From positions 1,088,001 through 1,152,000 of the forward strand of contig OZ250150.1 in assembly GCA_965237675.1 (NCBI GenBank): a stretch of DNA of 64,000 nucleotides, written 5' to 3'. The translations under genes were made by a program, and so were the position numbers. Numbering within the stretch: position 1 is the first letter of the stretch; the number at the start of each line of letters is the position of its first letter. Shown here in pieces: positions 1 through 64,000 of the stretch. Under the pieces are notes generated by a model that did not search any database, was not told the origin of the DNA, and saw only the letters and a program-made list of their open reading frames with translations. The stretch comes from Candidatus Latescibacterota bacterium. GTDB lineage: Bacteria > Latescibacterota > UBA2968 > GCA-2709665.

Positions 1-52
1 CGGGAGGGAGAGTGGGGCTGGTAAACGCGAATTTCGGTGAGAAGGGAGACAT

Positions 53-306
53 GGGCGACGCATGCGTCGCCCCTACGATTGCAACGGCGGCGTGGTCATC
101 TGATAGTTGTTTTCGCCAGGCCGTATCGCTAACCGGTTCAAGCTGATGGCTGATAGCTGACGGCTGTTTTTCCACTAACGAGGGCGACCGGCCGGTCGCC
201 CCTACGAAAATCAGACATCCGTAAATTGATATCACAATGCCATATCGCTATCCGGTTCAAGCTGACAACTGATTGCTGATAGCTGTTTTTCCTGACTGCT
301 GATAGC
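53..306. repeat. Two tandem composite units: GTAG-type REP hairpin + spacer + TATCGCTA(A/T)CCGGTT + GCTGA(T/C)N heptamer run
   Basis: gggcgacgcatgcgtcgcccctac (53-76) and gggcgaccggccggtcgcccctac (182-205), each followed by tatcgcta(a/t)ccggttcaagctga and heptamers gctgatg/gctgata/gctgacg. Confidence 0.8.
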
Positions 307-335
307 TTCTCGTATTTCCATAAAGGGTTCGTACA

Positions 336-1007
336 ATGGATTTCGACGAAATCAAGCACCGTCTCTCCCGCCTGGACACCGCGTGCGTCTGCGATGGATA
401 TAAAGCGCTGGATAAACCCGTCAGGGCCGTCGACCCCGCAGTCCGGTCCATCACGCCCGGCCTCAGGCTGATCGGGCGCGCGCATACGGTGACCTGCCAC
501 GAGGACTTTCTGACCGTGATCCTGGCCCTGCGGGATGCCGCACCCGGGGAGGTCCTGGTGATCGATTCTCAGGGGAGCCGGAAGGCGCTGACCGGGGAAC
601 TGTTTCCAACCGAGGCGAGGCGTAAAGGGCTGGCGGGTATTGTCAACGACGGACCGTGCAGGGATACGGCCGCGATTCGCCAGTTGGGATTTCCCTATTA
701 CGCCCGGTCGGTCAGCGCCGTCGCCGGCACAGCGGATAGGCACTTTGAGACGCAGGTTCCAGTCACATGCGGCGGGGTGCGCGTTCATCCGGGCGACATC
801 GTATTTGGAGACGACGACGGATTGATCGTGACTACCCCCGGAGAGATCTCGGAGGTGATTCCCGTTGCGGAAGAAGTGCAGAGGAAAGAGGCGCGCATGC
901 TTTCGGAAATGGAAAGTGGCGTGAGTCTGGTCGAGATGCTGAACCTCGACGTTCACTGCGCCAACATACGCGCCGGCCGGGAGAGCAAATTGCAGTTTCT
1001 GGTGTAA
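336..1007 (+). CDS. RraA family / HMG-CHA aldolase-like protein
   Basis: Motifs GRAHTV, GEVLVID, ALTGEL, G-GIVNDG-CRD, VTCGGVRVHPGDIVFGDDDG. Confidence 0.88.
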   Translation: MDFDEIKHRLSRLDTACVCDGYKALDKPVRAVDPAVRSITPGLRLIGRAHTVTCHEDFLTVILALRDAAPGEVLVIDSQGSRKALTGELFPTEARRKGLAGIVNDGPCRDTAAIRQLGFPYYARSVSAVAGTADRHFETQVPVTCGGVRVHPGDIVFGDDDGLIVTTPGEISEVIPVAEEVQRKEARMLSEMESGVSLVEMLNLDVHCANIRAGRESKLQFLV

Positions 1008-1025
1008 AAAGGTGAAGTGGAGAAG

Positions 1026-1066
1026 CAAAAAGGGATTACGACGACTGTCGTAATCCCTGTCTTTTT
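1026..1066. terminator. Probable bidirectional intrinsic terminator
   Basis: agggattacgac-gact-gtcgtaatccct 12-bp stem with an A-run on the left and a T-run on the right, between convergent genes. Confidence 0.8.
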
Positions 1067-1082
1067 CTGAAAGTGGCAATGT

Positions 1083-1616
1083 CTATTCGGATGGCAGGAT
1101 GTCGCTGAATTGGTATTCCTCGACGATGTCGCCGATCGAGGCTTCGAAGTCGTCCTCGCCCCACTGTTCGATGGTCAGGATCCTTTGTTCGGAACCGTCC
1201 AGGTACTCCCAGACGATCAATTCCTGCGGGGGTTCTTCGCCGTTTTTGTAAAACTCGCCGGCGTCGGACGCCTCCGCGGAATACGTGATGCCGTCGCAGG
1301 CGACCTCTTCGGGCGGGTCTTCGTGTTCGACAATGTGGGATTTCAGGTCGCCGTCAATCTGAGAAATCGGTATCTTGCGGGAAAAGGTCCAGGAAAGGCC
1401 GTCATCTTCCTCACGCTCCAGGTACTTGACTTCATCGGCGCAGGTCAATTCCCATTCGTCCACGCGGTCTCCGTCGTAATCGTAATAATTCTGTGCGGTG
1501 ACTTTCCAGGTCTTGAGGTCATAGTCGACCACGTAACCGGGCTTGAGGTCGGACAGTGTGAAGTCGACCATGGGGTCGGATTCGGCCCTTTTTTTCTTGA
1601 AGGGATTCCAGTTCAT
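1083..1616 (-). CDS. DUF4178-like domain protein
   Basis: Acidic beta-rich protein (LKPGYVVDYD..EWEL..YLERE..LTIEQWGEDDFEASIG) downstream of pspA. Confidence 0.72.
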   Translation of the reverse strand: MNWNPFKKKRAESDPMVDFTLSDLKPGYVVDYDLKTWKVTAQNYYDYDGDRVDEWELTCADEVKYLEREEDDGLSWTFSRKIPISQIDGDLKSHIVEHEDPPEEVACDGITYSAEASDAGEFYKNGEEPPQELIVWEYLDGSEQRILTIEQWGEDDFEASIGDIVEEYQFSDILPSE

Positions 1617-1673
1617 GAGATCACCACCCCCGCACCAGGGACATGAATTCCCAGCCGCGACGAAGTGCCGGAT

Positions 1674-2375
1674 TTACGCTTGAATTCCCATTTTGCTTTT
1701 GAGTTCGGCCAGTTTGTCCGAGCCGGGATTCTTTTCATGGAGCGCGGCGTCTATCTCTTCGTCCACACTCTTGGAAGCGTCGGCCACCTCGCCATAGGCC
1801 TGCGACAGGGACTCGTCTTCTTCCACCCGCTCCTTCATGCGTTCGAGCATGGCAAGCGTGCCGTGAGAGTCCACCTTCGCGAGTTGCTTGTTGATTTTTT
1901 TTGTGGCCGCTGCCGTCCGTGCCCGGGCGCGCAGTGTAACCAGGTCGTTCTCGTACCCGGCAATGGAGGATTTGAGCTTGTCCACCTGGGTCTGTAGCTG
2001 AGCGGCCATTTCCTCCTGCTGCTTGGCGGTCTGGCTCAGCGTGGCGGCCCGGTTCACGTTTTCCTCTTTACGAGCGAGCGCTTCGGCGGCGAGGCGGTCG
2101 GCTTCGGCAGCGTCGATATCGTTATTCTGGGCTTTCTGGAGCAGAGCCATGGCTTTGCGTTCATAGTCTGCCGCGGCCTTCTTGTTGTCCGATGCCTGTT
2201 TTCGCAGCCGGATGCCCTGCCCCTTGACTTCGGCGAGACTGGTCATGGCGTTACTCAGATCGTTTTTGAGATCGCGGATGCCCTGTTCCGTCAGGCGAAT
2301 CGGATCCTCGAATTTGTCGATGGCAGAGTGAACTTCGGCTTTTCCCACACGAAAGATGCGTTGAAAGATGCCCAT
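1674..2375 (-). CDS. pspA: PspA/IM30 family protein
   Basis: N-terminal MGIFQRIFRV..AIDKFEDPIRLTEQGIRDL, long coiled coil, C-terminal LAELKSKMG. Confidence 0.9.
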   Translation of the reverse strand: MGIFQRIFRVGKAEVHSAIDKFEDPIRLTEQGIRDLKNDLSNAMTSLAEVKGQGIRLRKQASDNKKAAADYERKAMALLQKAQNNDIDAAEADRLAAEALARKEENVNRAATLSQTAKQQEEMAAQLQTQVDKLKSSIAGYENDLVTLRARARTAAATKKINKQLAKVDSHGTLAMLERMKERVEEDESLSQAYGEVADASKSVDEEIDAALHEKNPGSDKLAELKSKMGIQA

Positions 2376-2463
2376 GGCGTGCTCCTGTCTGATATGGAAT
2401 CCAGAGGCTGGAGATCGGATAACGTAACGGATTGCATCTCCGTGGGTTCGATCCCCGCGCTCA

Positions 2464-2859
2464 CTATTGTCTGCTGTAATTCAAGAGTTCCTCGGCGTTC
2501 TCGCCCAGGGCCAGGCCCAGGGCGTTGACGGTGCCTTCGATCTCCGCCCGGTCCAGCGTATCCAGGCGAAGGGTGTCACGGAACAGAACGGTTCCGGTCT
2601 CCTCATCGAGGGCGAAGGCGCCGTGGATGAGCGTGCGGTTCAGTTCCAGCAGCCGCTTGTAGAGGTCGCCGGGGTTCTTGGGGACAGGCATGACGGCCTG
2701 TTCAAGGATGAGAATGGGATCTTCGCAGTCGACAATAAGCCGGTGGATCCCCCTGTCTTCGTCGGTGACGACCACCAGTTCCTCACCGGAATCTTCTTCT
2801 TCAATGACCAGTTCCAGGTCCTGAAGAAATCCTTTGACGGTTTCAAAGTGCCGCGACAT
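2464..2859 (-). CDS. YbjN/CesT-Tir-like chaperone-fold protein
   Basis: LYKRLLELNRTLIHGAFALDE..VLFRDTLRLDTLDRAE; upstream of pspA. Confidence 0.75.
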   Translation of the reverse strand: MSRHFETVKGFLQDLELVIEEEDSGEELVVVTDEDRGIHRLIVDCEDPILILEQAVMPVPKNPGDLYKRLLELNRTLIHGAFALDEETGTVLFRDTLRLDTLDRAEIEGTVNALGLALGENAEELLNYSRQ

Positions 2860-2957
2860 AAAAACTCCTTTGAAAATGCGCTGACAAGAGCTGACCGCTC
2901 GTTCGTGAATATATGATTCTCGAGGTTGTATTTTGTTTCAAAAAAAGCGTTGCTGTC

Positions 2958-3410
2958 TCATATATTGAGCAACTTCCCTACCCGGGCGGCGAGGAATTCG
3001 GGCGTCGTCGGTTTTTCCAGGATATGACCGCACGAGATACCGAGACCGGCAAGTTCCTCCAGGCACTCCGGACCGGGGGTCTCGATGAGAACCAGCAATG
3101 GAAGACGGGCGAGCATTTTCCGAATGAAACGAATGCAATCGGGCCCGCTGATTTCGGGTAGATCGTATGCGAGAATCGCGAGGGCATAAGCCCTGGGATT
3201 TTCGGCAAGGGTCTCCAGTGCGCTGCGTCCGTCGGTGACCACGTCCAGTTCGACGGTACGATGATCGAACAGACCGCCGGCGAGGGCCATGGCCGTCGGG
3301 CCGTCTTCCGCGAGCAGAATTCTGGGCAAACCGGGAACCGTTTCGATTTCGGGTTGACTCCGAGTCGAATATCCGGGTGACAAATATACGGAATTCGCTT
3401 GATGCGCCAA
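2958..3410 (-). CDS. Atypical stand-alone response regulator receiver
   Basis: RILLAEDG..DGRSALE..LAILAYDLPEISGPD..LEKP; the canonical phospho-Asp position appears to be Ala; start uncertain. Confidence 0.7.
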   Translation of the reverse strand: MAHQANSVYLSPGYSTRSQPEIETVPGLPRILLAEDGPTAMALAGGLFDHRTVELDVVTDGRSALETLAENPRAYALAILAYDLPEISGPDCIRFIRKMLARLPLLVLIETPGPECLEELAGLGISCGHILEKPTTPEFLAARVGKLLNI

Positions 3411-3540
3411 GAATTATATTTTCCTGAACGGCATTGTCATCCGGCCGCACCCGCCGAAAGCAGGTCAACACGGAAAAACAGCGAATGATTGGGTTGTGCT
3501 CCGGGCCTGCGAGGTCATTTCCCTTTCTCTCTTTATCCTA

Positions 3541-3750
3541 ATTATTCTTTTTCTCCGTCCTTTTTCTTGTACGCAAGAAAAAGGACCAAAAAGAACGGCG
3601 CCGTTCGGCACGGGGCCGGTTTTTCCGCGAATCACTTCACAGGAGATTGCCAGCGTCGTTGCCCTGCGGCCCATTGGAGCGATCCCGTACCACATTGCTG
3701 AACGGACTAGCGCGGAAAAACCCCCAACGCCACCACCGGTCGTGCGTGAG
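3541..3750 (-). repeat. 81-nt-loop scaffold element, copy A
   Basis: TTTTCCGCG 3621-3629 / CGCGGAAAA 3711-3719 enclosing 81 nt, plus gtcctttttcttg..caagaaaaaggac hairpin; homologous to copies B-E. Confidence 0.85.
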
Positions 3751-3923
3751 GTAGACCCACAAGGACCGCCGCGTGGATTTGCGGTTCTCGCTGGCTGCTG
3801 ACAGCTGATAGACGATAGCTTGTGGCTGCCGTTCCCGTCGCGTCTTCGTGGGAGGTCTTGCTTTCTGGCCGGAGGCAGCGAACCCCGGAGAAGTCGTCCT
3901 TTTGGACATTTTGAAAGCGACGA

Positions 3924-4080
3924 GACCTACCCTCTCTCCCCCTTCCTGAAGGAAGTGGGGAATTATAATTGGTTGAATACATTTCGATGGATGAATATAT
4001 CCAGGTGCAATATCTCGACGGGCCATCGCCCGGTTTTCCTCCCCCTTTCCTTTAGGAGAGGGGGCCGGGGGGAGAGGTTC
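3924..4080. repeat. Palindromic-end non-autonomous element (CCTCTCCCCC..GGAGAGGG family)
   Basis: Highly similar inverted copy at 22464-22619; related copies at 14725-14843, 18288-18539, 46775-46812, 59541-59672. Confidence 0.8.
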
Positions 4081-4092
4081 CCGGGAATATCT

Positions 4093-4200
4093 GTAGGGGC
4101 AACCCTTGTGGTTGCCCTCCCAAAGGCGCGGATATTGCGAATTGCCATCACCGGGCCTTATCGCCAACCGGTTTTGGCTGAACGCTGACTGCTGATCGCT
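4093..4200 (+). repeat. GTAG-REP + 41-nt spacer + AACCGGTT + heptamer composite
   Basis: gtaggggcaacccttgtggttgccc (4093-4117), 41 nt, then tatcgccaaccggttttggctgaacgctgactgctgatcgct; same layout inverted at 41452-41566 and 52436-52551. Confidence 0.8.
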
Positions 4201-4306
4201 GTTGTTCCTGATCGCTAACCCATAGTTGTGTTTTGTTTCACGTATAGAGTCATTATATTTCAGTCGCCGCTCACGTTGCGGAGACCCACTCGTTCTCGAG
4301 GCATCG

Positions 4307-6043
4307 ATGCAAAAATACGCGATCTGGTCGCTCAGACACACGAGAGATTCCGAGTCTTGCCCGGATGGTTCCTCCGGATCCCTTGTGGATGTGGTTATGG
4401 CGAACCGCGATTTGACCGCCGAGGATATCTCGGATTCTCCTGGAAACCTTCAGGACCCGTTTTCCATGAAGGACATGGACCGCCTCACGGAGCGGATTGT
4501 GACGGCGGTTCGTTCGGGCGAACGCATCGTCGTATTTGGCGACTATGACGTGGACGGGGTGACGAGTACAGCCGTATTGATGGATTTACTGGAGAGGGTC
4601 GGAGCGGATGTCGTGTCCATCCTGCCGGACCGCCACCAGGACGGATACGGGATGAAGCCACCCGGCGTCAGGCGAGCGATCGAAGCGGGCGCGCGTCTGA
4701 TTGTGACGGCGGACAACGGCATTTCCTCGTTCGAGGCGGTTGAGGCGGCGAATGCAGCCGGCATCGACGTGTTGGTGACCGATCATCACCAGCCTCAGGA
4801 ACGGTTGCCTGACGCACTCGCGGTGGTCAATCCCAACCGCCCCGATTGCGGCTACGCGTTCAAGGGGCTCGCGGCCGTGGGTGTGGCATTCAAGGTTGTC
4901 CAGGCCCTGTCACAAACCCTGGTCGAGGCGTCGGAACGCAGGGCCTATCTGAATTCGTTGCTGGATCTGGTTGCACTGGGAACGGTTGCGGATGTCGCGC
5001 CGATGTTGGGCGAGAACCGGTTGCTGACTCGCCGGGGTATGCAGATTCTGGATCGGACGCAGCGTCCGGGGCTCCAGGCGTTGAAAGCGGTAGCCGGCGC
5101 CGATACGCGGCCCGTGGATACAACGGCGATCGGATACTTCCTGGGGCCGCGCATCAACAGTGCCGGGCGGCTGGCGTCCGCGGACCTGGCGCTGGACCTG
5201 CTGCGCACCTCGGAGGCGAACGAGGCGGCCCGCCTGGCGGAGCGGCTGAACGCGCTCAACCGACAGCGGCGAGAACTCGAGCTGGCAGGCGTAAAACAGG
5301 CGGTGGAGCAGGTGGAGTCGATGGGGCTGGGCCAAAACCGGATTCTGGTTGCGAAAGGCGAAAGCTGGCACCTGGGCGTGGTGGGGTTGATCGCGGGTCG
5401 ACTGGCGGAGCAGTATGGCAGGCCTGGCATCGCCTGTACCGAGGTTCGCGGGGACGGAAGTTTTACGGGGTCGGCGCGTTCCGCGGCAGGCTACAATATG
5501 GCGGAAGGGATTTTCCGCTGTGCCGATCTGCTGACCGAGTACGGCGGGCACGCTGATGCGGCCGGTTTTACCGGCCCGCTCGGGCATTATGAAGCGTTCA
5601 AAGCACGGCTGGAGGCAGATGCGGCGGATCGGGTCCTGGATGAGGATCTGAGAACCCGGCTGGAACTGGATGCCACGCTTCAGCCAATGGAGATTTCGCT
5701 GGAGACGGTCTCGGCGCTGTCTGCCCTGGCGCCGTTCGGTCGGGGAAATGAAGCGCCGCTGTTTATGGTGCAAGACTGTACGATTGAACGTGCGATTGCG
5801 GTTGGGAAAGGGGCCCACCTTAAAATGAATCTGGACACGGGGTCGTCCGCCGCCCGGGCGGACGGCTCAGCGCGGTCGAGCCCGCGGATATGTGACGCGG
5901 TCTGGTGGGGAAAGGGAGAATTGGCCGTCCGGCTTCGCCGTGGCGATCGCGTGGACGTGGCCTGCGCTCTTGAAGCCAACACCTGGAACGGCCGGACTCA
6001 GGTGCAGCTTGTATTGGAAGATATGCGCCCCGCAGAGGAATAA
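4307..6043 (+). CDS. recJ: Single-stranded DNA exonuclease RecJ
   Basis: GDYDVDGVTS, IVTADNG, VTDHH, LGTVADVAP, LGPRINSAGRL, GGHADAAG, PFGRGN; ATG 4307 preferred. Confidence 0.95.
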   Translation: MQKYAIWSLRHTRDSESCPDGSSGSLVDVVMANRDLTAEDISDSPGNLQDPFSMKDMDRLTERIVTAVRSGERIVVFGDYDVDGVTSTAVLMDLLERVGADVVSILPDRHQDGYGMKPPGVRRAIEAGARLIVTADNGISSFEAVEAANAAGIDVLVTDHHQPQERLPDALAVVNPNRPDCGYAFKGLAAVGVAFKVVQALSQTLVEASERRAYLNSLLDLVALGTVADVAPMLGENRLLTRRGMQILDRTQRPGLQALKAVAGADTRPVDTTAIGYFLGPRINSAGRLASADLALDLLRTSEANEAARLAERLNALNRQRRELELAGVKQAVEQVESMGLGQNRILVAKGESWHLGVVGLIAGRLAEQYGRPGIACTEVRGDGSFTGSARSAAGYNMAEGIFRCADLLTEYGGHADAAGFTGPLGHYEAFKARLEADAADRVLDEDLRTRLELDATLQPMEISLETVSALSALAPFGRGNEAPLFMVQDCTIERAIAVGKGAHLKMNLDTGSSAARADGSARSSPRICDAVWWGKGELAVRLRRGDRVDVACALEANTWNGRTQVQLVLEDMRPAEE

Positions 6044-6083
6044 GAGGGATTCCTGCACACGGAACCCATTTCAAGGCGGTTTC

Positions 6084-7082
6084 TCACTTCATAACCGGAA
6101 CTTCGACTCGCTTCCCGGTCCGGGCGGATTCGTGGGCAGCCGCGGCCACGGCGACCACCCGCCGTCCGTCCCTACCGTCGGATTTTGGCGCTTCGCCCCT
6201 TTGAATACAACCGATGAAGTGAGCGATCTCGTCTGTCATGCCGTTGTTCGAGGGCACCTCTATAGCGGTGGACTTCTCGCCGTGCCGGGCGAATAAGATA
6301 GGCCCTTCCGAGACGTTGAGCTTGAGCGCGCCTCCTGTTCCGGCAACGCCGAGTTCGTAGCTGTTAACCGGGTAGACGCGGCTGCTGCTTAAAGAGCCGA
6401 TGGCGCCCGAGGCGAATTCGATGCCGATGAAGATGCTTTCTTCGATTTCGTTCGCCGGGTCCTCTCCATATCTCATGACAGCATTGACGGCACGGATTTC
6501 ACCGGCAAGCCAGGCGAGTTGGTCCAGTTCGTGGCTGTACATGGAAAACATACCGCCGTACTGTTCCTTCCGCGTCTGCCATCCGCCGACGCCGCCCGGC
6601 GCGGCGGTGCCCAGACGTACGGCATGCGCGAGGGTAATTTCACCGACGTCTCCCCTGTCCACCCGGCGTTTGAGTTCCTGATAAGCGGCCTGAAACCGGC
6701 GGACATAGCCGATCATCAGGAATACGTTGGACTGTTCGGCGGCGCGGATCATCGTATCGCAATCTTCAACGGTAAGCGCCATTGGTTTTTCGCAGAACAC
6801 ATGGGCGCCCGCCAGCGCCGCGTCTGTACTGATGCGGCTGTGCGTGTGGTTGGGCGTCACAACCAGCACGGCGTCCGGTTTCTCGGCAGCCAGCATGGCG
6901 CGATGATCGGCGTAGGGCATCGGGCTGGAATCCAGTTGCGATGCAAGCTGCGCGGCGGATTCCGATACCACGTCGCAGACGGCGACAAGCCGCGCGCCCT
7001 CCATCGCTTCTATGTTTCTGGCGTGGGCGCGGCCCAACCCGCCACATCCCGCGAGCGCGACTTTTAGAGGTTCTTCAGGCAT
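6084..7082 (-). CDS. Gfo/Idh/MocA family oxidoreductase
   Basis: KVALAGCGGLG, TPNHTH, HVFCEKPMA. Confidence 0.92.
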   Translation of the reverse strand: MPEEPLKVALAGCGGLGRAHARNIEAMEGARLVAVCDVVSESAAQLASQLDSSPMPYADHRAMLAAEKPDAVLVVTPNHTHSRISTDAALAGAHVFCEKPMALTVEDCDTMIRAAEQSNVFLMIGYVRRFQAAYQELKRRVDRGDVGEITLAHAVRLGTAAPGGVGGWQTRKEQYGGMFSMYSHELDQLAWLAGEIRAVNAVMRYGEDPANEIEESIFIGIEFASGAIGSLSSSRVYPVNSYELGVAGTGGALKLNVSEGPILFARHGEKSTAIEVPSNNGMTDEIAHFIGCIQRGEAPKSDGRDGRRVVAVAAAAHESARTGKRVEVPVMK

Positions 7083-7139
7083 TGTTGGCTCACGATTGGC
7101 TCGAAACAGTTGGAATTGGTTCGCCGCGGCGGCGGTTTC

Positions 7140-8153
7140 TCATTGCAACTGGATCGGTATGGAACCCTGTTCTGCGGATTCTTCCGCCGCGAAACATGCG
7201 GCGTGGGTGTTGACGGCTACAGCGAGATTGTTGTCGGATTCGACGTCGTCGAGGATACATTCAACAAGGTGGTCGACCATTTCCTGGAAAGGATGGTCGG
7301 CAACGGCGCCGCTGTCGGGCATGACCGCGGGAAAACTGCCGAAGGCGTCCTGGCCGGATAGCTGCCGGGTGTAGAATTGGTTGTTTCGGATCACGCCCTC
7401 CGTGCCGAAAACCTCCAGGTTGAAGACATAAGGCATGAAAAAGGCCGTGGATCCTGAGAATTTTCCGGCGGCGCCCCCCGCGAATTCCACCGTGGCGACC
7501 GTCGTGGAACGGTAGTTCTCCGCATGGGTTCGATGGCGCGGGGAAACGCCCGTTACCCGGGTGACGAGATCATTATCCAGAATGTAACGGGCGGCGTCGA
7601 GGGCATGGCAGCCGCCATGCACAATGGCGCCGTTGACAAACGGGTTCCAACCGGTGCGGCTGAATTTTTCCGGGCGGGCGTTGGTGGGGCCGTGCCAGTA
7701 GTCGGCATGGACAAGCAGAGGAACGCCGACCCAGCCCTTCCCGATGGCCTGTTTGATGGAAATGATGAGTGGATTCCACCGAAGCACGAAGCCGACGACG
7801 GTCTTGACGCCCGCGCTTATCACGGCCCGGTGCATCGCATCCAGTTCGTCGGGGTTGGTGGCCACCGGTTTCTCGATCAGCAGGTGTTTGCCGGCGCGGG
7901 CGGCGGCAATGGCTTCCCCGGCGTGGCGGTCCGGCGGGGTACAGATGGAAACGACGTCGACTTCCGGATGATCGAGAAGCCGGTCGTAGTCATCGTACAG
8001 GTCGCATTCAAGCCCCAGTTCAACCGCTTTCTTCTGGGCGCTTTCCAGCGTCCGGCTCCCGATGGCGACCAACCGGGTGTTAGGGTTGTTAAGATAGGCT
8101 CTTATGTGTTCGGTGGAGACGTTTCCCGCGCCTTGAATTGCAACGCCAAGCAT
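7140..8153 (-). CDS. Gfo/Idh/MocA family oxidoreductase
   Basis: GVAIQGAGNVS, ICTPPDRH, GKHLLIEKP, GCHALD; ATG 8153 after ggagaa RBS. Confidence 0.9.
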   Translation of the reverse strand: MLGVAIQGAGNVSTEHIRAYLNNPNTRLVAIGSRTLESAQKKAVELGLECDLYDDYDRLLDHPEVDVVSICTPPDRHAGEAIAAARAGKHLLIEKPVATNPDELDAMHRAVISAGVKTVVGFVLRWNPLIISIKQAIGKGWVGVPLLVHADYWHGPTNARPEKFSRTGWNPFVNGAIVHGGCHALDAARYILDNDLVTRVTGVSPRHRTHAENYRSTTVATVEFAGGAAGKFSGSTAFFMPYVFNLEVFGTEGVIRNNQFYTRQLSGQDAFGSFPAVMPDSGAVADHPFQEMVDHLVECILDDVESDNNLAVAVNTHAACFAAEESAEQGSIPIQLQ

Positions 8154-8450
8154 GGCTTCTCCCTTTAGACTTTCCTGTAGCATGATGTTCAAGCTTTTCG
8201 GCGGACGACCTGAGAATGCCTGTCCCTCATTTCGCCGCGCGTCGAACGCAAAGATACGAGCGCGTCGTGGCGCCGTCAAGATGGATCCTGTACGTCCTTT
8301 GTTGTCATCGTTAAGGCCGGGCGGGCCGTCTGGCGCTTGCTGTGCGCGGTCGGAGACGTTTGAAGGCGGCCCGGTGAACCGTTGATTTTTCAGGAAGGCC
8401 GCTTTATTTTAGCGCGTGACGTAGAGTTTTTCTCCACATATCCGAGGTGA

Positions 8451-9314
8451 ATGGTGCCGAAACGGATCAATAAAGCTATTGAGCTCCTGGAACAGGGACA
8501 GCCGATATATTATGTCGGCGTCTCCGAGGTATCGTACGAAGCAGGCCGGGAGATGGCCGGGACGTGGGCCGACTATATAAACGTCAGTATGGAGCACGGT
8601 GCGTTCGATATGCGGGGGCTCGGTGACTTCATGCGAGGCCTGGTGGACGGCGGTCCCACGGCCGGCGGGCACAGGACGCCGGCCGTCATCGTCGATCTGC
8701 CGGTGGAGGGGTCGAGTGAAGCGGTGGTTCGCGCCAACGCCTGGATGTTCAAGCAGGCGCTGGCCCGAGGCGTGCATGGAATTCTGCTGTGCCATGCCGA
8801 CGATCCGGAGGGCGTCCGGGCCTTTGTGGAGAGTTGCAGGTATCCGTTCCGGAAGCCGGCCGTGGGGCACGGTGATGGCCGGCGCGGCGCGGGGGGGCAG
8901 GGCTGGGCCGCACAGGTCTGGGGCGTTCCCGCAAACGAGTACCTGGAGAAAGCCGATCCGTGGCCGCTGAATCCGGACGGAGAATTGATGCTGGGCGTGA
9001 AAATCGAGAACAAACGCGCGCTGGCCAACGCGGAGGCGACGGCGAGGGTGCAGGGGCTCGCCTTCGGCGAGTGGGGACCAGGGGATATGGGGATGTCGCT
9101 TGGGCACGCCGATCGGCACGACCCGCCCTATCCGCCTGAAATGGGGGCTGCCCGGGCCCGCGTGATGGCGGCCTGCAAGGACGCCGGCCTATTCTTTCTG
9201 AACGGCGCGAATACGGACAACGTAACGGAGATGATTGACGAGGGCGTGATGATCTGCTCCGGAGGCGGGGAGGCCGTGGCGAAGGTCGGACGGGCGTATA
9301 CTGGCAGAAGATAA
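8451..9314 (+). CDS. HpcH/HpaI aldolase/citrate lyase family protein
   Basis: MEHGAFD, QALARGVHGI, GVKIENKRALAN, GPGDMGMSLG. Confidence 0.82.
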   Translation: MVPKRINKAIELLEQGQPIYYVGVSEVSYEAGREMAGTWADYINVSMEHGAFDMRGLGDFMRGLVDGGPTAGGHRTPAVIVDLPVEGSSEAVVRANAWMFKQALARGVHGILLCHADDPEGVRAFVESCRYPFRKPAVGHGDGRRGAGGQGWAAQVWGVPANEYLEKADPWPLNPDGELMLGVKIENKRALANAEATARVQGLAFGEWGPGDMGMSLGHADRHDPPYPPEMGAARARVMAACKDAGLFFLNGANTDNVTEMIDEGVMICSGGGEAVAKVGRAYTGRR

Positions 9315-9502
9315 ACGCACTTCAGGTCGAACGTGACCGAACAATCGAAACTTATATAAACTGACGGCTGTCCTTCGGAGAAAGGAGCGCAAACACGAAC
9401 GAATACCGTTGCTCCTGGCGCTTGCCGAAGAACCTTTAAAGCAGGCGCCAAAACCACGGTCGTCTGAATTGGCGGTGAACCGTCGATACGAGGAGGGAAG
9501 AG

Positions 9503-10180
9503 ATGTCAAGTTCGAACATACGTACCATCGTGGAGGTCGTGTTGGCGGCGGCGTGCGCGTACCTGGCGTACATCGCGTACATCGCCCCCGTTAATGTCAC
9601 CATCAACTACGATGAGGACAAAATGGTGGCGCACGGCGCGGTTCTGGACTCGATCTGGAGCAAGGATTTCGCCAGAGAAGCGACGCTCGGATGGTTGAAA
9701 GAGAAGGACGTCTATCACTACCAGGACAGCGGATTGGCCGGTCGCCTCGGCGACGCGATGCCGGACGCGACAACACATGGAAACGGCGAAACACTGGATG
9801 AGCGGAAAGCCCGCCTGGAAGGCGCGATTGCGGAAAATCCTCTGATTGCCGATCTTCGCGGCCGGGCGCGTGAACTGCAGCCTCCCTTTCAGTATATCGG
9901 CAAAGAAGTCCGCGTGGGCGTTCCGAGCGGAAACAGACCTCGAAAAAATGTGGCGTACGTCGCCTTCGGGAGCGAGTTCGACGGCAGGGTCGTTGAAATC
10001 TGGAATCCCGCAAACAACAAACGCGTGACGGTGTTTGCGCAGGGTGCGTTCCTGCCCACGGAAACGGTCACGATCGACTTCCAGATGAACAGGCAACAGG
10101 CGGTGGACCTGTTCGCTCGCGTCGAGCAGACCGCGGACGCGGTGGCAGTCATTCTTCCGCCGTCGACGCCGGCGCCGTAG
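9503..10180 (+). CDS. Membrane-anchored hypothetical protein, possible RlpA-like DPBB C-terminus
   Basis: N-terminal TM helix; C-terminal GRVVEIWNPANNKRVTV..IDFQMNRQQAVDL resembles a double-psi barrel. Confidence 0.6.
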   Translation: MSSSNIRTIVEVVLAAACAYLAYIAYIAPVNVTINYDEDKMVAHGAVLDSIWSKDFAREATLGWLKEKDVYHYQDSGLAGRLGDAMPDATTHGNGETLDERKARLEGAIAENPLIADLRGRARELQPPFQYIGKEVRVGVPSGNRPRKNVAYVAFGSEFDGRVVEIWNPANNKRVTVFAQGAFLPTETVTIDFQMNRQQAVDLFARVEQTADAVAVILPPSTPAP

Positions 10181-10319
10181 ACGGGTGGCCGCGGGATCCG
10201 ATTCGGCAATTGTAAGATCACCGGCGGCTCAGCGCTTCTGCATGGCGCGGCCGCCGGTTTGCTTTAGCAGCCCCCGCCATTCCGAGTCGCATTCCTCGGA
10301 TCATTCCTCTCTTCCTCAT

Positions 10320-10856
10320 CTACCGCCCCAACAGTTGTTCGACAGCCCATTCCAACTCCGTTCCGGTATCGGGACCGTAGCCCGTTTGCATGAACCTGAG
10401 TCGGCCCTTCCTGTCAACCAGATAGGTGGTTGGAATGCTACGGATGCCATAGTCGGATCGAACGCCCGGATCGGCGAACAGTACCGGAAAGGTGTAACCG
10501 TTTTTCCTTACAAACGGTTTCACGCGCGCCCGATCGAAGTCCGTGCTGATGGCAAGTACGGTCAGGCCTTTATTGCGGTATCGTTCGTGTAATTTCTGAA
10601 CGTCGGGTAATTCGTACAGGCACGGCACGCACCAGGTGGCCCAGAAGTTGATCAGGACAACACGGCCCTTATTCTCGGACAACCGGACTACCGAACCGTC
10701 CAGACTTTCCAGTGCAAAGTCGGACGCGGCCGGTCCCACGGGGAGGGCGTTCTCCGGCTCCGGCGTCTCGACGAAGATCTGACCCAACGCGACGCCGGCC
10801 AGAACCACTCCCACGGCTATCAACACGGTGTACTTCCATCCGAACCTCAGTTGCAT
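10320..10856 (-). CDS. TlpA/ResA family thiol-disulfide oxidoreductase
   Basis: N-terminal TM helix, GRVVLINFWATWCVPC, IPTTYLVDRKG. Confidence 0.92.
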   Translation of the reverse strand: MQLRFGWKYTVLIAVGVVLAGVALGQIFVETPEPENALPVGPAASDFALESLDGSVVRLSENKGRVVLINFWATWCVPCLYELPDVQKLHERYRNKGLTVLAISTDFDRARVKPFVRKNGYTFPVLFADPGVRSDYGIRSIPTTYLVDRKGRLRFMQTGYGPDTGTELEWAVEQLLGR

Positions 10857-10926
10857 ATCGCTATCCTCTTCCGTTCAACAGACAGGTTCTCGCGCGCCAT
10901 TCCTTCGATCTGACAATCGACCCCCA

Positions 10927-11536
10927 TGTCATTCTGAGCGAAGTCGAAGAATCTCCCGTCTAATCGATTGTCCTGACGCAATAGCACAGTAAACAAATTT
11001 GCGCGGAGACATCGCCGCCAATTCGGCCTCCTCAGAAGGATACGCGAGGCGGGCAGACAGGAATGTCTACCCCACCTTCACATCGGCTTCCTCAACATGA
11101 CTGTTTGTGCCGACGTGTGCCTGACACATTTCGCTGATTGTTATTGCAAGACATGTCGTTTTGAGCGCAGCGAAGAATCTCCCGCTACTTCCGTTCTGTT
11201 TAGAAGGCGGACGTGCCGCCTGTCCGGTCGGACCGAATGCAAGACGCTTGGGCATGATCCGATGCCGCAGTAGATCCTTCGTCGGCCTGACGGCCTCCTC
11301 AGGATGACAATCTTTTGCCGATACCTGACAGACAGAATTCGACGATGGTTATTGCAAAGCATGTCATTCTGAGCGTAGTCGAAGAATCTCCCGTCTATTC
11401 GATTGTCCCAACGCAGAAACCCAGTAAACAAATTTGCGCGGAGACATCGCCGCCAATTCGGCCTCCTCAGAAGGATCGCGAGGCGGGCAGACAAGAATGT
11501 GTGCCCCACCTTCACACCGGCTTCCCCAGCATGACA
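10927..11536. repeat. Three tandem ~155-180 bp modules bounded by TGTCATTCTGAG..CTCAG(G/C)ATGACA, with nested GGCAGACAGGAATGTCTACCCCAC REP
   Basis: Heads at 10927, 11154, 11362; tails near 11103, 11309, 11536. Confidence 0.85.
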
Positions 11537-11554
11537 GTCTGCGCACGTGTGTCC

Positions 11555-12703
11555 CTAAGGCGTGAAGATCAGGATCTGATCCGTAGTTTCCTCCTCGAAC
11601 GTGTGATCGCTGTCTGTAGAAACGTCCTTGTCCTTGGTCCCACCGGCAACCATTACACTTCCGTCGGCAAGCAGAGTTACCGTCGGAAAAGACCGCCACC
11701 CTATGCTGTGTCCTGCAGGGGAAAATTCATGTGTGGCGGGATTGTACAGTACGATATCGCCGTTATACGAGTGGATGAGGAACACTCTGCCGGAGGGAAG
11801 CAGCAGGGCGGCGCTCGGATCGATTGTAGAAACGCCGGCCGGCGAAAACGAGATTGTTTCAGGGTCGTACATCTCGGCGGTATGTACGAAAGGACCTTCA
11901 CCGGCATGGCCGCCGATGATCAGGACCTTGCCGTCCTGTAGAAGCACGGCCTTATGGTTTACGCGGTCGAACTGCAAATCACCTGCTTCTGAAAAGGATT
12001 TGGACACGGGATCGTAAATCAGATTCCGTCCGACCAACCCATCCTCAATTCCGCCGCGTATACCCCCAACGATCAGCACGCGGCCGTCCTTCAAAAGAGT
12101 CGCCGTTTGGAGTCGGCGTCGATCGTCCATCGCGAATATGGAGGTGAATGCGCGCGCATCCAGGTCGAAGACACCCGTGTGTTCTACGCTAGTCACAAAG
12201 ACCCTTCCGCTTTGAAGCAGGGTTGCGGTAAGGATGGTTGCATTGTAGGGTACGTCCGCCAGGGCGTCGAATATCCCTGAATCAGGATTGTACATTTCAA
12301 TAGGGATATGACCATACCTGGGCATGATAAGGACGCGACCGTCGGGAAGCAATATTCCGTTGTCTGCGTACCGACTGACGGTCATGCTTCCCGTTGGCGA
12401 CGAGGTCCCGGTTTCAGGATCGAATATTTCCGCCGTAATGAGAACACCCGCGGGCCGGTAAATGACGGTCCCTCCGGGAGATGGGTCCTCGACTTTGGTC
12501 GGTGGTTCCGCGTAGCCTCCGGCGATCAGGACCTTCCCATTCTGCAATAACGTAGCGACATGCTGATACCGCGGCTGGGTCATTTTGCCGACTTCATGGA
12601 GACCCCTTTCAAGGGCCGGTGCCTCCGGCGTCGTCACCGAATCGCCTCCACAAGCCCAGACGCTCGAGACGATCAACAGTGCTATTGCGATTCGGGCAGT
12701 CAT
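11555..12703 (-). CDS. Kelch-repeat beta-propeller lipoprotein (paralogue 1)
   Basis: Lipobox VWAC; repeated R..H.ATLL.DG(K/R)VLI.GG..AE.YDP blades. Confidence 0.88.
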   Translation of the reverse strand: MTARIAIALLIVSSVWACGGDSVTTPEAPALERGLHEVGKMTQPRYQHVATLLQNGKVLIAGGYAEPPTKVEDPSPGGTVIYRPAGVLITAEIFDPETGTSSPTGSMTVSRYADNGILLPDGRVLIMPRYGHIPIEMYNPDSGIFDALADVPYNATILTATLLQSGRVFVTSVEHTGVFDLDARAFTSIFAMDDRRRLQTATLLKDGRVLIVGGIRGGIEDGLVGRNLIYDPVSKSFSEAGDLQFDRVNHKAVLLQDGKVLIIGGHAGEGPFVHTAEMYDPETISFSPAGVSTIDPSAALLLPSGRVFLIHSYNGDIVLYNPATHEFSPAGHSIGWRSFPTVTLLADGSVMVAGGTKDKDVSTDSDHTFEEETTDQILIFTP

Positions 12704-13180
12704 TCTGAGTCTCCTTTCCGACAGAAGGATCCCGGGGCGGGCAGACAGGAATGTCTACCCCACCTTCACACCGGCTTCCTCAGCATCACAGTTCGGGCCA
12801 ACGAATAACGAATACATCTCGAAGATGGTTATTGCAAAGCATGTCATTCTGAGCGTAGTCGAAGAATCTCCCGCTACTTCCGTTCTGTTTAGAAGGCGGA
12901 CGTGCCGCCTGTCCGGTCGGACCGAATGCAAGAAGCTTGGGCATGATCCGATGCCGCAGTAAATCCTTCGTCGGCCTGACGGCCTCCTCAGGATGACAGT
13001 CTTTTGCCGATACCTGACAGACAGAATTCGCCAATCGTGATTGCAAAGCATGTCATTCTGAGCGCAGTCGAAGAATCTCCCGTCTGTTCGGGTGTCCGTA
13101 AGCCGGAAACCCACGGTAACACATCTGCGCGGAGACATCCTCAGCCTCACGCCTTCCTTCAGCGTGTGGGCGCACGTGCG
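12699..13180. repeat. TGTCATTCTGAG module cluster
   Basis: 12860-13030 matches 11171-11341 with 3 mismatches; 12788-12873 matches 14442-14527. Confidence 0.85.
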
Positions 13181-13183
13181 CAT

Positions 13184-14332
13184 TCAAGGCGTGAATATCA
13201 GGATCTGATCCGTAATCTCCTCTTCGAACACATGTCCGCCGGCTGTGGAACCCTCCTTGTCCTTCGATCCACCGGCAACCATCACGCGGCCGTCTTCAAG
13301 GAGCGTGGCCGTAGGAAAGGACCTGGGCGGGCTGATGCTGTATCCTGTGAGGGAGAATGTGTGCGTAGCGGGATCATACAGTACGATATTGCCAGTGGGC
13401 TCATGGACCAAAAACACTCTGCCGGAGGGAAGCAGCAGGGCGGCGCCTGGATCGATCGTAGAAACGCCGGCCGGCGAAAACGTGTTGGTTTCGGGGTCGT
13501 AGATCTCGACCGTCTGCACGGATGGCCCTCTACCGGCGGTGCCGCCTAGGATCAGTACCCTGCCGTCCTGGAGAAGCACCGCCTTATGGTGTACGCGGTC
13601 GAACTGCAAGTTACCTGCTTCCGAAAAAGCTCCGGACGAGGGATCAAAGATCAGATTCCGTCCCAGCAACCCTGCGTCCCCTCCGACATTCTGTCCTCCA
13701 ACGATCAATACCCTGCCGTCCTTCAACAAAGTGGCCGTATGGCCAATTCGGGAAGGATCCATCCTGAATATGGGGGAAAACGGGCCTTTAGTGGGGTCGA
13801 AGACACCCGCGTATAACGTGCTGGTCAAAAAGACCTTCCCGTTGGGCAGCAGCGTGGCAGTCAGAATCCCAACTTTCCCAGGTAGAATTGCCATAACGTT
13901 GAATCTGCCGGAATGAGCATCGTACCTCTCAATGGGGAGATCAGGATTTCCGGGTATGATCAGGACTCGGCCGTCGGGCAGCAATATTCCGTGGTCCTCG
14001 CTGCGACTGGCGGCCAGGTCTCCCGTTTGCGTTGAGATTCCGGTTTCAGGGTCGAATATTTCCGCGCTGATGAGACGCTTCGGCTGGGGAATGGCGGTAT
14101 TCGGGGGAGGCGGCCCATCGAGTACGATAGGTAGTTCCTCGAGGCCGCCCGCGATCAGGACCTTGCCATTCTGTAGTAGCGTCGCTACATGCTCAGATCT
14201 GGGTCGGGTCATATTGCCGACCTCGTGGAGACCCCTTTCAAGGGCCGGCGGCTCCGGCGTCGTCATCGAGTCGCTTCCACAGGCCCAGAGGCTCGAGACG
14301 ATAGACAGCGCCATTCCGATTCTGGCAGTCAT
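13184..14332 (-). CDS. Kelch-repeat lipoprotein (paralogue 2)
   Basis: Lipobox LWAC; kelch blades; ends DQILIFTP. Confidence 0.88.
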   Translation of the reverse strand: MTARIGMALSIVSSLWACGSDSMTTPEPPALERGLHEVGNMTRPRSEHVATLLQNGKVLIAGGLEELPIVLDGPPPPNTAIPQPKRLISAEIFDPETGISTQTGDLAASRSEDHGILLPDGRVLIIPGNPDLPIERYDAHSGRFNVMAILPGKVGILTATLLPNGKVFLTSTLYAGVFDPTKGPFSPIFRMDPSRIGHTATLLKDGRVLIVGGQNVGGDAGLLGRNLIFDPSSGAFSEAGNLQFDRVHHKAVLLQDGRVLILGGTAGRGPSVQTVEIYDPETNTFSPAGVSTIDPGAALLLPSGRVFLVHEPTGNIVLYDPATHTFSLTGYSISPPRSFPTATLLEDGRVMVAGGSKDKEGSTAGGHVFEEEITDQILIFTP

Positions 14333-14384
14333 CTTCTTTCCCCCGGGTTTAGACCTTTAAGTGCATCTTCTACGCGATAGGCCT

Positions 14385-14843
14385 GGCGAGGCGGGCAGAC
14401 AGGAATGTCCGCCCCACCTTCATACCGGCTTTCTCAGTATGACAGTTCGGGCCAACGAATAACGAATACATCTCGAAGATGGTTATTGCAAAGCATGTCA
14501 TTCTGAGCGTAGTCGAAGAATCTCCCGTCTAATCGATTGTCCTAACGCAAAAACGCAATAAACATATTTGCGCGGAGACATCGTCGCCGAATCCTTTGAA
14601 CGTGCCAAATGGTCCTTCGCTTACCAATTCGAGCGGTCGCTTCGCAAGCCTCACGTCTTCCTTAGAAGGATCGCGAGGCAGGCAGACAGGAATGTCTACC
14701 CCACCTTCACATCGGCTTCCTCAGAGTGAGGGTGCCGAGATGGCGTTGTCCGAGCAATCACGGCGCGTATAAAACGTTGTTTACGCAACACTTCATTCGG
14801 CTCCGCCTCTCCTCGCAGGAGAGGGGGCTGGGGGGAGAGGTCC
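14385..14843. repeat. TGTCATTCTGAG module cluster fused to a half CCTCTCC..GGAGAGGG element
   Basis: REP ggcagacaggaatgtc at 14393 and 14682, module head at 14496, ctctcctcgcaggagagggggctggggggagagg at 14807-14841. Confidence 0.8.
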
Positions 14844-14860
14844 ATTTTCTAATTACACAC

Positions 14861-15979
14861 TCAAGGCGTGAAGATCAGTACCTGATCCGTGATCTCCCGC
14901 TCTTGCCCAGGCCCACTTTGCGACGACCTGTCCCTGTACTTCCAGCCGCCGGCTATCATTACCCGGCCGTCTTCAAGCAGCGTGACCGAAGCCTCGTCCC
15001 GCCACGGTCCTATGCTGTGTCCTGTGGGTGAAAATACATGTGTAGCGGGATTGTACAGTACGATATTGCCTGTAGGCCCGTGGATGAAAAACACTCTGCC
15101 GGACGGCAGCAGCAGGGCGGCGGCAGGCCAAATGGCAGAAGTTCCGGCCGGCCAGAACGTGTTTGTATCGGGGTCGTACATCTCGGCAAGGTTTGCATGC
15201 TCTGAACCGGTATGGCCGCCAACGATCAGAACCCTGCCGTCCGGAAGAAGCACCGTAGTATGGCCCCAGCGGTCGACCTGCAGATCACCAGCTTCCGCAA
15301 AGGCATTTGACGAGGGTTCGTAAATCAGATTCCGTCCGGTCAACTCGTTGTCAATTCCCCCGCGTGTTCCTCCAACGATCAGCACGCGGCCGTCCTTTAG
15401 CAACGTCGCCGAATGGTTTATTCGCGTTTTCTCCATCGCGACTATGGAGGGAAAGGTACTCGCAGCCGGGTCGAAGACAGCCGTGTGCGCCTGGGTAGTT
15501 ACAAAGACCTTGCCGCTTTGCAGCAGATTTACAGTCGAAATGGGCGGATACCAGGGTATTTTCGCCAGGGCCGTGAATCGAGTGGAATGAGGATCGTAGA
15601 CTTCAATGGGGAAGTCATGATATCTGGGCACAATCAGGATGCGACCGTCGGGAAGCAATATTCCGTGGTCCGTATTTCGACCGACGGTCATGTTTCCCGT
15701 TGGCGAAGAGGTCCCGGTTACCGGATCGAATATCTCCGCGCTGATGTGACGATTCGATACGTCGGTGAAGTTCGGGATCCCCTCCTTGTAGCCACCGGCG
15801 ATCAGTACTTTGCCATCCGGCAATAACGTCGCGACGTGCTGATACCGCGGCTGTGTCAGATTGCCGACCTCGTGGAGACCCCTTTCAAGGGACGGCGGCT
15901 CCGACGTCGTCACCGAATCTCCTCCACAAGCCCAGATACACGAGACGACAAACAGCGCCATTACGATTCTGGCGGTCAT
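14861..15979 (-). CDS. Kelch-repeat lipoprotein (paralogue 3)
   Basis: Lipobox IWAC; kelch blades; start chosen by homology (MTARI). Confidence 0.88.
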   Translation of the reverse strand: MTARIVMALFVVSCIWACGGDSVTTSEPPSLERGLHEVGNLTQPRYQHVATLLPDGKVLIAGGYKEGIPNFTDVSNRHISAEIFDPVTGTSSPTGNMTVGRNTDHGILLPDGRILIVPRYHDFPIEVYDPHSTRFTALAKIPWYPPISTVNLLQSGKVFVTTQAHTAVFDPAASTFPSIVAMEKTRINHSATLLKDGRVLIVGGTRGGIDNELTGRNLIYEPSSNAFAEAGDLQVDRWGHTTVLLPDGRVLIVGGHTGSEHANLAEMYDPDTNTFWPAGTSAIWPAAALLLPSGRVFFIHGPTGNIVLYNPATHVFSPTGHSIGPWRDEASVTLLEDGRVMIAGGWKYRDRSSQSGPGQEREITDQVLIFTP

Positions 15980-16099
15980 CTTGTGTACGCCCAAGTTAAG
16001 GTATGATCTGACCGACGAGAGTAGGGCGTGGCGTTTACGGCCTGCCTGCCTGTCTGCCGGCCAGGCAGGCCGCGACAGGGTTGGCGACCCCTCCCCCGG

Positions 16100-16276
16100 C
16101 CCCTCGACAGGCTCAGGGTGCGGACGCCCATGCGTGAATTCAGCCGAGCGATGTACATCTCATCTCTTACTTTCACGATCAATCCCTCCAGGTCAATCCC
16201 GAAATCACATCAATTACAGTCTCTCCTTGCGGTTTAATCACAGTCCATCCCGATAATCATAGTCCATCACAGTCCT
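16100..16276. repeat. ~180-bp repeat ending in (C)AATCACAGT microsatellite; second copy 32812-33026
   Basis: Shared ggctcagggtgc..ttcagccgagcgatgtacatctcatctctt..caatcccgaaatcacatcaattacagtctct..taatcacagtccatc. Confidence 0.85.
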
Positions 16277-16284
16277 GTGGGCCC

Positions 16285-17430
16285 TCAAGGCGTGAATATC
16301 AGGATCTGATCCGTGATCTCCTCGTCGAACGTATGCCCACTATTGGTAGAGCCCTCCTTGTACTTTGATCCACCGGCAACCATCACGCGGCCGTCTGCAA
16401 GCAGAGTTACCGTAGGCTGCGTCCGCCACCCTATGCTGTGCCCTGTAGGAGAAAATTCATGTGTGGCGGGATTATACAGTGCGATATCGCCGTTAATCGA
16501 GCGCATAAGGAGCACCTTTCCGGAAGGCAGCAGGGTGGCGGCCAGCGGATCGATTGCAGAAACGCCGGCCGGCGAAAACGCGTTTGTTTCAGGGTCGTAC
16601 ATCTCGGCTGTATGTACGAAAGGCCCTTCACCGGCAATACCGCCTATGATCAGGACCCTTCCGTCCTGCAGAAGCACCGCCTTGTGAAATATGCGGTCGA
16701 ACTGCAAATCACCGGCTTCTGAAAAGGACCTGGTCGAGGGATCGTAAATCAGATTCCGTCCGACCAACCCGTCCTCGATTCCGCCGCGTATTCCTCCAAC
16801 GATCAGCACCCGGCCGTCCTTCAACAACGTCGCCGTATGGAGTCGGCGTCGATCGTCCATCGCGAAGATGGAGGGAAATGTGCCTGTAGCCGGGTCGAAG
16901 ACACCCGTGTGTCCCATAAAAGTCACAAAGACCCTTCCACTGGGCAGCAGGGTTGCGGTCTGGATGGTTGCATTGTAGGGTACGTCCGCGACGGCGTTGA
17001 ATCTGCCAGAGTGAGAATCGTAAATCTCAATGGGAAGATGACCAAACCTGGGCATGATCAAGACGCGACCGTCGGGAAGCGATATTCCGTGGTCCGAATT
17101 ACGACTGACGGTCATGTCTCCCGTCGGCGAAGAGGTCCCGGTTCCCGGGTCGAATATCTCTGCGCTGATATGACGCTTCGTCTTGGGAATAACGGCATTC
17201 GCGGGAGGCGGTTCCGCGAACACGGGAAGTAATTCCGCATAGCCGCCGCCGATCAGGACCTTGCCATTCTGCATTAACGTCGCGACATGCTCATACCGCG
17301 GTTGGGTCAGACTCCCGACCTCATGAAGACCCCTTTCGAGGGCTGGCGGCTCCGACGTCGTCACCGAATCTCCTCCACAAGCCCAGATACACGAGACGAC
17401 AAACAGCACTATCGCGATTCGAGAGGTCAT
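16285..17430 (-). CDS. Kelch-repeat lipoprotein (paralogue 4)
   Basis: Lipobox IWAC; ATG 17430 lies one base after the XRE stop codon. Confidence 0.88.
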   Translation of the reverse strand: MTSRIAIVLFVVSCIWACGGDSVTTSEPPALERGLHEVGSLTQPRYEHVATLMQNGKVLIGGGYAELLPVFAEPPPANAVIPKTKRHISAEIFDPGTGTSSPTGDMTVSRNSDHGISLPDGRVLIMPRFGHLPIEIYDSHSGRFNAVADVPYNATIQTATLLPSGRVFVTFMGHTGVFDPATGTFPSIFAMDDRRRLHTATLLKDGRVLIVGGIRGGIEDGLVGRNLIYDPSTRSFSEAGDLQFDRIFHKAVLLQDGRVLIIGGIAGEGPFVHTAEMYDPETNAFSPAGVSAIDPLAATLLPSGKVLLMRSINGDIALYNPATHEFSPTGHSIGWRTQPTVTLLADGRVMVAGGSKYKEGSTNSGHTFDEEITDQILIFTP

Positions 17431-17431
17431 C

Positions 17432-18064
17432 CTATTCCCCCGACAGAATGGTGCAAATTGGCGTGTGAATTCTGAATCTTGGGAAGCCGTTCTTCTCTCG
17501 CTCAAGGATCAACGTTTCGCTCCGACCCATCGGATCCATTGTTCTGCCGTTACCCGCCCTCGTCGTCTCTCCCGAATCCGGCGAGCCGTTGCGGCGCGCC
17601 CGAAATCCCTCCAGGTTATCCATGAGTAGATCGAGCATATCGAACAGGAATGTTTCGTACGGCTTCTTCGCGCCTTCGCTGGCGGCCTTTTCGTTCTGCA
17701 CCCTGTCAGCCACTTCGTCGAGACTGTTCCTGATCTGACGCGCCAGACGTCCAATGGCGTCTGCAGCAGTCGACTCCTGTGCGAAGTCAATGGAGACTTG
17801 CATATTGAAAACCCGTGCGTAAATCGCCAGGTCCTCCAGTTTGAGCCGATCGTTCCTGCTGTTCTCGATTCTCGAGATCTTGCTCTGCGTGCAACCGGCC
17901 CGTTGCGCCAGTTCCGCCTGCGTCACATTCTGAGAACAACGCAGCGTATACAGTGCCCGTGAAACATTGTAATCAGCAAGATGACCCTCCAATTCGCCGT
18001 GGAGAATTTTATCCGGCGCGGTGTCGCGCACCATTTCAGACACCGATGCATCATGTTTTTCCAT
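17432..18064 (-). CDS. XRE-family HTH transcriptional regulator
   Basis: LYTLRCSQNVTQAELAQRAGCTQSKISRIEN. Confidence 0.82.
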   Translation of the reverse strand: MEKHDASVSEMVRDTAPDKILHGELEGHLADYNVSRALYTLRCSQNVTQAELAQRAGCTQSKISRIENSRNDRLKLEDLAIYARVFNMQVSIDFAQESTAADAIGRLARQIRNSLDEVADRVQNEKAASEGAKKPYETFLFDMLDLLMDNLEGFRARRNGSPDSGETTRAGNGRTMDPMGRSETLILEREKNGFPRFRIHTPICTILSGE

Positions 18065-18287
18065 TGCGACGCTCCCTTTGAAGACAATCGACGTACTTTC
18101 GGCAGACTTCGAGATCCTGCTTCTGAATGTTCTGGAAACTGAAAACCATGAGGTGAGGTTATTCGTACCACGATCTTTTAGCCTGATTAATTAATGAATT
18201 GTCACGGATTGCAGTTTCCGATTGGATTGAGAAAGTGAATCCCAATGTGCGATACATTCTGGATTCGGATAGTTTGAAACAGACGAG

Positions 18288-18539
18288 ACCTAACCCCTAA
18301 CCCCCTTCCTGAGAGGAAGGGGGAACTGTGATCCGCTGATGAATGTCTGGATTGGATGAATGCGTTTCGATTGATGAAAAAACCCGGGCGAAATATCGTG
18401 ATTGGTCGGCGAGTTGTGCTTGGTAAAGTGACGAGATGGCGTTCTCCAATCAATCGGAGCTTGTATAAAACAGTGTTTATGCAACCCTTCGTTCGACTCC
18501 CCCTCTCCTCGCAGGAGAGGGGGCCGGGGGGAGAGGTCT
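18288..18539. repeat. CCTCTCCCCC/GGAGAGGG-family element
   Basis: cccccttcctgagaggaagggg ... ccccctctcctcgcaggagagggggccggggggagagg; interior related to 14725-14843, 59541-59672 and 3924-4080. Confidence 0.75.
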
Positions 18540-18799
18540 TTTTTACCGATAATGCAGGTCAGTCTGCTCACAGGAAGAAAGCGTGACCCCTGGGCCCGGC
18601 CACCAGCGCGTATCGCTTTTCTCCCATGCGTGCGACCGGATTTTATCTAAAATCGGGATAATTTTTGCTGAAAGAGTCGAAATTATGCAAATATAAGATA
18701 ATTACTCGATAACGCAATCGGTCCCTGGGGGTCAACATTGACGAACCAGGCTATGTGTTTGGCCGTTTGCCCATGGGATGTAACTCGACAGAAATGACC

Positions 18800-18828
18800 T
18801 TGACACAATATGACTTTAAAGTCATATT
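18800..18828 (+). promoter_or_regulatory. Sigma70-like promoter overlapped by a perfect 22-bp palindromic operator
   Basis: TTGACA-17-CATATT; AATATGACTTTAAAGTCATATT at 18807-18828. Confidence 0.75.
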
Positions 18829-18836
18829 ACTGAGCC

Positions 18837-18910
18837 ATGGACTGGGAAGTCAGATTCCATCCGGCATTCGACCCGGAATTCGATGCCTTGCCCAACGACG
18901 TACAGGAGGT
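18837..18910 (+). pseudogene. 5' remnant of a RelE/ParE(HigB)-like toxin gene
   Basis: MDWEVRFHPAFDPEFDALPNDVQE resembles the N-terminus of toxins upstream of XRE antitoxins; runs in-frame into the antitoxin RBS. Confidence 0.6.
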
Positions 18911-18914
18911 CAAC

Positions 18915-19253
18915 ATGACGACACTCACTGAGAAAATTGACAAGCTGCCCGAGGCACGCCGGAAGAAAGTGGAGGAGCGAGCCAGGGCGCTGATTGCCGA
19001 AGAGATGTCACTGCAAGATCTGCGAAAGGCTCGAAAGTGGACGCAGGTACGCGTAGCGAAGGAACTCGGGATCAACCAGGAGAACGTATCCCGTATCGAA
19101 AAGCGCAGCGATCTGCTGCTATCCACGCTCAGTGGCTACGTGGAAGCGATGGGTGGAACATTGCGCCTGGTGGCGGAATTCCCGGACCGACCGCCCTTTG
19201 CGCTGACTGGCATCGCGGCCCTGGACAAGGAGGACTTTCAGACAAAGCCTTAA
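18915..19253 (+). CDS. XRE-family antitoxin (HigA-like)
   Basis: RRKKVEERARALIAEEMSLQDLRKARKWTQ..VSRIEKRSDLLLSTL..YVEAMGG.L.LVAEFPD; aggagg RBS. Confidence 0.85.
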   Translation: MTTLTEKIDKLPEARRKKVEERARALIAEEMSLQDLRKARKWTQVRVAKELGINQENVSRIEKRSDLLLSTLSGYVEAMGGTLRLVAEFPDRPPFALTGIAALDKEDFQTKP

Positions 19254-19289
19254 AGTTCACGCGAAAGGAGTGGTCCACTGCCGTCCTCC

Positions 19290-21101
19290 CTACAGCGTAG
19301 AAACCGTCGCAGACGGGGGACCCTCATTCGGAGGTCGCCGGTAGTCCACGGCGGTGATCCGATAGAAAAAAGATCCGGATGCCGCACCTCGATCCACGTA
19401 CCGCGTGGTGTCCAGAGGGGCCTTGTTCAGCGGCGCGAACGGCCCTTCCGGCCCGGTGGCCCGGTACACAATGTACCCTTTAAGCCCTGTAAGCGCCGTG
19501 CCGTCGGCATCGGTTTCCGGACGGCGCCACGAAATCCGCGCGTCCGGTCCACTGCAAACGACTTCGAGGTGCAGCGGTGCGCCAGGCGCCCACCTGTCGT
19601 ACGCCTGCATGGATATGCCCAGCATCGCGGCCGTCGCGGCAATATGGGCCGGTCCGTCGTGAACTGAAACCTCCTTTTCGAAGTACGCGGCCATCGATTC
19701 CCAAATCTGGTAGTTGTACCCGGCCAGATAGAGAAAACCCCACCCCCTCCAGCCCCGTTCCGCGTCGTGCTTACCTGGAGGGCCGCCTATGTAGTACCTG
19801 AACTTCGGCTCCTCCAGGCTCCCGTTCCAGACATGGTGGTCAAACGTGTTGGCCATCCTCTCGAGGTCCTTCGGGGCGAAACTCAGTCCGCTTTTCACGC
19901 CCTGCAACGCCACTTGAATATCGATAAAGGCATGCCCGACATCCTCCATCAGTTCGGGCCAGTGGCTTTCGGGACCGTATTTCCAGGTGTAAGCGTCCGC
20001 TTCCGGACCGTACAGCAGTTGATCGTGGAAGAACCGCATCATCTGCTCGCTCTGTTCAGCGTAAAACGGTACAAACCCTTCTTTGTACGGCTTGTAGTAC
20101 GGCGACCTGGTCAAGCGACGGAGCGTTACCAGCGCATCCGTAAACGACAGAAACATATTCAGCGGTTGGTGCTTCCACCCGGACCATTCGTACACGTGGT
20201 ATCCTGCGTCCTCGCCATAGCGGCTGTTGTCCTCTACCGTCCACCCCGGGTCCGGCGCCCAGTTGGCGTACCACTTGGCAATCACGTCCTCTTCCACAAC
20301 GCGCAGGAAATCATCCGCTTTGGCCCTGTAGGCTGCGTGTAAGGACGGATCCTCCCAGACCAGCTCCACAAAGGCCAGGATCGGGCTGACAATCAACCCA
20401 TCGTCGGAAAACCATTCGGTGTATTCGGGACTGTACTGGCGGTACCGGTTCTGCCCCCAGCCCCTGTATCCGTCCACGTATCGGGGATCGTAGACTTCAT
20501 AGGGCGGCACGTCAGTGCGGGCTATCAGAATGCGATCGATATGACTTACCAGTTTGTCCAGCCAGACGGTTTCTTTGAATGTCCCGTAGAGGTTCAGGTA
20601 CATCCTCTGCACGTAGGCCGAAGGGCCCCAGGCGAACGACCCTCCATCGTGGCCGTCCAGATAATTGTCCCCGAATGTTTGATCCCACGTTAAAAAAGCC
20701 GCGTACCAGTCGGTACTCGTGGGTCCTTCGAACGTTACGGCCGGAGGTTTCTTTGCAGGGGCGGCGATATCCGGCCCGGACGGTGGAGTCTCCGGCTCAC
20801 TCGCTTCAGACACTGACCTATCCGGCTCCTCTTGTAACCTCGGCCCGGGAGAGGCGATCTCGTGCCGCTTGACGGTAACCCTCCCTGACGGAAACGCCAC
20901 GGCCGCCCACCCCGGCAGGGTCTTCCCAACAATACATTTCGGCGTCGACGCGAGTACGCCAGGTTTATCGACTGCATTGACGTGCGCACCTTGAACGGCG
21001 CCCGCGGAAGGGACGTCCATCCACACGAACACAACGGGCAAAAACGCGCAGAGACAGAGACGTAGCGGAAAGACAATCGGGGTATGTCCGGTGTTTACCA
21101 T
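19290..21101 (-). CDS. Exported hypothetical protein: alpha/alpha-barrel-like domain + C-terminal fibronectin type III
   Basis: Signal-like N-terminus, Trp/Tyr-rich helical core, C-terminal PGAP..ISWRRP..GYIVYRA..YRITAVD..EGPPS; start uncertain. Confidence 0.65.
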   Translation of the reverse strand: MVNTGHTPIVFPLRLCLCAFLPVVFVWMDVPSAGAVQGAHVNAVDKPGVLASTPKCIVGKTLPGWAAVAFPSGRVTVKRHEIASPGPRLQEEPDRSVSEASEPETPPSGPDIAAPAKKPPAVTFEGPTSTDWYAAFLTWDQTFGDNYLDGHDGGSFAWGPSAYVQRMYLNLYGTFKETVWLDKLVSHIDRILIARTDVPPYEVYDPRYVDGYRGWGQNRYRQYSPEYTEWFSDDGLIVSPILAFVELVWEDPSLHAAYRAKADDFLRVVEEDVIAKWYANWAPDPGWTVEDNSRYGEDAGYHVYEWSGWKHQPLNMFLSFTDALVTLRRLTRSPYYKPYKEGFVPFYAEQSEQMMRFFHDQLLYGPEADAYTWKYGPESHWPELMEDVGHAFIDIQVALQGVKSGLSFAPKDLERMANTFDHHVWNGSLEEPKFRYYIGGPPGKHDAERGWRGWGFLYLAGYNYQIWESMAAYFEKEVSVHDGPAHIAATAAMLGISMQAYDRWAPGAPLHLEVVCSGPDARISWRRPETDADGTALTGLKGYIVYRATGPEGPFAPLNKAPLDTTRYVDRGAASGSFFYRITAVDYRRPPNEGPPSATVSTL

Positions 21102-21238
21102 CGAACGATACCTCGCGCAATGTACATCGGTCGTTCGTCCTTCATAAGATGACCCGCCCGGATGGATACAGCCTGTACATCGTGAATGGTGACACTGCCC
21201 GCTTAACGTCGGTTTCGCGACGACTTCCCCGACCTCGA

Positions 21239-22321
21239 CTACGGTCTGTATATCAGGATATGATCCGTCGCCTCAAGGTCCTTCAATCCCCCAATAATCA
21301 GCACACGGCCGTCGCGAAGGAGCGTTGTCGTATATAAGGCGCGATTTTCACCTATGCTGTCTCCGGTAGGACCAAACGCGCCAGTGGCCGGATCGTAAAG
21401 AACGACCTCTCCACTATGTCCGATGATAAACACGTTGCCCGATGGCAGCAGGGTAGCCGCGCGAATCGGTTCGATTCCGGGATCACCTTCTGATGAAAAC
21501 GTCCCCGTCGCGGCGTCATATCGCTCGGCGGCCGTTACCGACGCTTCAGACGCCTCATCGCCTGTGCTCCCGCCAATGATCAACACGCTGCCGTCCGGAA
21601 GAAGAATCGCTCTGTGTCCTCGCCGTTCGTATTTCAGGTCGCCTGTCCGGGTAAGGGTATTGGAGGATGGATCGTAGATTTCGGATCCCTTAACCATGCC
21701 CTCTGCATTGCCGACACCAACGATGAGTACACGCCCATCCCGCAGCCGAGTCGCCGTATTGCCTCCGCGAATAACAACCGTCCCCGGAAGTGACGTGAAG
21801 TTCCCCGTGTTCGGGTCGAAGATGGCGACGCCCAATGAGTAATAGGTGAGGATCTTCCCATTGGGCAATAACGTCATCGTGGAGATTCTTGCGAATGCGG
21901 GGTAATAGGGCGCAGGCGTGAATCGTCCGGTATGCGGATCGAAAAATTCCATCGGGGCTTGATGAGCGCCTGCAAATAGGACCCGGCCGTCCGGTAGCAG
22001 TATTCCCATGTCGCGTGTTCGAGCAGAGGACATGTCGCCCCTTCTGCTCGAGGTCCCCGTTGCCGGATCGAATATTTCCGTGCTGGTACGAAACATGGAC
22101 GAAGGCGCATAACCCGGGCTCTCTGTTGCGGCGCCGCCCGTGATCAGAACCTTTCCGTCCTGCAACAATACCGACGCGTGCCAGAATCGCTTTTCCGTCA
22201 TTTTTCCGGCGACTTCAAAACCCTTCAGATCGCTCGAAACCTCCGGGGACGTCGGCACGGTTCCACCGCAACCCAGAGCGCTTGAGATGATAAGGAACGA
22301 GGATACCATTCTACCGGACAT
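21239..22321 (-). CDS. Kelch-repeat lipoprotein (divergent paralogue 5)
   Basis: Lipobox ALGC; kelch blades; ends DHILIYRP. Confidence 0.85.
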   Translation of the reverse strand: MSGRMVSSFLIISSALGCGGTVPTSPEVSSDLKGFEVAGKMTEKRFWHASVLLQDGKVLITGGAATESPGYAPSSMFRTSTEIFDPATGTSSRRGDMSSARTRDMGILLPDGRVLFAGAHQAPMEFFDPHTGRFTPAPYYPAFARISTMTLLPNGKILTYYSLGVAIFDPNTGNFTSLPGTVVIRGGNTATRLRDGRVLIVGVGNAEGMVKGSEIYDPSSNTLTRTGDLKYERRGHRAILLPDGSVLIIGGSTGDEASEASVTAAERYDAATGTFSSEGDPGIEPIRAATLLPSGNVFIIGHSGEVVLYDPATGAFGPTGDSIGENRALYTTTLLRDGRVLIIGGLKDLEATDHILIYRP

Positions 22322-22345
22322 TTCGTATCCTTCCTGGGCGTCGTA

Positions 22346-22900
22346 ACCTCTCCCCCCGGCCCCCTCAGACAAGGCTATCAGCTATCAGTGGTAAGCTGTC
22401 AGCTAAAAGAAAAAACCGAATCAGTTGACGTCAGCGCTATTGTGTGGACGACCGCGAACGGCGGAACCTCTCCCCCCGGCCCCCTCTCCTAAAGGAAAGG
22501 GGGAGGAAAACCGGGCAATGGCCCGTCGAGATATTGCACGTGGATATTTTCATCCATCGAAATGTCTTCAACCGATGACAGTTCCCCCTTCCTTTAGGAA
22601 GGGGGTTAGGGGGTAGGTCCGCGACCTCTCCCCCCGGCCCCGCGGCGTCTGAGCGGCGCCCTTCTTTCAAAGGCGGTGAGACGGGAGACGGTAGAAGGGA
22701 GAGGACCACACCGCACACCGCCGGGCTCGCGCTCCACTAAGCAATTCTCTTCTATTTGAATATTGCGAGAATCCGATTGCGGACGTCTCACCTGTCAAAG
22801 TTATCACCACCTCTTCCGTCTTCCCTCTACCCTCTCACGGCTTTTTGGCGATGCAAGAAAAAGGGCAAGGGAATTAGGGACGTCAGGAGGTGGGGGAGAT
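22346..22900. repeat. Nested repeat cluster: heptamers, CCTCTCC element, partial scaffold element with an inserted heptamer-arm element
   Basis: agctatc run 22372-22405; 22464-22619 element; gcggcgtctgagcggcgcccttcttt then ~22668-22845 insert, then ggcgatgcaagaaaaagggcaaggg as in copy B. Confidence 0.75.
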
Positions 22901-22961
22901 TCTACGTCACAGGTAGCGTAACGCGGCATCTCCATCGTACCCTCACTTGATGTCCACAGCC

Positions 22962-25900
22962 CTAATGGGCGATAACGAATGCCACGTCTTTTTCGGCCGT
23001 GTCGCCGCTGTTTACGTCGTTGATGGAAACCCTTAGTGAATATCGACCCGGGGTCTGTTCATCCAGCGCGAGTTCCACGTATTCGACCTCCTGTGCGGCC
23101 GCGCCCTGCTGTTCGTACGTGACGGCCAGTTCCTCTCGTCTGCCGGTCCCCCACCGGAACAGACGAGAGATGTTTCCCGCCCGCCCGGGCGCGTCTTTTG
23201 ACGTAATCTTATAGGATACGTTGTAGTTCGTCTGCCCGAATCCGTCCTTCCCCAGGTTGTAGATTTCGTAATAGACGAACACGCTCTGGCCCGTCTTGTA
23301 AGTTCGCGATGGCATCGGGACGACGTTCAGTTCTCCCTTTGTAAACTTACTGTCCATTTTTTCCGCACCAACCCGCCAAGCCAGTTCCAGGTCGCTGATC
23401 TGCAGTCGATCTTCGCCATAGGGCTCCACGACGACCTGCTGCTGATAGATGCCCATTCGTCCTCTCAGGCGGTCCTGCGATTTCACCTCCAGCCGGTAGG
23501 CGCCGGGCGGCAGAATAAGCTTCAGGACATCCGGCGCCATCAGGCCTTCTCCGGCCTGGTTTCCCCTGGCTTCGTACGTCATTTCGTCCGTTTGCCGATA
23601 GACCGTGTCCAGCGCGGATGATATAAGCGCCGCATGGTGCGTCAGTATCTGCCGCGTGACGTCCTCTTCCGCAATGTAGTGTGCCGGGAGGATGGGGACG
23701 CCGTAGTAGATTTCCAGGAGGCTGCGGTCGTCCTCGCCCCTGAAGTCGGCCAGCGAATAGTGGAAATCAAGAGGCGGCGCCTCATGTCTCGGCGCATAGA
23801 AATCTGGCGTAACCCGCGCCGCTCGCCGGTAGACCGATTGAGGAGAGTGCCTGCTCAACGAGGCGGTCTCGCCTATCGATATATCTCCCTGGTTCGGCGG
23901 CATGGGCGCGTAATCGTACGTCCCGGAACCGATTTCATCCGTAAAGGTAATTTCAATGCCGCCGCCCACGCCGGTGTAGATCCAGGTTTCCCAGGGCACG
24001 GTACTCAGATCTTCGTCGGACGTGACCGGGTGATAGTCGCCGAATCCGAGGCTTTCGTCCATGGGTAAAATACCTATCCGCGCGGTATCCATCCGCGCTT
24101 GCGGCGCTGTATCTCCACACTGTGTGCAGTCCTCGCCCGTATGCTCGTGGTCGTCTCCTGCGGCCTCCCCAGTTTCAGGCCCGGTTGCGTTTGCGTTTCC
24201 AATTTCGATGTCTTTCAGTTCGTACCACGCACCGTCGAGTTGTCCGAGGCTGCGTACGGGGAACACGGGTCCGACAAACGTGTGCGCCCTGACGTCACCT
24301 TTGTATAAATTGAACGCGAGACGCTCCTTGACCCGCTGAACCTTCAGACTTTGCTTGAAGTTGGGTTCGTCCGACCTCGACCGATGATCGGGTTCCCCGA
24401 ATCGAATATAGACGTCTCCTCTCACGTCCCACGGCTGCCTGCCCTCCGAGAATTCCGTCAGTGCGTGCCAGACTCTTCTGTAGTGTTCCAGCAGGCGCTC
24501 GTTAACAGGCGTGGACAGGTCCGGGTCCTTCCGATTCCAGAAACGTTTCAGATCGGCCGCGCGATCCGGACCCATGGCATCTTCATAGGTCCTGAGTTCC
24601 TCGCTGGAAGCGACCAGCGTTATATCTACGTACAAACGTCGTACATCGGGCGCGAGTTTGGAGATGTAATCCTCGAAGAACGCCATCGCCATATCCGGGT
24701 TCTCCTGTTCCATGGCGGAAATGGCGACAATGGGCATCAATTCGATGGCTTCGGGGTGCTTTTTGACAAAGTCCAACAAGTGGCCCATAATTTTCGAATA
24801 GTCTCTCACTTTCAGGTACGCAACGCCCAGCCGCCGCTGAGCTTCCGCGTCTTCCGGGCGAAGCGCGAGATACTTCGTATACCACACGACGGCCTTCTCG
24901 AATTCCCACGAAAGGTTCAGATAGTAGTCTGCAATCAGCAGATAGGCGCCCGCGTGGCCCGGGTCCATTTTCAGGACCCTTTTCAGTTCCAGTTCCGCGT
25001 CGCGCTGTTTCATCGCATAACGCACTCTGGCCATCTGATATCGCGCTTCCACAAAGTCCCGATCCTTGACTAACGCTTCCGTGAAATGGTGAATCGCGAA
25101 GTGGCGCTGCATCGGCCACGTCGTGTAAAGCATGCCCAGGCCATGGTGGGCCAGCGCCTTGCTGCCCAGGGTCAGCGCTCGATGAAACGCGCCCTTTGAT
25201 TCCTCGTATCGTTTCAACGCCAGTAAAATGTGGCCCAATCGGATGTATGCGTCGGGATCCTTCGGTCGTTGACGCGCGACATTCCGGAAGATCAGGCGCG
25301 CCCGTTCCAGTTCATCCGCCTCCATCGCCCGGCGGCCACTGGATGCCAGGCTGTCTACCTGCACCGAGCGAATGCTTGATACTTCCGCGTGACCGCCGTC
25401 GCGACCGGCGACTCCATATATCTGCTCTCCACGGTGCCAGAAACAGACCAGGGCCGGCGCTCCCGGAAAACCTTCTTGCCTGTACAGATAATCGCTGAGG
25501 AATGTGTAATCCAGGTTTTCCGGGCAGGAGAAAAGTACGTCCAGGATCGCGATCCGGTCCTTTTGTTCGTTCCCGTCTCGAGTATCTTCCATGACTCTCT
25601 TTGCCGTCCATTGATATAATTCAGGAAGATCCTCCGGTTCACTGTTGTTTTGGTCGCGTTTGAATTCCTGTATCAAACGGAGCATCCCGATCAGGTGCTC
25701 ACGACAATTTCGGGCGGCGGCGGTTCTCTTGTCTGTATCGATCCAATAGTCGCAGGCTTCGATATATCGTGCGCAACTCTTCCTTGAAAATCGGTGGCTC
25801 GACGCCTGATCATAGAGCTTTTTGAACGCGCGCCTGGCATGATTGAACAACCTTTCCGCCTTCGCATCGTTGCCTCTGTGAAGCGCATTCCTGCCGCGTA

Positions 25901-26732
25901 TGTACAGGTCCAGACCGGCACCGATCATTTCCAGGGCGGAATCAGAAGTATCGGATTGGCGCAAGGCTGCCGTGGATTGCCCGCCCGACAAGGACTTCCG
26001 ATCTCGTTTTACGATTGCGGGTATGTCTTCCCTCAGATTCGTCTCAACAGTCTCTCCCGTGTCTACGTGAACGCGGATCGATCTCTGCCCATCCTCAATA
26101 CGGCATAATACAGCCTCTCCATCAGCTGACCAGTTTACCGGCCCGCTGATGTTGCCGGCAAGGAGAAGCCTGATGCCACCCCGATCATCCGCGATCCAGA
26201 GACCGTGGTCCGGCCTGGCGAAAGCGCTTCCCCGGTACCCGACAATCGCCAATGACCTTCCATCAGGAGAGGGTGACATTTCGAGAGTCTGATAATCCGC
26301 GGGAAGCGGCCACGGTTCCTCCCTGGCGCCATCCAGACTCAACTTCCAAATTCTGTTTCTTATAATCGGCAAAGAATGTCCGCCGTAGAAATACGACCCC
26401 CACGCTTCCCGTCGTAAGCTTCGCTCGAGATAGATCAAGCCTTCTCCCGCCGGATCGAAAAACAGAGTTCCGGGTTCTCCGGGGTAGGCCTTGGTCTTCC
26501 TGGGCCGATTTTCCTTCCTGGAAACGACCCATATTTCCGTTAGCGAGATCGCCCCGTCGCCACGCCGGACAGCAAAAGCCAGATCCCCGTCGTCCGCCGA
26601 CCTCACGGTCAGGGACTCCCCGCTCGCGGATACGACAATGCACTGCATTGTCAGAACGCAGGACGCGCCTATGAGCAGGTTTTTGATCGACTGCATCACA
26701 GCATCTCCCGAGTCGTTAATGACTCGAATCAC
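22962..26732 (-). CDS. GWxTD-domain TPR protein
   Basis: Multiple TPRs; FWNRKDPDLSTPVNERLLEHYRRV..PWDVRGDVYIRFGEPD; C-terminal VFVYYEIYNL beta domain; alternative ATG 26696. Confidence 0.85.
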   Translation of the reverse strand: MIRVINDSGDAVMQSIKNLLIGASCVLTMQCIVVSASGESLTVRSADDGDLAFAVRRGDGAISLTEIWVVSRKENRPRKTKAYPGEPGTLFFDPAGEGLIYLERSLRREAWGSYFYGGHSLPIIRNRIWKLSLDGAREEPWPLPADYQTLEMSPSPDGRSLAIVGYRGSAFARPDHGLWIADDRGGIRLLLAGNISGPVNWSADGEAVLCRIEDGQRSIRVHVDTGETVETNLREDIPAIVKRDRKSLSGGQSTAALRQSDTSDSALEMIGAGLDLYIRGRNALHRGNDAKAERLFNHARRAFKKLYDQASSHRFSRKSCARYIEACDYWIDTDKRTAAARNCREHLIGMLRLIQEFKRDQNNSEPEDLPELYQWTAKRVMEDTRDGNEQKDRIAILDVLFSCPENLDYTFLSDYLYRQEGFPGAPALVCFWHRGEQIYGVAGRDGGHAEVSSIRSVQVDSLASSGRRAMEADELERARLIFRNVARQRPKDPDAYIRLGHILLALKRYEESKGAFHRALTLGSKALAHHGLGMLYTTWPMQRHFAIHHFTEALVKDRDFVEARYQMARVRYAMKQRDAELELKRVLKMDPGHAGAYLLIADYYLNLSWEFEKAVVWYTKYLALRPEDAEAQRRLGVAYLKVRDYSKIMGHLLDFVKKHPEAIELMPIVAISAMEQENPDMAMAFFEDYISKLAPDVRRLYVDITLVASSEELRTYEDAMGPDRAADLKRFWNRKDPDLSTPVNERLLEHYRRVWHALTEFSEGRQPWDVRGDVYIRFGEPDHRSRSDEPNFKQSLKVQRVKERLAFNLYKGDVRAHTFVGPVFPVRSLGQLDGAWYELKDIEIGNANATGPETGEAAGDDHEHTGEDCTQCGDTAPQARMDTARIGILPMDESLGFGDYHPVTSDEDLSTVPWETWIYTGVGGGIEITFTDEIGSGTYDYAPMPPNQGDISIGETASLSRHSPQSVYRRAARVTPDFYAPRHEAPPLDFHYSLADFRGEDDRSLLEIYYGVPILPAHYIAEEDVTRQILTHHAALISSALDTVYRQTDEMTYEARGNQAGEGLMAPDVLKLILPPGAYRLEVKSQDRLRGRMGIYQQQVVVEPYGEDRLQISDLELAWRVGAEKMDSKFTKGELNVVPMPSRTYKTGQSVFVYYEIYNLGKDGFGQTNYNVSYKITSKDAPGRAGNISRLFRWGTGRREELAVTYEQQGAAAQEVEYVELALDEQTPGRYSLRVSINDVNSGDTAEKDVAFVIAH

Positions 26733-28699
26733 GAACGAACACCGCGGACGGGCAGCCGCTCCCGCACCATTTCGTACCCCTCAAACAAATCCCGCGCCAC
26801 CGTTCCCTGCGCCTGGCGAGGCGGCTCGGCCCCCAGGATCTGGCAGAAGGTCGGCACGACATCGGCGGCGTGGATGTACCCCAGTTTGTCCACCGGCCGC
26901 TCGTAGCCTCGTTTCACGCCCGGCCCGGCCAGCAACCACGAACCAAAGCTGGACGAGGCCTCACTTTGGGTCGGCAGAAAACCCCCGTGGTGCGCCCCGA
27001 ACACATTGGGCGCTCCAACGCAGCCCCCACCCGCAATGCCCCGCCATTGTCCGTAGTACCCGCTCACGTACCCGTGGTCCCAGGCAAAGACCACGTCGCC
27101 GCATTGGTCTCCCCACTGCCCGAGGATGTACGCGTCCCGGCGAGGCAGGGCTATGGCCACTGGATTGCGCCCCACTTCCTGGTCAACCCACGTGCGCAAG
27201 GCCAGCAGCAACTCGGCCTCAATCCCGTCGAATTCCGGTCCCGGCTCGGCGTTGATGAAAATGTCGAACCCCTTGTCGTCCTTGAGATAGGCCCGGGTAC
27301 GCACCCAGTCGATATCCTCCTCGCGCACCTGATCTCGCAACAAGGCCTCTTCCCCGCCGCCTTTGAGCGCCAGAAAGCCCTGCTCATGCAAAAATTGCCG
27401 GATATTGGCCACCCGTACATCGGGCGAGCACCCATGGTCGGACACAACGCCCACGTACGTATGCTCATCCGCGTCCTCCCACAGCCGTCCCAAAATGCGG
27501 TCCCCCACCTGATAAGCCCGCCGAAAGTAGTCTACGTACTGTTCGGCGCGCTCAGCGTCGTACCCCGGGCATACAGGATCCACGTCCCCGAGGTGGATGT
27601 GGTTGAGGTAATCGTATAGATGCCAATGGCAGATAAAAAAAGAACAGCCCCGCTCGCGCAGCATGTAGCGGGCGACCTCGGCAAACCACGTCCCCTGGTA
27701 CTCGCATTCTTCCAGAGCCGTGTCAAAATCAGCCATCCCTGTGGTATAGGGCAACATGGAGGCGTGTTCCTGATACGGGCCAAAGCGGTCCACAAGTTCC
27801 CCGGCCAACTCGTCGGGGACAGTGAAGCCATCGGTATAAGTCACCTGGGTGCGGTAGAGCTTGAGTCGGCTGCCGTCCGCGACCAGGTCCATCAGCTTGA
27901 AGCGCAGCGACGCCGGGCGTTTGTTCCCGTCAATGGCGAATTTCTCCACCGCCCACTCGCTCCATTCCCCCACTCCGGCAACAGCGATGCAACTGGCCCC
28001 ATCCCGGTCCCGGCACACCAGCACCCGGTCGTAGCCCCTCCCGACGCTATCCACCACCAGCAAGTAGAAGGCGGAGACATCCCCGCCCAACCGGGCTATC
28101 ACCTCAATGCGGCTCTCCAGCGGCGGGGCCTCGCTCTCGGGCAGGTTCCGCCAATCCTGCGCCGGCGTCAGCGGCGGAATCGGCTCGACGCTGCGCTGGG
28201 CTTGCCGCACGGCCGTGCCATCGTGGTCCATCTCGATGGCCTCCTCCAGCGCAGCGTCCGTGGTATAGGCCTGGCAGGTAGCCACTTCAAAATCCGTGCT
28301 GCGATGTCCGGGATGGCCAAAGCCGTCCACGACAAAGCCCGTCTCCACCCCGGAAGGATGGGCGGCCGGATAGTGCACGGCCACACTTTGCATGCCCGCC
28401 CGTTCCAGGGCATTCCATATGCGCTCGGCATTGTTGGCCCGTCCGTCGAAACTGTCGATCCGCTGTCCCGGCGCGACTTCCACCCGCCAGCGCGTCACCC
28501 CGTGCGTGCCCGTGTGCGCCCCCGTCGAAAGGGTGGCCCAGTTAGTGGGGGTCCACACCGGGAAAGAGGGCAGGGTCTGGTTGACCGCACCCTCGCGCAG
28601 CATGCGCTCGAAGTGAGGCAAGGCTCCTTCCGCTGCGAATCGCTTCATCATCGGGACGATAAAGCCGTCCATGCCAAAGGCATAGATTTTGCGCTCCAT
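26729..28699 (-). CDS. Alkaline-phosphatase superfamily / nucleotide pyrophosphatase-like protein
   Basis: FGMDG, PVWTPTNWATLSTGAHTGTHG, VSDHG, GAHHG, DVVPT. Confidence 0.85.
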   Translation of the reverse strand: MERKIYAFGMDGFIVPMMKRFAAEGALPHFERMLREGAVNQTLPSFPVWTPTNWATLSTGAHTGTHGVTRWRVEVAPGQRIDSFDGRANNAERIWNALERAGMQSVAVHYPAAHPSGVETGFVVDGFGHPGHRSTDFEVATCQAYTTDAALEEAIEMDHDGTAVRQAQRSVEPIPPLTPAQDWRNLPESEAPPLESRIEVIARLGGDVSAFYLLVVDSVGRGYDRVLVCRDRDGASCIAVAGVGEWSEWAVEKFAIDGNKRPASLRFKLMDLVADGSRLKLYRTQVTYTDGFTVPDELAGELVDRFGPYQEHASMLPYTTGMADFDTALEECEYQGTWFAEVARYMLRERGCSFFICHWHLYDYLNHIHLGDVDPVCPGYDAERAEQYVDYFRRAYQVGDRILGRLWEDADEHTYVGVVSDHGCSPDVRVANIRQFLHEQGFLALKGGGEEALLRDQVREEDIDWVRTRAYLKDDKGFDIFINAEPGPEFDGIEAELLLALRTWVDQEVGRNPVAIALPRRDAYILGQWGDQCGDVVFAWDHGYVSGYYGQWRGIAGGGCVGAPNVFGAHHGGFLPTQSEASSSFGSWLLAGPGVKRGYERPVDKLGYIHAADVVPTFCQILGAEPPRQAQGTVARDLFEGYEMVRERLPVRGVRS

Positions 28700-28858
28700 A
28701 TCTTCTCGTGTAGCGAAAGGTCGTTAGCTGTTCAGGTGGTTACCGGCATTCCCCGCAGACAGCAACCGGATCGCCGCTATCTTTTATCTCGGGGTCATCC
28801 GTTTATTGGCGGGCGGCCGCGCTCAGGATGGGATCGGGACGCGGTTCAGGAGGTATTT

Positions 28859-31800
28859 CTACTGCGCGAGGATAAAACTGCCCTTTTTCCGGGCCATTTC
28901 ACCGCTTTTCATATCGATAACGGTTACGTTCAGGGCGTACTTGCCCGCGGGGCGGTTCTCCAGTTTGAGTTCCACGTATTCGACTTCCTCGGTGTCCACA
29001 CCCTCCAGTTCGTAGGTAACTTCCAGTTCTTCCTGTTTGCCTCTCCTCCACCGGATCAGGCTGGAGATGATACCGAGTGGGCCGGGTTTGTCATCTGACG
29101 TGACGGTGTAGGAGACCTGGTAGTTCGTATGCCCGAATTCGTCATGCGTCAGGTTATAGATTTCGTAATAGACGAATACATTCTGGCCTACCCTGTAGGT
29201 CCGCGTAGGCATCGGTATGACCCACAGCTTGCCTTTGTTGAACTTATCCTCGGTCTTGGTCTTGGAAATCCGCCATGCCAGTTCCAGGTCGCTCACCTGC
29301 AGGCTCTTCCGGTCATAGGACTCGATCTCAACGTCCTGCCGGTACCGCCCGTGCTGTACGGACAGGTTATCTTTTATTTTGACTTCCATCCGATATCGCC
29401 CCGGGGGCACGTCCATGCGCGCGAGGTCCGGCACGAACGCGCTCCGTTCACCGGTCAGGTCCCCTTTCGCCGCGAAGTGTATCTTTTCCTCGCTCCGGTA
29501 GACCGCTCCGGTTGTCGGATTCCGCAGCGCCACGGTCCTGTCGACCTTGATTTCCGTCCGGTTGTCATCATTCAGATAGTGTCCCTGATGACGCGGTATC
29601 CCCACGTAGACTTCAAGTGCCGTTGCGTCATCCCTTTTGCTTTTGAAATCAGCCGAGGCGAAATAGAATTCCATTGGCAACGTGTTTTTCGGCGGTACGT
29701 AGTAGTTCGGCTGCGCAGCGACGGCCATGCGGTAGACGTTACGGGGGTTGTAGCGGGTCAACATAGCCTGCTGGCGGACGGGAATACGGGCATCCAGCGG
29801 CGCAGGCGCATAGTTGTAGGTACCGTTGTGGAATTCGTCGGTGAAGGTCATCTCGATTCCGCCACCTACGTTGACGTAGGTCCAGGTCTCCCATGGGACC
29901 ATCGAGGCGTCGTCCGCAGCGGTGACCGGGCTGAAGTGCACTGATCTTCCGCTGCCCTGCGCGTTCCCTGCAAATGCTGATTCATTCTCTTGTGTTTCAG
30001 TATCTTCGTCGTAGACTTCCGCGCGAAACCCCGGAGCCTCGCCCACGCCGCCGCGCATGCTGCGTACCGGGTAGACCGGGCCGACGTAGGTGGCGCCGGG
30101 TCCGGAGGACTGGATAGGCTCATCGCCCCAGAGGTGCCCCACGCCGTCGACGTCGGTTGAGGGCTTCATCAACATGTGTGGCGGCACGGCAGACCCGAAC
30201 AGCGCCCGGGAAAGGCGTTCTTTTACCCGCTGAACCGCGAGGGATTGCTGGAAGTTCATGTCGTCGGAGCGGGACCGGTGGTCGGGCTCGCCGAACCGGA
30301 TGTAGACTTCACCGCGCTGGTCCCACGGCTGCTTGCCCGCGGAGAAACTCTGAATGGCGTACCACACGCGCCGATAGTGCTCCAGGCGGCGTTCATTGGC
30401 TGCCGTGGTCAGATCCGGGTCTTGTTCCGACCAGAAGGCTTCCACAGACGCACGTCTGCCGGACGCCGGAGTCTGGTCAAATGCCGCAAGAGTCTCGGAA
30501 GAGGAGATCAGCCGGATATCGTCGTAGTGCGCCCGCTCGGCCTCTTCGACCCCCTCGAGATAGTCTCTGAAAAAGGCAGCGGCCCTGTCGTAGGCCTCCA
30601 GTTTCATGCAGGCCTGTGCGAGAATCGGCAAAACCTCGTCATCTTCCGGATGTTGTACGGCGTAGTCCTCCAATACCTCCAGGATACGGCCGTAGTCCTT
30701 CGTTCTCAGGTAGATCGCTCCCAGCCGCTTCCTTCCCTCCGGATCATCGGGTCGAAGGCCCATGTATTGAGCATAGTAGAGCGCGGCTTTTTCGTAGTCT
30801 TTCTCGAATTCCTCGACCCATTTCCCCATCAGCAGATAGGCGGGAGCATAGCGGGGATCCATTGACAGCACCTTTTTGATTTCCCGACGTACATCGTGTT
30901 CATCGAGTTCGTGCCGTATATCGGCAATATTGAATCGGGCTTCCACGTGGTCCCGGTCGTACTGGAGGGCTTTCTGGAAATAGCGGATGGCGTCGTACGA
31001 TCCTCTGGGCCATTTGCGGAAGGTAAGGCCCAGGCCGTAGTAGGCTTCAGCCAGTCTGTGGTCGCATTCGATCGCGCGTTCGAAGGCCTTAATGGCGCGG
31101 ACCAGCCTCCCGACCTCCAGATAGGCGAATCCAAGCCTGCTGTGCCCGCGGGCGAAGTCAGGCGCCACGCCGGCAAGGATTTCCAGGGTAGATATCGCCC
31201 TGAGCGGCTCACGCGGGGTGAGTTCAATGCCGAGAGTGAGCAGTGAGTCGATCTGTGCCCTACCCACGCGCCGGTCGACGGTACGGTAACCCGCGCCGCT
31301 ACGGACGGATTCAACCAGGTGACCGTCGTGGAAGTAGCTGGTGACAACGGCTTCAGCGTCCACTGCCTCCGGACGGTATCCGTGCGCGTAGCTGATCCGG
31401 CGGCCTTTTTTAGGGTCCGACGCTGAGCGGAACAACGTTTTCATGACAATTGAGTCGGCCGGCGTCAGCGGATGGGTTTCGATCCAGTTCTTGAGGGTCT
31501 CCAGGTCGGACGGCCGCTGGTTTTCATGGGCCTGTTCATAGGCGTAAAGGACGTCTCCGATAACGGTCAGATGGTCCCGGCAGACCCAGCGGGCGCCGGG
31601 CGCCTGTCCGGCTTCCCGGGCCGTTGCGGCCAGCGCCTTTGCGTAAGACAGGACCGGCTCATCGTAGAGCCCGTACTTTCTGAATCGCACAGGCAGGGCC
31701 TCCCATGCCCGGGAGGCTTTAACGTAGCGATCCACTGCCGCTCGAAATTCCCAGCGGTGCACGGTGGTGTAAGCCAGGGCCGAGGCGTTGAATGCGGTCG

Positions 31801-32314
31801 CAACGCCCCGCAGCACCGCCTTTGCAGCCGGACTCGGGGAGGGCGGTCTTCCGCGCTCCGCATCCGACGCCGTTCCCGGTTCCACGTCGACGGTTCCGGT
31901 CAACCGTGTGATGGAACCGTCGCGGATCGAGACTTCCCAGACATTGGATGGGACCAGCGGTACGGATCGCTTCGGCACCATGGTCAGACTATGCACGGGG
32001 ACTCTCAATGGGGTATCCCGATAGCGAAGTCGTTCCCCGCGTGAAACCCACGCCAGCCGCCCGGGGCGCCCCGGAAAGGTGCCGAGATGGCGAGGCGGGT
32101 TTCCCTCGGTTTCGACCCAGATTTCGGTAATGGCAGACGAACCGGTTTCCAGCTCGATAGCCCACGCGGTATGGCCATCGCTGGAAGCCGATATCGAGGT
32201 TTGACGAACTTCCGCATTGAGATCCGTGAGTGGATAAAATGCGGAAATAGTCGCGGCCAAAAACAGAATCAATGCCCGTTGTTTCACACGCACAGATTCG
32301 CCACCTGATGTCAT
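28859..32314 (-). CDS. GWxTD-domain TPR protein
   Basis: TPRs; FWSEQDPDLTTAANERRLEHYRRV..PWDQRGEVYIRFGEPD; paralogue of 22962-26732. Confidence 0.85.
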   Translation of the reverse strand: MTSGGESVRVKQRALILFLAATISAFYPLTDLNAEVRQTSISASSDGHTAWAIELETGSSAITEIWVETEGNPPRHLGTFPGRPGRLAWVSRGERLRYRDTPLRVPVHSLTMVPKRSVPLVPSNVWEVSIRDGSITRLTGTVDVEPGTASDAERGRPPSPSPAAKAVLRGVATAFNASALAYTTVHRWEFRAAVDRYVKASRAWEALPVRFRKYGLYDEPVLSYAKALAATAREAGQAPGARWVCRDHLTVIGDVLYAYEQAHENQRPSDLETLKNWIETHPLTPADSIVMKTLFRSASDPKKGRRISYAHGYRPEAVDAEAVVTSYFHDGHLVESVRSGAGYRTVDRRVGRAQIDSLLTLGIELTPREPLRAISTLEILAGVAPDFARGHSRLGFAYLEVGRLVRAIKAFERAIECDHRLAEAYYGLGLTFRKWPRGSYDAIRYFQKALQYDRDHVEARFNIADIRHELDEHDVRREIKKVLSMDPRYAPAYLLMGKWVEEFEKDYEKAALYYAQYMGLRPDDPEGRKRLGAIYLRTKDYGRILEVLEDYAVQHPEDDEVLPILAQACMKLEAYDRAAAFFRDYLEGVEEAERAHYDDIRLISSSETLAAFDQTPASGRRASVEAFWSEQDPDLTTAANERRLEHYRRVWYAIQSFSAGKQPWDQRGEVYIRFGEPDHRSRSDDMNFQQSLAVQRVKERLSRALFGSAVPPHMLMKPSTDVDGVGHLWGDEPIQSSGPGATYVGPVYPVRSMRGGVGEAPGFRAEVYDEDTETQENESAFAGNAQGSGRSVHFSPVTAADDASMVPWETWTYVNVGGGIEMTFTDEFHNGTYNYAPAPLDARIPVRQQAMLTRYNPRNVYRMAVAAQPNYYVPPKNTLPMEFYFASADFKSKRDDATALEVYVGIPRHQGHYLNDDNRTEIKVDRTVALRNPTTGAVYRSEEKIHFAAKGDLTGERSAFVPDLARMDVPPGRYRMEVKIKDNLSVQHGRYRQDVEIESYDRKSLQVSDLELAWRISKTKTEDKFNKGKLWVIPMPTRTYRVGQNVFVYYEIYNLTHDEFGHTNYQVSYTVTSDDKPGPLGIISSLIRWRRGKQEELEVTYELEGVDTEEVEYVELKLENRPAGKYALNVTVIDMKSGEMARKKGSFILAQ

Positions 32315-32594
32315 GTCATCAACCTTTTCTGCCTAATAGCGATTGAACGACGGTTGTTGTTCCAGGCCGGGAAGACGTGTCCCCTCGTATTTCGTCGTCT
32401 CACCGTACCTCGTTCCGATTCAGCAAGATATGCGATTTTTTACGACAGAGCAAAGGCTTTGCGAATGAACTACCGGGGTTATTTCGAAATTGGCAGCAGG
32501 ATGGGAAGACCCAGACCTGCGGGGCGCGCCACCGGACGGCGACCCCTCCCCGGCGCGGGGAGGGGTGGGATGATCCCACGCGAGCAGGAGATGC

Positions 32595-33026
32595 TTCGTC
32601 AGCCTGCCGGCTTCCTCAGCATGACAGCGTGGGCGCACGTATGACTAACGCATTTCTCGAATGATGATGATTGGCCGCCCTGTCATTCTGAGCGCAGTCG
32701 AAGAATCTCCCGAAACGCGGACGCTGCGTGCGTTGCGCTTGTCGAAGCGCCCGTGTTTCGGCTTACCCTTCGCCGACCCTTCGACAGGCTCTGGGCGCGA
32801 GCTCAGGGAGCGGCTCAGGGTGCAGGCGCCCATCCGTGGATTCAGCCGAGCGATGTACATCTCATCTCTTCCTATCTCCATCAATATCTCCAGGCCAATC
32901 CCGAAATCACATCAATTACAGTCTCTTCATGGGTTTTAATCACAGTCCATCACCACAATCATAGTCAATCACTGTCAATCACAGTCCATCCCGATAATCA
33001 TAGTCAATCATAGTTAATCACAGTCC
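32595..33026. repeat. TGTCATTCTGAG / CTTCGACAGGCTCAG modules plus second copy of the AATCACAGT microsatellite repeat
   Basis: ccggcttcctcagcatgaca at 32607-32626, tgtcattctgagcgcagtcgaagaatctccc at 32681, about nine ~10-mers at 32938-33026. Confidence 0.8.
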
Positions 33027-33830
33027 AGGGGTGTAGATCAGAACTTCATCTGTCGATTCCAAATTCTTCAGACCGCCGGAAACCATTATCCGGCCGTCAT
33101 TGAGGAGCGTTATGGTATATAACGATCGGTTCTGACCTATGCCGTGTCCCGTACGTGTGGCAGTACCAGTTGCTGGATCATAAATCGCCACGTCTTTGCC
33201 ACTCAAGAGAAACACTTTGCCCGTGGGCAACAGTAACGCGGTGTGGATGGATGGTAATCCCGTATCACCTGGCGGCATAAACGTGTCTGTTGAGGGGTCA
33301 TACAATTCGGCTGTCAGTACATACTGTACGTTCTCCGGTGTGATGTCGCCCTCTTGCCCTCCAATGATCAACACCCTTCCGTCCTGGAGAAGCATTGTTT
33401 CGTGTCCCCACCGTTCGTCGTTCAATTCGCCAGCTTCGGTAAAGGAATTGGACGAGGGGTCGTAGATTTCAGTTCCTTTGACCAGGCCGTCAGCATTGAA
33501 TCCCCCAGCGATGAGAACGCGGCCATCTCGCAGAAGGGTGGCCGAATGGGCCGATCGGGGAGTGATCATCCTTTTTGCGGGCGTGAATTTCCAGGTATCC
33601 GGATCGAGAATACCCGCGCTGCCCTGCGCATCGGTCGTGAAGATAGCTCCTGTCGAGAGTATGGTGGTCGCCACACCCCTTCTCAACTCGGGCACGTCCG
33701 CCAGCACCGCGAATCTTCCGGCTTGCGGGTCGTAAATCTCCGGTGGATAGAGATCGGTACCTTTGATGAGAACTCTACCATCCTGCAACAGGATTGCTTT
33801 GTGCTGTGTGCGGGGTTGTAAGTCCCAGGA
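33018..33830 (-). pseudogene. 5'-truncated kelch-repeat gene (paralogue 6)
   Basis: Homology begins mid-protein (DLQPRTQHKAILLQDGRVL); in-frame stop just upstream; no signal peptide; closest to paralogue 5 (IGQNRSLYT..GGLKNLESTD). Confidence 0.7.
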
Positions 33831-34257
33831 ACAAAGACACGGGGTACGTCAGGCGGGTTCAGTAAATTTGATGTACAACCCCGGATATGCCGGAAAGGAG
33901 GTCATTTTGCATTTTTCGGTACCAATGACCTACCGGCGTGCGTTTGTTTCTTTTTGGGATATTGTTAGGATGGAATAGCGTATCGGTGGGAGGATAGGAT
34001 ACTCCTACAACTGGAGGGAGCCTGGCAATCTCGTCTTGCAACTTCAGGCTATCAAGGAGGCAGATTTCAAGTGCTGAGTCTCGATGTGGCGGATGACTGG
34101 TAGGAGCAATCGAGGGATAGATCTGCGGAACGTGTCAATAAAAATGAGACAACTCTCGTAGGAATTTACTGACGCAACTGATGGCATTCGATGGTGTTCC
34201 CAGGTGGGTGTAATCGCAGGAATTAGATAGTGAGGAAATAATCTATAATTGTATTTT

Positions 34258-34617
34258 TGGTGGAGGCGGCGGGAATCGAACCCGCGTCCGGAAGAAAATC
34301 AACGACAGCGTCTACGTGTGTAGTTTACCTTTTGAATCTCACGCGCGGGCGCCCCGGTAAACGGGGTTGCCAGCGCGCCAGCTCGATTAAATCTCGCTCA
34401 CGGTCCCTCGAGCAGAGGTCCGCGAGCCAGCCCGCATAAGTCGACGCCCCGGGCGGGCCCTGCAGGCAAAGCCCGTCGGAACGGGCCGCGTTTTAGTTAC
34501 GCAGCCATTGCGTACGTATTGTCCGCAATTACATGGGTTTCCCACAGTTTAACGAGGTTATGGGACCTCGACACGCAGCCATCGCCTCTCCACCCCCGTC
34601 GAATCCAGGTCGCCCCC
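34258..34617 (-). ncRNA. ssrA: Transfer-messenger RNA
   Basis: 5' GGGGGCGACCTGGATTCGAC; 3' GCGGGTTCGATTCCCGCCGCCTCCACCA with a G3.U pair; tag ORF 34526-34497 GCG GAC AAT ACG TAC GCA ATG GCT GCG TAA = ADNTYAMAA. Confidence 0.96.
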
Positions 34618-34623
34618 ACACAG

Positions 34624-34812
34624 TAGTGTTCTGTCCGGGAAATAGATTGCCGTAATTCGGCCGCCGAGTCGCCCGGCTGGCAAGGCGCCTGAGCGAGTCG
34701 ACCTGGGCAAGGTCGGCGAGCAAAGGCACTTCGACAAGCTCAGCGCAAGCAACGCAGCCAGACGGGATGAATCGGCGGAAGAATGGTGACATATTTCTGG
34801 AACGGGACACAA
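34624..34812. mobile_element. Possible MITE in the ssrA leader
   Basis: Imperfect terminal IRs tagtgttctgtccgggaaatag / atatttctggaacgggacacaa (15/22); internal cttcgacaagctcag REP. Confidence 0.45.
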
Positions 34813-34845
34813 AGCCCGGGCCACCTGGTCGCCCGAACCACTCGA

Positions 34846-34874
34846 AATATAGCCCGGTAGCCCATCGCTGTCAA
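34846..34874 (-). promoter_or_regulatory. Sigma70-like promoter, probably for ssrA
   Basis: Minus strand TTGACA-17 nt-TATATT. Confidence 0.7.
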
Positions 34875-35027
34875 GCATGGCCGTGCTTTCTGACCCTATA
34901 ACGGGGGCCAGGTCGGTCGGATGTCGACTGAGAGGCCTGATGCCGTGGCGGTTGCTGTGCGTACCTGGACACAGGGCTGCGGCACACGAACGCTCAGCGG
35001 AATTGATCATCGTGGCGTCTCCGGCCA

Positions 35028-35654
35028 TCACCGCGTCGCCTCGTCCGGTTCGTCGATCGGTGGAAAAGGCGACTCTGCCGGCCACCAATTTACGGGCAGC
35101 GGCCAACCCAGCGCCCGGTACACCGTCTCGCAGACCCTCCGATTGCGCTTTGTCATGACGGAAAGGAATCCCAGGCTTAGATACGTCCTTATAGCCGCCA
35201 GTTGGAGGTTTTGGGGCGTCACCCTGAGCGTGGTCAGGGTCGAGGCGGGATAACCGCGCCGGCGTTGATACCGAAGCACCGCGGCGCACACACGAAATGC
35301 GAGTCTGGCGCCCCGGTGTCCGGGACGAACGCACACATAGTCGAGTTGTCCCCACGCCGGATCGACTTCATCCCGCCGGGTGGCGAAGCACAGCGCTGCC
35401 AGCCGTCCCTGGGTCTCAACGACGTACGACCCTTCCAGCCGGTCCGGGGCCTCCAGGTATTCCGTCATCCCAGGGGCGTCAAAAGGGGTCCATCCCACGC
35501 CGGCCGATACCATCAGTTCGGGCAGATGAACCTCGTCGCCCGGTCTCAACGTCCGTAAACGGTAGTCTCGAGGACACGCCCGGACCGGTAGCGTTCCGAT
35601 TGCCCCGGCGGAGATATTCATGCGTATCTGAAGGCAAAAGTCTTCAACACCCAT
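35028..35654 (-). CDS. GNAT family N-acetyltransferase
   Basis: GQLDYVCVRPGHRGARLA..AAIRTYLSLGF; start uncertain. Confidence 0.82.
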   Translation of the reverse strand: MGVEDFCLQIRMNISAGAIGTLPVRACPRDYRLRTLRPGDEVHLPELMVSAGVGWTPFDAPGMTEYLEAPDRLEGSYVVETQGRLAALCFATRRDEVDPAWGQLDYVCVRPGHRGARLAFRVCAAVLRYQRRRGYPASTLTTLRVTPQNLQLAAIRTYLSLGFLSVMTKRNRRVCETVYRALGWPLPVNWWPAESPFPPIDEPDEATR

Positions 35655-35667
35655 CCGGAGAAACCTT

Positions 35668-35960
35668 TCAAACGGTGAGACGCAAGACGCAAGAAGTAAG
35701 AAGACCACCCAACACCCCGTCGTTTTTCGCCTTTTTCACGTCGTGGCGTGGTGTGGACGGGCGGGCTGAATGCTGATTGCTAATTGCTGTCAGCTTCTTT
35801 CTCACTTCTCACTGTCTTTACTGATCGCGGGCGATCCGTGGATCGCCCCTACAGATGCGATGTCGTCGCTTGTGGATTTCGCTGTTTGTTTTAAGCTGAA
35901 CGCTGACAGCTTATTTCTCGCTTCTTGCTGTTTTTGCTGACTGCTGATCCCTGACAGCTT
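35668..35960. repeat. Heptamer runs plus GTAG-type REP
   Basis: gtgagac-gcaagac-gcaagaa-gtaagaa; gctgaat-gctgatt-gctaatt; gggcgatccgtggatcgcccctac at 35829-35852. Confidence 0.7.
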
Positions 35961-35972
35961 TTTTCCCAAGAG

Positions 35973-36001
35973 TTGACGGGGGTCGTTGATTCAATTAAAT
36001 T
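35973..36001 (+). promoter_or_regulatory. Putative sigma70 promoter of ilvD
   Basis: TTGACG-17-TAAATT. Confidence 0.45.
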
Positions 36002-36088
36002 AAGGTGCGGTGGACCGAATGCAAAATGGAAAAGGTCTCGTCAAGGACGATAATACGACTTGCTGGCGGAATCCGAGAAAGGGAAAAA

Positions 36089-37762
36089 ATGACCTTGAAC
36101 AAGTACAGCTCCAGGATAACGCAGGTGAAATCCCAGGGCGCTTCCCAGGCGATGTTGTACGGAACGGGAATGACCGAATCGGATATGGACAAGGCGCAAG
36201 TGGGTATCGCGAGCATGTGGTACGAGGGCAATACCTGCAATATGCACTTGCTGGACCTTGCCGCAAAGGTGAAGCAGGGCGTGGACGCGGCCGGTCTGCT
36301 GGGAATGCGATTCAACACCATTGGCGTCAGCGACGGAATTTCGATGGGAACGGAAGGCATGAGCTATTCTCTTCAGTCGCGGGACCTCATTGCGGATTCC
36401 ATTGAGACGGTGATGGGCGCACAATGGTACGACGCCAACATATCTCTCCCGGGCTGCGATAAGAACATGCCCGGTTGTGTGATGGCCATGGGGCGGTTGA
36501 ACCGGCCGTCTTTGATGATATACGGAGGTACGATCAAGCCGGGTTTCCGTGACCACAAGAAGCTCGACATCGTGTCCGCGTTTCAGAGTTACGGAGAGTA
36601 CCTGGCTGGCAAATTGGACGACGAGGCGTGGAAGGGTGTGGTGCAGCACGCCTGCCCGGGGGCCGGAGCGTGCGGGGGGATGTATACCGCGAATACGATG
36701 GCGTCCGCCATCGAAGCGATGGGTATGTCGCTGCCCTACAGTTCTTCGACGCCCGCTGTCGACAAGGGAAAGCTGGAGGAGTGCTTCAAATCCGGCGCCG
36801 CCATCCGGAACTTGCTCGAGCAAGACATCAAACCGCGGGATATCATGACCCGCGAGGCGTTTGAGAACGCGATGGTCGTGGTGATGGCCTTCGGTGGGTC
36901 GACCAATGCGGTGCTGCACATGGTTGCAATTGCAAAGTCCGTGGGGGTCCCGCTTACCATCGAGGATTTTCAGGCGGTGAGCGACCGGGTGCCGTTGTTG
37001 GCGGACTTCAAGCCGAGCGGGCTCTATGTGATGGAAGATCTGCATAACGTGGGCGGAACGCCGGGTGCGATGAAGGTTCTGCTGGAAAACGGCTTTCTGA
37101 ATGGAGACTGTCTGACGGTAACCGGCAGGACGATTGCCGAGAATCTGGCGGGGTTGCCCGGGCTCGATGAGGGACAGCAGGTGGTTCGGCCGGTTGACCG
37201 GCCGATCAAGGCCACCGGGCATTTACGGATTCTGAGGGGAAACCTGGCGTCCGAAGGCGCGGTCGCCAAGATTACGGGCAAGGAAGGAGTGCGCTTCGCC
37301 GGTCCCGCCATGGTCTTCGACCGGGAGGAGGATGTGCTGGGGGCAGTGGAACGGAACGAGGTAAAGAAGGGATGTGTGGTCGTCATCCGTTACGAAGGGC
37401 CGAAAGGCGGGCCGGGCATGCCCGAGATGCTGACGCCCACGTCGGTGATTATGGGCGCGGGCCTCGGACAGGACGTGGCATTGATTACCGACGGACGTTT
37501 TTCAGGCGGTTCGCACGGGTTCGTCGTGGGGCATATCACGCCAGAAGCGCAGGAGGGCGGGACGATCGCCCTTATCGGAAACGGGGACGTGATTACCATC
37601 GACGCGGAATCCAACGAGATCAACGTGGACCTGAGCGACGAGGAACTGGCGAAACGCCGGGCGGCATGGGCGGCACCGCCGTACAAGGCCACACAGGGGA
37701 CGCTTTACAAATATATCAAGACCGTGACGACGGCTTCCGAGGGATGTGTGACGGACGAGTGA
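36089..37762 (+). CDS. ilvD: Dihydroxy-acid dehydratase
   Basis: [57 protein letters not shown]. Confidence 0.97.
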
Positions 37763-37842
37763 ATGAAGGTCCGCTCGTCAGTACATCAGCCGGGGGAGCG
37801 ATTCGGAATTGTATTCAGCACTGAGTCTCGGACATCATCATA

Positions 37843-37881
37843 TAAAAAAAGAGATGCCCGCTGTCAAAGACAGCGGGCGTC
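37843..37881 (-). terminator. Intrinsic terminator (U-tract on minus strand)
   Basis: gatgcccgctgtc-aaa-gacagcgggcgtc stem with an A7 run on its left. Confidence 0.65.
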
Positions 37882-38020
37882 GGGCCGGAGAATACTATCC
37901 TCCGGGGGGCACATATGCCATAGCACGTGATAGATTTACCACTTACTGGCTAATTGTCAAGAAAAACACCCTTACGGCCATATTCTGCGTTGTCCTAAGA
38001 CGTGGAGAAACTGATTTGTA

Positions 38021-38380
38021 ATGCATCGTGAATTGTCCTCTTTTGATTGGGAAACCTTTTGCCGTCACGTGGAAAATAGAGGAAGGGTAGTATTCAACGT
38101 GTCGTGGAGAAACAGGTGCGCGCTGGAGTTGAAGCTGCCCTGGAGTTTTCTTCTTCTGAACCTGTTTGTTCGCAAGTTTGAATTAATCGTGCTTGCGGTG
38201 TCCGTCTACCTGACTTTCACCGGTGCATGGCTATTCGGCATTGTTGGTCTTCTGGTTTGGTACATCGTCCTTTTCCCATTGAAGAAAAAGAGTGTAGTTA
38301 CTGCTATAACGCTCCACGCCGTGGATGATCGTGAATACTTCAATCTGGCCAGCCAGCTTGGAACTTTTCGGTTGGAATAA
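38021..38380 (+). CDS. Small hypothetical membrane protein
   Basis: Two hydrophobic segments; ggaga RBS; lower GC than flanks. Confidence 0.65.
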   Translation: MHRELSSFDWETFCRHVENRGRVVFNVSWRNRCALELKLPWSFLLLNLFVRKFELIVLAVSVYLTFTGAWLFGIVGLLVWYIVLFPLKKKSVVTAITLHAVDDREYFNLASQLGTFRLE

Positions 38381-38648
38381 CGAATGATAACCGTAATTCA
38401 CCTGAAACTCGATGCCAGTATGTGCGGGCACGATGCCCGCGTTCCCGGTAAAAAATCGCGCCGCTCACCACCAACCTCGAACGCCAACACCAGGCGTCCC
38501 CTGTTGGCCCGCAACATCACCGGAACAACAGGTCACCCGCTACGCGGGTGGAACTGGATTCTCCGCGCTTTGACGTCAAGAATCATCATTGTACGGAAAA
38601 ACCGGCACCGCACAATGGCTTGCGGCTTAAGATTTTCTCTCACAGCCG

Positions 38649-38860
38649 CCCGGTCTGGGTGGAAGGGGCTTTTCCGCGCTAATCCGTTCAGCATCATCGT
38701 TCAAGAATGCCTGAACACGCCGCAGGGCAACGGTTTACGTTCTTTCCACAGTGGTGGTTTGCGGAAAAGCAGCCCCGCGGCGTCTGAGCGGCGCCCTTCT
38801 TTTTCGCCCTTTTTCTTGGGCGATGCAAGAAAAAGGGCAAGGGAATAGGGGACGTTAGGG
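38649..38860 (+). repeat. 81-nt-loop scaffold element, copy B
   Basis: TTTTCCGCG 38670-38678 / TGCGGAAAA 38760-38768. Confidence 0.85.
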
Positions 38861-39035
38861 GGTGGAGGAGATTGTATCTCAAAGGCGCCGAAACGCGGGC
38901 ACTTCGACAGGCTCAGTGTGCACATTTCGACAAGCTCAACGACCACGCGTCGGCAAACCCAGGGCAGGCAAGGAACCTTGAACGCTGTTTTCCGTCCTTT
39001 GTCATCTACATTAGCGATCCTTGTGATCGCTTTTT

Positions 39036-40526
39036 TTATTCTGGATTGCCGTGGTACCTGGCGGTTTGTACGGCTTGACGCCATCTCTTGAGCAGGGTTC
39101 CGCGTTCTTTTTCGGACATGCGGGGCTCGAACGTGCGTTCGGGAGGGTTGAGGCAGGAAAGCGCGTCGGGTCCCGTCCAGAAGCCAGTCGCAAGGCCGGC
39201 GAGCATGGCGGCGCCCATAGCGGTGGTCTCGGTATGGCGGGGGCGGATAACGGGCGTATTGAGGATATCGGACTGGAACTGCATAAGAAAATCGTTGGCA
39301 GAGGCGCCTCCATCCACGCGCAATACGGAGACCGGACGGCCCGTATCGGCAGCCATGGCATCCACAAGGGCGGCGCTCTGGTAGGCGATGGATTCCAGGG
39401 TGGCGCGCGCGAGGTGGGCGCGGCTTGTACCGCGGTTGATGCCGACAATCGTTCCGCGTGTATCCGGATCCCAGTAGGGCGCGCCGAGGCCCGTGAAAGC
39501 GGGTACCAGGTAGACACCGTCGTTGTCCGGAACGGACTGGGCGAGCGCTTCCGTTTCGGCCGCCTCGGAAATCATGCCGACACCGTCTCGCAACCACTGA
39601 ACGGCCGAGCCTGCGCTGAAAACGGAGCCTTCCAGGGCGTAGGCGGGACCGCCGCGGGAATCGCAAGCCAGCGTGGTGAGCAGGCCGTTCCGCGATGGGA
39701 CGGCGTTGATGCCCGTGTGGAAGAGGGCGAAACAGCCGGTGCCGTAAGTATTCTTGACGTTACCTTCGGTGACACCGCGCTGGCCGAATAGGGCGGCCTG
39801 CTGGTCACCCGCGATACCAGCTATCGGGATGCCACCGGGAAGGGAGCCCGTGGCAGCGGTCCTTCCGAATTCATAGGCGGAAGGGTGGACCTCCGGGAGG
39901 ATGGACCGGGGAATGTTGAATGCGTCCAGCAGATCCGCGTCCCATTCCCTCGCGTGGATATTGAAACACATCGTGCGTGAGGCGTTGGTGAGATCAGTTG
40001 CATGGACCGCGCCGCCGGTAAGTCGGTAGAGGAGGTACGTGTCGATGGTACCGAAGCAGATGTCGCCTTTTTCCGCGCGGTTGCGGAGTCCGGGTACATT
40101 TTCCAGGAGCCAGACGACTTTGGTCGCGGAAAAGTACGGGTCTATGACGAGGCCTGTTTTTTCGCGGACTATTTTTTCGAGCCCCCGGTCCCGGTACCGA
40201 CGGCAGAGCCCGGCGGTGCGGCGGCACTGCCAAACAATGGCGTCGTGGACGGGTTCACCCGTTCGCCGGTCCCAGAGGACGGTCGTTTCTCGCTGGTTGG
40301 TGATCCCGATGCCCGCGAGATCCGCCTGGCGTATACCCGCGTTTCGGACCGCGTCGGCGACGACGGCGCAGGTTGTCCGCCAGATCTCCTCCGCGCTGTG
40401 GGAAACCCACCCGGGTTGCGGATAAATCTGGCTGAATTCCGCATAGGCACGGCCGGCGACTTCGCCTTTGAAGTTGACGATAAGTACGGTCGTGCCGGTC
40501 GTGCCCTGGTCTATGGAAAGAATCAT
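39036..40526 (-). CDS. glpK: Glycerol kinase
   Basis: IDQGTTG, GITNQRETT, AIVWQCRRT, DPYFSATK, TNASRT, GDQQAALFG, KNTYGTG, GLGAPYW. Confidence 0.97.
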   Translation of the reverse strand: MILSIDQGTTGTTVLIVNFKGEVAGRAYAEFSQIYPQPGWVSHSAEEIWRTTCAVVADAVRNAGIRQADLAGIGITNQRETTVLWDRRTGEPVHDAIVWQCRRTAGLCRRYRDRGLEKIVREKTGLVIDPYFSATKVVWLLENVPGLRNRAEKGDICFGTIDTYLLYRLTGGAVHATDLTNASRTMCFNIHAREWDADLLDAFNIPRSILPEVHPSAYEFGRTAATGSLPGGIPIAGIAGDQQAALFGQRGVTEGNVKNTYGTGCFALFHTGINAVPSRNGLLTTLACDSRGGPAYALEGSVFSAGSAVQWLRDGVGMISEAAETEALAQSVPDNDGVYLVPAFTGLGAPYWDPDTRGTIVGINRGTSRAHLARATLESIAYQSAALVDAMAADTGRPVSVLRVDGGASANDFLMQFQSDILNTPVIRPRHTETTAMGAAMLAGLATGFWTGPDALSCLNPPERTFEPRMSEKERGTLLKRWRQAVQTARYHGNPE

Positions 40527-40589
40527 ATAGACGCCCTCTGCGGGTCTTGCGATGGTATCCGGAGAAGTCGTTTGCGCGTCACTGCTTCT

Positions 40590-41432
40590 TTACCCGGTTT
40601 GTTCCGGGCAAATTCCCGGCTCAGGTGAACGGCGCATTTCCCATTCTTCAAGCTGGATTTTTCCATCTTCCAATATCGCGTACGTGTGGTTGTGAATCCA
40701 GTCGCCCAGTACGACGAGCTCTCCGCCGCGTTCGGCGGGGCCATCGGATTGATTCCCGGGAAACATATTCGTACCGAATTGGTCGGTCGTTGAACCACCC
40801 ACGCTGGCGTGAAGGGAAAAGTGGTAGTGGCCGTGGATCACGATGTCGGCGCCTTCGGCGATTTTTTCTGCTGCTGCCTCAAGGAGAATGTCCCGGCTAC
40901 TGGAACCCCGGCTCCGGATGCGGAACTCGGAGAGGCGGGAGGTGAACCTGGCGAGGATGGCCCCAAGGTCCGGGTGAAGCAGGCGAAACAGGCCCACGCA
41001 GAACCGGTTTTTCAGGATGCCGCGACTGAGGCGGAATCGCCAATCGGTCCGGATCTCGTCTCCGTGTGCAATGTGGATTTTGAGGCCCTGATGGGTGACC
41101 GTGATCGGACCGCCCGGGAGTTCAACGCCGAGTTGCCCGGAGAAATATTCGCCCGGCCAGAGGTCGTGATTGCCGGGCAGGTAGACCACGCGCACGCCGG
41201 CCTCGACCAGGTTGTAGAGTTCAAATAGGACCCGGGCGCCGCTCGAAGGAATCGTCGTGCGGTATTCGAACCAGAAGTCAAAGAGGTCGCCGACGATATA
41301 GAGCGCCCGGGCGCCGTGGCGGATGGACTTCAGAAAGTCGATCAGGACGTCTTCCCGCTCGCGGGCGCCGGCTCCAATGTCCGGCGCCCCGATATGGACG
41401 TCGGAGATGAAATAGATTCGGTTCAAGTACAT
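40590..41432 (-). CDS. lpxH: UDP-2,3-diacylglucosamine diphosphatase (LpxH-like metallophosphoesterase)
   Basis: ISDVHIG, GDLFDFWFEY, GNHD, AHGD, GHYH, LGDW. Confidence 0.82.
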   Translation of the reverse strand: MYLNRIYFISDVHIGAPDIGAGAREREDVLIDFLKSIRHGARALYIVGDLFDFWFEYRTTIPSSGARVLFELYNLVEAGVRVVYLPGNHDLWPGEYFSGQLGVELPGGPITVTHQGLKIHIAHGDEIRTDWRFRLSRGILKNRFCVGLFRLLHPDLGAILARFTSRLSEFRIRSRGSSSRDILLEAAAEKIAEGADIVIHGHYHFSLHASVGGSTTDQFGTNMFPGNQSDGPAERGGELVVLGDWIHNHTYAILEDGKIQLEEWEMRRSPEPGICPEQTG

Positions 41433-41451
41433 CACCAATGTCAGGAAAAAC

Positions 41452-41820
41452 AGCTATCAGCTGTCAGCAAACAGGTGTCAGCCAAAACCGGTTAGCGAAA
41501 TGGACACGCGATGTTAATCAGCGATATCCTCGCAATTATGGGGGCAACCACAAGGGTTGCCCCTACAAACTAAAATCCTGCGCGGAATTGCCCGCGGCTT
41601 CGCGGGTCCTCCTCTCGCGCGACCGGTTGTAGGGAGGGGTCTTTTCCGCGCCAATCCGTTCAGCAACGAGGTTTGTGAACGCCCGCGATCCAAGCAGGCC
41701 ACCGACCCAAGTTTATGCCCCTGAGGCGGTTCGCGGAAAAGCAGCCCCGCGGCGTCTGAGCGGCGCCGTTCTTTTTGGCCCTTTCTCTTTGGCGAGAAAG
41801 AAAAAGGGCGAAGAAATATA
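41452..41820 (+). repeat. Full composite: heptamers + AACCGGTT + 41-nt spacer + GTAG-REP + scaffold element copy C
   Basis: REP 41542-41566; TTTTCCGCG 41642-41650 / CGCGGAAAA 41732-41740. Confidence 0.85.
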
Positions 41821-42199
41821 AAAAATCAAGAATTTACGAGAAATACATGGACGAGGTCATAGCAAAACCCATCATTCACCTTTCCCCAAATCCCCTTCCT
41901 CCGTAGAGTTCCCCTTAGAATCCACAATTGCAGTCAGCGGTCGCCCATTTCCACGCGACCCGCATTGCGATTCGGAAATAGCTACGGAATGCCCTGAGAA
42001 TAGGGATCACGTTCCCTTTTGCAGAAATAGGCGCCTGGCCACCTTCGCCGACCCTTCGACAAGCTCAGGGAACGGCTCAGGATGACCGGTGTCTTGGTTC
42101 CCACTTCTTGTTTATCACGTCTCGCTTTTTGCGTCTCACGTCTATTTTCTTGCCCTGGTGTGGTGTGGACGGGCTGGCTGGCCGCTGAAGGCTGACAGC

Positions 42200-44374
42200 T
42201 TACTCTCTCAGTAGCTGCCTGATCATGGGCGCCTGCGGATCGTTGGGACTCAATTCCAAGACTTTTCGCAGGTTGGCTCTGGCTTCCTCCATGCGATTCA
42301 GGGCCCCGAAGGCCAGGCCCAGGTTGAAGTAGGCGTTCGCGAGCCGGGGGTTGATTTGAATGGCTCTTTGAAGGTACGGGATCGCCTTTTCGTACTGCCC
42401 CATGCTGTGATACGTACCGCCGATGTTCAGATAGGTCTGAGCGCTGCCCAGCGCGGGCTGGAGCTCGATTGCTTTCTTTAGGTGTTCGACTGCCTCCTCG
42501 TACCGGCCCAGACCATGGTAGGCGGCGCCGAGATTGACATGCGCGCCCGCGTGTCCGGGTTGTATCTCAAGGGCTTTATTGAGAGGGCCAAGGGCTTTGC
42601 CGTGCCTGCCCATCTCGTTGTAGGCGGCGCCGAGGTTGACGTGCGCGATTGCGGCTTCGGGCTGGAGTTCAACGGCTTTCTCGAGAGATTCAGTCGCGGC
42701 ACCGTGACGCCCGGTTCCCAGATAGGCAGCACCCAGATTGATATGCGCCTCAGCGAGGTCGGGTTGGATCTCCACCGCTTTTCTGAGGTGGTCGATCCCA
42801 CGCTCCGCCTGCCCGAGGTCGCAGTAGATGATCCCGACCGACAACCAGTGTCTGGGGTTTTTCGGACTCGCTTCGAGCGCGCGCCTGTAGGCGTTGAGTG
42901 CGGGTACGGTTCTGCCCCGCAACCGGAAGTAGGTACCAAGCGTTTCCCAACCGTAGGAGGCGGCGTGTCCGCTCAGCCGGCCCATGAGGTGGACATATCG
43001 TGCCTCGGCGAAGGTGGGGTTCGCGTTCACGCCGATCCAAAGGAGGGTGTGCAGGGCGGCCGCGGCGCAGATCACGGAGACGTTTCGGAACCGCAGTTCG
43101 TCCTGACGCCTGCGCGCCAGTAGCGCCGAGGCAGCCCAGAGCGTGAGCGGCAGGGCGGGAAGCGCCAGAATGTCCCAGTCTCTGAAGGCGCCGATCTCGG
43201 GATTGGCGATGAACGTAAAGAAGAGCGGGAAAGCGGCGGCCACAAGCAGGAAGGGATGGTGACGAAAGTCCTTCCTGCCGAACAGCAACAGCGCCATCAA
43301 CGCGGCGGGGGCCGATAGAATCTGAAGGTTGATGAAATCGAGCACGTGAGATATTGAGGCGAGGCGGTAGGGAACGTGAAATCCAGGTTCCGAAACAAGG
43401 GGGAGTATGTGGTGTTTTCCGCCGGTCCGCGCCAGAAAGGCAGCGAAGTCGAAGCCGGCGGTCCAAAGGATCAGCACCGCGGCAAGCGGGACCGTGCACA
43501 ACACGGCCAGATTTGCCAAAACGTTAATCCATCGCGGCGATGAGGCGTCACTGCGCCGATACCCGCAATACGCAAGGATGAGAAGGGAGGGTGCAAAGAG
43601 GACAAACAAAAAGTGGAACGGAATGAGCACACCGAGTACGATCGCGGGAACGTAGAGGGGCGCACGGTTGGCCAGGCATCGAAGACCGGCAAGCAGGTAG
43701 AGTAGACTGGCCGGCATGTAGAAGGCGTAGTTTTCCACGTAACCAAAGAAGAGTTGTACGTATCCGGCCGTAACGAGGAAGGCGAATACCAGAGTTTTCT
43801 CGCGGTTGTTCCTTCCGAGGACGCCAGCCGTGGCGAAGCCGAGCAACAGATAGAGAAGACCGGAGGCATAGCTGTAGACACGGTACGTGTTCTCGGCGGT
43901 CTGCCAGACCGTGCTGCCTGCCCGATGCAGGAATCGAATCAGATCGAAAGTGAGCGGCGCCCGGTCGACCCGCTGCCAGATGCCGGCGTCCAATTCCCGC
44001 AGGTAAAGGTACCCATCGCCCAGGAGATGCCGCGAGGATTGCAGCGCAACGAATCCCGCCAGCGCAAGGAGCATCACCAGGGCGCGGGTCAACCAGGTGC
44101 GGGCGCCGTTGCCCCAGAGGGCGGCAGGAAGCGTCTCAAGCCAGGCACGGGCACGAGCCAGCACGCACGGGACGAAAACGAGTATCGCGAGAAGGATGAA
44201 AACAGCCCGCTGAGAGTCGGGATAATAGTACAGAAAATCTGCACCCCAGAAGGGATTGGGATGCCAGAAGGCGAGAAGGACGTGGAGCCCCAGAAACACG
44301 GCGGCGATGGTGGCGGGCTGCCTGATACCCCCAGATCGTTGCCGTTTCGAATTTCGCACGAGCTTCTTTCTCAA
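42200..44374 (-). CDS. Polytopic membrane protein with C-terminal TPR array
   Basis: Many TM segments followed by about 7 TPRs (AHINLGAAY.. repeats). Confidence 0.85.
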   Translation of the reverse strand: MRKKLVRNSKRQRSGGIRQPATIAAVFLGLHVLLAFWHPNPFWGADFLYYYPDSQRAVFILLAILVFVPCVLARARAWLETLPAALWGNGARTWLTRALVMLLALAGFVALQSSRHLLGDGYLYLRELDAGIWQRVDRAPLTFDLIRFLHRAGSTVWQTAENTYRVYSYASGLLYLLLGFATAGVLGRNNREKTLVFAFLVTAGYVQLFFGYVENYAFYMPASLLYLLAGLRCLANRAPLYVPAIVLGVLIPFHFLFVLFAPSLLILAYCGYRRSDASSPRWINVLANLAVLCTVPLAAVLILWTAGFDFAAFLARTGGKHHILPLVSEPGFHVPYRLASISHVLDFINLQILSAPAALMALLLFGRKDFRHHPFLLVAAAFPLFFTFIANPEIGAFRDWDILALPALPLTLWAASALLARRRQDELRFRNVSVICAAAALHTLLWIGVNANPTFAEARYVHLMGRLSGHAASYGWETLGTYFRLRGRTVPALNAYRRALEASPKNPRHWLSVGIIYCDLGQAERGIDHLRKAVEIQPDLAEAHINLGAAYLGTGRHGAATESLEKAVELQPEAAIAHVNLGAAYNEMGRHGKALGPLNKALEIQPGHAGAHVNLGAAYHGLGRYEEAVEHLKKAIELQPALGSAQTYLNIGGTYHSMGQYEKAIPYLQRAIQINPRLANAYFNLGLAFGALNRMEEARANLRKVLELSPNDPQAPMIRQLLRE

Positions 44375-44414
44375 TTCCCCGTTCCTCCGGCCCTCGTCGC
44401 CATGGTTTTCTCGC

Positions 44415-44443
44415 TTGACGCATCCGCCCGATAAGGATATGTT
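44415..44443 (+). promoter_or_regulatory. Putative sigma70 promoter
   Basis: TTGACG-17-TATGTT upstream of 44492. Confidence 0.45.
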
Positions 44444-44491
44444 AACAGATACCGTATGTCGAATCTATCGCCGTCGTGATCCAGAGACCCT

Positions 44492-45745
44492 ATGTCGGAC
44501 CCTCAACGAACCACCTATGATCTGATAATCGTCGGCGCAGGCCCGGCGGGCGCCGCAGCCGCCCTGTACGCCGCCCGACACGGACTCAAGACCCTTCTAC
44601 TGGACAAATCCACCTTTCCCCGTGACAAAATTTGCGGCGACGCCCTGTCGGGAAAAGCCATTGCCATCCTGCTCGAACTCGGGCTGCTTGAAAAGACCCG
44701 CCAACTGCCCGGCGCGTTTATCAACAAGATTGTCTTCAGTAGCCCGAATCACGTGGACGCCTGGATCGATTTAGGGCGTCATACGCTTCATGACATCGGT
44801 ACGGGTCAGAATATCCCAATGGAAGGCTTCGTCATCCGCAGGACGGTTTTTGACGCCTTCCTGTTCCGGGAAGCCCGGGACAGCGTCGACGCGTGCATCG
44901 AAGGGTTTACGGTTAAGGACCTGTTGCGAGAAAACGGAGCCATCAAGGGCGTAACCGGCGAGGTCAACGGAGAACATCGCGCCTACCGCGCCAACCTGGT
45001 CTTGGGCTGTGACGGATTCAATTCCGTGGTGGCCCGCCGAACAGGGCGATATCGCCACGACGGGCGGCACTGGGTTGTGGCCCTGCGCTGCTATTATGAG
45101 AATGTGGCCGGTCTGAAAGACCAGATCGAACTTCACTTCGTCAATGAAGTCCTGCCAGGATACTTCTGGGCCTTCCCCCTCGAAAACGGCTGTGCGAACG
45201 TCGGCATCGGGATGTTGCAAAGCAGCCTCAAGCGCCGCAAGGTCAACCTGAAGGAGGCGCTTCAGGACGTGATCGGCCGCCCTCCTTTCGCGCGCAGGTT
45301 CGTCAATGCGCGCGCCCTGGAGGAACCCATCGGATGGAACCTGCCCATCGGCAGCATCCGCAGAAAAAGTTACGGCAACGGATTTCTGCTTCTCGGCGAC
45401 GCCGCCGGCCTGATCGACCCCTTCACCGGTGAGGGCATCGGCAACGCACTGTACGCCGCACGGTACGCCGCGCAGGTCGCCGCCGAAGCCAAAGCGGCGA
45501 ATGATTTCAGCGAATCCTTTTTGAAACGATACGAAGACCGCTTATGGGACGCCATTGGCGACGAACTCAGAACCAGCAAGCGCCTGCAGGACCTGGGCCG
45601 CTGGCGGCCTCTCCTCAATCTGGTGATCGAAAAAGCGGCTCGGAATCAACAGATCAGCAACCTTATCACCGGTATGATCGCCAACGCCGTTCCCAAGAAA
45701 AAACTCTTCAGCCCCCTTTTCTATTTCGGGCTTTTTCTCAAGTAA
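44492..45745 (+). CDS. Geranylgeranyl reductase family FAD oxidoreductase
   Basis: IVGAGPAG, FPRDKICGDAL, GYFWAFP..NVGIG, LLGDAAGLIDPFTGEGI. Confidence 0.92.
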   Translation: MSDPQRTTYDLIIVGAGPAGAAAALYAARHGLKTLLLDKSTFPRDKICGDALSGKAIAILLELGLLEKTRQLPGAFINKIVFSSPNHVDAWIDLGRHTLHDIGTGQNIPMEGFVIRRTVFDAFLFREARDSVDACIEGFTVKDLLRENGAIKGVTGEVNGEHRAYRANLVLGCDGFNSVVARRTGRYRHDGRHWVVALRCYYENVAGLKDQIELHFVNEVLPGYFWAFPLENGCANVGIGMLQSSLKRRKVNLKEALQDVIGRPPFARRFVNARALEEPIGWNLPIGSIRRKSYGNGFLLLGDAAGLIDPFTGEGIGNALYAARYAAQVAAEAKAANDFSESFLKRYEDRLWDAIGDELRTSKRLQDLGRWRPLLNLVIEKAARNQQISNLITGMIANAVPKKKLFSPLFYFGLFLK

Positions 45746-45774
45746 ACCGGATCGTAAACATAGGAGGATTTCAC

Positions 45775-46710
45775 ATGAAATCTACTGCCAGATGCCTGGT
45801 CCCGTGTCTTGTTTTTCTGTTGTCGATGGGCGCTTCCACACGGGCAGCGGACAAAATCACCATTCGGATCTCCCATCCGGACGGCCGTACCGTCAAGTAC
45901 AAACACAAATATTCCTTTTCCTACAAGAGCGACCGCGCCGAAATTCTCGTTCCCGGACGCACGAATCGCGGAAATACCTCCGGCGAGATCAGGGGCGAAT
46001 GGCAAAGCCGGGAAATCACGCAAACCGGTACGGACGGTGAATCCGATGTGCAAACCACGCGCATTGTCGCAACCTTAAGCAAAGCCTTCAGCGGTTTCTT
46101 CTTCGAGCGGAAACGCCTCACTTACGACCAGTTTCCCTATACGCTGGATCAACTGGACGACCGGCAACTCACCTGGATTCTGTCTTCGGATGGAACGATT
46201 AAGCGGTTTTCACCCAATTTTTCCCCGGCAGAACTCAACCGGCCTGACATTCTCACGGACATCTGGCAGGTCTGGGCGCCCGAATTTCAGCCCGTCCTTC
46301 CGCCGGAGCCGGTCGGCCCCGGCGACACCTGGACGGGCGAACTGAATTTCAAAACCCCGGTCCTGCGGCTCGATGACGACGCCATCGTGGAACTCAAGAG
46401 CACCTACAAGGTGAAAAATATCGCCACCAAAAAGGGAAATAAAATTGTCACGTTTGAGGAAGACAGAGACGTCCGTTTCAGAGCGCCTGTCAATATTGGC
46501 TCCCTGTCTCTGGTCGTCGACGGAACCGGAGAAGGTAAAAGCACCTGGGTCATCGACACGGACCGCGGAATCGTGCTGTCCCAAAAGGTACGGATGAACA
46601 TCACGCGCCCCCAGGTAAGGCGTATAGACCACAAGAAACCCGTGGACAATATCCGCGCCGAAATCAACATGAGTTACGAACGGAAACTGGACAAAGTGGA
46701 AAAGGAATAA
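45775..46710 (+). CDS. Exported hypothetical beta-rich protein
   Basis: aggagg RBS, signal peptide MKSTARCLVPCLVFLLSMGASTRA; LPPEPVGPGDTW motif. Confidence 0.72.
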   Translation: MKSTARCLVPCLVFLLSMGASTRAADKITIRISHPDGRTVKYKHKYSFSYKSDRAEILVPGRTNRGNTSGEIRGEWQSREITQTGTDGESDVQTTRIVATLSKAFSGFFFERKRLTYDQFPYTLDQLDDRQLTWILSSDGTIKRFSPNFSPAELNRPDILTDIWQVWAPEFQPVLPPEPVGPGDTWTGELNFKTPVLRLDDDAIVELKSTYKVKNIATKKGNKIVTFEEDRDVRFRAPVNIGSLSLVVDGTGEGKSTWVIDTDRGIVLSQKVRMNITRPQVRRIDHKKPVDNIRAEINMSYERKLDKVEKE

Positions 46711-46714
46711 AAAG

Positions 46715-47125
46715 GCAGCAATCAGCGGTCAGCGTACAGCAGTCAGCTTAAACCGGTTGACGATACGGCCCGGGACCTCTCCCCCCAGCCCCCTCTCCTA
46801 AAGGAAAGGGGACAGTGGCTAGTTCGCGTCCTATCACGCGACCGGTGGCGGGGATGGGGGGGGTTTCGCGGCAAGACCGCAAACCCGTTCAATAATCCGA
46901 CCAGGTATCATTCGTGCCCGCCCGGTTGAGGTGATGGGGGGCTTTTCCGCGTTATTCCGTTCAGCAACGTCGTCTCGGACAGCCTGCGGCGCCGGCAGGG
47001 CAACATCGCTCGTATTCTCCACTGAGGATATTTGCGGAAAAGCAGCCCCGCGGCGTTTGAGCGGCGCCGTTCTTTTTGGTCCTTTTTCTTGGGCGTACAA
47101 GAAAAAGGACGAAGAAAAAATGAGA
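46715..47125 (+). repeat. Heptamers + half CCTCTCC element + scaffold element copy D
   Basis: TTTTCCGCG 46943-46951 / TGCGGAAAA 47033-47041; terminal cctttttcttg..caagaaaaagg hairpin. Confidence 0.85.
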
Positions 47126-47168
47126 ATTGATTGAAGTGAGGGGGTGTCTATAAATCCCTCTATCCTTG

Positions 47169-48068
47169 ATGCGCGACCAGAATAAAGCCTACCTCTACGC
47201 CATAGCCACGGTTCTTCTCTGGTCGACCGTCGCCTCCGCCTTCAAGATCTCCCTCCGATATCTGGACCCCCTTCAGCTTCTCTTCTACTCAGTTCTGGTC
47301 TCTACGTGTACCCTGGCGATCATTGTCGTCATCCAGGGAAAGCAAAGCCTCGTCTTTTCTTATTCAAAACACCAATATTGGAAATCCCTCCTTCTCGGCC
47401 TGCTCAACCCCTGCGTCTATTACTTCGTCCTCTTCAAAGCGTACGACCTTCTGCCCGCCCAGGAAGCCCAACCCCTGAACTACACCTGGGCCATTACGCT
47501 CTCGCTCCTGTCCATTCCGCTTTTAAAACAGCGCATAAAACCACAGGAAATCGTTGCCGGGTTCGTGTGTTATTCCGGCGTCCTGGTGATCTCCACGCGC
47601 GGCAACGTCCTGGACTTCCGGCTCTCGGACCCGCTCGGCGTAACCCTGGCCCTCGCCAGCACGATCGTATGGGCATTCTACTGGATCTACAACACGCGGG
47701 ATGACCGGGACGCCGTTGTCGGCCTTTTTCTCAACTTCACGTTTGCCATGCCGTTCATTTTCGTACTCTGCCTGCTCTTCTCGGATCTCCGTATCTCGAA
47801 TCACTACGGCCTGATGGGCGCCGCATACGTCGGCGTTTTCGAAATGGGCATCGCCTTCGTTTTCTGGCTCGTCGCGCTACGACTCTCGGAAACTACGGCC
47901 AGAGTTGCCAACCTGATCTTCATCTCTCCGTTCGTCTCCCTGATCTTCATCCACTTCCTGGTGGGCGAAGAAATCCTGCCTTCCACCCCGATCGGGCTGA
48001 TTCTCATTGTCGCCGGCCTGGTGATCCAGCGGCTCGGTTCGCGATTGACGTGGCGAAATCAGGAATGA
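47169..48068 (+). CDS. DMT/EamA family transporter
   Basis: About 10 TM helices; LLWSTVASAFK, AQPLNYTW, VANLIFISPF. Confidence 0.9.
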   Translation: MRDQNKAYLYAIATVLLWSTVASAFKISLRYLDPLQLLFYSVLVSTCTLAIIVVIQGKQSLVFSYSKHQYWKSLLLGLLNPCVYYFVLFKAYDLLPAQEAQPLNYTWAITLSLLSIPLLKQRIKPQEIVAGFVCYSGVLVISTRGNVLDFRLSDPLGVTLALASTIVWAFYWIYNTRDDRDAVVGLFLNFTFAMPFIFVLCLLFSDLRISNHYGLMGAAYVGVFEMGIAFVFWLVALRLSETTARVANLIFISPFVSLIFIHFLVGEEILPSTPIGLILIVAGLVIQRLGSRLTWRNQE

Positions 48069-48072
48069 TCTC

Positions 48073-48101
48073 TTGACATTTCATCCGGAAGTTACCATAT
48101 T
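48073..48101 (+). promoter_or_regulatory. Putative higBA promoter
   Basis: TTGACA-17-CATATT overlapping imperfect IR gttacc-atatt-gggaac. Confidence 0.55.
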
Positions 48102-48137
48102 GGGAACATATGCCGTCGTGTGTTCAGGTAATCCCCT

Positions 48138-48434
48138 ATGCACGTAATTACCCGTAAGAGACTACAGGAATTCTGTAGAAACCATCCGGATTCTCAGCGT
48201 CCCCTGAAAGCTTGGCTGGCCATCGTAAGATCGAAAAACTATTTCAGCCCTTACGAAGTTCGATGGGATTTTCCCTCTGCAAGTTTCCTTGGAAGATGGC
48301 GGACAGTTTTCAACATCGGAGGCAACAAATACAGGCTGGTTGTCGATATGCGTTACGACCTTGGGAGGATTTACATCCGACACGTGCTTACACACGAAGA
48401 ATACGACAGACGCACTCGAAGTGGCGATTTATGA
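48138..48434 (+). CDS. higB: HigB-family toxin
   Basis: MHVITRKRLQEF..HPDS..L.AW..VFNIGGNKYRLV..LTHEEYD. Confidence 0.92.
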   Translation: MHVITRKRLQEFCRNHPDSQRPLKAWLAIVRSKNYFSPYEVRWDFPSASFLGRWRTVFNIGGNKYRLVVDMRYDLGRIYIRHVLTHEEYDRRTRSGDL

Positions 48435-48450
48435 ACAATCTCCAAAGGCA

Positions 48451-48852
48451 ATGGATATGACCAGTTTGCTGGACTTCTCTAGACCTCATGTCTTACGAAA
48501 CGAAGCCGAATACGACACGGCAGTGCGCGAAATCGATGACCTGCTGGACGCCGATCCCGAACCGGGTTCAGAAGCATATGAACGCCTGGAATTTCTTTCC
48601 GTTTTGGTACATGCGTACGAAGATGCCCGGTCTCCCATCGATGAAAATATGGATCCCCGGGAGATCGTGGAGTTTATGCTGGAGCAGAAGGGACTCTCGC
48701 GATCCGATCTCGCCGAATGGTTCGGTGGCAGAAGCCGTGTTTCCGAATTCTTCAAAGGCTCCCGAACCCTCTCCATTCGCCAAATTGCCGCCCTGACGAA
48801 AAACCTGGGTATCCCTGCCGACTTGCTTATCGCGCGCGATAGAAGGAGTTGA
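48451..48852 (+). CDS. higA: HigA-family HTH antitoxin
   Basis: NEAEYD..LEFLSVLVHAYE..MLEQKGLSRSDL..GGRSRVSE..R.LS..QI..L..GIPADLL; start 48451 or 48457. Confidence 0.9.
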   Translation: MDMTSLLDFSRPHVLRNEAEYDTAVREIDDLLDADPEPGSEAYERLEFLSVLVHAYEDARSPIDENMDPREIVEFMLEQKGLSRSDLAEWFGGRSRVSEFFKGSRTLSIRQIAALTKNLGIPADLLIARDRRS

Positions 48853-48997
48853 GCCGGCGAAATACGGTAAAGCCGTCAGACTGCGCTACAGACCACCTGA
48901 CGGCCTTTTCTTGTTCCTTGCAGATGCAACCATCATGCGACGCAACCGGGACATCTCGCGATAGGGGCGTCACGATCAAATTGCAATTCACAGAAGT

Positions 48998-49432
48998 CTA
49001 CGAATCGGATTTGAGCATAGAGAGCCCCATTGCGGCCAGGATCAACGGCAGGGCGGCGTCTATCACAATCCACACCGCGGAAACCGTTTCCATTCTTATG
49101 GCGGTGAAAGCGGGACTGTGGAGGTTGAAGAAGTTCCAGAAAAAGAGAATGCCAACAAAAAGGAGGCCGTAGAATTGCACGTTGGCTTCGAGATATTCAC
49201 GGGTTACCGGAGCGCCACCCTGGTCCTGGCCAAGACCGCGCTTGCGAATATATCCGAAGATTACGCCCAACACGATCGCCAGCACCATGAGCGCATTAAT
49301 CTTGCTCCAATGCGGGCTGTACGGGCTGGCTTCGGTGGAAGTATAATACAGGGGTTCGGCGACCGTATGGATTGCCACCACGGCCGCAACGACTATAAGA
49401 TAGACGCCAACGATGCGTTTGAACGAATCCAT
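48998..49432 (-). CDS. Hypothetical 4-TM membrane protein
   Basis: Four hydrophobic segments; aaggag RBS. Confidence 0.72.
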   Translation of the reverse strand: MDSFKRIVGVYLIVVAAVVAIHTVAEPLYYTSTEASPYSPHWSKINALMVLAIVLGVIFGYIRKRGLGQDQGGAPVTREYLEANVQFYGLLFVGILFFWNFFNLHSPAFTAIRMETVSAVWIVIDAALPLILAAMGLSMLKSDS

Positions 49433-49626
49433 ACGTTGTTTCTCCTTTCTCTGGTGCGATCGTCTACTGGGGGCCGCTCGATGTCCGGGAATGTGTTAAA
49501 GCGCACTGAACGCCGGGCAAAAACAGCCGTCGAAATATAGCGGGCGTGACCGACCGCGGCAATCAAAACCATGCGCGCCGGTCAGTCGGGATATTCGATT
49601 TGCCCTCATCCCGGCCGGACCCGGAC

Positions 49627-51075
49627 CTACAAGAACGGAAACATCCTCGCTGGCTCGTATCCCGGCATCACCGACCGGTGCTCACGGCCCGCAATCAGAG
49701 TCTCCCCGTCCGTAAACCCCTCGGGCCTCCCGTCAAGAAACCCGATCAACCGTTTCCGCCACGGTGCCAACCGATCCTCCGCGCCATCCCCCGACGCCAG
49801 GTCTTTCAGTTCAAGCGGATCTTCGTCCAGGTCGAACAGGTGCTCCCGGCCCGTCTGTGTGTACCAGACGTATTTATGATGCCCATCCGTTACATAGTGA
49901 TTTCCATGCTCGTACGCATAGCACCCGGAATGCTCGCCGTGCAACACGTCGCGAACTCCGACGGCTTCCCCGCGCAGGACCGGCGCCAGACTCCTTCCCG
50001 TGCACGTTTCCGGCACCTCCAGGCCGCAGGCATCCAGAATTGTCGGCATGATATCCTGAAGCCCCACTGGCGTATGGCACGTCACCGATTCCGGCGCCCC
50101 CCAGCTCTGCGGCGCCCGGATCAGATACGGCACTCTCGCCGACGCCTCATAGGGCCACGTTTTCCGGAACAAGTGATGATCCCCGAGCATCTCCCCGTGG
50201 TCTGACGTGAAGATGATGAGACTCTCATTCAAGACACCCCGCGCGAATTGAATCAGCCTTCCGATCTGATCGTCGATAAAATTCACCATCCCGTAATACG
50301 CCGCCCGCGCGCACTGCATATCGTACGCGCCAAGACAGATTTCCGGCGCATTCGGATCCAACCCCTTTCGCGGCCCGTCGAACTCAGGCGCCCAATCTCC
50401 CACAACGGGTTCGGGCAACGCCCGATTGATATAGCGGTCATAGTAGACCTCTGGGGGCGTCAACGGGGGATGCGGATCGATGAAGGAGAGATTCAGGAAA
50501 AAGGGCGCAGACGGATCCCGCTTCTGAAGAAACGCCATGGCCCGGTCCACGCACCAGAACGTATGCATCTGCTCTTCAGGCAGATGGTGCGGGCGTCCCA
50601 CCCAACCGTTCGACGAAAGGCCGTGCGCCATCCCGGGATCCACTTCCATACGCCCATGCCGCTCGCGCAGCCAATCCACATAGTCGTTCTCCTTCCCCCG
50701 AGTACCATCCGCAAGCTGCATATGGTCGAATCCGTACCGCTTTCGTATCGGGTGCAAATGTAACTTTCCGATCATCTCCGTCTGATATCCCGCCCTGGAC
50801 AGTTCTCCCGCCAGGGTGTGCGACGGTTCCCACTCCGTTCCCTGAAACCCCACCACGCCGTTCGCTGCGGGCGCAGTCCCCGTCATCAGACACCGCCTTG
50901 CGGGAATACAACTCGGACACTCCGAATACCCGCGACCAAAAAATGCTCCCGTACTGCCCAGCCAGTCGAGATTGGGTGTCTGTAGAACCTCCGGCGCTTC
51001 GGGGTCCAGACCCACGCAATCCCCCCGCTGCTGATCCGTCGTAATCAACACCACGTTAGGCCGATCTTTCGGCAT
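49627..51075 (-). CDS. Formylglycine-dependent sulfatase
   Basis: RPNVVLITTDQQR, CIPAR (CxPxR), GKLH, DPHPP, FTSDHGEMLGDH. Confidence 0.93.
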   Translation of the reverse strand: MPKDRPNVVLITTDQQRGDCVGLDPEAPEVLQTPNLDWLGSTGAFFGRGYSECPSCIPARRCLMTGTAPAANGVVGFQGTEWEPSHTLAGELSRAGYQTEMIGKLHLHPIRKRYGFDHMQLADGTRGKENDYVDWLRERHGRMEVDPGMAHGLSSNGWVGRPHHLPEEQMHTFWCVDRAMAFLQKRDPSAPFFLNLSFIDPHPPLTPPEVYYDRYINRALPEPVVGDWAPEFDGPRKGLDPNAPEICLGAYDMQCARAAYYGMVNFIDDQIGRLIQFARGVLNESLIIFTSDHGEMLGDHHLFRKTWPYEASARVPYLIRAPQSWGAPESVTCHTPVGLQDIMPTILDACGLEVPETCTGRSLAPVLRGEAVGVRDVLHGEHSGCYAYEHGNHYVTDGHHKYVWYTQTGREHLFDLDEDPLELKDLASGDGAEDRLAPWRKRLIGFLDGRPEGFTDGETLIAGREHRSVMPGYEPARMFPFL

Positions 51076-51087
51076 TTCACGCTCCTT

Positions 51088-52326
51088 TCACGTAATTCCA
51101 AGCGCCGCGTCTATCTCCGCCTGATAGGCGTCTATCTTACCGGCCTCTACTTCCGACATCCGTACCGCCCGACCCGCCACGGCGGACTCGAAAACCCCAT
51201 ACACCGCAGCCACGTCCTTCATCCCCTCCGTGCCGTCCACCTCCACTTCCTTTCCCTCCGCAATGGCTTCGCCCAACTCGTAGTACTCCATGGCAAGAAG
51301 CTTCAAATCCACCTCGCGGTCCGCCGACGTGACTCCGGTTGGGAAAAAATAGGCCGTCAGCGCATCCGGCTCGAAGCCCTCCGCGCCTGCCAGCATTTCC
51401 TCTTGTTCCTGGAATTCGCCGCGGCCGCGACGCAAACGCACCCGTCCACCGCGTGTGCCAAAACCCTCAACGCACCCCTCCGTGCCGAGAATCAACTGGG
51501 TACCGCATCCTCCATATCCTCCCAACCCAACCACCCAGCTCACGGTGGCGCCATTGGCCATGCGAAATATCGCCACGGACGAATCCTCTGCGTCGGCCGG
51601 AACGGCATGCGCCATGTCTTCGAATTGTTTCCGGTAAAACTCATAGGGCATCCACATCGTCTCGGCCTTTCGCCGCACCGGCTCCACCAGCCGCACATCG
51701 CCGTACACTTCGTGGATATCCCCCATTTGATAACGGATCAGGTCGGTATAGTGTACCCCCATATCCACCAGCGGCCCTCCGCGATTCTTGAGGTGGCGCC
51801 AGGGAGTGATGAAGATCCGGTCCCCCTCGCTCACCTGATGAAACAGACCCATGTACGGAATCCCTATCGCGCCGCTCGCCACCATATGGTGCGCCAGCCG
51901 CGCCGAAGGGTCACGGCGGTAGTTCTCCGCCACGGACAGCACCCGGCCGTTCCGCTCTGCCGCCTGAATCATCATCAAACAAGCCCGAACGGTAATTGCC
52001 ATCGGCTTTTCCACCATCACATGCAGCCCACAGTCCAGCGCCCGGCAGGCCACCTCGTGGTGTACCGACGGATCGGTCACCACGTCCACGGCATTCAGTT
52101 CCGGCATCGCGGCGGCCATTGTCTCCAGATCCGCAAAAACCACCGGCTCGACCCCAAGGAGCTTCCTGGCTTCCCTGGCCGCCATTTCGGCGTTGTCCCG
52201 ATTGATGTCGCACAAGGCCCGCAATTCGATCCTGTTGAACGGCGTCTGTGCAAGCGTCCGCAGACCGTAGAGGTGCCGCGTCCCCATGCCGCCACATCCC
52301 ACCAATCCCAGGTTGATCCGCTCCAT
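51088..52326 (-). CDS. Gfo/Idh/MocA family oxidoreductase
   Basis: GLVGCGGMG, HVMVEKPMA, VAENYRRD, DMGVH; aaggaga RBS before ATG 52326. Confidence 0.9.
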   Translation of the reverse strand: MERINLGLVGCGGMGTRHLYGLRTLAQTPFNRIELRALCDINRDNAEMAAREARKLLGVEPVVFADLETMAAAMPELNAVDVVTDPSVHHEVACRALDCGLHVMVEKPMAITVRACLMMIQAAERNGRVLSVAENYRRDPSARLAHHMVASGAIGIPYMGLFHQVSEGDRIFITPWRHLKNRGGPLVDMGVHYTDLIRYQMGDIHEVYGDVRLVEPVRRKAETMWMPYEFYRKQFEDMAHAVPADAEDSSVAIFRMANGATVSWVVGLGGYGGCGTQLILGTEGCVEGFGTRGGRVRLRRGRGEFQEQEEMLAGAEGFEPDALTAYFFPTGVTSADREVDLKLLAMEYYELGEAIAEGKEVEVDGTEGMKDVAAVYGVFESAVAGRAVRMSEVEAGKIDAYQAEIDAALGIT

Positions 52327-52388
52327 ATCGGTCTCCTTGCTCAAAACTCCCGGCGCGCCTGTCCAGACGCCCTTGACAAGCACGCCAC

Positions 52389-52434
52389 GTTCGCTATCTT
52401 TGCCCCGCCGGGTGGCGGGGCAAAGATAGCGAAC
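52389..52434. other. Perfect 21-bp inverted repeat in a divergent intergenic region
   Basis: gttcgctatctttgccccgcc-gggt-ggcggggcaaagatagcgaac. Confidence 0.8.
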
Positions 52435-52435
52435 A

Positions 52436-52996
52436 GCCGTTAGCAACAACAGCTATCAGCCGACAGCCAACACCGGTTAACGATAGGGCAACGCGATGTC
52501 AATCAGCGATATACGCGCCGCGACGTGGGCAACCACAAGGGTTGCCCCTGCAAACTCAAACACGGCGATGAAGGGCGTCTGCGGTCCATTGTATAAGCCG
52601 TTGATCCACAACATTTGTTGAGAGGTGCATTTCTGGCGCTCGCTCACGGAATATACCCGTCACGCGACCGGTCGTGGTGTGGGGGTTTTTTCCGCGTAGA
52701 TCCGTCCAACCGTGTCGCCTCGTGTATGCTCAGGCGGTCTCAGGGCAATGTCTCACGATTTCTCCACTAAGGAGATTCGCGGAAAAGCCGGCCCCGTGCC
52801 GAACGGCGCCGTTCTTTCGAAACCGGAAGAGGTAAGACGTTAGAAGACCGCCCTGCCCCCCACAGATGGGGCGACCTCTACGGGCTTCCCTTTCGAATCT
52901 CCTCTGGCTTCTCGCTTGCGAGGGTCCAGAGGCGGGAGTGTAATGTGACAAAGTTACCAACCCTTCTCACCTCTTCCTTCTTGCGTCTTACGGTTT
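52436..52996 (+). repeat. Full composite: heptamers + 41-nt spacer + REP + scaffold copy E + nested heptamer-arm element
   Basis: REP 52527-52551; TTTTCCGCG 52688-52696 / CGCGGAAAA 52778-52786; insert 52819-52996. Confidence 0.82.
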
Positions 52997-53000
52997 AACA

Positions 53001-53852
53001 ATGATCCCCCTCGGCTTCAGTACCTACGCCACCCAGGGCGTCGACGTTTTCGACGCTTTGCCGAAAATCCGCGCCATCGGCTACGACGCCATCGAAATTG
53101 CCATTGGCGACGCATGGCCCACCGCGCCCAATAAGCTCGACCGGAATGCGCGCGGCAGACTTGCAGGCACCCTGCGAGATCTCGGCTTCCCGCCACCGGC
53201 CCTCTTCGGACCGGTTCCCACCTGTGCACGAGGCCGCGACCGCCGGACCATGCGAGCCCGTTTCATTCAGAATTGTGTCCTCGCCCGCGATCTGAACTTT
53301 GGAGACGCCCCCAGCGTTCTCACCACCACGGTGAGCGGCCCCCTCTCCAATTGGGAAACCGAGAGAGAAACCGTCGCGGCCGACCTGCTCGAACTGGCGG
53401 ATCTGGCGGCCGCACATCACACTATCCTGGCCGTGGAACCGCATGTCGGCGCAATCTTCGACACACCCGAAAAAGCCGCGTGGCTCATGCAATACACCCG
53501 CCATCCCAACCTCAAAATCCACTTCGACCACAGCCACTTTCACGTGCAGGGCATCGACCTCGCTCGCGCCGCCGAACTGTGCCTCCCGCACACCGTTCAC
53601 ATCCACATCAAGGACGGCTACATGGAAGACGGCGCCGTGACCTTCCTGCTACCCGGCGCGGGCAGCCTCGACCTCGTGGCCTATTTCCGGACGTTGCACA
53701 ACGCGGACACGGCTGTACCGGTTGGCGCTGAAGTCAGCGCCATGATCTGGAACCGGCCTGGATACGATCCGTGGAACGCCGCCGAATTCTGCTACCGCGC
53801 GCTTGCGTCCGCCCGCCGGCAGGCCATCGCGTCGACGTCGGGGCCCGATTAA
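53001..53852 (+). CDS. Sugar phosphate isomerase/epimerase (AP endonuclease 2 TIM barrel)
   Basis: GYDAIEI, LAVEPH, FDHSH, HIHIKD, PGAGSLD. Confidence 0.88.
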   Translation: MIPLGFSTYATQGVDVFDALPKIRAIGYDAIEIAIGDAWPTAPNKLDRNARGRLAGTLRDLGFPPPALFGPVPTCARGRDRRTMRARFIQNCVLARDLNFGDAPSVLTTTVSGPLSNWETERETVAADLLELADLAAAHHTILAVEPHVGAIFDTPEKAAWLMQYTRHPNLKIHFDHSHFHVQGIDLARAAELCLPHTVHIHIKDGYMEDGAVTFLLPGAGSLDLVAYFRTLHNADTAVPVGAEVSAMIWNRPGYDPWNAAEFCYRALASARRQAIASTSGPD

Positions 53853-53892
53853 GAGTTGAAGAGGCAACCCGTATTCCGTGGAGCACACGCGG

Positions 53893-56124
53893 TTAGAACG
53901 TCATCTTCCGTACCGTCCCGATCCGATAGGTGGGGTGTCTCTCCATTTCCAGGGCCGCGTGACAGTAGAACGGGTACACACTCCACTCCACACATCCCAG
54001 CAGATCGGGCTTTCCATCGCCGTTGAAATCTCCCGCCCACGCGTTCGGCCCGTGAATCGTAAACGCGATCTCCTCGCCGTAACACCTGAACTCTCGCGGC
54101 AGGTCGAACACCGGCGCATCCACCGAACCCACGTTGCGCAGCAAATAGATCTTACCCGTCCCCGCGAGATTGTACACCAGGTCGATCAACCCGTCCCCGT
54201 CCCAATCCACGGCGCGGAACGACTCGGTCCAGTGTTTTGTCCGGCCTACAATCGAATCGTTGATCTCCCTCCCGTCCACCAGCCTGACGGGGTCCCCCCG
54301 TGTGAGTCTACGGCGGCCCTCCCCATCCCGATACTGAAGGAAAAGCGTTGCCTTGCGCGTGTGGTCGTGTGCGATAAAGTCCATCAACCCGTCGCCGTTC
54401 CAGTCTGCAAACGCGACCCCGGACCGCCAGAAAAACGGCGAACGCGTGTCGTGCGGATAGGGACTGTTGGGGCGGGTTTCGTCGGAGGCCGCCCTGCCCG
54501 TCTCCGCCCGCAGAACTTCGGAATCCGGGAATCCATCCACTTCCAGAAATCTTCGAGGGCCAAACATCGGTTCTTCGAGCGAGCCGATGTTACGATACCA
54601 CACAATCCGATTGGTTTCGTTCGGCAGCATCAGATCCGGCAGCCCATCCCCGTCCCAATCCACAAACACCGGATAGGGGTACCCCATATTGTGCCAGTGT
54701 TTGCTTTGCAGTATCTCATCGCGCAATATCCGGATCGGCTTACCTTCGGAACAAATCAAATCCGGCTCTGTCCAGACCGGTCGTTCATTGCTGCCGGCAT
54801 TGACAACCACGCGCGGCCACCCGTATCCCCCACCGATCAGGAGATCGTAGACCCCGTCGCCATTCCAGTCGCACAAACACGGCCACGACTGATCGCTCAA
54901 AGACATCACGGCCGACACCGACCGGGCCCTTCCCAGGAGTTCGAAACGTGGTTGGCCCGCCCGCGTTCCGGCGAGTTCATAAAGAGTGAGATTCTGATAC
55001 ATATTGTGCTGCACCAGAATCCCTCTCCGATTGCCGTCCTTAACGGCGCTGAGCCGGCTGCAGAAATCCGGAGACACGTCGCCCAGTTCCTGCCGTGGTC
55101 CGAACCGGGGCGGATCCCCGCCCAGATTCCTTCGCCACGTCAGAGGATGGTTATACCCGCCAACAGGCATCGACATTACGTCCGGTAGTCCATCGCCATC
55201 CAGATCCATGAACGCGAGTTGTTTCCCAACCTCGAAATCCACCGCATCGGCGGCCATGAACGGCCAGCCATCCGGATTCAGATTCCGGATATAGTGCCCG
55301 TTGACCACCAGGTCCGGAGCGCCATTCCCGCTCAAATCCACAATGTGGATCCCCGCGTTTTGTGCAACCGGCGCCGGAATCTCAATGTCCTTCACGAAAA
55401 CGGGCAACCCGCCCCCGTCGCGTTTCCCTGAATTAAGGTAGACTGTCACCCCTTTATCGAGCATCCCCGCGTACACGATATCGGGCAGCCCGTTGCCGTT
55501 CAGATCCGCAAAATCCGCTTCGGCGTACACATCCGGGAAATGCTTGAGCTCGCGCGATCCTCGTTCATCCACGTACCGCAACCGGGCAAGATCTCCAAAC
55601 GTGAAGTCCTCATCCGGTCCCACACGAGGATAACACACAATCCCGCTGATCGGCGAACCCGGTCGATAATAATAATTCCAGCACCCCACCAGATCGGCGC
55701 GGCCGTCACCGGTCATGTCAACGAGCCGCATCGAATGCGAGAGCGCAATCGGCCGCGGGTCCCCCGCATTGTACCGCAGGAGATCTCCGACGCCGATCAT
55801 CGGCGTGTACTCCTGGGGTTGCAACGGGGGCCTTTTCGGCAGGGCACGAAATCGGATCTCATATTCCGTATGGGTCGGATCTTCAACCACCCACTCGATT
55901 CTGCCCCGATCGCCATAGGCGAAGTCCTCGGTCCTTGCGAACGCCATCGCCTCACCCGACACCAAGTCGACAACTTCAATGGAATTCGGATCGAACACAC
56001 CCGAGGCCTGGATCTGCCGCGCCATACGTCCAAAATCCATTTCCACCGACATCGGAATGCGCCCGAGATGCGTGGGCAGCGCCGACGTCACGACGAGACT
56101 GAATCCGTATCGCCCTCCGTTCAT
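53893..56124 (-). CDS. FG-GAP/VCBS repeat protein
   Basis: Repeated D(W/L/F)(N/D)GDG..DL motifs. Confidence 0.85.
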   Translation of the reverse strand: MNGGRYGFSLVVTSALPTHLGRIPMSVEMDFGRMARQIQASGVFDPNSIEVVDLVSGEAMAFARTEDFAYGDRGRIEWVVEDPTHTEYEIRFRALPKRPPLQPQEYTPMIGVGDLLRYNAGDPRPIALSHSMRLVDMTGDGRADLVGCWNYYYRPGSPISGIVCYPRVGPDEDFTFGDLARLRYVDERGSRELKHFPDVYAEADFADLNGNGLPDIVYAGMLDKGVTVYLNSGKRDGGGLPVFVKDIEIPAPVAQNAGIHIVDLSGNGAPDLVVNGHYIRNLNPDGWPFMAADAVDFEVGKQLAFMDLDGDGLPDVMSMPVGGYNHPLTWRRNLGGDPPRFGPRQELGDVSPDFCSRLSAVKDGNRRGILVQHNMYQNLTLYELAGTRAGQPRFELLGRARSVSAVMSLSDQSWPCLCDWNGDGVYDLLIGGGYGWPRVVVNAGSNERPVWTEPDLICSEGKPIRILRDEILQSKHWHNMGYPYPVFVDWDGDGLPDLMLPNETNRIVWYRNIGSLEEPMFGPRRFLEVDGFPDSEVLRAETGRAASDETRPNSPYPHDTRSPFFWRSGVAFADWNGDGLMDFIAHDHTRKATLFLQYRDGEGRRRLTRGDPVRLVDGREINDSIVGRTKHWTESFRAVDWDGDGLIDLVYNLAGTGKIYLLRNVGSVDAPVFDLPREFRCYGEEIAFTIHGPNAWAGDFNGDGKPDLLGCVEWSVYPFYCHAALEMERHPTYRIGTVRKMTF

Positions 56125-56128
56125 GCCA

Positions 56129-56668
56129 TCACTCTGCCTTCAACCGATCCTGAAACGCCTCCCTGAACCACTGCATCTTCGGATCGATCGCGAATACGCA
56201 GTAGGGTTGGGCGCGATTCGAGCGATAGTAGTTCTGATGATAATCCTCGGCCCTGTAGAATTCGGTCAGCGGTGAGATCTCCGTCACGACCGGATCCGGC
56301 CACAACTCCGACGTATCCGTCTCCGCCATGGACTGTGCCGCTTCTGCGCGCTGTTGCTCGTCGTGATAAAAAATCACCGACCGGTATTGCGTGCCCACGT
56401 CCGCCCCCTGCCGGTTCAGCGTTGTCGGATCGTGAGTGCGCCAGAACACGTCCAGCAGGACCCGATAGGAAACCGTCTTCGGATCGAATCGAATCTGCAC
56501 GACCTCGGCATGCCCCGTGGTTCCGTCGCACACCTCCCGATAGGTCGGTTTCGGAACCGAGCCTCCCGCATATCCGGAAACCACTTCCAGCACCCCTTGC
56601 AGGTCCTGATAAAACGCCTCCACGCACCAGAAGCATCCCCCTCCGAACGTCGCCAGTTCTTCGGCCAT
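56129..56668 (-). CDS. msrA: Peptide-methionine (S)-S-oxide reductase
   Basis: GGCFWC, GYAGG, TGHAEVVQ, RQGADVGTQYRS, AEDYHQNYY. Confidence 0.96.
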   Translation of the reverse strand: MAEELATFGGGCFWCVEAFYQDLQGVLEVVSGYAGGSVPKPTYREVCDGTTGHAEVVQIRFDPKTVSYRVLLDVFWRTHDPTTLNRQGADVGTQYRSVIFYHDEQQRAEAAQSMAETDTSELWPDPVVTEISPLTEFYRAEDYHQNYYRSNRAQPYCVFAIDPKMQWFREAFQDRLKAE

Positions 56669-56687
56669 AATCGTCTCCTGGATGAGT

Positions 56688-56951
56688 TTACTTTCTCGAC
56701 ATCCCCCGGGTATACACCTTGCCCTGGATAATCTTGTGCGCCGGTCGCCCGCCCATCATCCGGTCCCGTGCAAACGCCTGCCCGCATTTCGGACACTTCA
56801 AATCTCCGTGGGTGAAGTCCTCCACAATCCGTTCCACGAAGCACTTGACCAGGCCACCTCTGCCGCCCTTTTGGTACCTGTAAAGCAGCGTCCGGCACCT
56901 GGCGCAGTGGATCGAAATGGTCCGTCGATCGACCCGCTCTTTGCGCACCAT
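56688..56951 (-). CDS. Small basic zinc-ribbon protein
   Basis: CARC..KC..CPKC; 4 nt after the phyH stop, 19 nt before msrA. Confidence 0.65.
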   Translation of the reverse strand: MVRKERVDRRTISIHCARCRTLLYRYQKGGRGGLVKCFVERIVEDFTHGDLKCPKCGQAFARDRMMGGRPAHKIIQGKVYTRGMSRK

Positions 56952-56955
56952 AGCT

Positions 56956-57942
56956 CTACTCCGGCCGCAGTTCCCCCAGCGACGATTCGCCCGGCGAAAT
57001 GAATTCCACCGCCGGGTTTTCGACACGGCCGTACGCGTTCCACACCTTGAACCCGAGCAGCGTCAGCAACTCGGGCGGGGCATCCTTCAGTACGTCGGGC
57101 GACGTTCCAACGGTGAAATTTTCCTGCGGCCGGAACTGTGGACCGCAGAACGTCGTCAGCAGTGCAAGCCGTTGACCGCCCGTCACGTTGGCCCCGGTAC
57201 CGTGCCAGATTCGCGCATCGATTATCAGGGCCGTGCCCGCCGGGCCCTCCGCGGCCACCGCCTCCACATCGGAAGCCCTATCTGGCTGCCGACCGAACAA
57301 GTGGCTGCCGGGAACGACGCGCGTCCCACCGTTTCCGGCGGTGAAATCCACAAGCATCCATAACACGTTCACCGCTGCCGCCGGCGCGATCATATGTGGG
57401 GCGGCGTCTCCGTCCAAATCAAACCGCTCCCGGGTAATCGAGCCCACCGGCAATGCCCTCCGGCCCGGCCGTGTGGGCGAGGGCATCCACCACTGGTCCG
57501 TATGCAGATCCATCTCCACGCCCCCGGGCTTGGCGATATTCGCCGTAAAGCTCGAAAGCAGGTACTCCTCGCCCAGAACGTGGCCAATCACCTCTCGCAC
57601 CCGTTCCTGAAACAACACCTGATGAAACAACCGCCCCTTGTTGATCAACATCCAAAGCCGCTGGTTGACGCCCCCGTGGGCCGCCGTGAACGCCTCCGGC
57701 CGCACCTGCCCCCTCTCGTCCCGAAACGATCCCCAGTTCTGGTCCGGCCCCCCGTCTTCATACGCGGCGCCCACCTGTTTTTCCGCTTCGGCCTGCTCCA
57801 ACAGCCGTTTCCGCATGGCCGCCACCTGGTCCCGGCTCAACGCGTCCTTCAGTAAACAGTATCCGAACCGCTCGATATTTGACTTCGCCACCGCCAGGTC
57901 GCCAGTAAGCCGGGGCAACCGATCGCTTCCCGAACCGGCCAT
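56956..57942 (-). CDS. Phytanoyl-CoA dioxygenase (PhyH) family Fe/2OG enzyme
   Basis: LHTDQ, DFTAGNGGTRVVPGSH, RIWHGTGAN. Confidence 0.9.
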   Translation of the reverse strand: MAGSGSDRLPRLTGDLAVAKSNIERFGYCLLKDALSRDQVAAMRKRLLEQAEAEKQVGAAYEDGGPDQNWGSFRDERGQVRPEAFTAAHGGVNQRLWMLINKGRLFHQVLFQERVREVIGHVLGEEYLLSSFTANIAKPGGVEMDLHTDQWWMPSPTRPGRRALPVGSITRERFDLDGDAAPHMIAPAAAVNVLWMLVDFTAGNGGTRVVPGSHLFGRQPDRASDVEAVAAEGPAGTALIIDARIWHGTGANVTGGQRLALLTTFCGPQFRPQENFTVGTSPDVLKDAPPELLTLLGFKVWNAYGRVENPAVEFISPGESSLGELRPE

Positions 57943-58183
57943 AAAAACACCTCCACCTTGGTTCGAATTCATTACAACCCGTTCAAAAACACACTCTATA
58001 TGCTACACCTGGATCCCGACCAAGTCAACCCCTTCCGCTACGGCCCGCACCTTGCCCGGGGCAACAAAGAAGTCTTGAAATCCCCCTAATTTTTTTTGTA
58101 TTTTGAATCCATCGAAGCCAGTTGCAAAACCCGGAGTCATGCCTTTTCCGTATCAGCTCCGACCACCCCGCAGTGAGGATTGT

Positions 58184-59530
58184 ATGGAATCACAGCACGT
58201 CCAGGCATCGCTCGACAGGCAGATTGCCGAATACATGGACAAACACCCGCGATCCCAAGCGATGTTCAAACGGGCCCAGGCATCGCTTCCCGGCGGGAAC
58301 ACACGCACCGGCGTCCACTTCGATCCGTTCCCGGTCTACGCCGACCGCGGCGAAGGCATCCATCTCATCGATTTGGACGGACATCGCCTTCTCGACTTCG
58401 TGAACAACAATACCGCCCTCATCCTGGGCCACGCCCACCCCGAAATCGTCGCCGCGCTCAGGGAACGGATAGCCCTCGGCACGGGCTTCTCAAGACCGTT
58501 GGCCCTCGAAGTCGAAATGGCTGAATTTCTGAAGAACCGCGTCGGCTCCTTTGAAAAGGTACGCTTCTGCAGTTCCGGCACCGAAGCCATCCTCAATGCC
58601 ATCCGCGCCGCGCGCGCCTTCACCGGCAAAACCAGAATCGCCAAATTCGAAGGGGCGTACCACGGGATGGATGAATACGTAATGGTAAGCCACCTCCCTC
58701 CGGTCGACGGAAATCTTGGGCCGGCTACGCGACCCTGCTCCGTGCCTTCCTCACGCGGCCTCACCCCTCAGGCCGTCGAGAATGTCATCGTCCTCCCATT
58801 CAACGACGCCGACGCCTGCGATACAATCATCAACGAACACCGGAACGATCTGGCCGCGGTGGTGGTCGATCCGCTTTCAACAGCAGCCGGTTTTACCCTT
58901 CCGGTCGACGGCTTTCTTGCGCGTCTCCGCGAAATCACGGAACGCGCCGGCATAATGCTCATATTCGACGAGATCGTAAGCTTCCGCATCTCCTCCGGCG
59001 GGGCCCAGGAAACGTATGGCGTGCGCCCTGACCTCACGTGCCTGGGTAAAGTCGTGGCTGGCGGCACCGCTGGCGCGGTGTTGGGCGGACGCTCCGACAT
59101 CCTGGACCTCTACAACCCCGCGGGAGGGGCCCCGCAAATTCCCCATTCCGGCACGTATAACGCCAACCCCATCGCCATCGTCGCAGGCCTCACGACCCTT
59201 CGCATGCTCACGCCGGAAGCCTATGAGAGGCTGGATTCTCTGACGAGGCGACTCGCCGATGGGCTCAGACGCGTTTTCCAGGATGCCGGCCTTCAGGTCC
59301 GGGTCACAACGGCCGGCTCCCTCTTCCGGATTCACTTTCTCTCCGAGAAACCCCGGAACTACCGCGAAGCCGCCCGGGACAACCAGACTCTGCACCGATG
59401 GCTGTTCTTCGCCCTGCTCAACCGCGGGATCTACTGGAAACTCGGCGGCAACGTCTCATTGCCCATGGAAACGTCTCACGTCGATCAACTGGCCTCGGCC
59501 GTGGACGACGCGCTACGAACACGAAAATAA
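58184..59530 (+). CDS. Class III PLP aminotransferase (HemL/GSA-aminomutase-like)
   Basis: LPGGNTR, ILGHAHP, SGTEA, KFEGAYHG, FDEIVSFR, LGKVVAGG, HSGTYNANP. Confidence 0.9.
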   Translation: MESQHVQASLDRQIAEYMDKHPRSQAMFKRAQASLPGGNTRTGVHFDPFPVYADRGEGIHLIDLDGHRLLDFVNNNTALILGHAHPEIVAALRERIALGTGFSRPLALEVEMAEFLKNRVGSFEKVRFCSSGTEAILNAIRAARAFTGKTRIAKFEGAYHGMDEYVMVSHLPPVDGNLGPATRPCSVPSSRGLTPQAVENVIVLPFNDADACDTIINEHRNDLAAVVVDPLSTAAGFTLPVDGFLARLREITERAGIMLIFDEIVSFRISSGGAQETYGVRPDLTCLGKVVAGGTAGAVLGGRSDILDLYNPAGGAPQIPHSGTYNANPIAIVAGLTTLRMLTPEAYERLDSLTRRLADGLRRVFQDAGLQVRVTTAGSLFRIHFLSEKPRNYREAARDNQTLHRWLFFALLNRGIYWKLGGNVSLPMETSHVDQLASAVDDALRTRK

Positions 59531-59540
59531 GGAAAAGGAG

Positions 59541-59672
59541 GACCTCTCCCCCCGGCCCCCTCTCCTGCGAGGAGAGGGGGAGTAGAGCGAAGCGTTGAGT
59601 AAACACTGTTTTACATAGGCTCTGAATAAGCAGTTCCCCCTTCCTCTCAGGAAGGGGGGTAGGGGGTAGGTC
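59541..59672. repeat. CCTCTCCCCC/GGAGAGGG-family element
   Basis: gacctctccccccggccccctctcctgcgaggagagggg..cccccttcctctcaggaagggggg..gtaggtc; shortened inverse of 18288-18539. Confidence 0.8.
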
Positions 59673-59867
59673 TCGCAGGTGTTGCCAGAGCTGTTCTTCT
59701 TCTGTCATCTGATCTCGCATACCCGGAGGGATTATTCTGATGCTTTTGAAAGCCGTTATTGGACAGGTGTGGAACCGCCTATGAGCGTCGGATTCCCGAA
59801 AGGCACGAAAGCGCTTAGATGTGGAGGAGAGATCGTTCAAACGAAAACTGAACAGGCGAGGTGATTT

Positions 59868-60278
59868 ATGAATTCCAAATTAAAGAATGCTTTGGCCGTC
59901 ATCGTCGGTATCATTGTAGGAAGCATCGCAAATATGGTACTGGTCGTAACAGGGCCTGCAATCATCCCACTCCCTGATGGTGTCGATGTGACCAATATGG
60001 AATCCATCAGGTCATCCATGCACTTGTTCGAATTCAAACACTTCGTCTTCCCGTTCCTGGCTCATGCCTTGGGCACCCTCGCAGGCGCGTATTTGGCCGT
60101 CGTCATGGCTGCGAGCCGCAGGATGGTAGCGGCGATGGTTGTTGGTGGATTTTTCCTGATAGGCGGCATCATCAACGCCGTCTCGATAGCGTCACCCGCC
60201 TTGTTTACCGGCGTGGACCTGGCTGGCGCCTACATACCTATGGCGTGGATCGGTGCAAGATTGGCCGGAAAAGCGTAA
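59868..60278 (+). CDS. Hypothetical membrane protein
   Basis: Four TM segments; PFLAHALGTLAGA, DLAGAYIPMAW; gaggtg RBS. Confidence 0.8.
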   Translation: MNSKLKNALAVIVGIIVGSIANMVLVVTGPAIIPLPDGVDVTNMESIRSSMHLFEFKHFVFPFLAHALGTLAGAYLAVVMAASRRMVAAMVVGGFFLIGGIINAVSIASPALFTGVDLAGAYIPMAWIGARLAGKA

Positions 60279-60447
60279 GGAACAACGGCTGAATGTGCAG
60301 GGGCCAGTGGGGACGGTTGTTAATCCGAGCCGCGAAGCTGAACGGCGTCAGGGCGCATTGGCCTTCGGCAACCCGCTTCGCAGGTTCGTAGGTGCCGAGA
60401 ACATTAAGCGACAGCGGCTGACAAGTGTCGACGTGCGGAGAACATAG

Positions 60448-61224
60448 ATGAGTGCCAAGCTCTACGACCTCCCTCAGCTCTATGATATCGCGTTCTCCTG
60501 GGATCTTTCTCGAGAGATCGACTTCTTCAAAAGAGCTTTCGAAACGCACGTGCCTTTCCCGGTACGGCACATCCTGGAGCCAGCGTGCGGCTCCGGGCGC
60601 TTTCTGAGAACCTTGCCTTTCAATGGGTTCCAGGTCACTGGCTACGACGTCAACCCCGCCATGGTCCAATACGCTACGGACTCTGTTGCGGCTGCAGGTT
60701 GCCAGGGGAGTGTTCGGATTGTACTGGCCGACATGGTCTCCGCTGAGATCCCCGGTGAGTTCGATGCCGCGTTCAATTCGATTAACAGCATTGGTTACCT
60801 TCATTCCGACGATAACGTGGTTTCCCATCTGAAGGCTACGGGTTCATCGCTCCGTGAGGGCGGGATTTATCTTGTCCATCTGAATTTCGCACACGAGGGC
60901 GAACTCCCCGATGGGGATCACTGGACGATGGACCGTGACGGCATCAACGTGAAAATCTCGTGGCGAATCCTTAGCGAAGACAAAGAATCAAGATTGAGCC
61001 ACCAAATTGGCTCGTTTGAAATCGAACAGGATGGCAAGATAGAGCATGTTGATTCTCGCCATACCCTGAGGCTATGGCTATTTTCCGATCTACAGGAGTT
61101 AATCCACCGATCAGGTCAGTTTGAGGTCGTGGCGATTTATGGAGAGGATTTCGAAGAACTGAACGACTGGGAGCGCCTGTCCGGGGAACTTGGAAACGTC
61201 TACTTGACACTTCTGAAGATTTAA
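60448..61224 (+). CDS. Class I SAM-dependent methyltransferase
   Basis: ILEPACGSGR, VTGYDVNPAM, ADMV, LREGGIY. Confidence 0.9.
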   Translation: MSAKLYDLPQLYDIAFSWDLSREIDFFKRAFETHVPFPVRHILEPACGSGRFLRTLPFNGFQVTGYDVNPAMVQYATDSVAAAGCQGSVRIVLADMVSAEIPGEFDAAFNSINSIGYLHSDDNVVSHLKATGSSLREGGIYLVHLNFAHEGELPDGDHWTMDRDGINVKISWRILSEDKESRLSHQIGSFEIEQDGKIEHVDSRHTLRLWLFSDLQELIHRSGQFEVVAIYGEDFEELNDWERLSGELGNVYLTLLKI

Positions 61225-61453
61225 GCTCCCTTCGGCGATGCACCCGGGGATCATAGCCGTCGGATTCCGCCCCGGTTGCTGAAGGGACCCCCTACGCTCA
61301 ACAACACGGTTTGCGCTGCACGGCATACGCCGCTTGGCCCAATCAGGCAAACCCTCGACACGCTTCAACACCGTTCGACAGGCTCAGGGATCAGGCTCAG
61401 CGGCCGAGCTCGGAGTTCGCAAATCGGCGAATCGTAAAGCGCAATTTCGGCTC

Positions 61454-61579
61454 ATGGGAAATGAGAAGTATCGAATGCTGATCGACACCTTCCCTGACTT
61501 CATGAAAGTTTGGCAGAAGTTCGTAGCGGCTGACGAAGGCGGCAAACTGGAAGCCTGGATGGACTACATGTCTGCGTAG
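61454..61579 (+). pseudogene. Probable 5' gene fragment
   Basis: Coding-like short ORF (MLIDTFPDFMKVWQKF..EAWMDYMSA*) between a REP and a truncated hydrolase. Confidence 0.3.
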
Positions 61580-61644
61580 CTTCAACTCTTCATCGATGGT
61601 ATTGGCCAAACTCACGAACGGCTTTGGCCGGAGAGGAGATCGGT

Positions 61645-62151
61645 ATGGATCGCCGTGCGTTCCTGCGCATTGCCGGAACCGGGGCAACGCTGGCGATGAT
61701 GCCGGGCGGGTGTATAATCGCGGGAAGCAGTAGCGAGAATGGAAGAAGCGTGGAGTTAAAGAAGATGAGACGAGCCAGTCCCGAGTCCCAGGGTATACCT
61801 TCCTCCGCTGTGCTTGCTTTCATCGACGACGCAGAGGATACGCTCGACGCACTGCACAGCGTGATGATCGCCCGCAACGGTCGTGTCGTCGTGGAGGGGT
61901 GGTGGACGCCGTATTCTGCAGAACGGAATCACATGCTGTACTCGCTGAGCAAGCCCTTCACGGCGACGGCGATCGGCATCGCGCAAGCCGAAGGGCTTCT
62001 GAGCGTGGAAGACACGGTATTGTCGTTCTTCCCTGACGAGCGCCCGGAGCAACCCGGCCGCAATCTGGAGGCGATGAGGATCCGTGGACTGCAGACGACA
62101 CGTTCGCTGTCAAGCTTTGCTATACGGAATCCGCGCCCATTTACACCTTAA
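61645..62151 (+). pseudogene. 3'-truncated Tat-exported serine hydrolase (class C beta-lactamase family)
   Basis: MDRRAFL Tat motif, PESQGI, YSLSK (SxxK); family-like sequence ends after LEAMRIR (~62085), about a third of the usual length. Confidence 0.75.
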
Positions 62152-62391
62152 CGTTGCGGTTCGAGCAGCAAAGGGTGGTATTCGGACAGGTTCATCAATA
62201 TAAAACCAATGGAGCGGCTTACGCTCGTTGGCAGTGCGTCCTGAAAACAGGGCGGCCTTGCCATCCTGGAAGGCCGCCGATGCAACAGTAAGAAGAACGA
62301 ACTCCCACGGCTTCGGGCCATTCCGCCCTGTCGCCAGACCGGCTGCGCGGGTTGTTGGGTGGCGGGAAGGTTAACTGAAATCGGGGCATGA

Positions 62392-62984
62392 ATGAGCAAG
62401 TGCGTCAGAACCTACTACGACTCGGCGCCAGAGAGAGAGTGGGAACGGTTGGATACGGGGCTTTCGCGAATCGAATTCGCTTCCACTCTGCGACTCATTG
62501 AGAAATACTTTCCTGCCAGCGGAGCCGTGTGTGACATCGGAAGTGGGCCAGGCCGTTATTCAATTGAGCTCACCAGGCGTGGGTACCAGGTGACTTTATT
62601 CGACCTTTCCGGGAAGCTGCTGGAGAGGGGAGAGCGGGAATTTGCATCAGAAGGAATCAGCGCGACGCGGTTTGTACAAGGAGATGCACGCGATCTGGGT
62701 GTCTTTGAGGACGAATCTTTTGATGGTCGTGAACTCTCCGGTTTCACCGAATGTCACTGGTCCAATCCTGAGATCGCTGGCAGAGAAATTCAGGATGAGG
62801 GCTACGAATCGTAAGCTATGCGGGCGTAGAAGGCTTTGTTGGAGGTATGGCGCCACTTCTGGAGTCGCTCAGGAAAAATGAACGTTCGGCATATGACAAC
62901 GTTTTAGAATTCGCAGCGGAGACCTCGGAGTTGCCTCAGTTCAGGGATGCGACAGACCATGTCCACTTTGTCGTCGAGAAGTAG
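62392..62984 (+). pseudogene. SAM methyltransferase with internal deletion and frameshift
   Basis: YYD..EREWERL, DIGSGPGRYS, GDARDL..FD; C-terminus resumes in another frame near 62800 (LRIVSYAGVEGF..FRDATDHVHFVVEK*). Confidence 0.75.
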
Positions 62985-63075
62985 TGCCAGCCGACTCCGA
63001 CATTTTGAAGTCGAATAAAAACAGTCACACCGCACCTGCCCCACAACGTACGTTAATCGGATTCTACATATCTCT

Positions 63076-63843
63076 ATGACAGATCAGAATGCAGTCCACA
63101 AGAAAGATATCCAGACAGGTTTCCATTCTCTCGGGCTTCGAAACGGCGATGCACTCCTCTTTCACAGTTCCCTGAAGAGCTTTGGTTACGTGTACGGAGG
63201 CGCGGATACCGTCATCGACGGCGCCATCGAAGCCGTTGGCGCGACCGGTACCGTCGTTGTGCCCACTTTCGTACAAAAAGTCAACGGCGAATCCGCCACT
63301 TACAGGACCCGACGCGAAGCCTGGAACATCCGTACATCGCCCTCGGACGTGGGCCACGTCACCGAAGTCTTCCGCCGGCGCCCCGACGCCGTGCGCAGCG
63401 ACCACTGCTGCGACTCCCTGGCCGCCATCGGCGCCGAAGGCGGGCGCGCAATGGGCGGCCACAAGTCCGCTGGGCCCCGGCTGAGTCCATGGGACGAGAA
63501 AGCGTTCGGTCACGGCTCTCCGTGGGACTGGCTGGTCGAACGCAACGCCCTCTACGTCCTCATGGGCGTCGGCTTCAACGTCTGTTCCATCTTCCACTAC
63601 AGCCAGGCCCTCTGGGTGGAAAGCAATTACAAGAACACCGACGCGTCGCGCATGTGGCCCGGATTCAACTTCAGCATCATGGGCGACCGTGTCAAGTCCG
63701 CCGGCCTCGTCCGCCAGGCTTCGGTGGGACCCTCGATCTGGCAGGCCTTCCGCGTCGTTCCCGCGATCAGATACGTTGCCCGCGTCCTTCGCGACGAACC
63801 CGCCCTCATCACGCTCTCGCCACTCAAACTCTACGGCGATTGA
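63076..63843 (+). CDS. AAC(3)/YokD family N-acetyltransferase
   Basis: LGLRNGDALLFHSSLKSFG, GTVVVPTF, E.FRRRP..VRSDH, FGHGSP, LMGVG..SIFHY. Confidence 0.88.
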   Translation: MTDQNAVHKKDIQTGFHSLGLRNGDALLFHSSLKSFGYVYGGADTVIDGAIEAVGATGTVVVPTFVQKVNGESATYRTRREAWNIRTSPSDVGHVTEVFRRRPDAVRSDHCCDSLAAIGAEGGRAMGGHKSAGPRLSPWDEKAFGHGSPWDWLVERNALYVLMGVGFNVCSIFHYSQALWVESNYKNTDASRMWPGFNFSIMGDRVKSAGLVRQASVGPSIWQAFRVVPAIRYVARVLRDEPALITLSPLKLYGD

Positions 63844-63844
63844 C

Positions 63845-64000
63845 CACAGCGGACAGCGGTTAGCAAAAAGCCAATCAACAGACGTCAACACCGCAAAGTG
63901 GGCAACCACAAGGGTTGCCCCTACAAACCCCAGCGCGGCGCGCAATGGCTGGCGGCCTCACGGGTCCTCAACTCGCCAGCGGACCACCACAAAAAGTGTT
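63845..64000 (+). repeat. Heptamers + GTAG-REP, possibly leading into another scaffold element beyond the window
   Basis: gggcaaccacaagggttgcccctac 63900-63924; following cgggtcctc resembles 41603-41611. Confidence 0.6.

Follow-up and report, generated by a model that had tools for sequence, protein, structure and literature searches.

A sequence element found five times in a 64-kb window (the window being the whole stretch of 64,000 nucleotides of Latescibacterota DNA that was analysed) on balance probably represents a previously undescribed, BOX/ERIC-like family of intergenic repeats from the Latescibacterota, modular and non-coding, that act as folded RNA. The element is ~190 nt in size and, where optional extensions are present on its 5' and 3' sides, reaches up to ~260 nt. 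Its plus strand would fold as a segment closed by a stem (P2), then a short hairpin (P3) and then a 3' pseudoknot. The unusual features of the family are a variable segment that is length-locked to 1-2 nt, a pseudoknot that covaries and invariant tracts in the layout of a pyrimidine-motif triplex.

The earlier note had placed five 99-nt cores, A to E, in the window. Each of these cores, which comprise a stem arm, 81 nt and a second stem arm, was confirmed at the position given below, and each encloses exactly 81 nt, bounded in all five copies by TTTTCCGCG and YGCGGAAAA. The cores and the elements that contain them are as follows.

3621-3719, minus strand: core of copy A
38670-38768, plus strand: core of copy B
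41642-41740, plus strand: core of copy C
46943-47041, plus strand: core of copy D
52688-52786, plus strand: core of copy E
3557-3742, minus strand: copy A, full element, from CGACCGG through the end of the 3' hairpin; syntenic copy in G012
38647-38838, plus strand: copy B, full element; syntenic copies in G008 and G012
to about 38880, plus strand: G-rich tail module of copy B, 3' of the element
41620-41809, plus strand: copy C, full element; syntenic copies in G008 and G012
46919-47110, plus strand: copy D, full element; syntenic copies in G008 and G012
52665-52819, plus strand: copy E, truncated at its 3' end; stops within the U1 tract (TTCTTTCG), after which another repeat begins

The similarity of the five copies is far above chance (nhmmer E-values of 1e-39 to 4e-44). 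In the window copies the 81-nt segment is ordered TCCGTTCAGCA, a 29-mer, CAGGGCAA, a 27-mer and TT, with TCCGTCCAACC in place of TCCGTTCAGCA in copy E and CAGGCCAC in place of CAGGGCAA in copy C; copy C also carries a single C within its U2 tract. As had been claimed, a CCTTTTTCTT..AAGAAAAAGG hairpin follows the core in copies A-D. It is missing from copy E because a different repeat occupies that part, and the orthologues of copy E in G008 and G012 retain the 3' hairpin.

The description as a five-copy element proved a considerable underestimate, given that 88 nhmmer matches (E<=1e-3) were obtained in the 5.6-Mb source genome, 73 of them good near-full copies. Both arms were found 79-84 nt apart, the range accepted by the search pattern, in 68 of these 73 copies, the remaining five being truncated, deleted or equipped with diverged arms. 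The enclosed segment measured 81 nt in 51 of the 68 copies, 82 nt in 12, 80 nt in four and 83 nt in one. In other genomes, where 75 of 77 sequences were matched, the corresponding numbers were 50 at 81 nt, 23 at 82 nt and two at 80 nt. The term "indel-free" thus holds for the five window copies and fails genome-wide, where 17/68 copies are off by 1-2 nt. The reported contrast between flanks and loop was borne out: among the 51 copies whose segment measures 81 nt, mean pairwise identity reached 0.93 in the stem arms and 0.84 in the anchors but only 0.415 in the 29-mer and 0.497 in the 27-mer. The conserved anchors of the 80-82-nt segment are TCCGTYCAGCA, CAGGGCA, a weaker CCACTGAGG and ATT. Inner segments fall into subfamilies that are common to paralogues and to different species, and 44 of 67 have a partner of at least 70% identity within the source genome.

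Copies are scattered over both strands of the source genome; 55 of 73 are positioned at 1.0-3.0 Mb, a clustering for which the noisy GC skew gives no explanation. Same-strand arrays with a spacing of 350-900 bp occur at C1:1546-1605 kb, and the tandem arrays at C1:1545-1549 kb contain no informative ORF. The inconsistent orientation relative to neighbouring genes, first noticed in the window, holds genome-wide. With crude, ORF-based gene calls, the strands of the upstream and downstream genes relative to the copy were same/same in 12 cases, same/opposite in 15, opposite/same in 21 and opposite/opposite in 25, and 25 of 37 copies in tandem intergenic regions were antisense. Such near-random orientation sits poorly with an element that acts in cis on mRNA. 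Upstream, where homology falls off sharply 5' of CGnCCGG, no conserved promoter was detected.

The covariation analysis for which the earlier note had called supports three structures, namely P2, P3 and the 3' pseudoknot, whose parts are given here for copy D.

46936-46951, plus strand: G-run and P2 5' arm (GGGGGGC TTTTCCGCG); P2 covariation
46952-47032, plus strand: 81-nt inner segment (N4, TCCGTTCAGCA, 29-mer, CAGGGCAA, 27-mer, TT)
47033-47047, plus strand: P2 3' arm (TGCGGAAAA GCAGCC); the first T forms a G.U pair
47048-47064, plus strand: hairpin P3 (CCGC - GGCGTTTGA - GCGG); four covarying variants
47065-47068, plus strand: S1a (CGCC), 5' side of pseudoknot stem S1; partner GGCG at 47092-47095
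47070-47077, plus strand: U1 tract TTCTTTTT, pseudoknot loop 1; proposed Hoogsteen strand
47079-47090, plus strand: S2a (GTCC TTTTTCTT), 5' side of the hairpin of 12 bp
47091-47098, plus strand: hairpin loop GGGCGTAC, including S1b (GGCG, 47092-47095)
47099-47110, plus strand: S2b (AAGAAAAA GGAC), purine strand of the hairpin

P2 is a stem of ~13 bp (9-16 bp) that closes the 80-82-nt segment and is paired at 99.0% in 82 sequences. Changes on both sides were counted in 72 cells, as compared with 17.2 in shuffles, and none of 500 shuffles scored as high; the counts given here and for the pseudoknot are of cells, and independent events are fewer than cells. P3 is a 4-bp hairpin that is fully paired in 103 of 106 matched copies and exists in four variants (GC/GC in 75 copies, GT/AC in 17, CC/GG in six and CT/AG in five). 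Constraint in situ is indicated at syntenic locus A, where a change from a C-G to an A-U pair, unique and compensated, is seen in the copy of G012. No conserved helix was found inside the segment, either in minimum free energy folds of 40 copies or with RNAalifold on 82 sequences, and mutual information within it was dominated by subfamily structure, with no pairs resembling base pairs. A permissive all-against-all pair scan returned mostly artefacts of conserved G columns; P2, the base of the hairpin and the CGCC/loop pair were kept. Five sequences had suggested a 5' helix between CGnCCGG and GGCGCC, but the set of 82 did not reproduce it. In copies B, C and D, the same region could alternatively form a terminator-like hairpin (GCGGCGTYTGAGCGGCGCCGT, then TCTTTTT) that overlaps P3 and S1. 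A single-stranded DNA form would give identical covariation, and DNA hairpins tolerate G.T pairs.

The 3' module is an H-type pseudoknot with crossed helices, each of which is kept by compensatory change. Here, the loop of a hairpin of 12-13 bp presents GGCG, which pairs with CGCC just upstream. In 107 sequences this stem, S1, is paired at 98.6%, with switches at two pairs (CG 91 / GC 13 at one, CG 102 / UA 1 at another) that may reflect one inherited tail type and one further event. S2, the hairpin stem, is paired at 94.7% and 5 of its 12 pairs are changed on both sides; the four or five pairs proximal to its base covary (e.g. CG 43 / UA 36 / GC 12), and the seven inner pairs never do. Overall, the pseudoknot gave 81 cells changed on both sides against 14.4 in shuffles, with 0/500 as high and with much lower values in slid controls.

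The TTCTTTT tract of U1 is invariant in 107/107 sequences, and all three tracts of 7-8 nt (U1 and the two hairpin strands) are invariant or nearly so in the same set. In genera g3 and g7, the eighth pair is G-C and the eighth U of the loop is missing. Judged from sequence compatibility, a UUCUUUU loop running parallel to the AAGAAAA strand would allow a major-groove triplex, for which six U.A-U triples and one C+.G-C triple would be predicted. Telomerase RNA and the SAM-II and preQ1-II riboswitches form H-type pseudoknots with a major-groove triple helix, and in the element covariation supports the matching order S1a, U-rich loop, S2a, S1b, short loop, S2b; the element differs in being a multi-copy, dispersed repeat and neither a riboswitch present in single copy nor a component of a ribonucleoprotein. 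As stated in part of one account (PMC7583470), U.A-U and C+.G-C are the triple types with the greatest stability and four consecutive triples suffice. The same part of that account gives two or three U.A-U triples for telomerase RNA and riboswitches, fewer than the seven or eight consecutive triples predicted for the element. The ENE/MALAT1 stability elements are further systems for comparison (PMC7583470). Should the triplex form, its length would be unusual for a natural bacterial example, and it would count as a candidate for an RNA-stability element beyond eukaryotes and the viruses that infect them. Otherwise, the family still offers a clean new instance in which to study the spread of structured repeats that lack a recognisable transposase.

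With regard to the strand that folds, P2 contains 17 G.U cells and 3 A.C cells, and this excess of G.U over A.C identifies the plus strand as the folding strand. Thermodynamics gives no choice of strand, because the fold of either strand is more stable than that of its shuffles (z = -2.79 for the plus strand and -3.44 for the minus strand). In view of the tolerance of G.U pairs and the retention of the pseudoknot, the working form would be RNA, arising from read-through or from a nearby promoter. Its 3' module may act as a compact fold that resists nucleases or binds protein; the UUCUUUU loop, which is invariant, would occupy the major groove of the stem UUUUCUU/AAGAAAA, invariant as well. The length-locked segment would serve as a spacer or as a surface for contacts with protein or RNA, its sequence defining the subfamilies. 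Past spread may have occurred as a non-autonomous element by means of a trans-acting factor, the present copies being kept under structural constraint.

A DNA-level element, whose folded plus strand would be recognised as single-stranded DNA by either an HUH/Y1 transposase of IS200/IS605 or RAYT type or a site-specific recombinase (attC-like cassette site) and would move or recombine in that form, is regarded as unlikely, although several observations would suit it. The fold is hairpin-rich and strand-specific, the source genome contains three Y1_Tnp-like genes, same-strand arrays occur at C1:1546-1605 kb, and one locus holds different inner subfamilies in sister species. Absence of a target-site duplication is also expected with Y1 transposition; in 62 copies with 70-nt flanks and approximate boundaries, the longest shared word averaged 5.76 in matched and 5.94 in mismatched comparisons. 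However, Y1_Tnp was found in 7/14 members of the genus as against 14/14 for the element and occurs in element-free genomes too. Moreover, the three Y1_Tnp genes have no 3' module within 6 kb, nhmmer gave no core match around them, and the REP-like GTAG hairpins of the source genome are more natural RAYT substrates. The core sites of attC read RYYYAAC / GTTRRRY, and the ends of the five copies do not read as such cores. Dispersal of copies across both strands also argues against movement at the DNA level, and a pseudoknot that covaries is a feature more typical of RNA.

Among known repeats, BOX of Streptococcus pneumoniae and ERIC/IRU of enterobacteria are structured, modular intergenic repeats present in tens to hundreds of copies, whose modules recombine, which have a stable predicted fold when transcribed, and which lie in either gene orientation without a transposase of their own. 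As judged from these descriptions, the element resembles them in being multi-copy, intergenic, modular, folded and found in either orientation. It differs in its covariation-supported pseudoknot, its length-locked, unstructured segment of 80-82 nt and its restriction to Latescibacterota. REPs are palindromes of 20-40 nt that start with GTAG. REP/BIME sequences with a RAYT share with the element an intergenic position, hairpin formation, strand specificity and Y1_Tnp-like genes in the genome, but the element is ~190 nt long, has no GTAG palindrome and is not tracked by the presence of Y1_Tnp; separate GTAG-type REP hairpins are present in the source genome. MITEs are likewise small, multi-copy and non-autonomous, with presence or absence differing between relatives. 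By contrast with these, the inverted repeat of the element, P2, is internal, with conserved sequence extending ~25 nt beyond it on the 5' side and ~70 nt on the 3' side, and the flank comparison above showed no target-site duplication. No parent IS or longer ORF-bearing version was seen among the loci examined in relatives and in the source genome, and the searches for TnpB, IS110 and Y1 genes pointed to no mobilising enzyme.

The statement that no named family is recognisable stands, since no Rfam 15 family reaches its gathering score on the element. An Rfam 15 scan of the whole window gave only tmRNA at gathering score, and at E<=10 copies D and A produced only sub-threshold chance matches, among which Phe_leader came highest with 26.2 bits, its gathering score being 55. 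The literature search found no paper on repeats or non-coding RNAs in Latescibacterota. The element was found in 24 of 41 related genomes (including 14/14 of g1, 2/2 of g2, 2/2 of g3 and 1/1 of g7), and in the source genus it is present in 14/14 genomes. In a pattern scan, nearly all of the 80 matches listed came from Latescibacterota MAGs, and the element is confined almost wholly to this uncultured phylum. The lone matches of the pattern to records from Pseudovibrio, Bacteroidales, Solibacteraceae, Lachnospiraceae and Poribacteria were attributed to chance and are not among the full-length copies listed. The family takes a visible share of Latescibacterota intergenic DNA and provides a ready-made marker for the clade. 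It also disrupts short-read assemblies; in the sequencing-run assemblies (four runs), contigs end at element copies and carry no information on the inner segments.

Window copies are syntenic in two sister species, G008 and G012. Locus D is filled in 3 genomes of the source genus and empty in 11. At locus C the syntenic G008 copy carries a different inner subfamily, and at locus E the inner segment is identical in G000 and G012 though the flanks no longer align. At the site syntenic to window position 35.8 kb, a copy lies nearby in G008 and G012 and none in G000; rearrangement at this locus and at locus D was too heavy for clean empty-site junctions. Truncated copies and other repeats nested in copies are further signs of turnover. 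Sequences of G003 and G015 that looked like half copies are in fact complete, their 5' halves having diverged. Modularity is also evident in genus g3, where the same 3' module is attached to an unrelated, G-rich 5' domain.

A more ambitious possibility, which we consider doubtful, is that a 3' triple-helix pseudoknot of seven or eight consecutive major-groove triples, telomerase/ENE-like, caps and stabilises ~70 small RNAs per genome in which a length-locked 81-nt cassette is the specificity determinant, as a guide, decoy or protein-sorting tag; cassettes would be exchangeable at a fixed locus, as between the sister species. The first of three ideas in the earlier note, a structured RNA or single-stranded DNA family whose fixed-length variable loops act as guides or targets, survives as to a structured, single-strand-folded, non-coding family with a length-locked variable segment; the part concerning guides or targets has found no support. 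In that fuller form, with ~70 trans-acting RNAs of constant scaffold using the 81-nt segment as a programmable guide, decoy or target, the idea appears improbable. Length stays locked at 80-82 nt even as identity drops to 41-50%, discrete inner subfamilies are kept between paralogues and species, and the variable parts are framed by conserved anchors, all of which would fit such a role. Yet searches did not favour guides or targets: when the variable parts (66 nt) of 68 copies were compared with the source genome, only two marginal matches (E = 0.001 and 0.004) fell outside the known copies, and copy D with its flanks, the one copy queried, had no match in phage or plasmid collections. Guide RNAs encoded at transposon ends include the omega-RNAs of TnpB/IscB and the bridge RNAs of IS110. 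Like these, which are derived from mobile elements, the element combines a structured scaffold with a fixed-length segment that in their case is programmable; its variable part, by contrast, is internal and without clear matches elsewhere in the source genome. Nor was a TnpB or IS110 partner found, given that the source genome (99.93% complete) has 0 matches to the TnpB zinc ribbon PF07282 and 0 to the IS110 DEDD domain PF01548. The want of a conserved promoter and the quite different 5' domain borne by the g3 3' module also count against trans-acting RNAs.

Hypermutation of the loop during copying (DGR-like or error-prone), the second idea, could account for highly divergent loops of constant length between near-invariant flanks in a source genome with four reverse-transcriptase genes, but is rendered highly improbable by an ordinary substitution spectrum (1315 transitions and 1250 transversions in 196 sequence pairs of 75-99% identity, without base-specific bias) and by inner subfamilies shared among several genomes, including a copy E segment identical in G012. 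The adenine-specific change typical of a DGR was not seen, all six substitution classes being common, and the four reverse-transcriptase genes have no 3' module within 6 kb. The third idea, a decayed 27-codon gene fragment, for example of a mobiliser, is scarcely credible: although one plus-strand frame is open over the 99-nt core in 38/51 copies, with TGA/TAA often located at CCACTGAGG, no frame is open throughout, a per-site entropy phase test revealed no 3-nt periodicity (p = 0.25, 51 copies), the length varies by 1 nt in 16/68 copies and by 2 nt in one, no long upstream ORF consistently reads into the element, and compensatory changes preserve base pairs rather than amino acids.

Direct reading of the window and a single-pattern parse showed the five-copy description in the earlier note to be exact to the base. 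In each copy, TTTTCCGCG is followed by exactly 81 nt and then by (C/T)GCGGAAAA, the 81-nt inner segment comprising two anchors, a variable 29-mer and a variable 27-mer. The anchors TCCGTTCAGCA and CAGGGCAA are present, with exceptions in copies C and E. In copies A-D, conservation begins at CGnCCGG, ∼25 nt upstream of this core, and runs through a CCTTTTTCTT..AAGAAAAAGG hairpin whose end lies ∼70 nt downstream; in copy E, the hairpin is replaced by another repeat and is kept in the syntenic copies of two sister species.

Repeat features of the window (copies A-E by pattern parse)
3621-3719, minus strand, core of copy A
38670-38768, plus strand, core of copy B
41642-41740, plus strand, core of copy C
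46943-47041, plus strand, core of copy D
52688-52786, plus strand, core of copy E
52820 to ∼53010, second MITE-like repeat, 3′ of copy E

The second repeat, which has inverted ends GGAAGAGGTAAGACG...CGTCTTAC, was found inserted in, or replacing, the 3′ hairpin of the element, and recurs in the same genome at C1:1065826, 1593096, 2332462 and 2334871. One tail type carries a G-rich module, GGGCAAGGGAATAGGGGACGTTAGGGGGTGG..GATT, 3′ of the hairpin (window 38835-38880, after copy B); this module occurs in approximately one-third of own-genome copies and commonly precedes repeated TTCGACAAGCTCA-like units.

Copies were collected genome-wide, a check proposed in the earlier note, with a profile built from the five copies. 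The own genome (5.6 Mb, 58% G+C) gave 88 matches at E ≤ 1e-3, 73 of them near-full copies lying on both strands, and 55 of these 73 fall within the 1.0-3.0 Mb region. Same-strand arrays were observed at C1:1546-1570 kb (10 copies, minus) and 1579-1605 kb (5 copies, plus), with copies spaced 350-900 bp apart and partly representing tandem duplications of ∼888-bp units. Gene context was taken from crude ORF-based gene calls after removal of ORFs overlapping copies. On these calls, the 73 copies showed no preference for convergent, divergent or tandem intergenic regions (15, 21 and 37, against a background of 240, 323 and 678), and no preferred orientation (12 sense and 25 antisense in tandem regions), so that the inconsistent orientation toward neighboring genes noted in the window holds genome-wide.

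A BLAST search with copy D matched 24 of 41 related genomes, the own genome included: all 14 other genus members, the two genomes of each of two additional genera in the family, and few genomes of the sister family. Genomes of g1 (the own genus), g2, g3 and g7 carry the element; g4, g5 and most of g6 lack it. A scan of one genome per species with a 24-letter pattern returned at least 97 stretches; among the 80 matches listed, nearly all were in records titled Candidatus Latescibacterota, the exceptions including four in a single Gemmatimonadota-titled MAG and one in a MAG without a title. Full copies were found at two of the four Gemmatimonadota-titled loci and at the untitled-MAG locus. The remaining single pattern matches were not full copies and were taken as chance. 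No Rfam 15 family matched the element, in keeping with the earlier failure to recognize a named family, and literature searches gave no report on repeats or noncoding RNAs of Latescibacterota.

The fold was assessed on an alignment (A2) of 82 sequences from many genomes, for which RNAalifold retained only the long stem closing the inner segment (P2) and two further pairs. P2 was paired in 99.0% of cells, compared with 45-69% in slid controls, and both sides had changed in 72 cells; shuffles gave 17.2 ± 11.0 such cells, and none of 500 reached the observed value. Clean switches occur at three positions (CG 40/UA 40, GC 66/AU 13 and CG 62/UA 18). Given that G.U cells exceed A.C cells in P2 (17 versus 3), the plus strand is the folded strand. 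The short hairpin P3, CC[G/C][C/T]-loop-[G/A][C/G]GG, takes four fully paired forms, which together account for 103 of 106 matched copies; within the 81-nt segment, no conserved helix was found. In some copies (C1:1156560 and 12 of the 82 aligned sequences), P3 and GGCGCC are separated by a perfect palindrome of 29-33 nt (CTGCCTGCGCCGAG..CTCGGCAGGCAGG), which resembles a very small hairpin element inserted into the repeat.

The 3′ module is a covariation-supported pseudoknot. In an alignment (A3) of 107 sequences from four genera, its 12-bp hairpin covaries at four to five base-proximal pairs; the seven inner pairs (UUUUCUU/AAGAAAA) never do so. A second stem (S1), formed between GGCG of the hairpin loop and a CGCC that closely precedes the U tract, is 98.6% paired and switches at two pairs (CG 91/GC 13 and CG 102/UA 1). 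The crossed order of S1 and the hairpin defines an H-type pseudoknot. In the module, 81 cells had changed on both sides; shuffles gave 14.4, and in no case of 500 reached this count. Such covariation counts are of cells, not events; given that the CGCG/CGCG tail is probably one lineage, independent events are few. Copies B, C and D also contain a competing terminator-like hairpin that overlaps P3 and S1.

This pseudoknot may hold a long triplex. Loop 1 (5′-UUCUUUU(U)-3′) would have to cross the major groove of the hairpin parallel to its purine strand (5′-AAGAAAA(A)-3′), and the parallel reading gives, position for position, six or seven U.A-U and one C+.G-C candidate triples. UUCUUUU is invariant in 107 of 107 sequences, and AAGAAAA and UUUUCUU are invariant or nearly so, with the adjoining pairs varying freely. 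In two other genera (g3 and g7), C-G replaces U-A at the eighth pair, and the loop lacks its eighth U. A review (PMC7583470) names U.A-U and C+.G-C as the most stable triple types, and describes a triple helix supported by four consecutive triples and an H-type pseudoknot with a major-groove triple helix in telomerase RNAs; the H-type topology is likewise present in the element, for which the triplex is predicted from the sequence.

On balance, we lean toward a folded RNA as the working form of the element, which would represent a new modular intergenic repeat of the BOX/ERIC type in Latescibacterota. On this reading, discrete plus-strand RNAs would be expected, with 5′ ends close to CGnCCGG and 3′ ends beyond the hairpin (or at TTCTTTTT), irrespective of neighboring gene orientation. 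The main rival, a single-stranded-DNA mobile element, appears improbable.

In the search for what copies the element, no target-site duplication was detected (mean longest shared word, 5.76 in matched flanks versus 5.94 in controls), and the own genome contained neither TnpB nor IS110 domains. Y1 transposases were detected in only 7 of 14 genus members, and some genomes lacking the element have them too; in the own genome, no copy of the 3′ module was located less than 6 kb from any of the three Y1 or four RT genes. Classic GTAG-type REP hairpins, also carried by this genome, are likelier partners of the Y1 genes. REP-like hairpins GTAGGGGC(A/G)ACC...GGT(T/C)GCCC adjoin many own-genome copies (window ∼41545-41590, just 5′ of copy C) and look like natural substrates of the three RAYT-like Y1_Tnp genes.

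Of the earlier proposal of a structured single-stranded family with loops acting as guides or targets, the structured family stands; guides are without support, the variable parts having only two marginal matches in the own genome outside the copies and copy D no match in phage and plasmid reference collections. The divergence contrast on which attention had centered is real, with mean pairwise identities of 0.93 for stem arms, 0.84 for anchors, 0.415 for the 29-mer and 0.497 for the 27-mer. Inner variation separates subfamilies rather than individual copies: at ≥70% identity, 44 of 67 inner segments match another own-genome copy, and 35 of 67 have a match among only 75 sampled foreign-genome copies. 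Hypermutation during copying, also suggested earlier, was rejected, given these subfamilies common to paralogues and other genomes and an ordinary spectrum in related pairs (1315 transitions, 1250 transversions); the copy E inner segment is identical at the syntenic site of the sister species G012, where the flanking intergenic DNA is no longer alignable.

A decayed coding fragment was discarded since one-nucleotide length variants would break a frame (arms 79-84 nt apart, 68 of 73 own copies: 81 nt in 51, 82 in 12, 80 in 4, 83 in 1; other genomes, 75 of 77 matched: 81 nt in 50, 82 in 23, 80 in 2), per-site variability lacks a 3-nt period (p = 0.25), every frame on both strands is interrupted in some copies (the best is open in 38/51), and the longest ORF entering each copy varies in frame, length and stop position.

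The window is collinear with regions of both sister species, G008 and G012 (coding parts 77-94% identical). Copies B-E have syntenic copies in both; copy A has one in G012, its region being unaligned within the G008 stretch compared. At loci C, D and E, the inner subfamily differs between G008 and the own genome, as does the P3 variant at locus D, and the G012 copy at locus A has a unique compensated P2 pair (C-G to A-U). Eleven (11) other genus members lack a copy at locus D, their intergenic region being occupied by other repeats; in both sister species, an extra copy lies close to the position matching window 35.8 kb by synteny, where the own genome has none. Some copies are truncated, and a second repeat is in places inserted within the element. 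In genus g3 (genome G016, loci L138, L143, L148, L150, L154, L158 and L163), what precedes the 3′ module is an unrelated, G-rich 5′ domain of ∼170 nt, still with a CCAGTGAGG-like motif; this arrangement suggests a wider superfamily built around the 3′ pseudoknot module. Syntenic persistence, turnover, the compensated pair and the different 5′ partner of the module in g3 thus indicate an old and modular family, which turns over at the genus scale and is kept under structural constraint in situ.

In G008, the region syntenic to window 35.7-35.95 kb (L128/L129) holds an extra ∼0.9-kb segment absent from G012 and the own genome. The window also contains a tmRNA gene:
34258-34617, minus strand, tmRNA gene (Rfam, 204.6 bits; ARAGORN tag peptide ADNTYAMAA)

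CAGC/TCAGC-rich tracts (e.g. GGTCAGCGTACAGCAGTCAGC) lie directly 3′ of a stop codon at window 46715-46770 and occupy the same place in several genus members.
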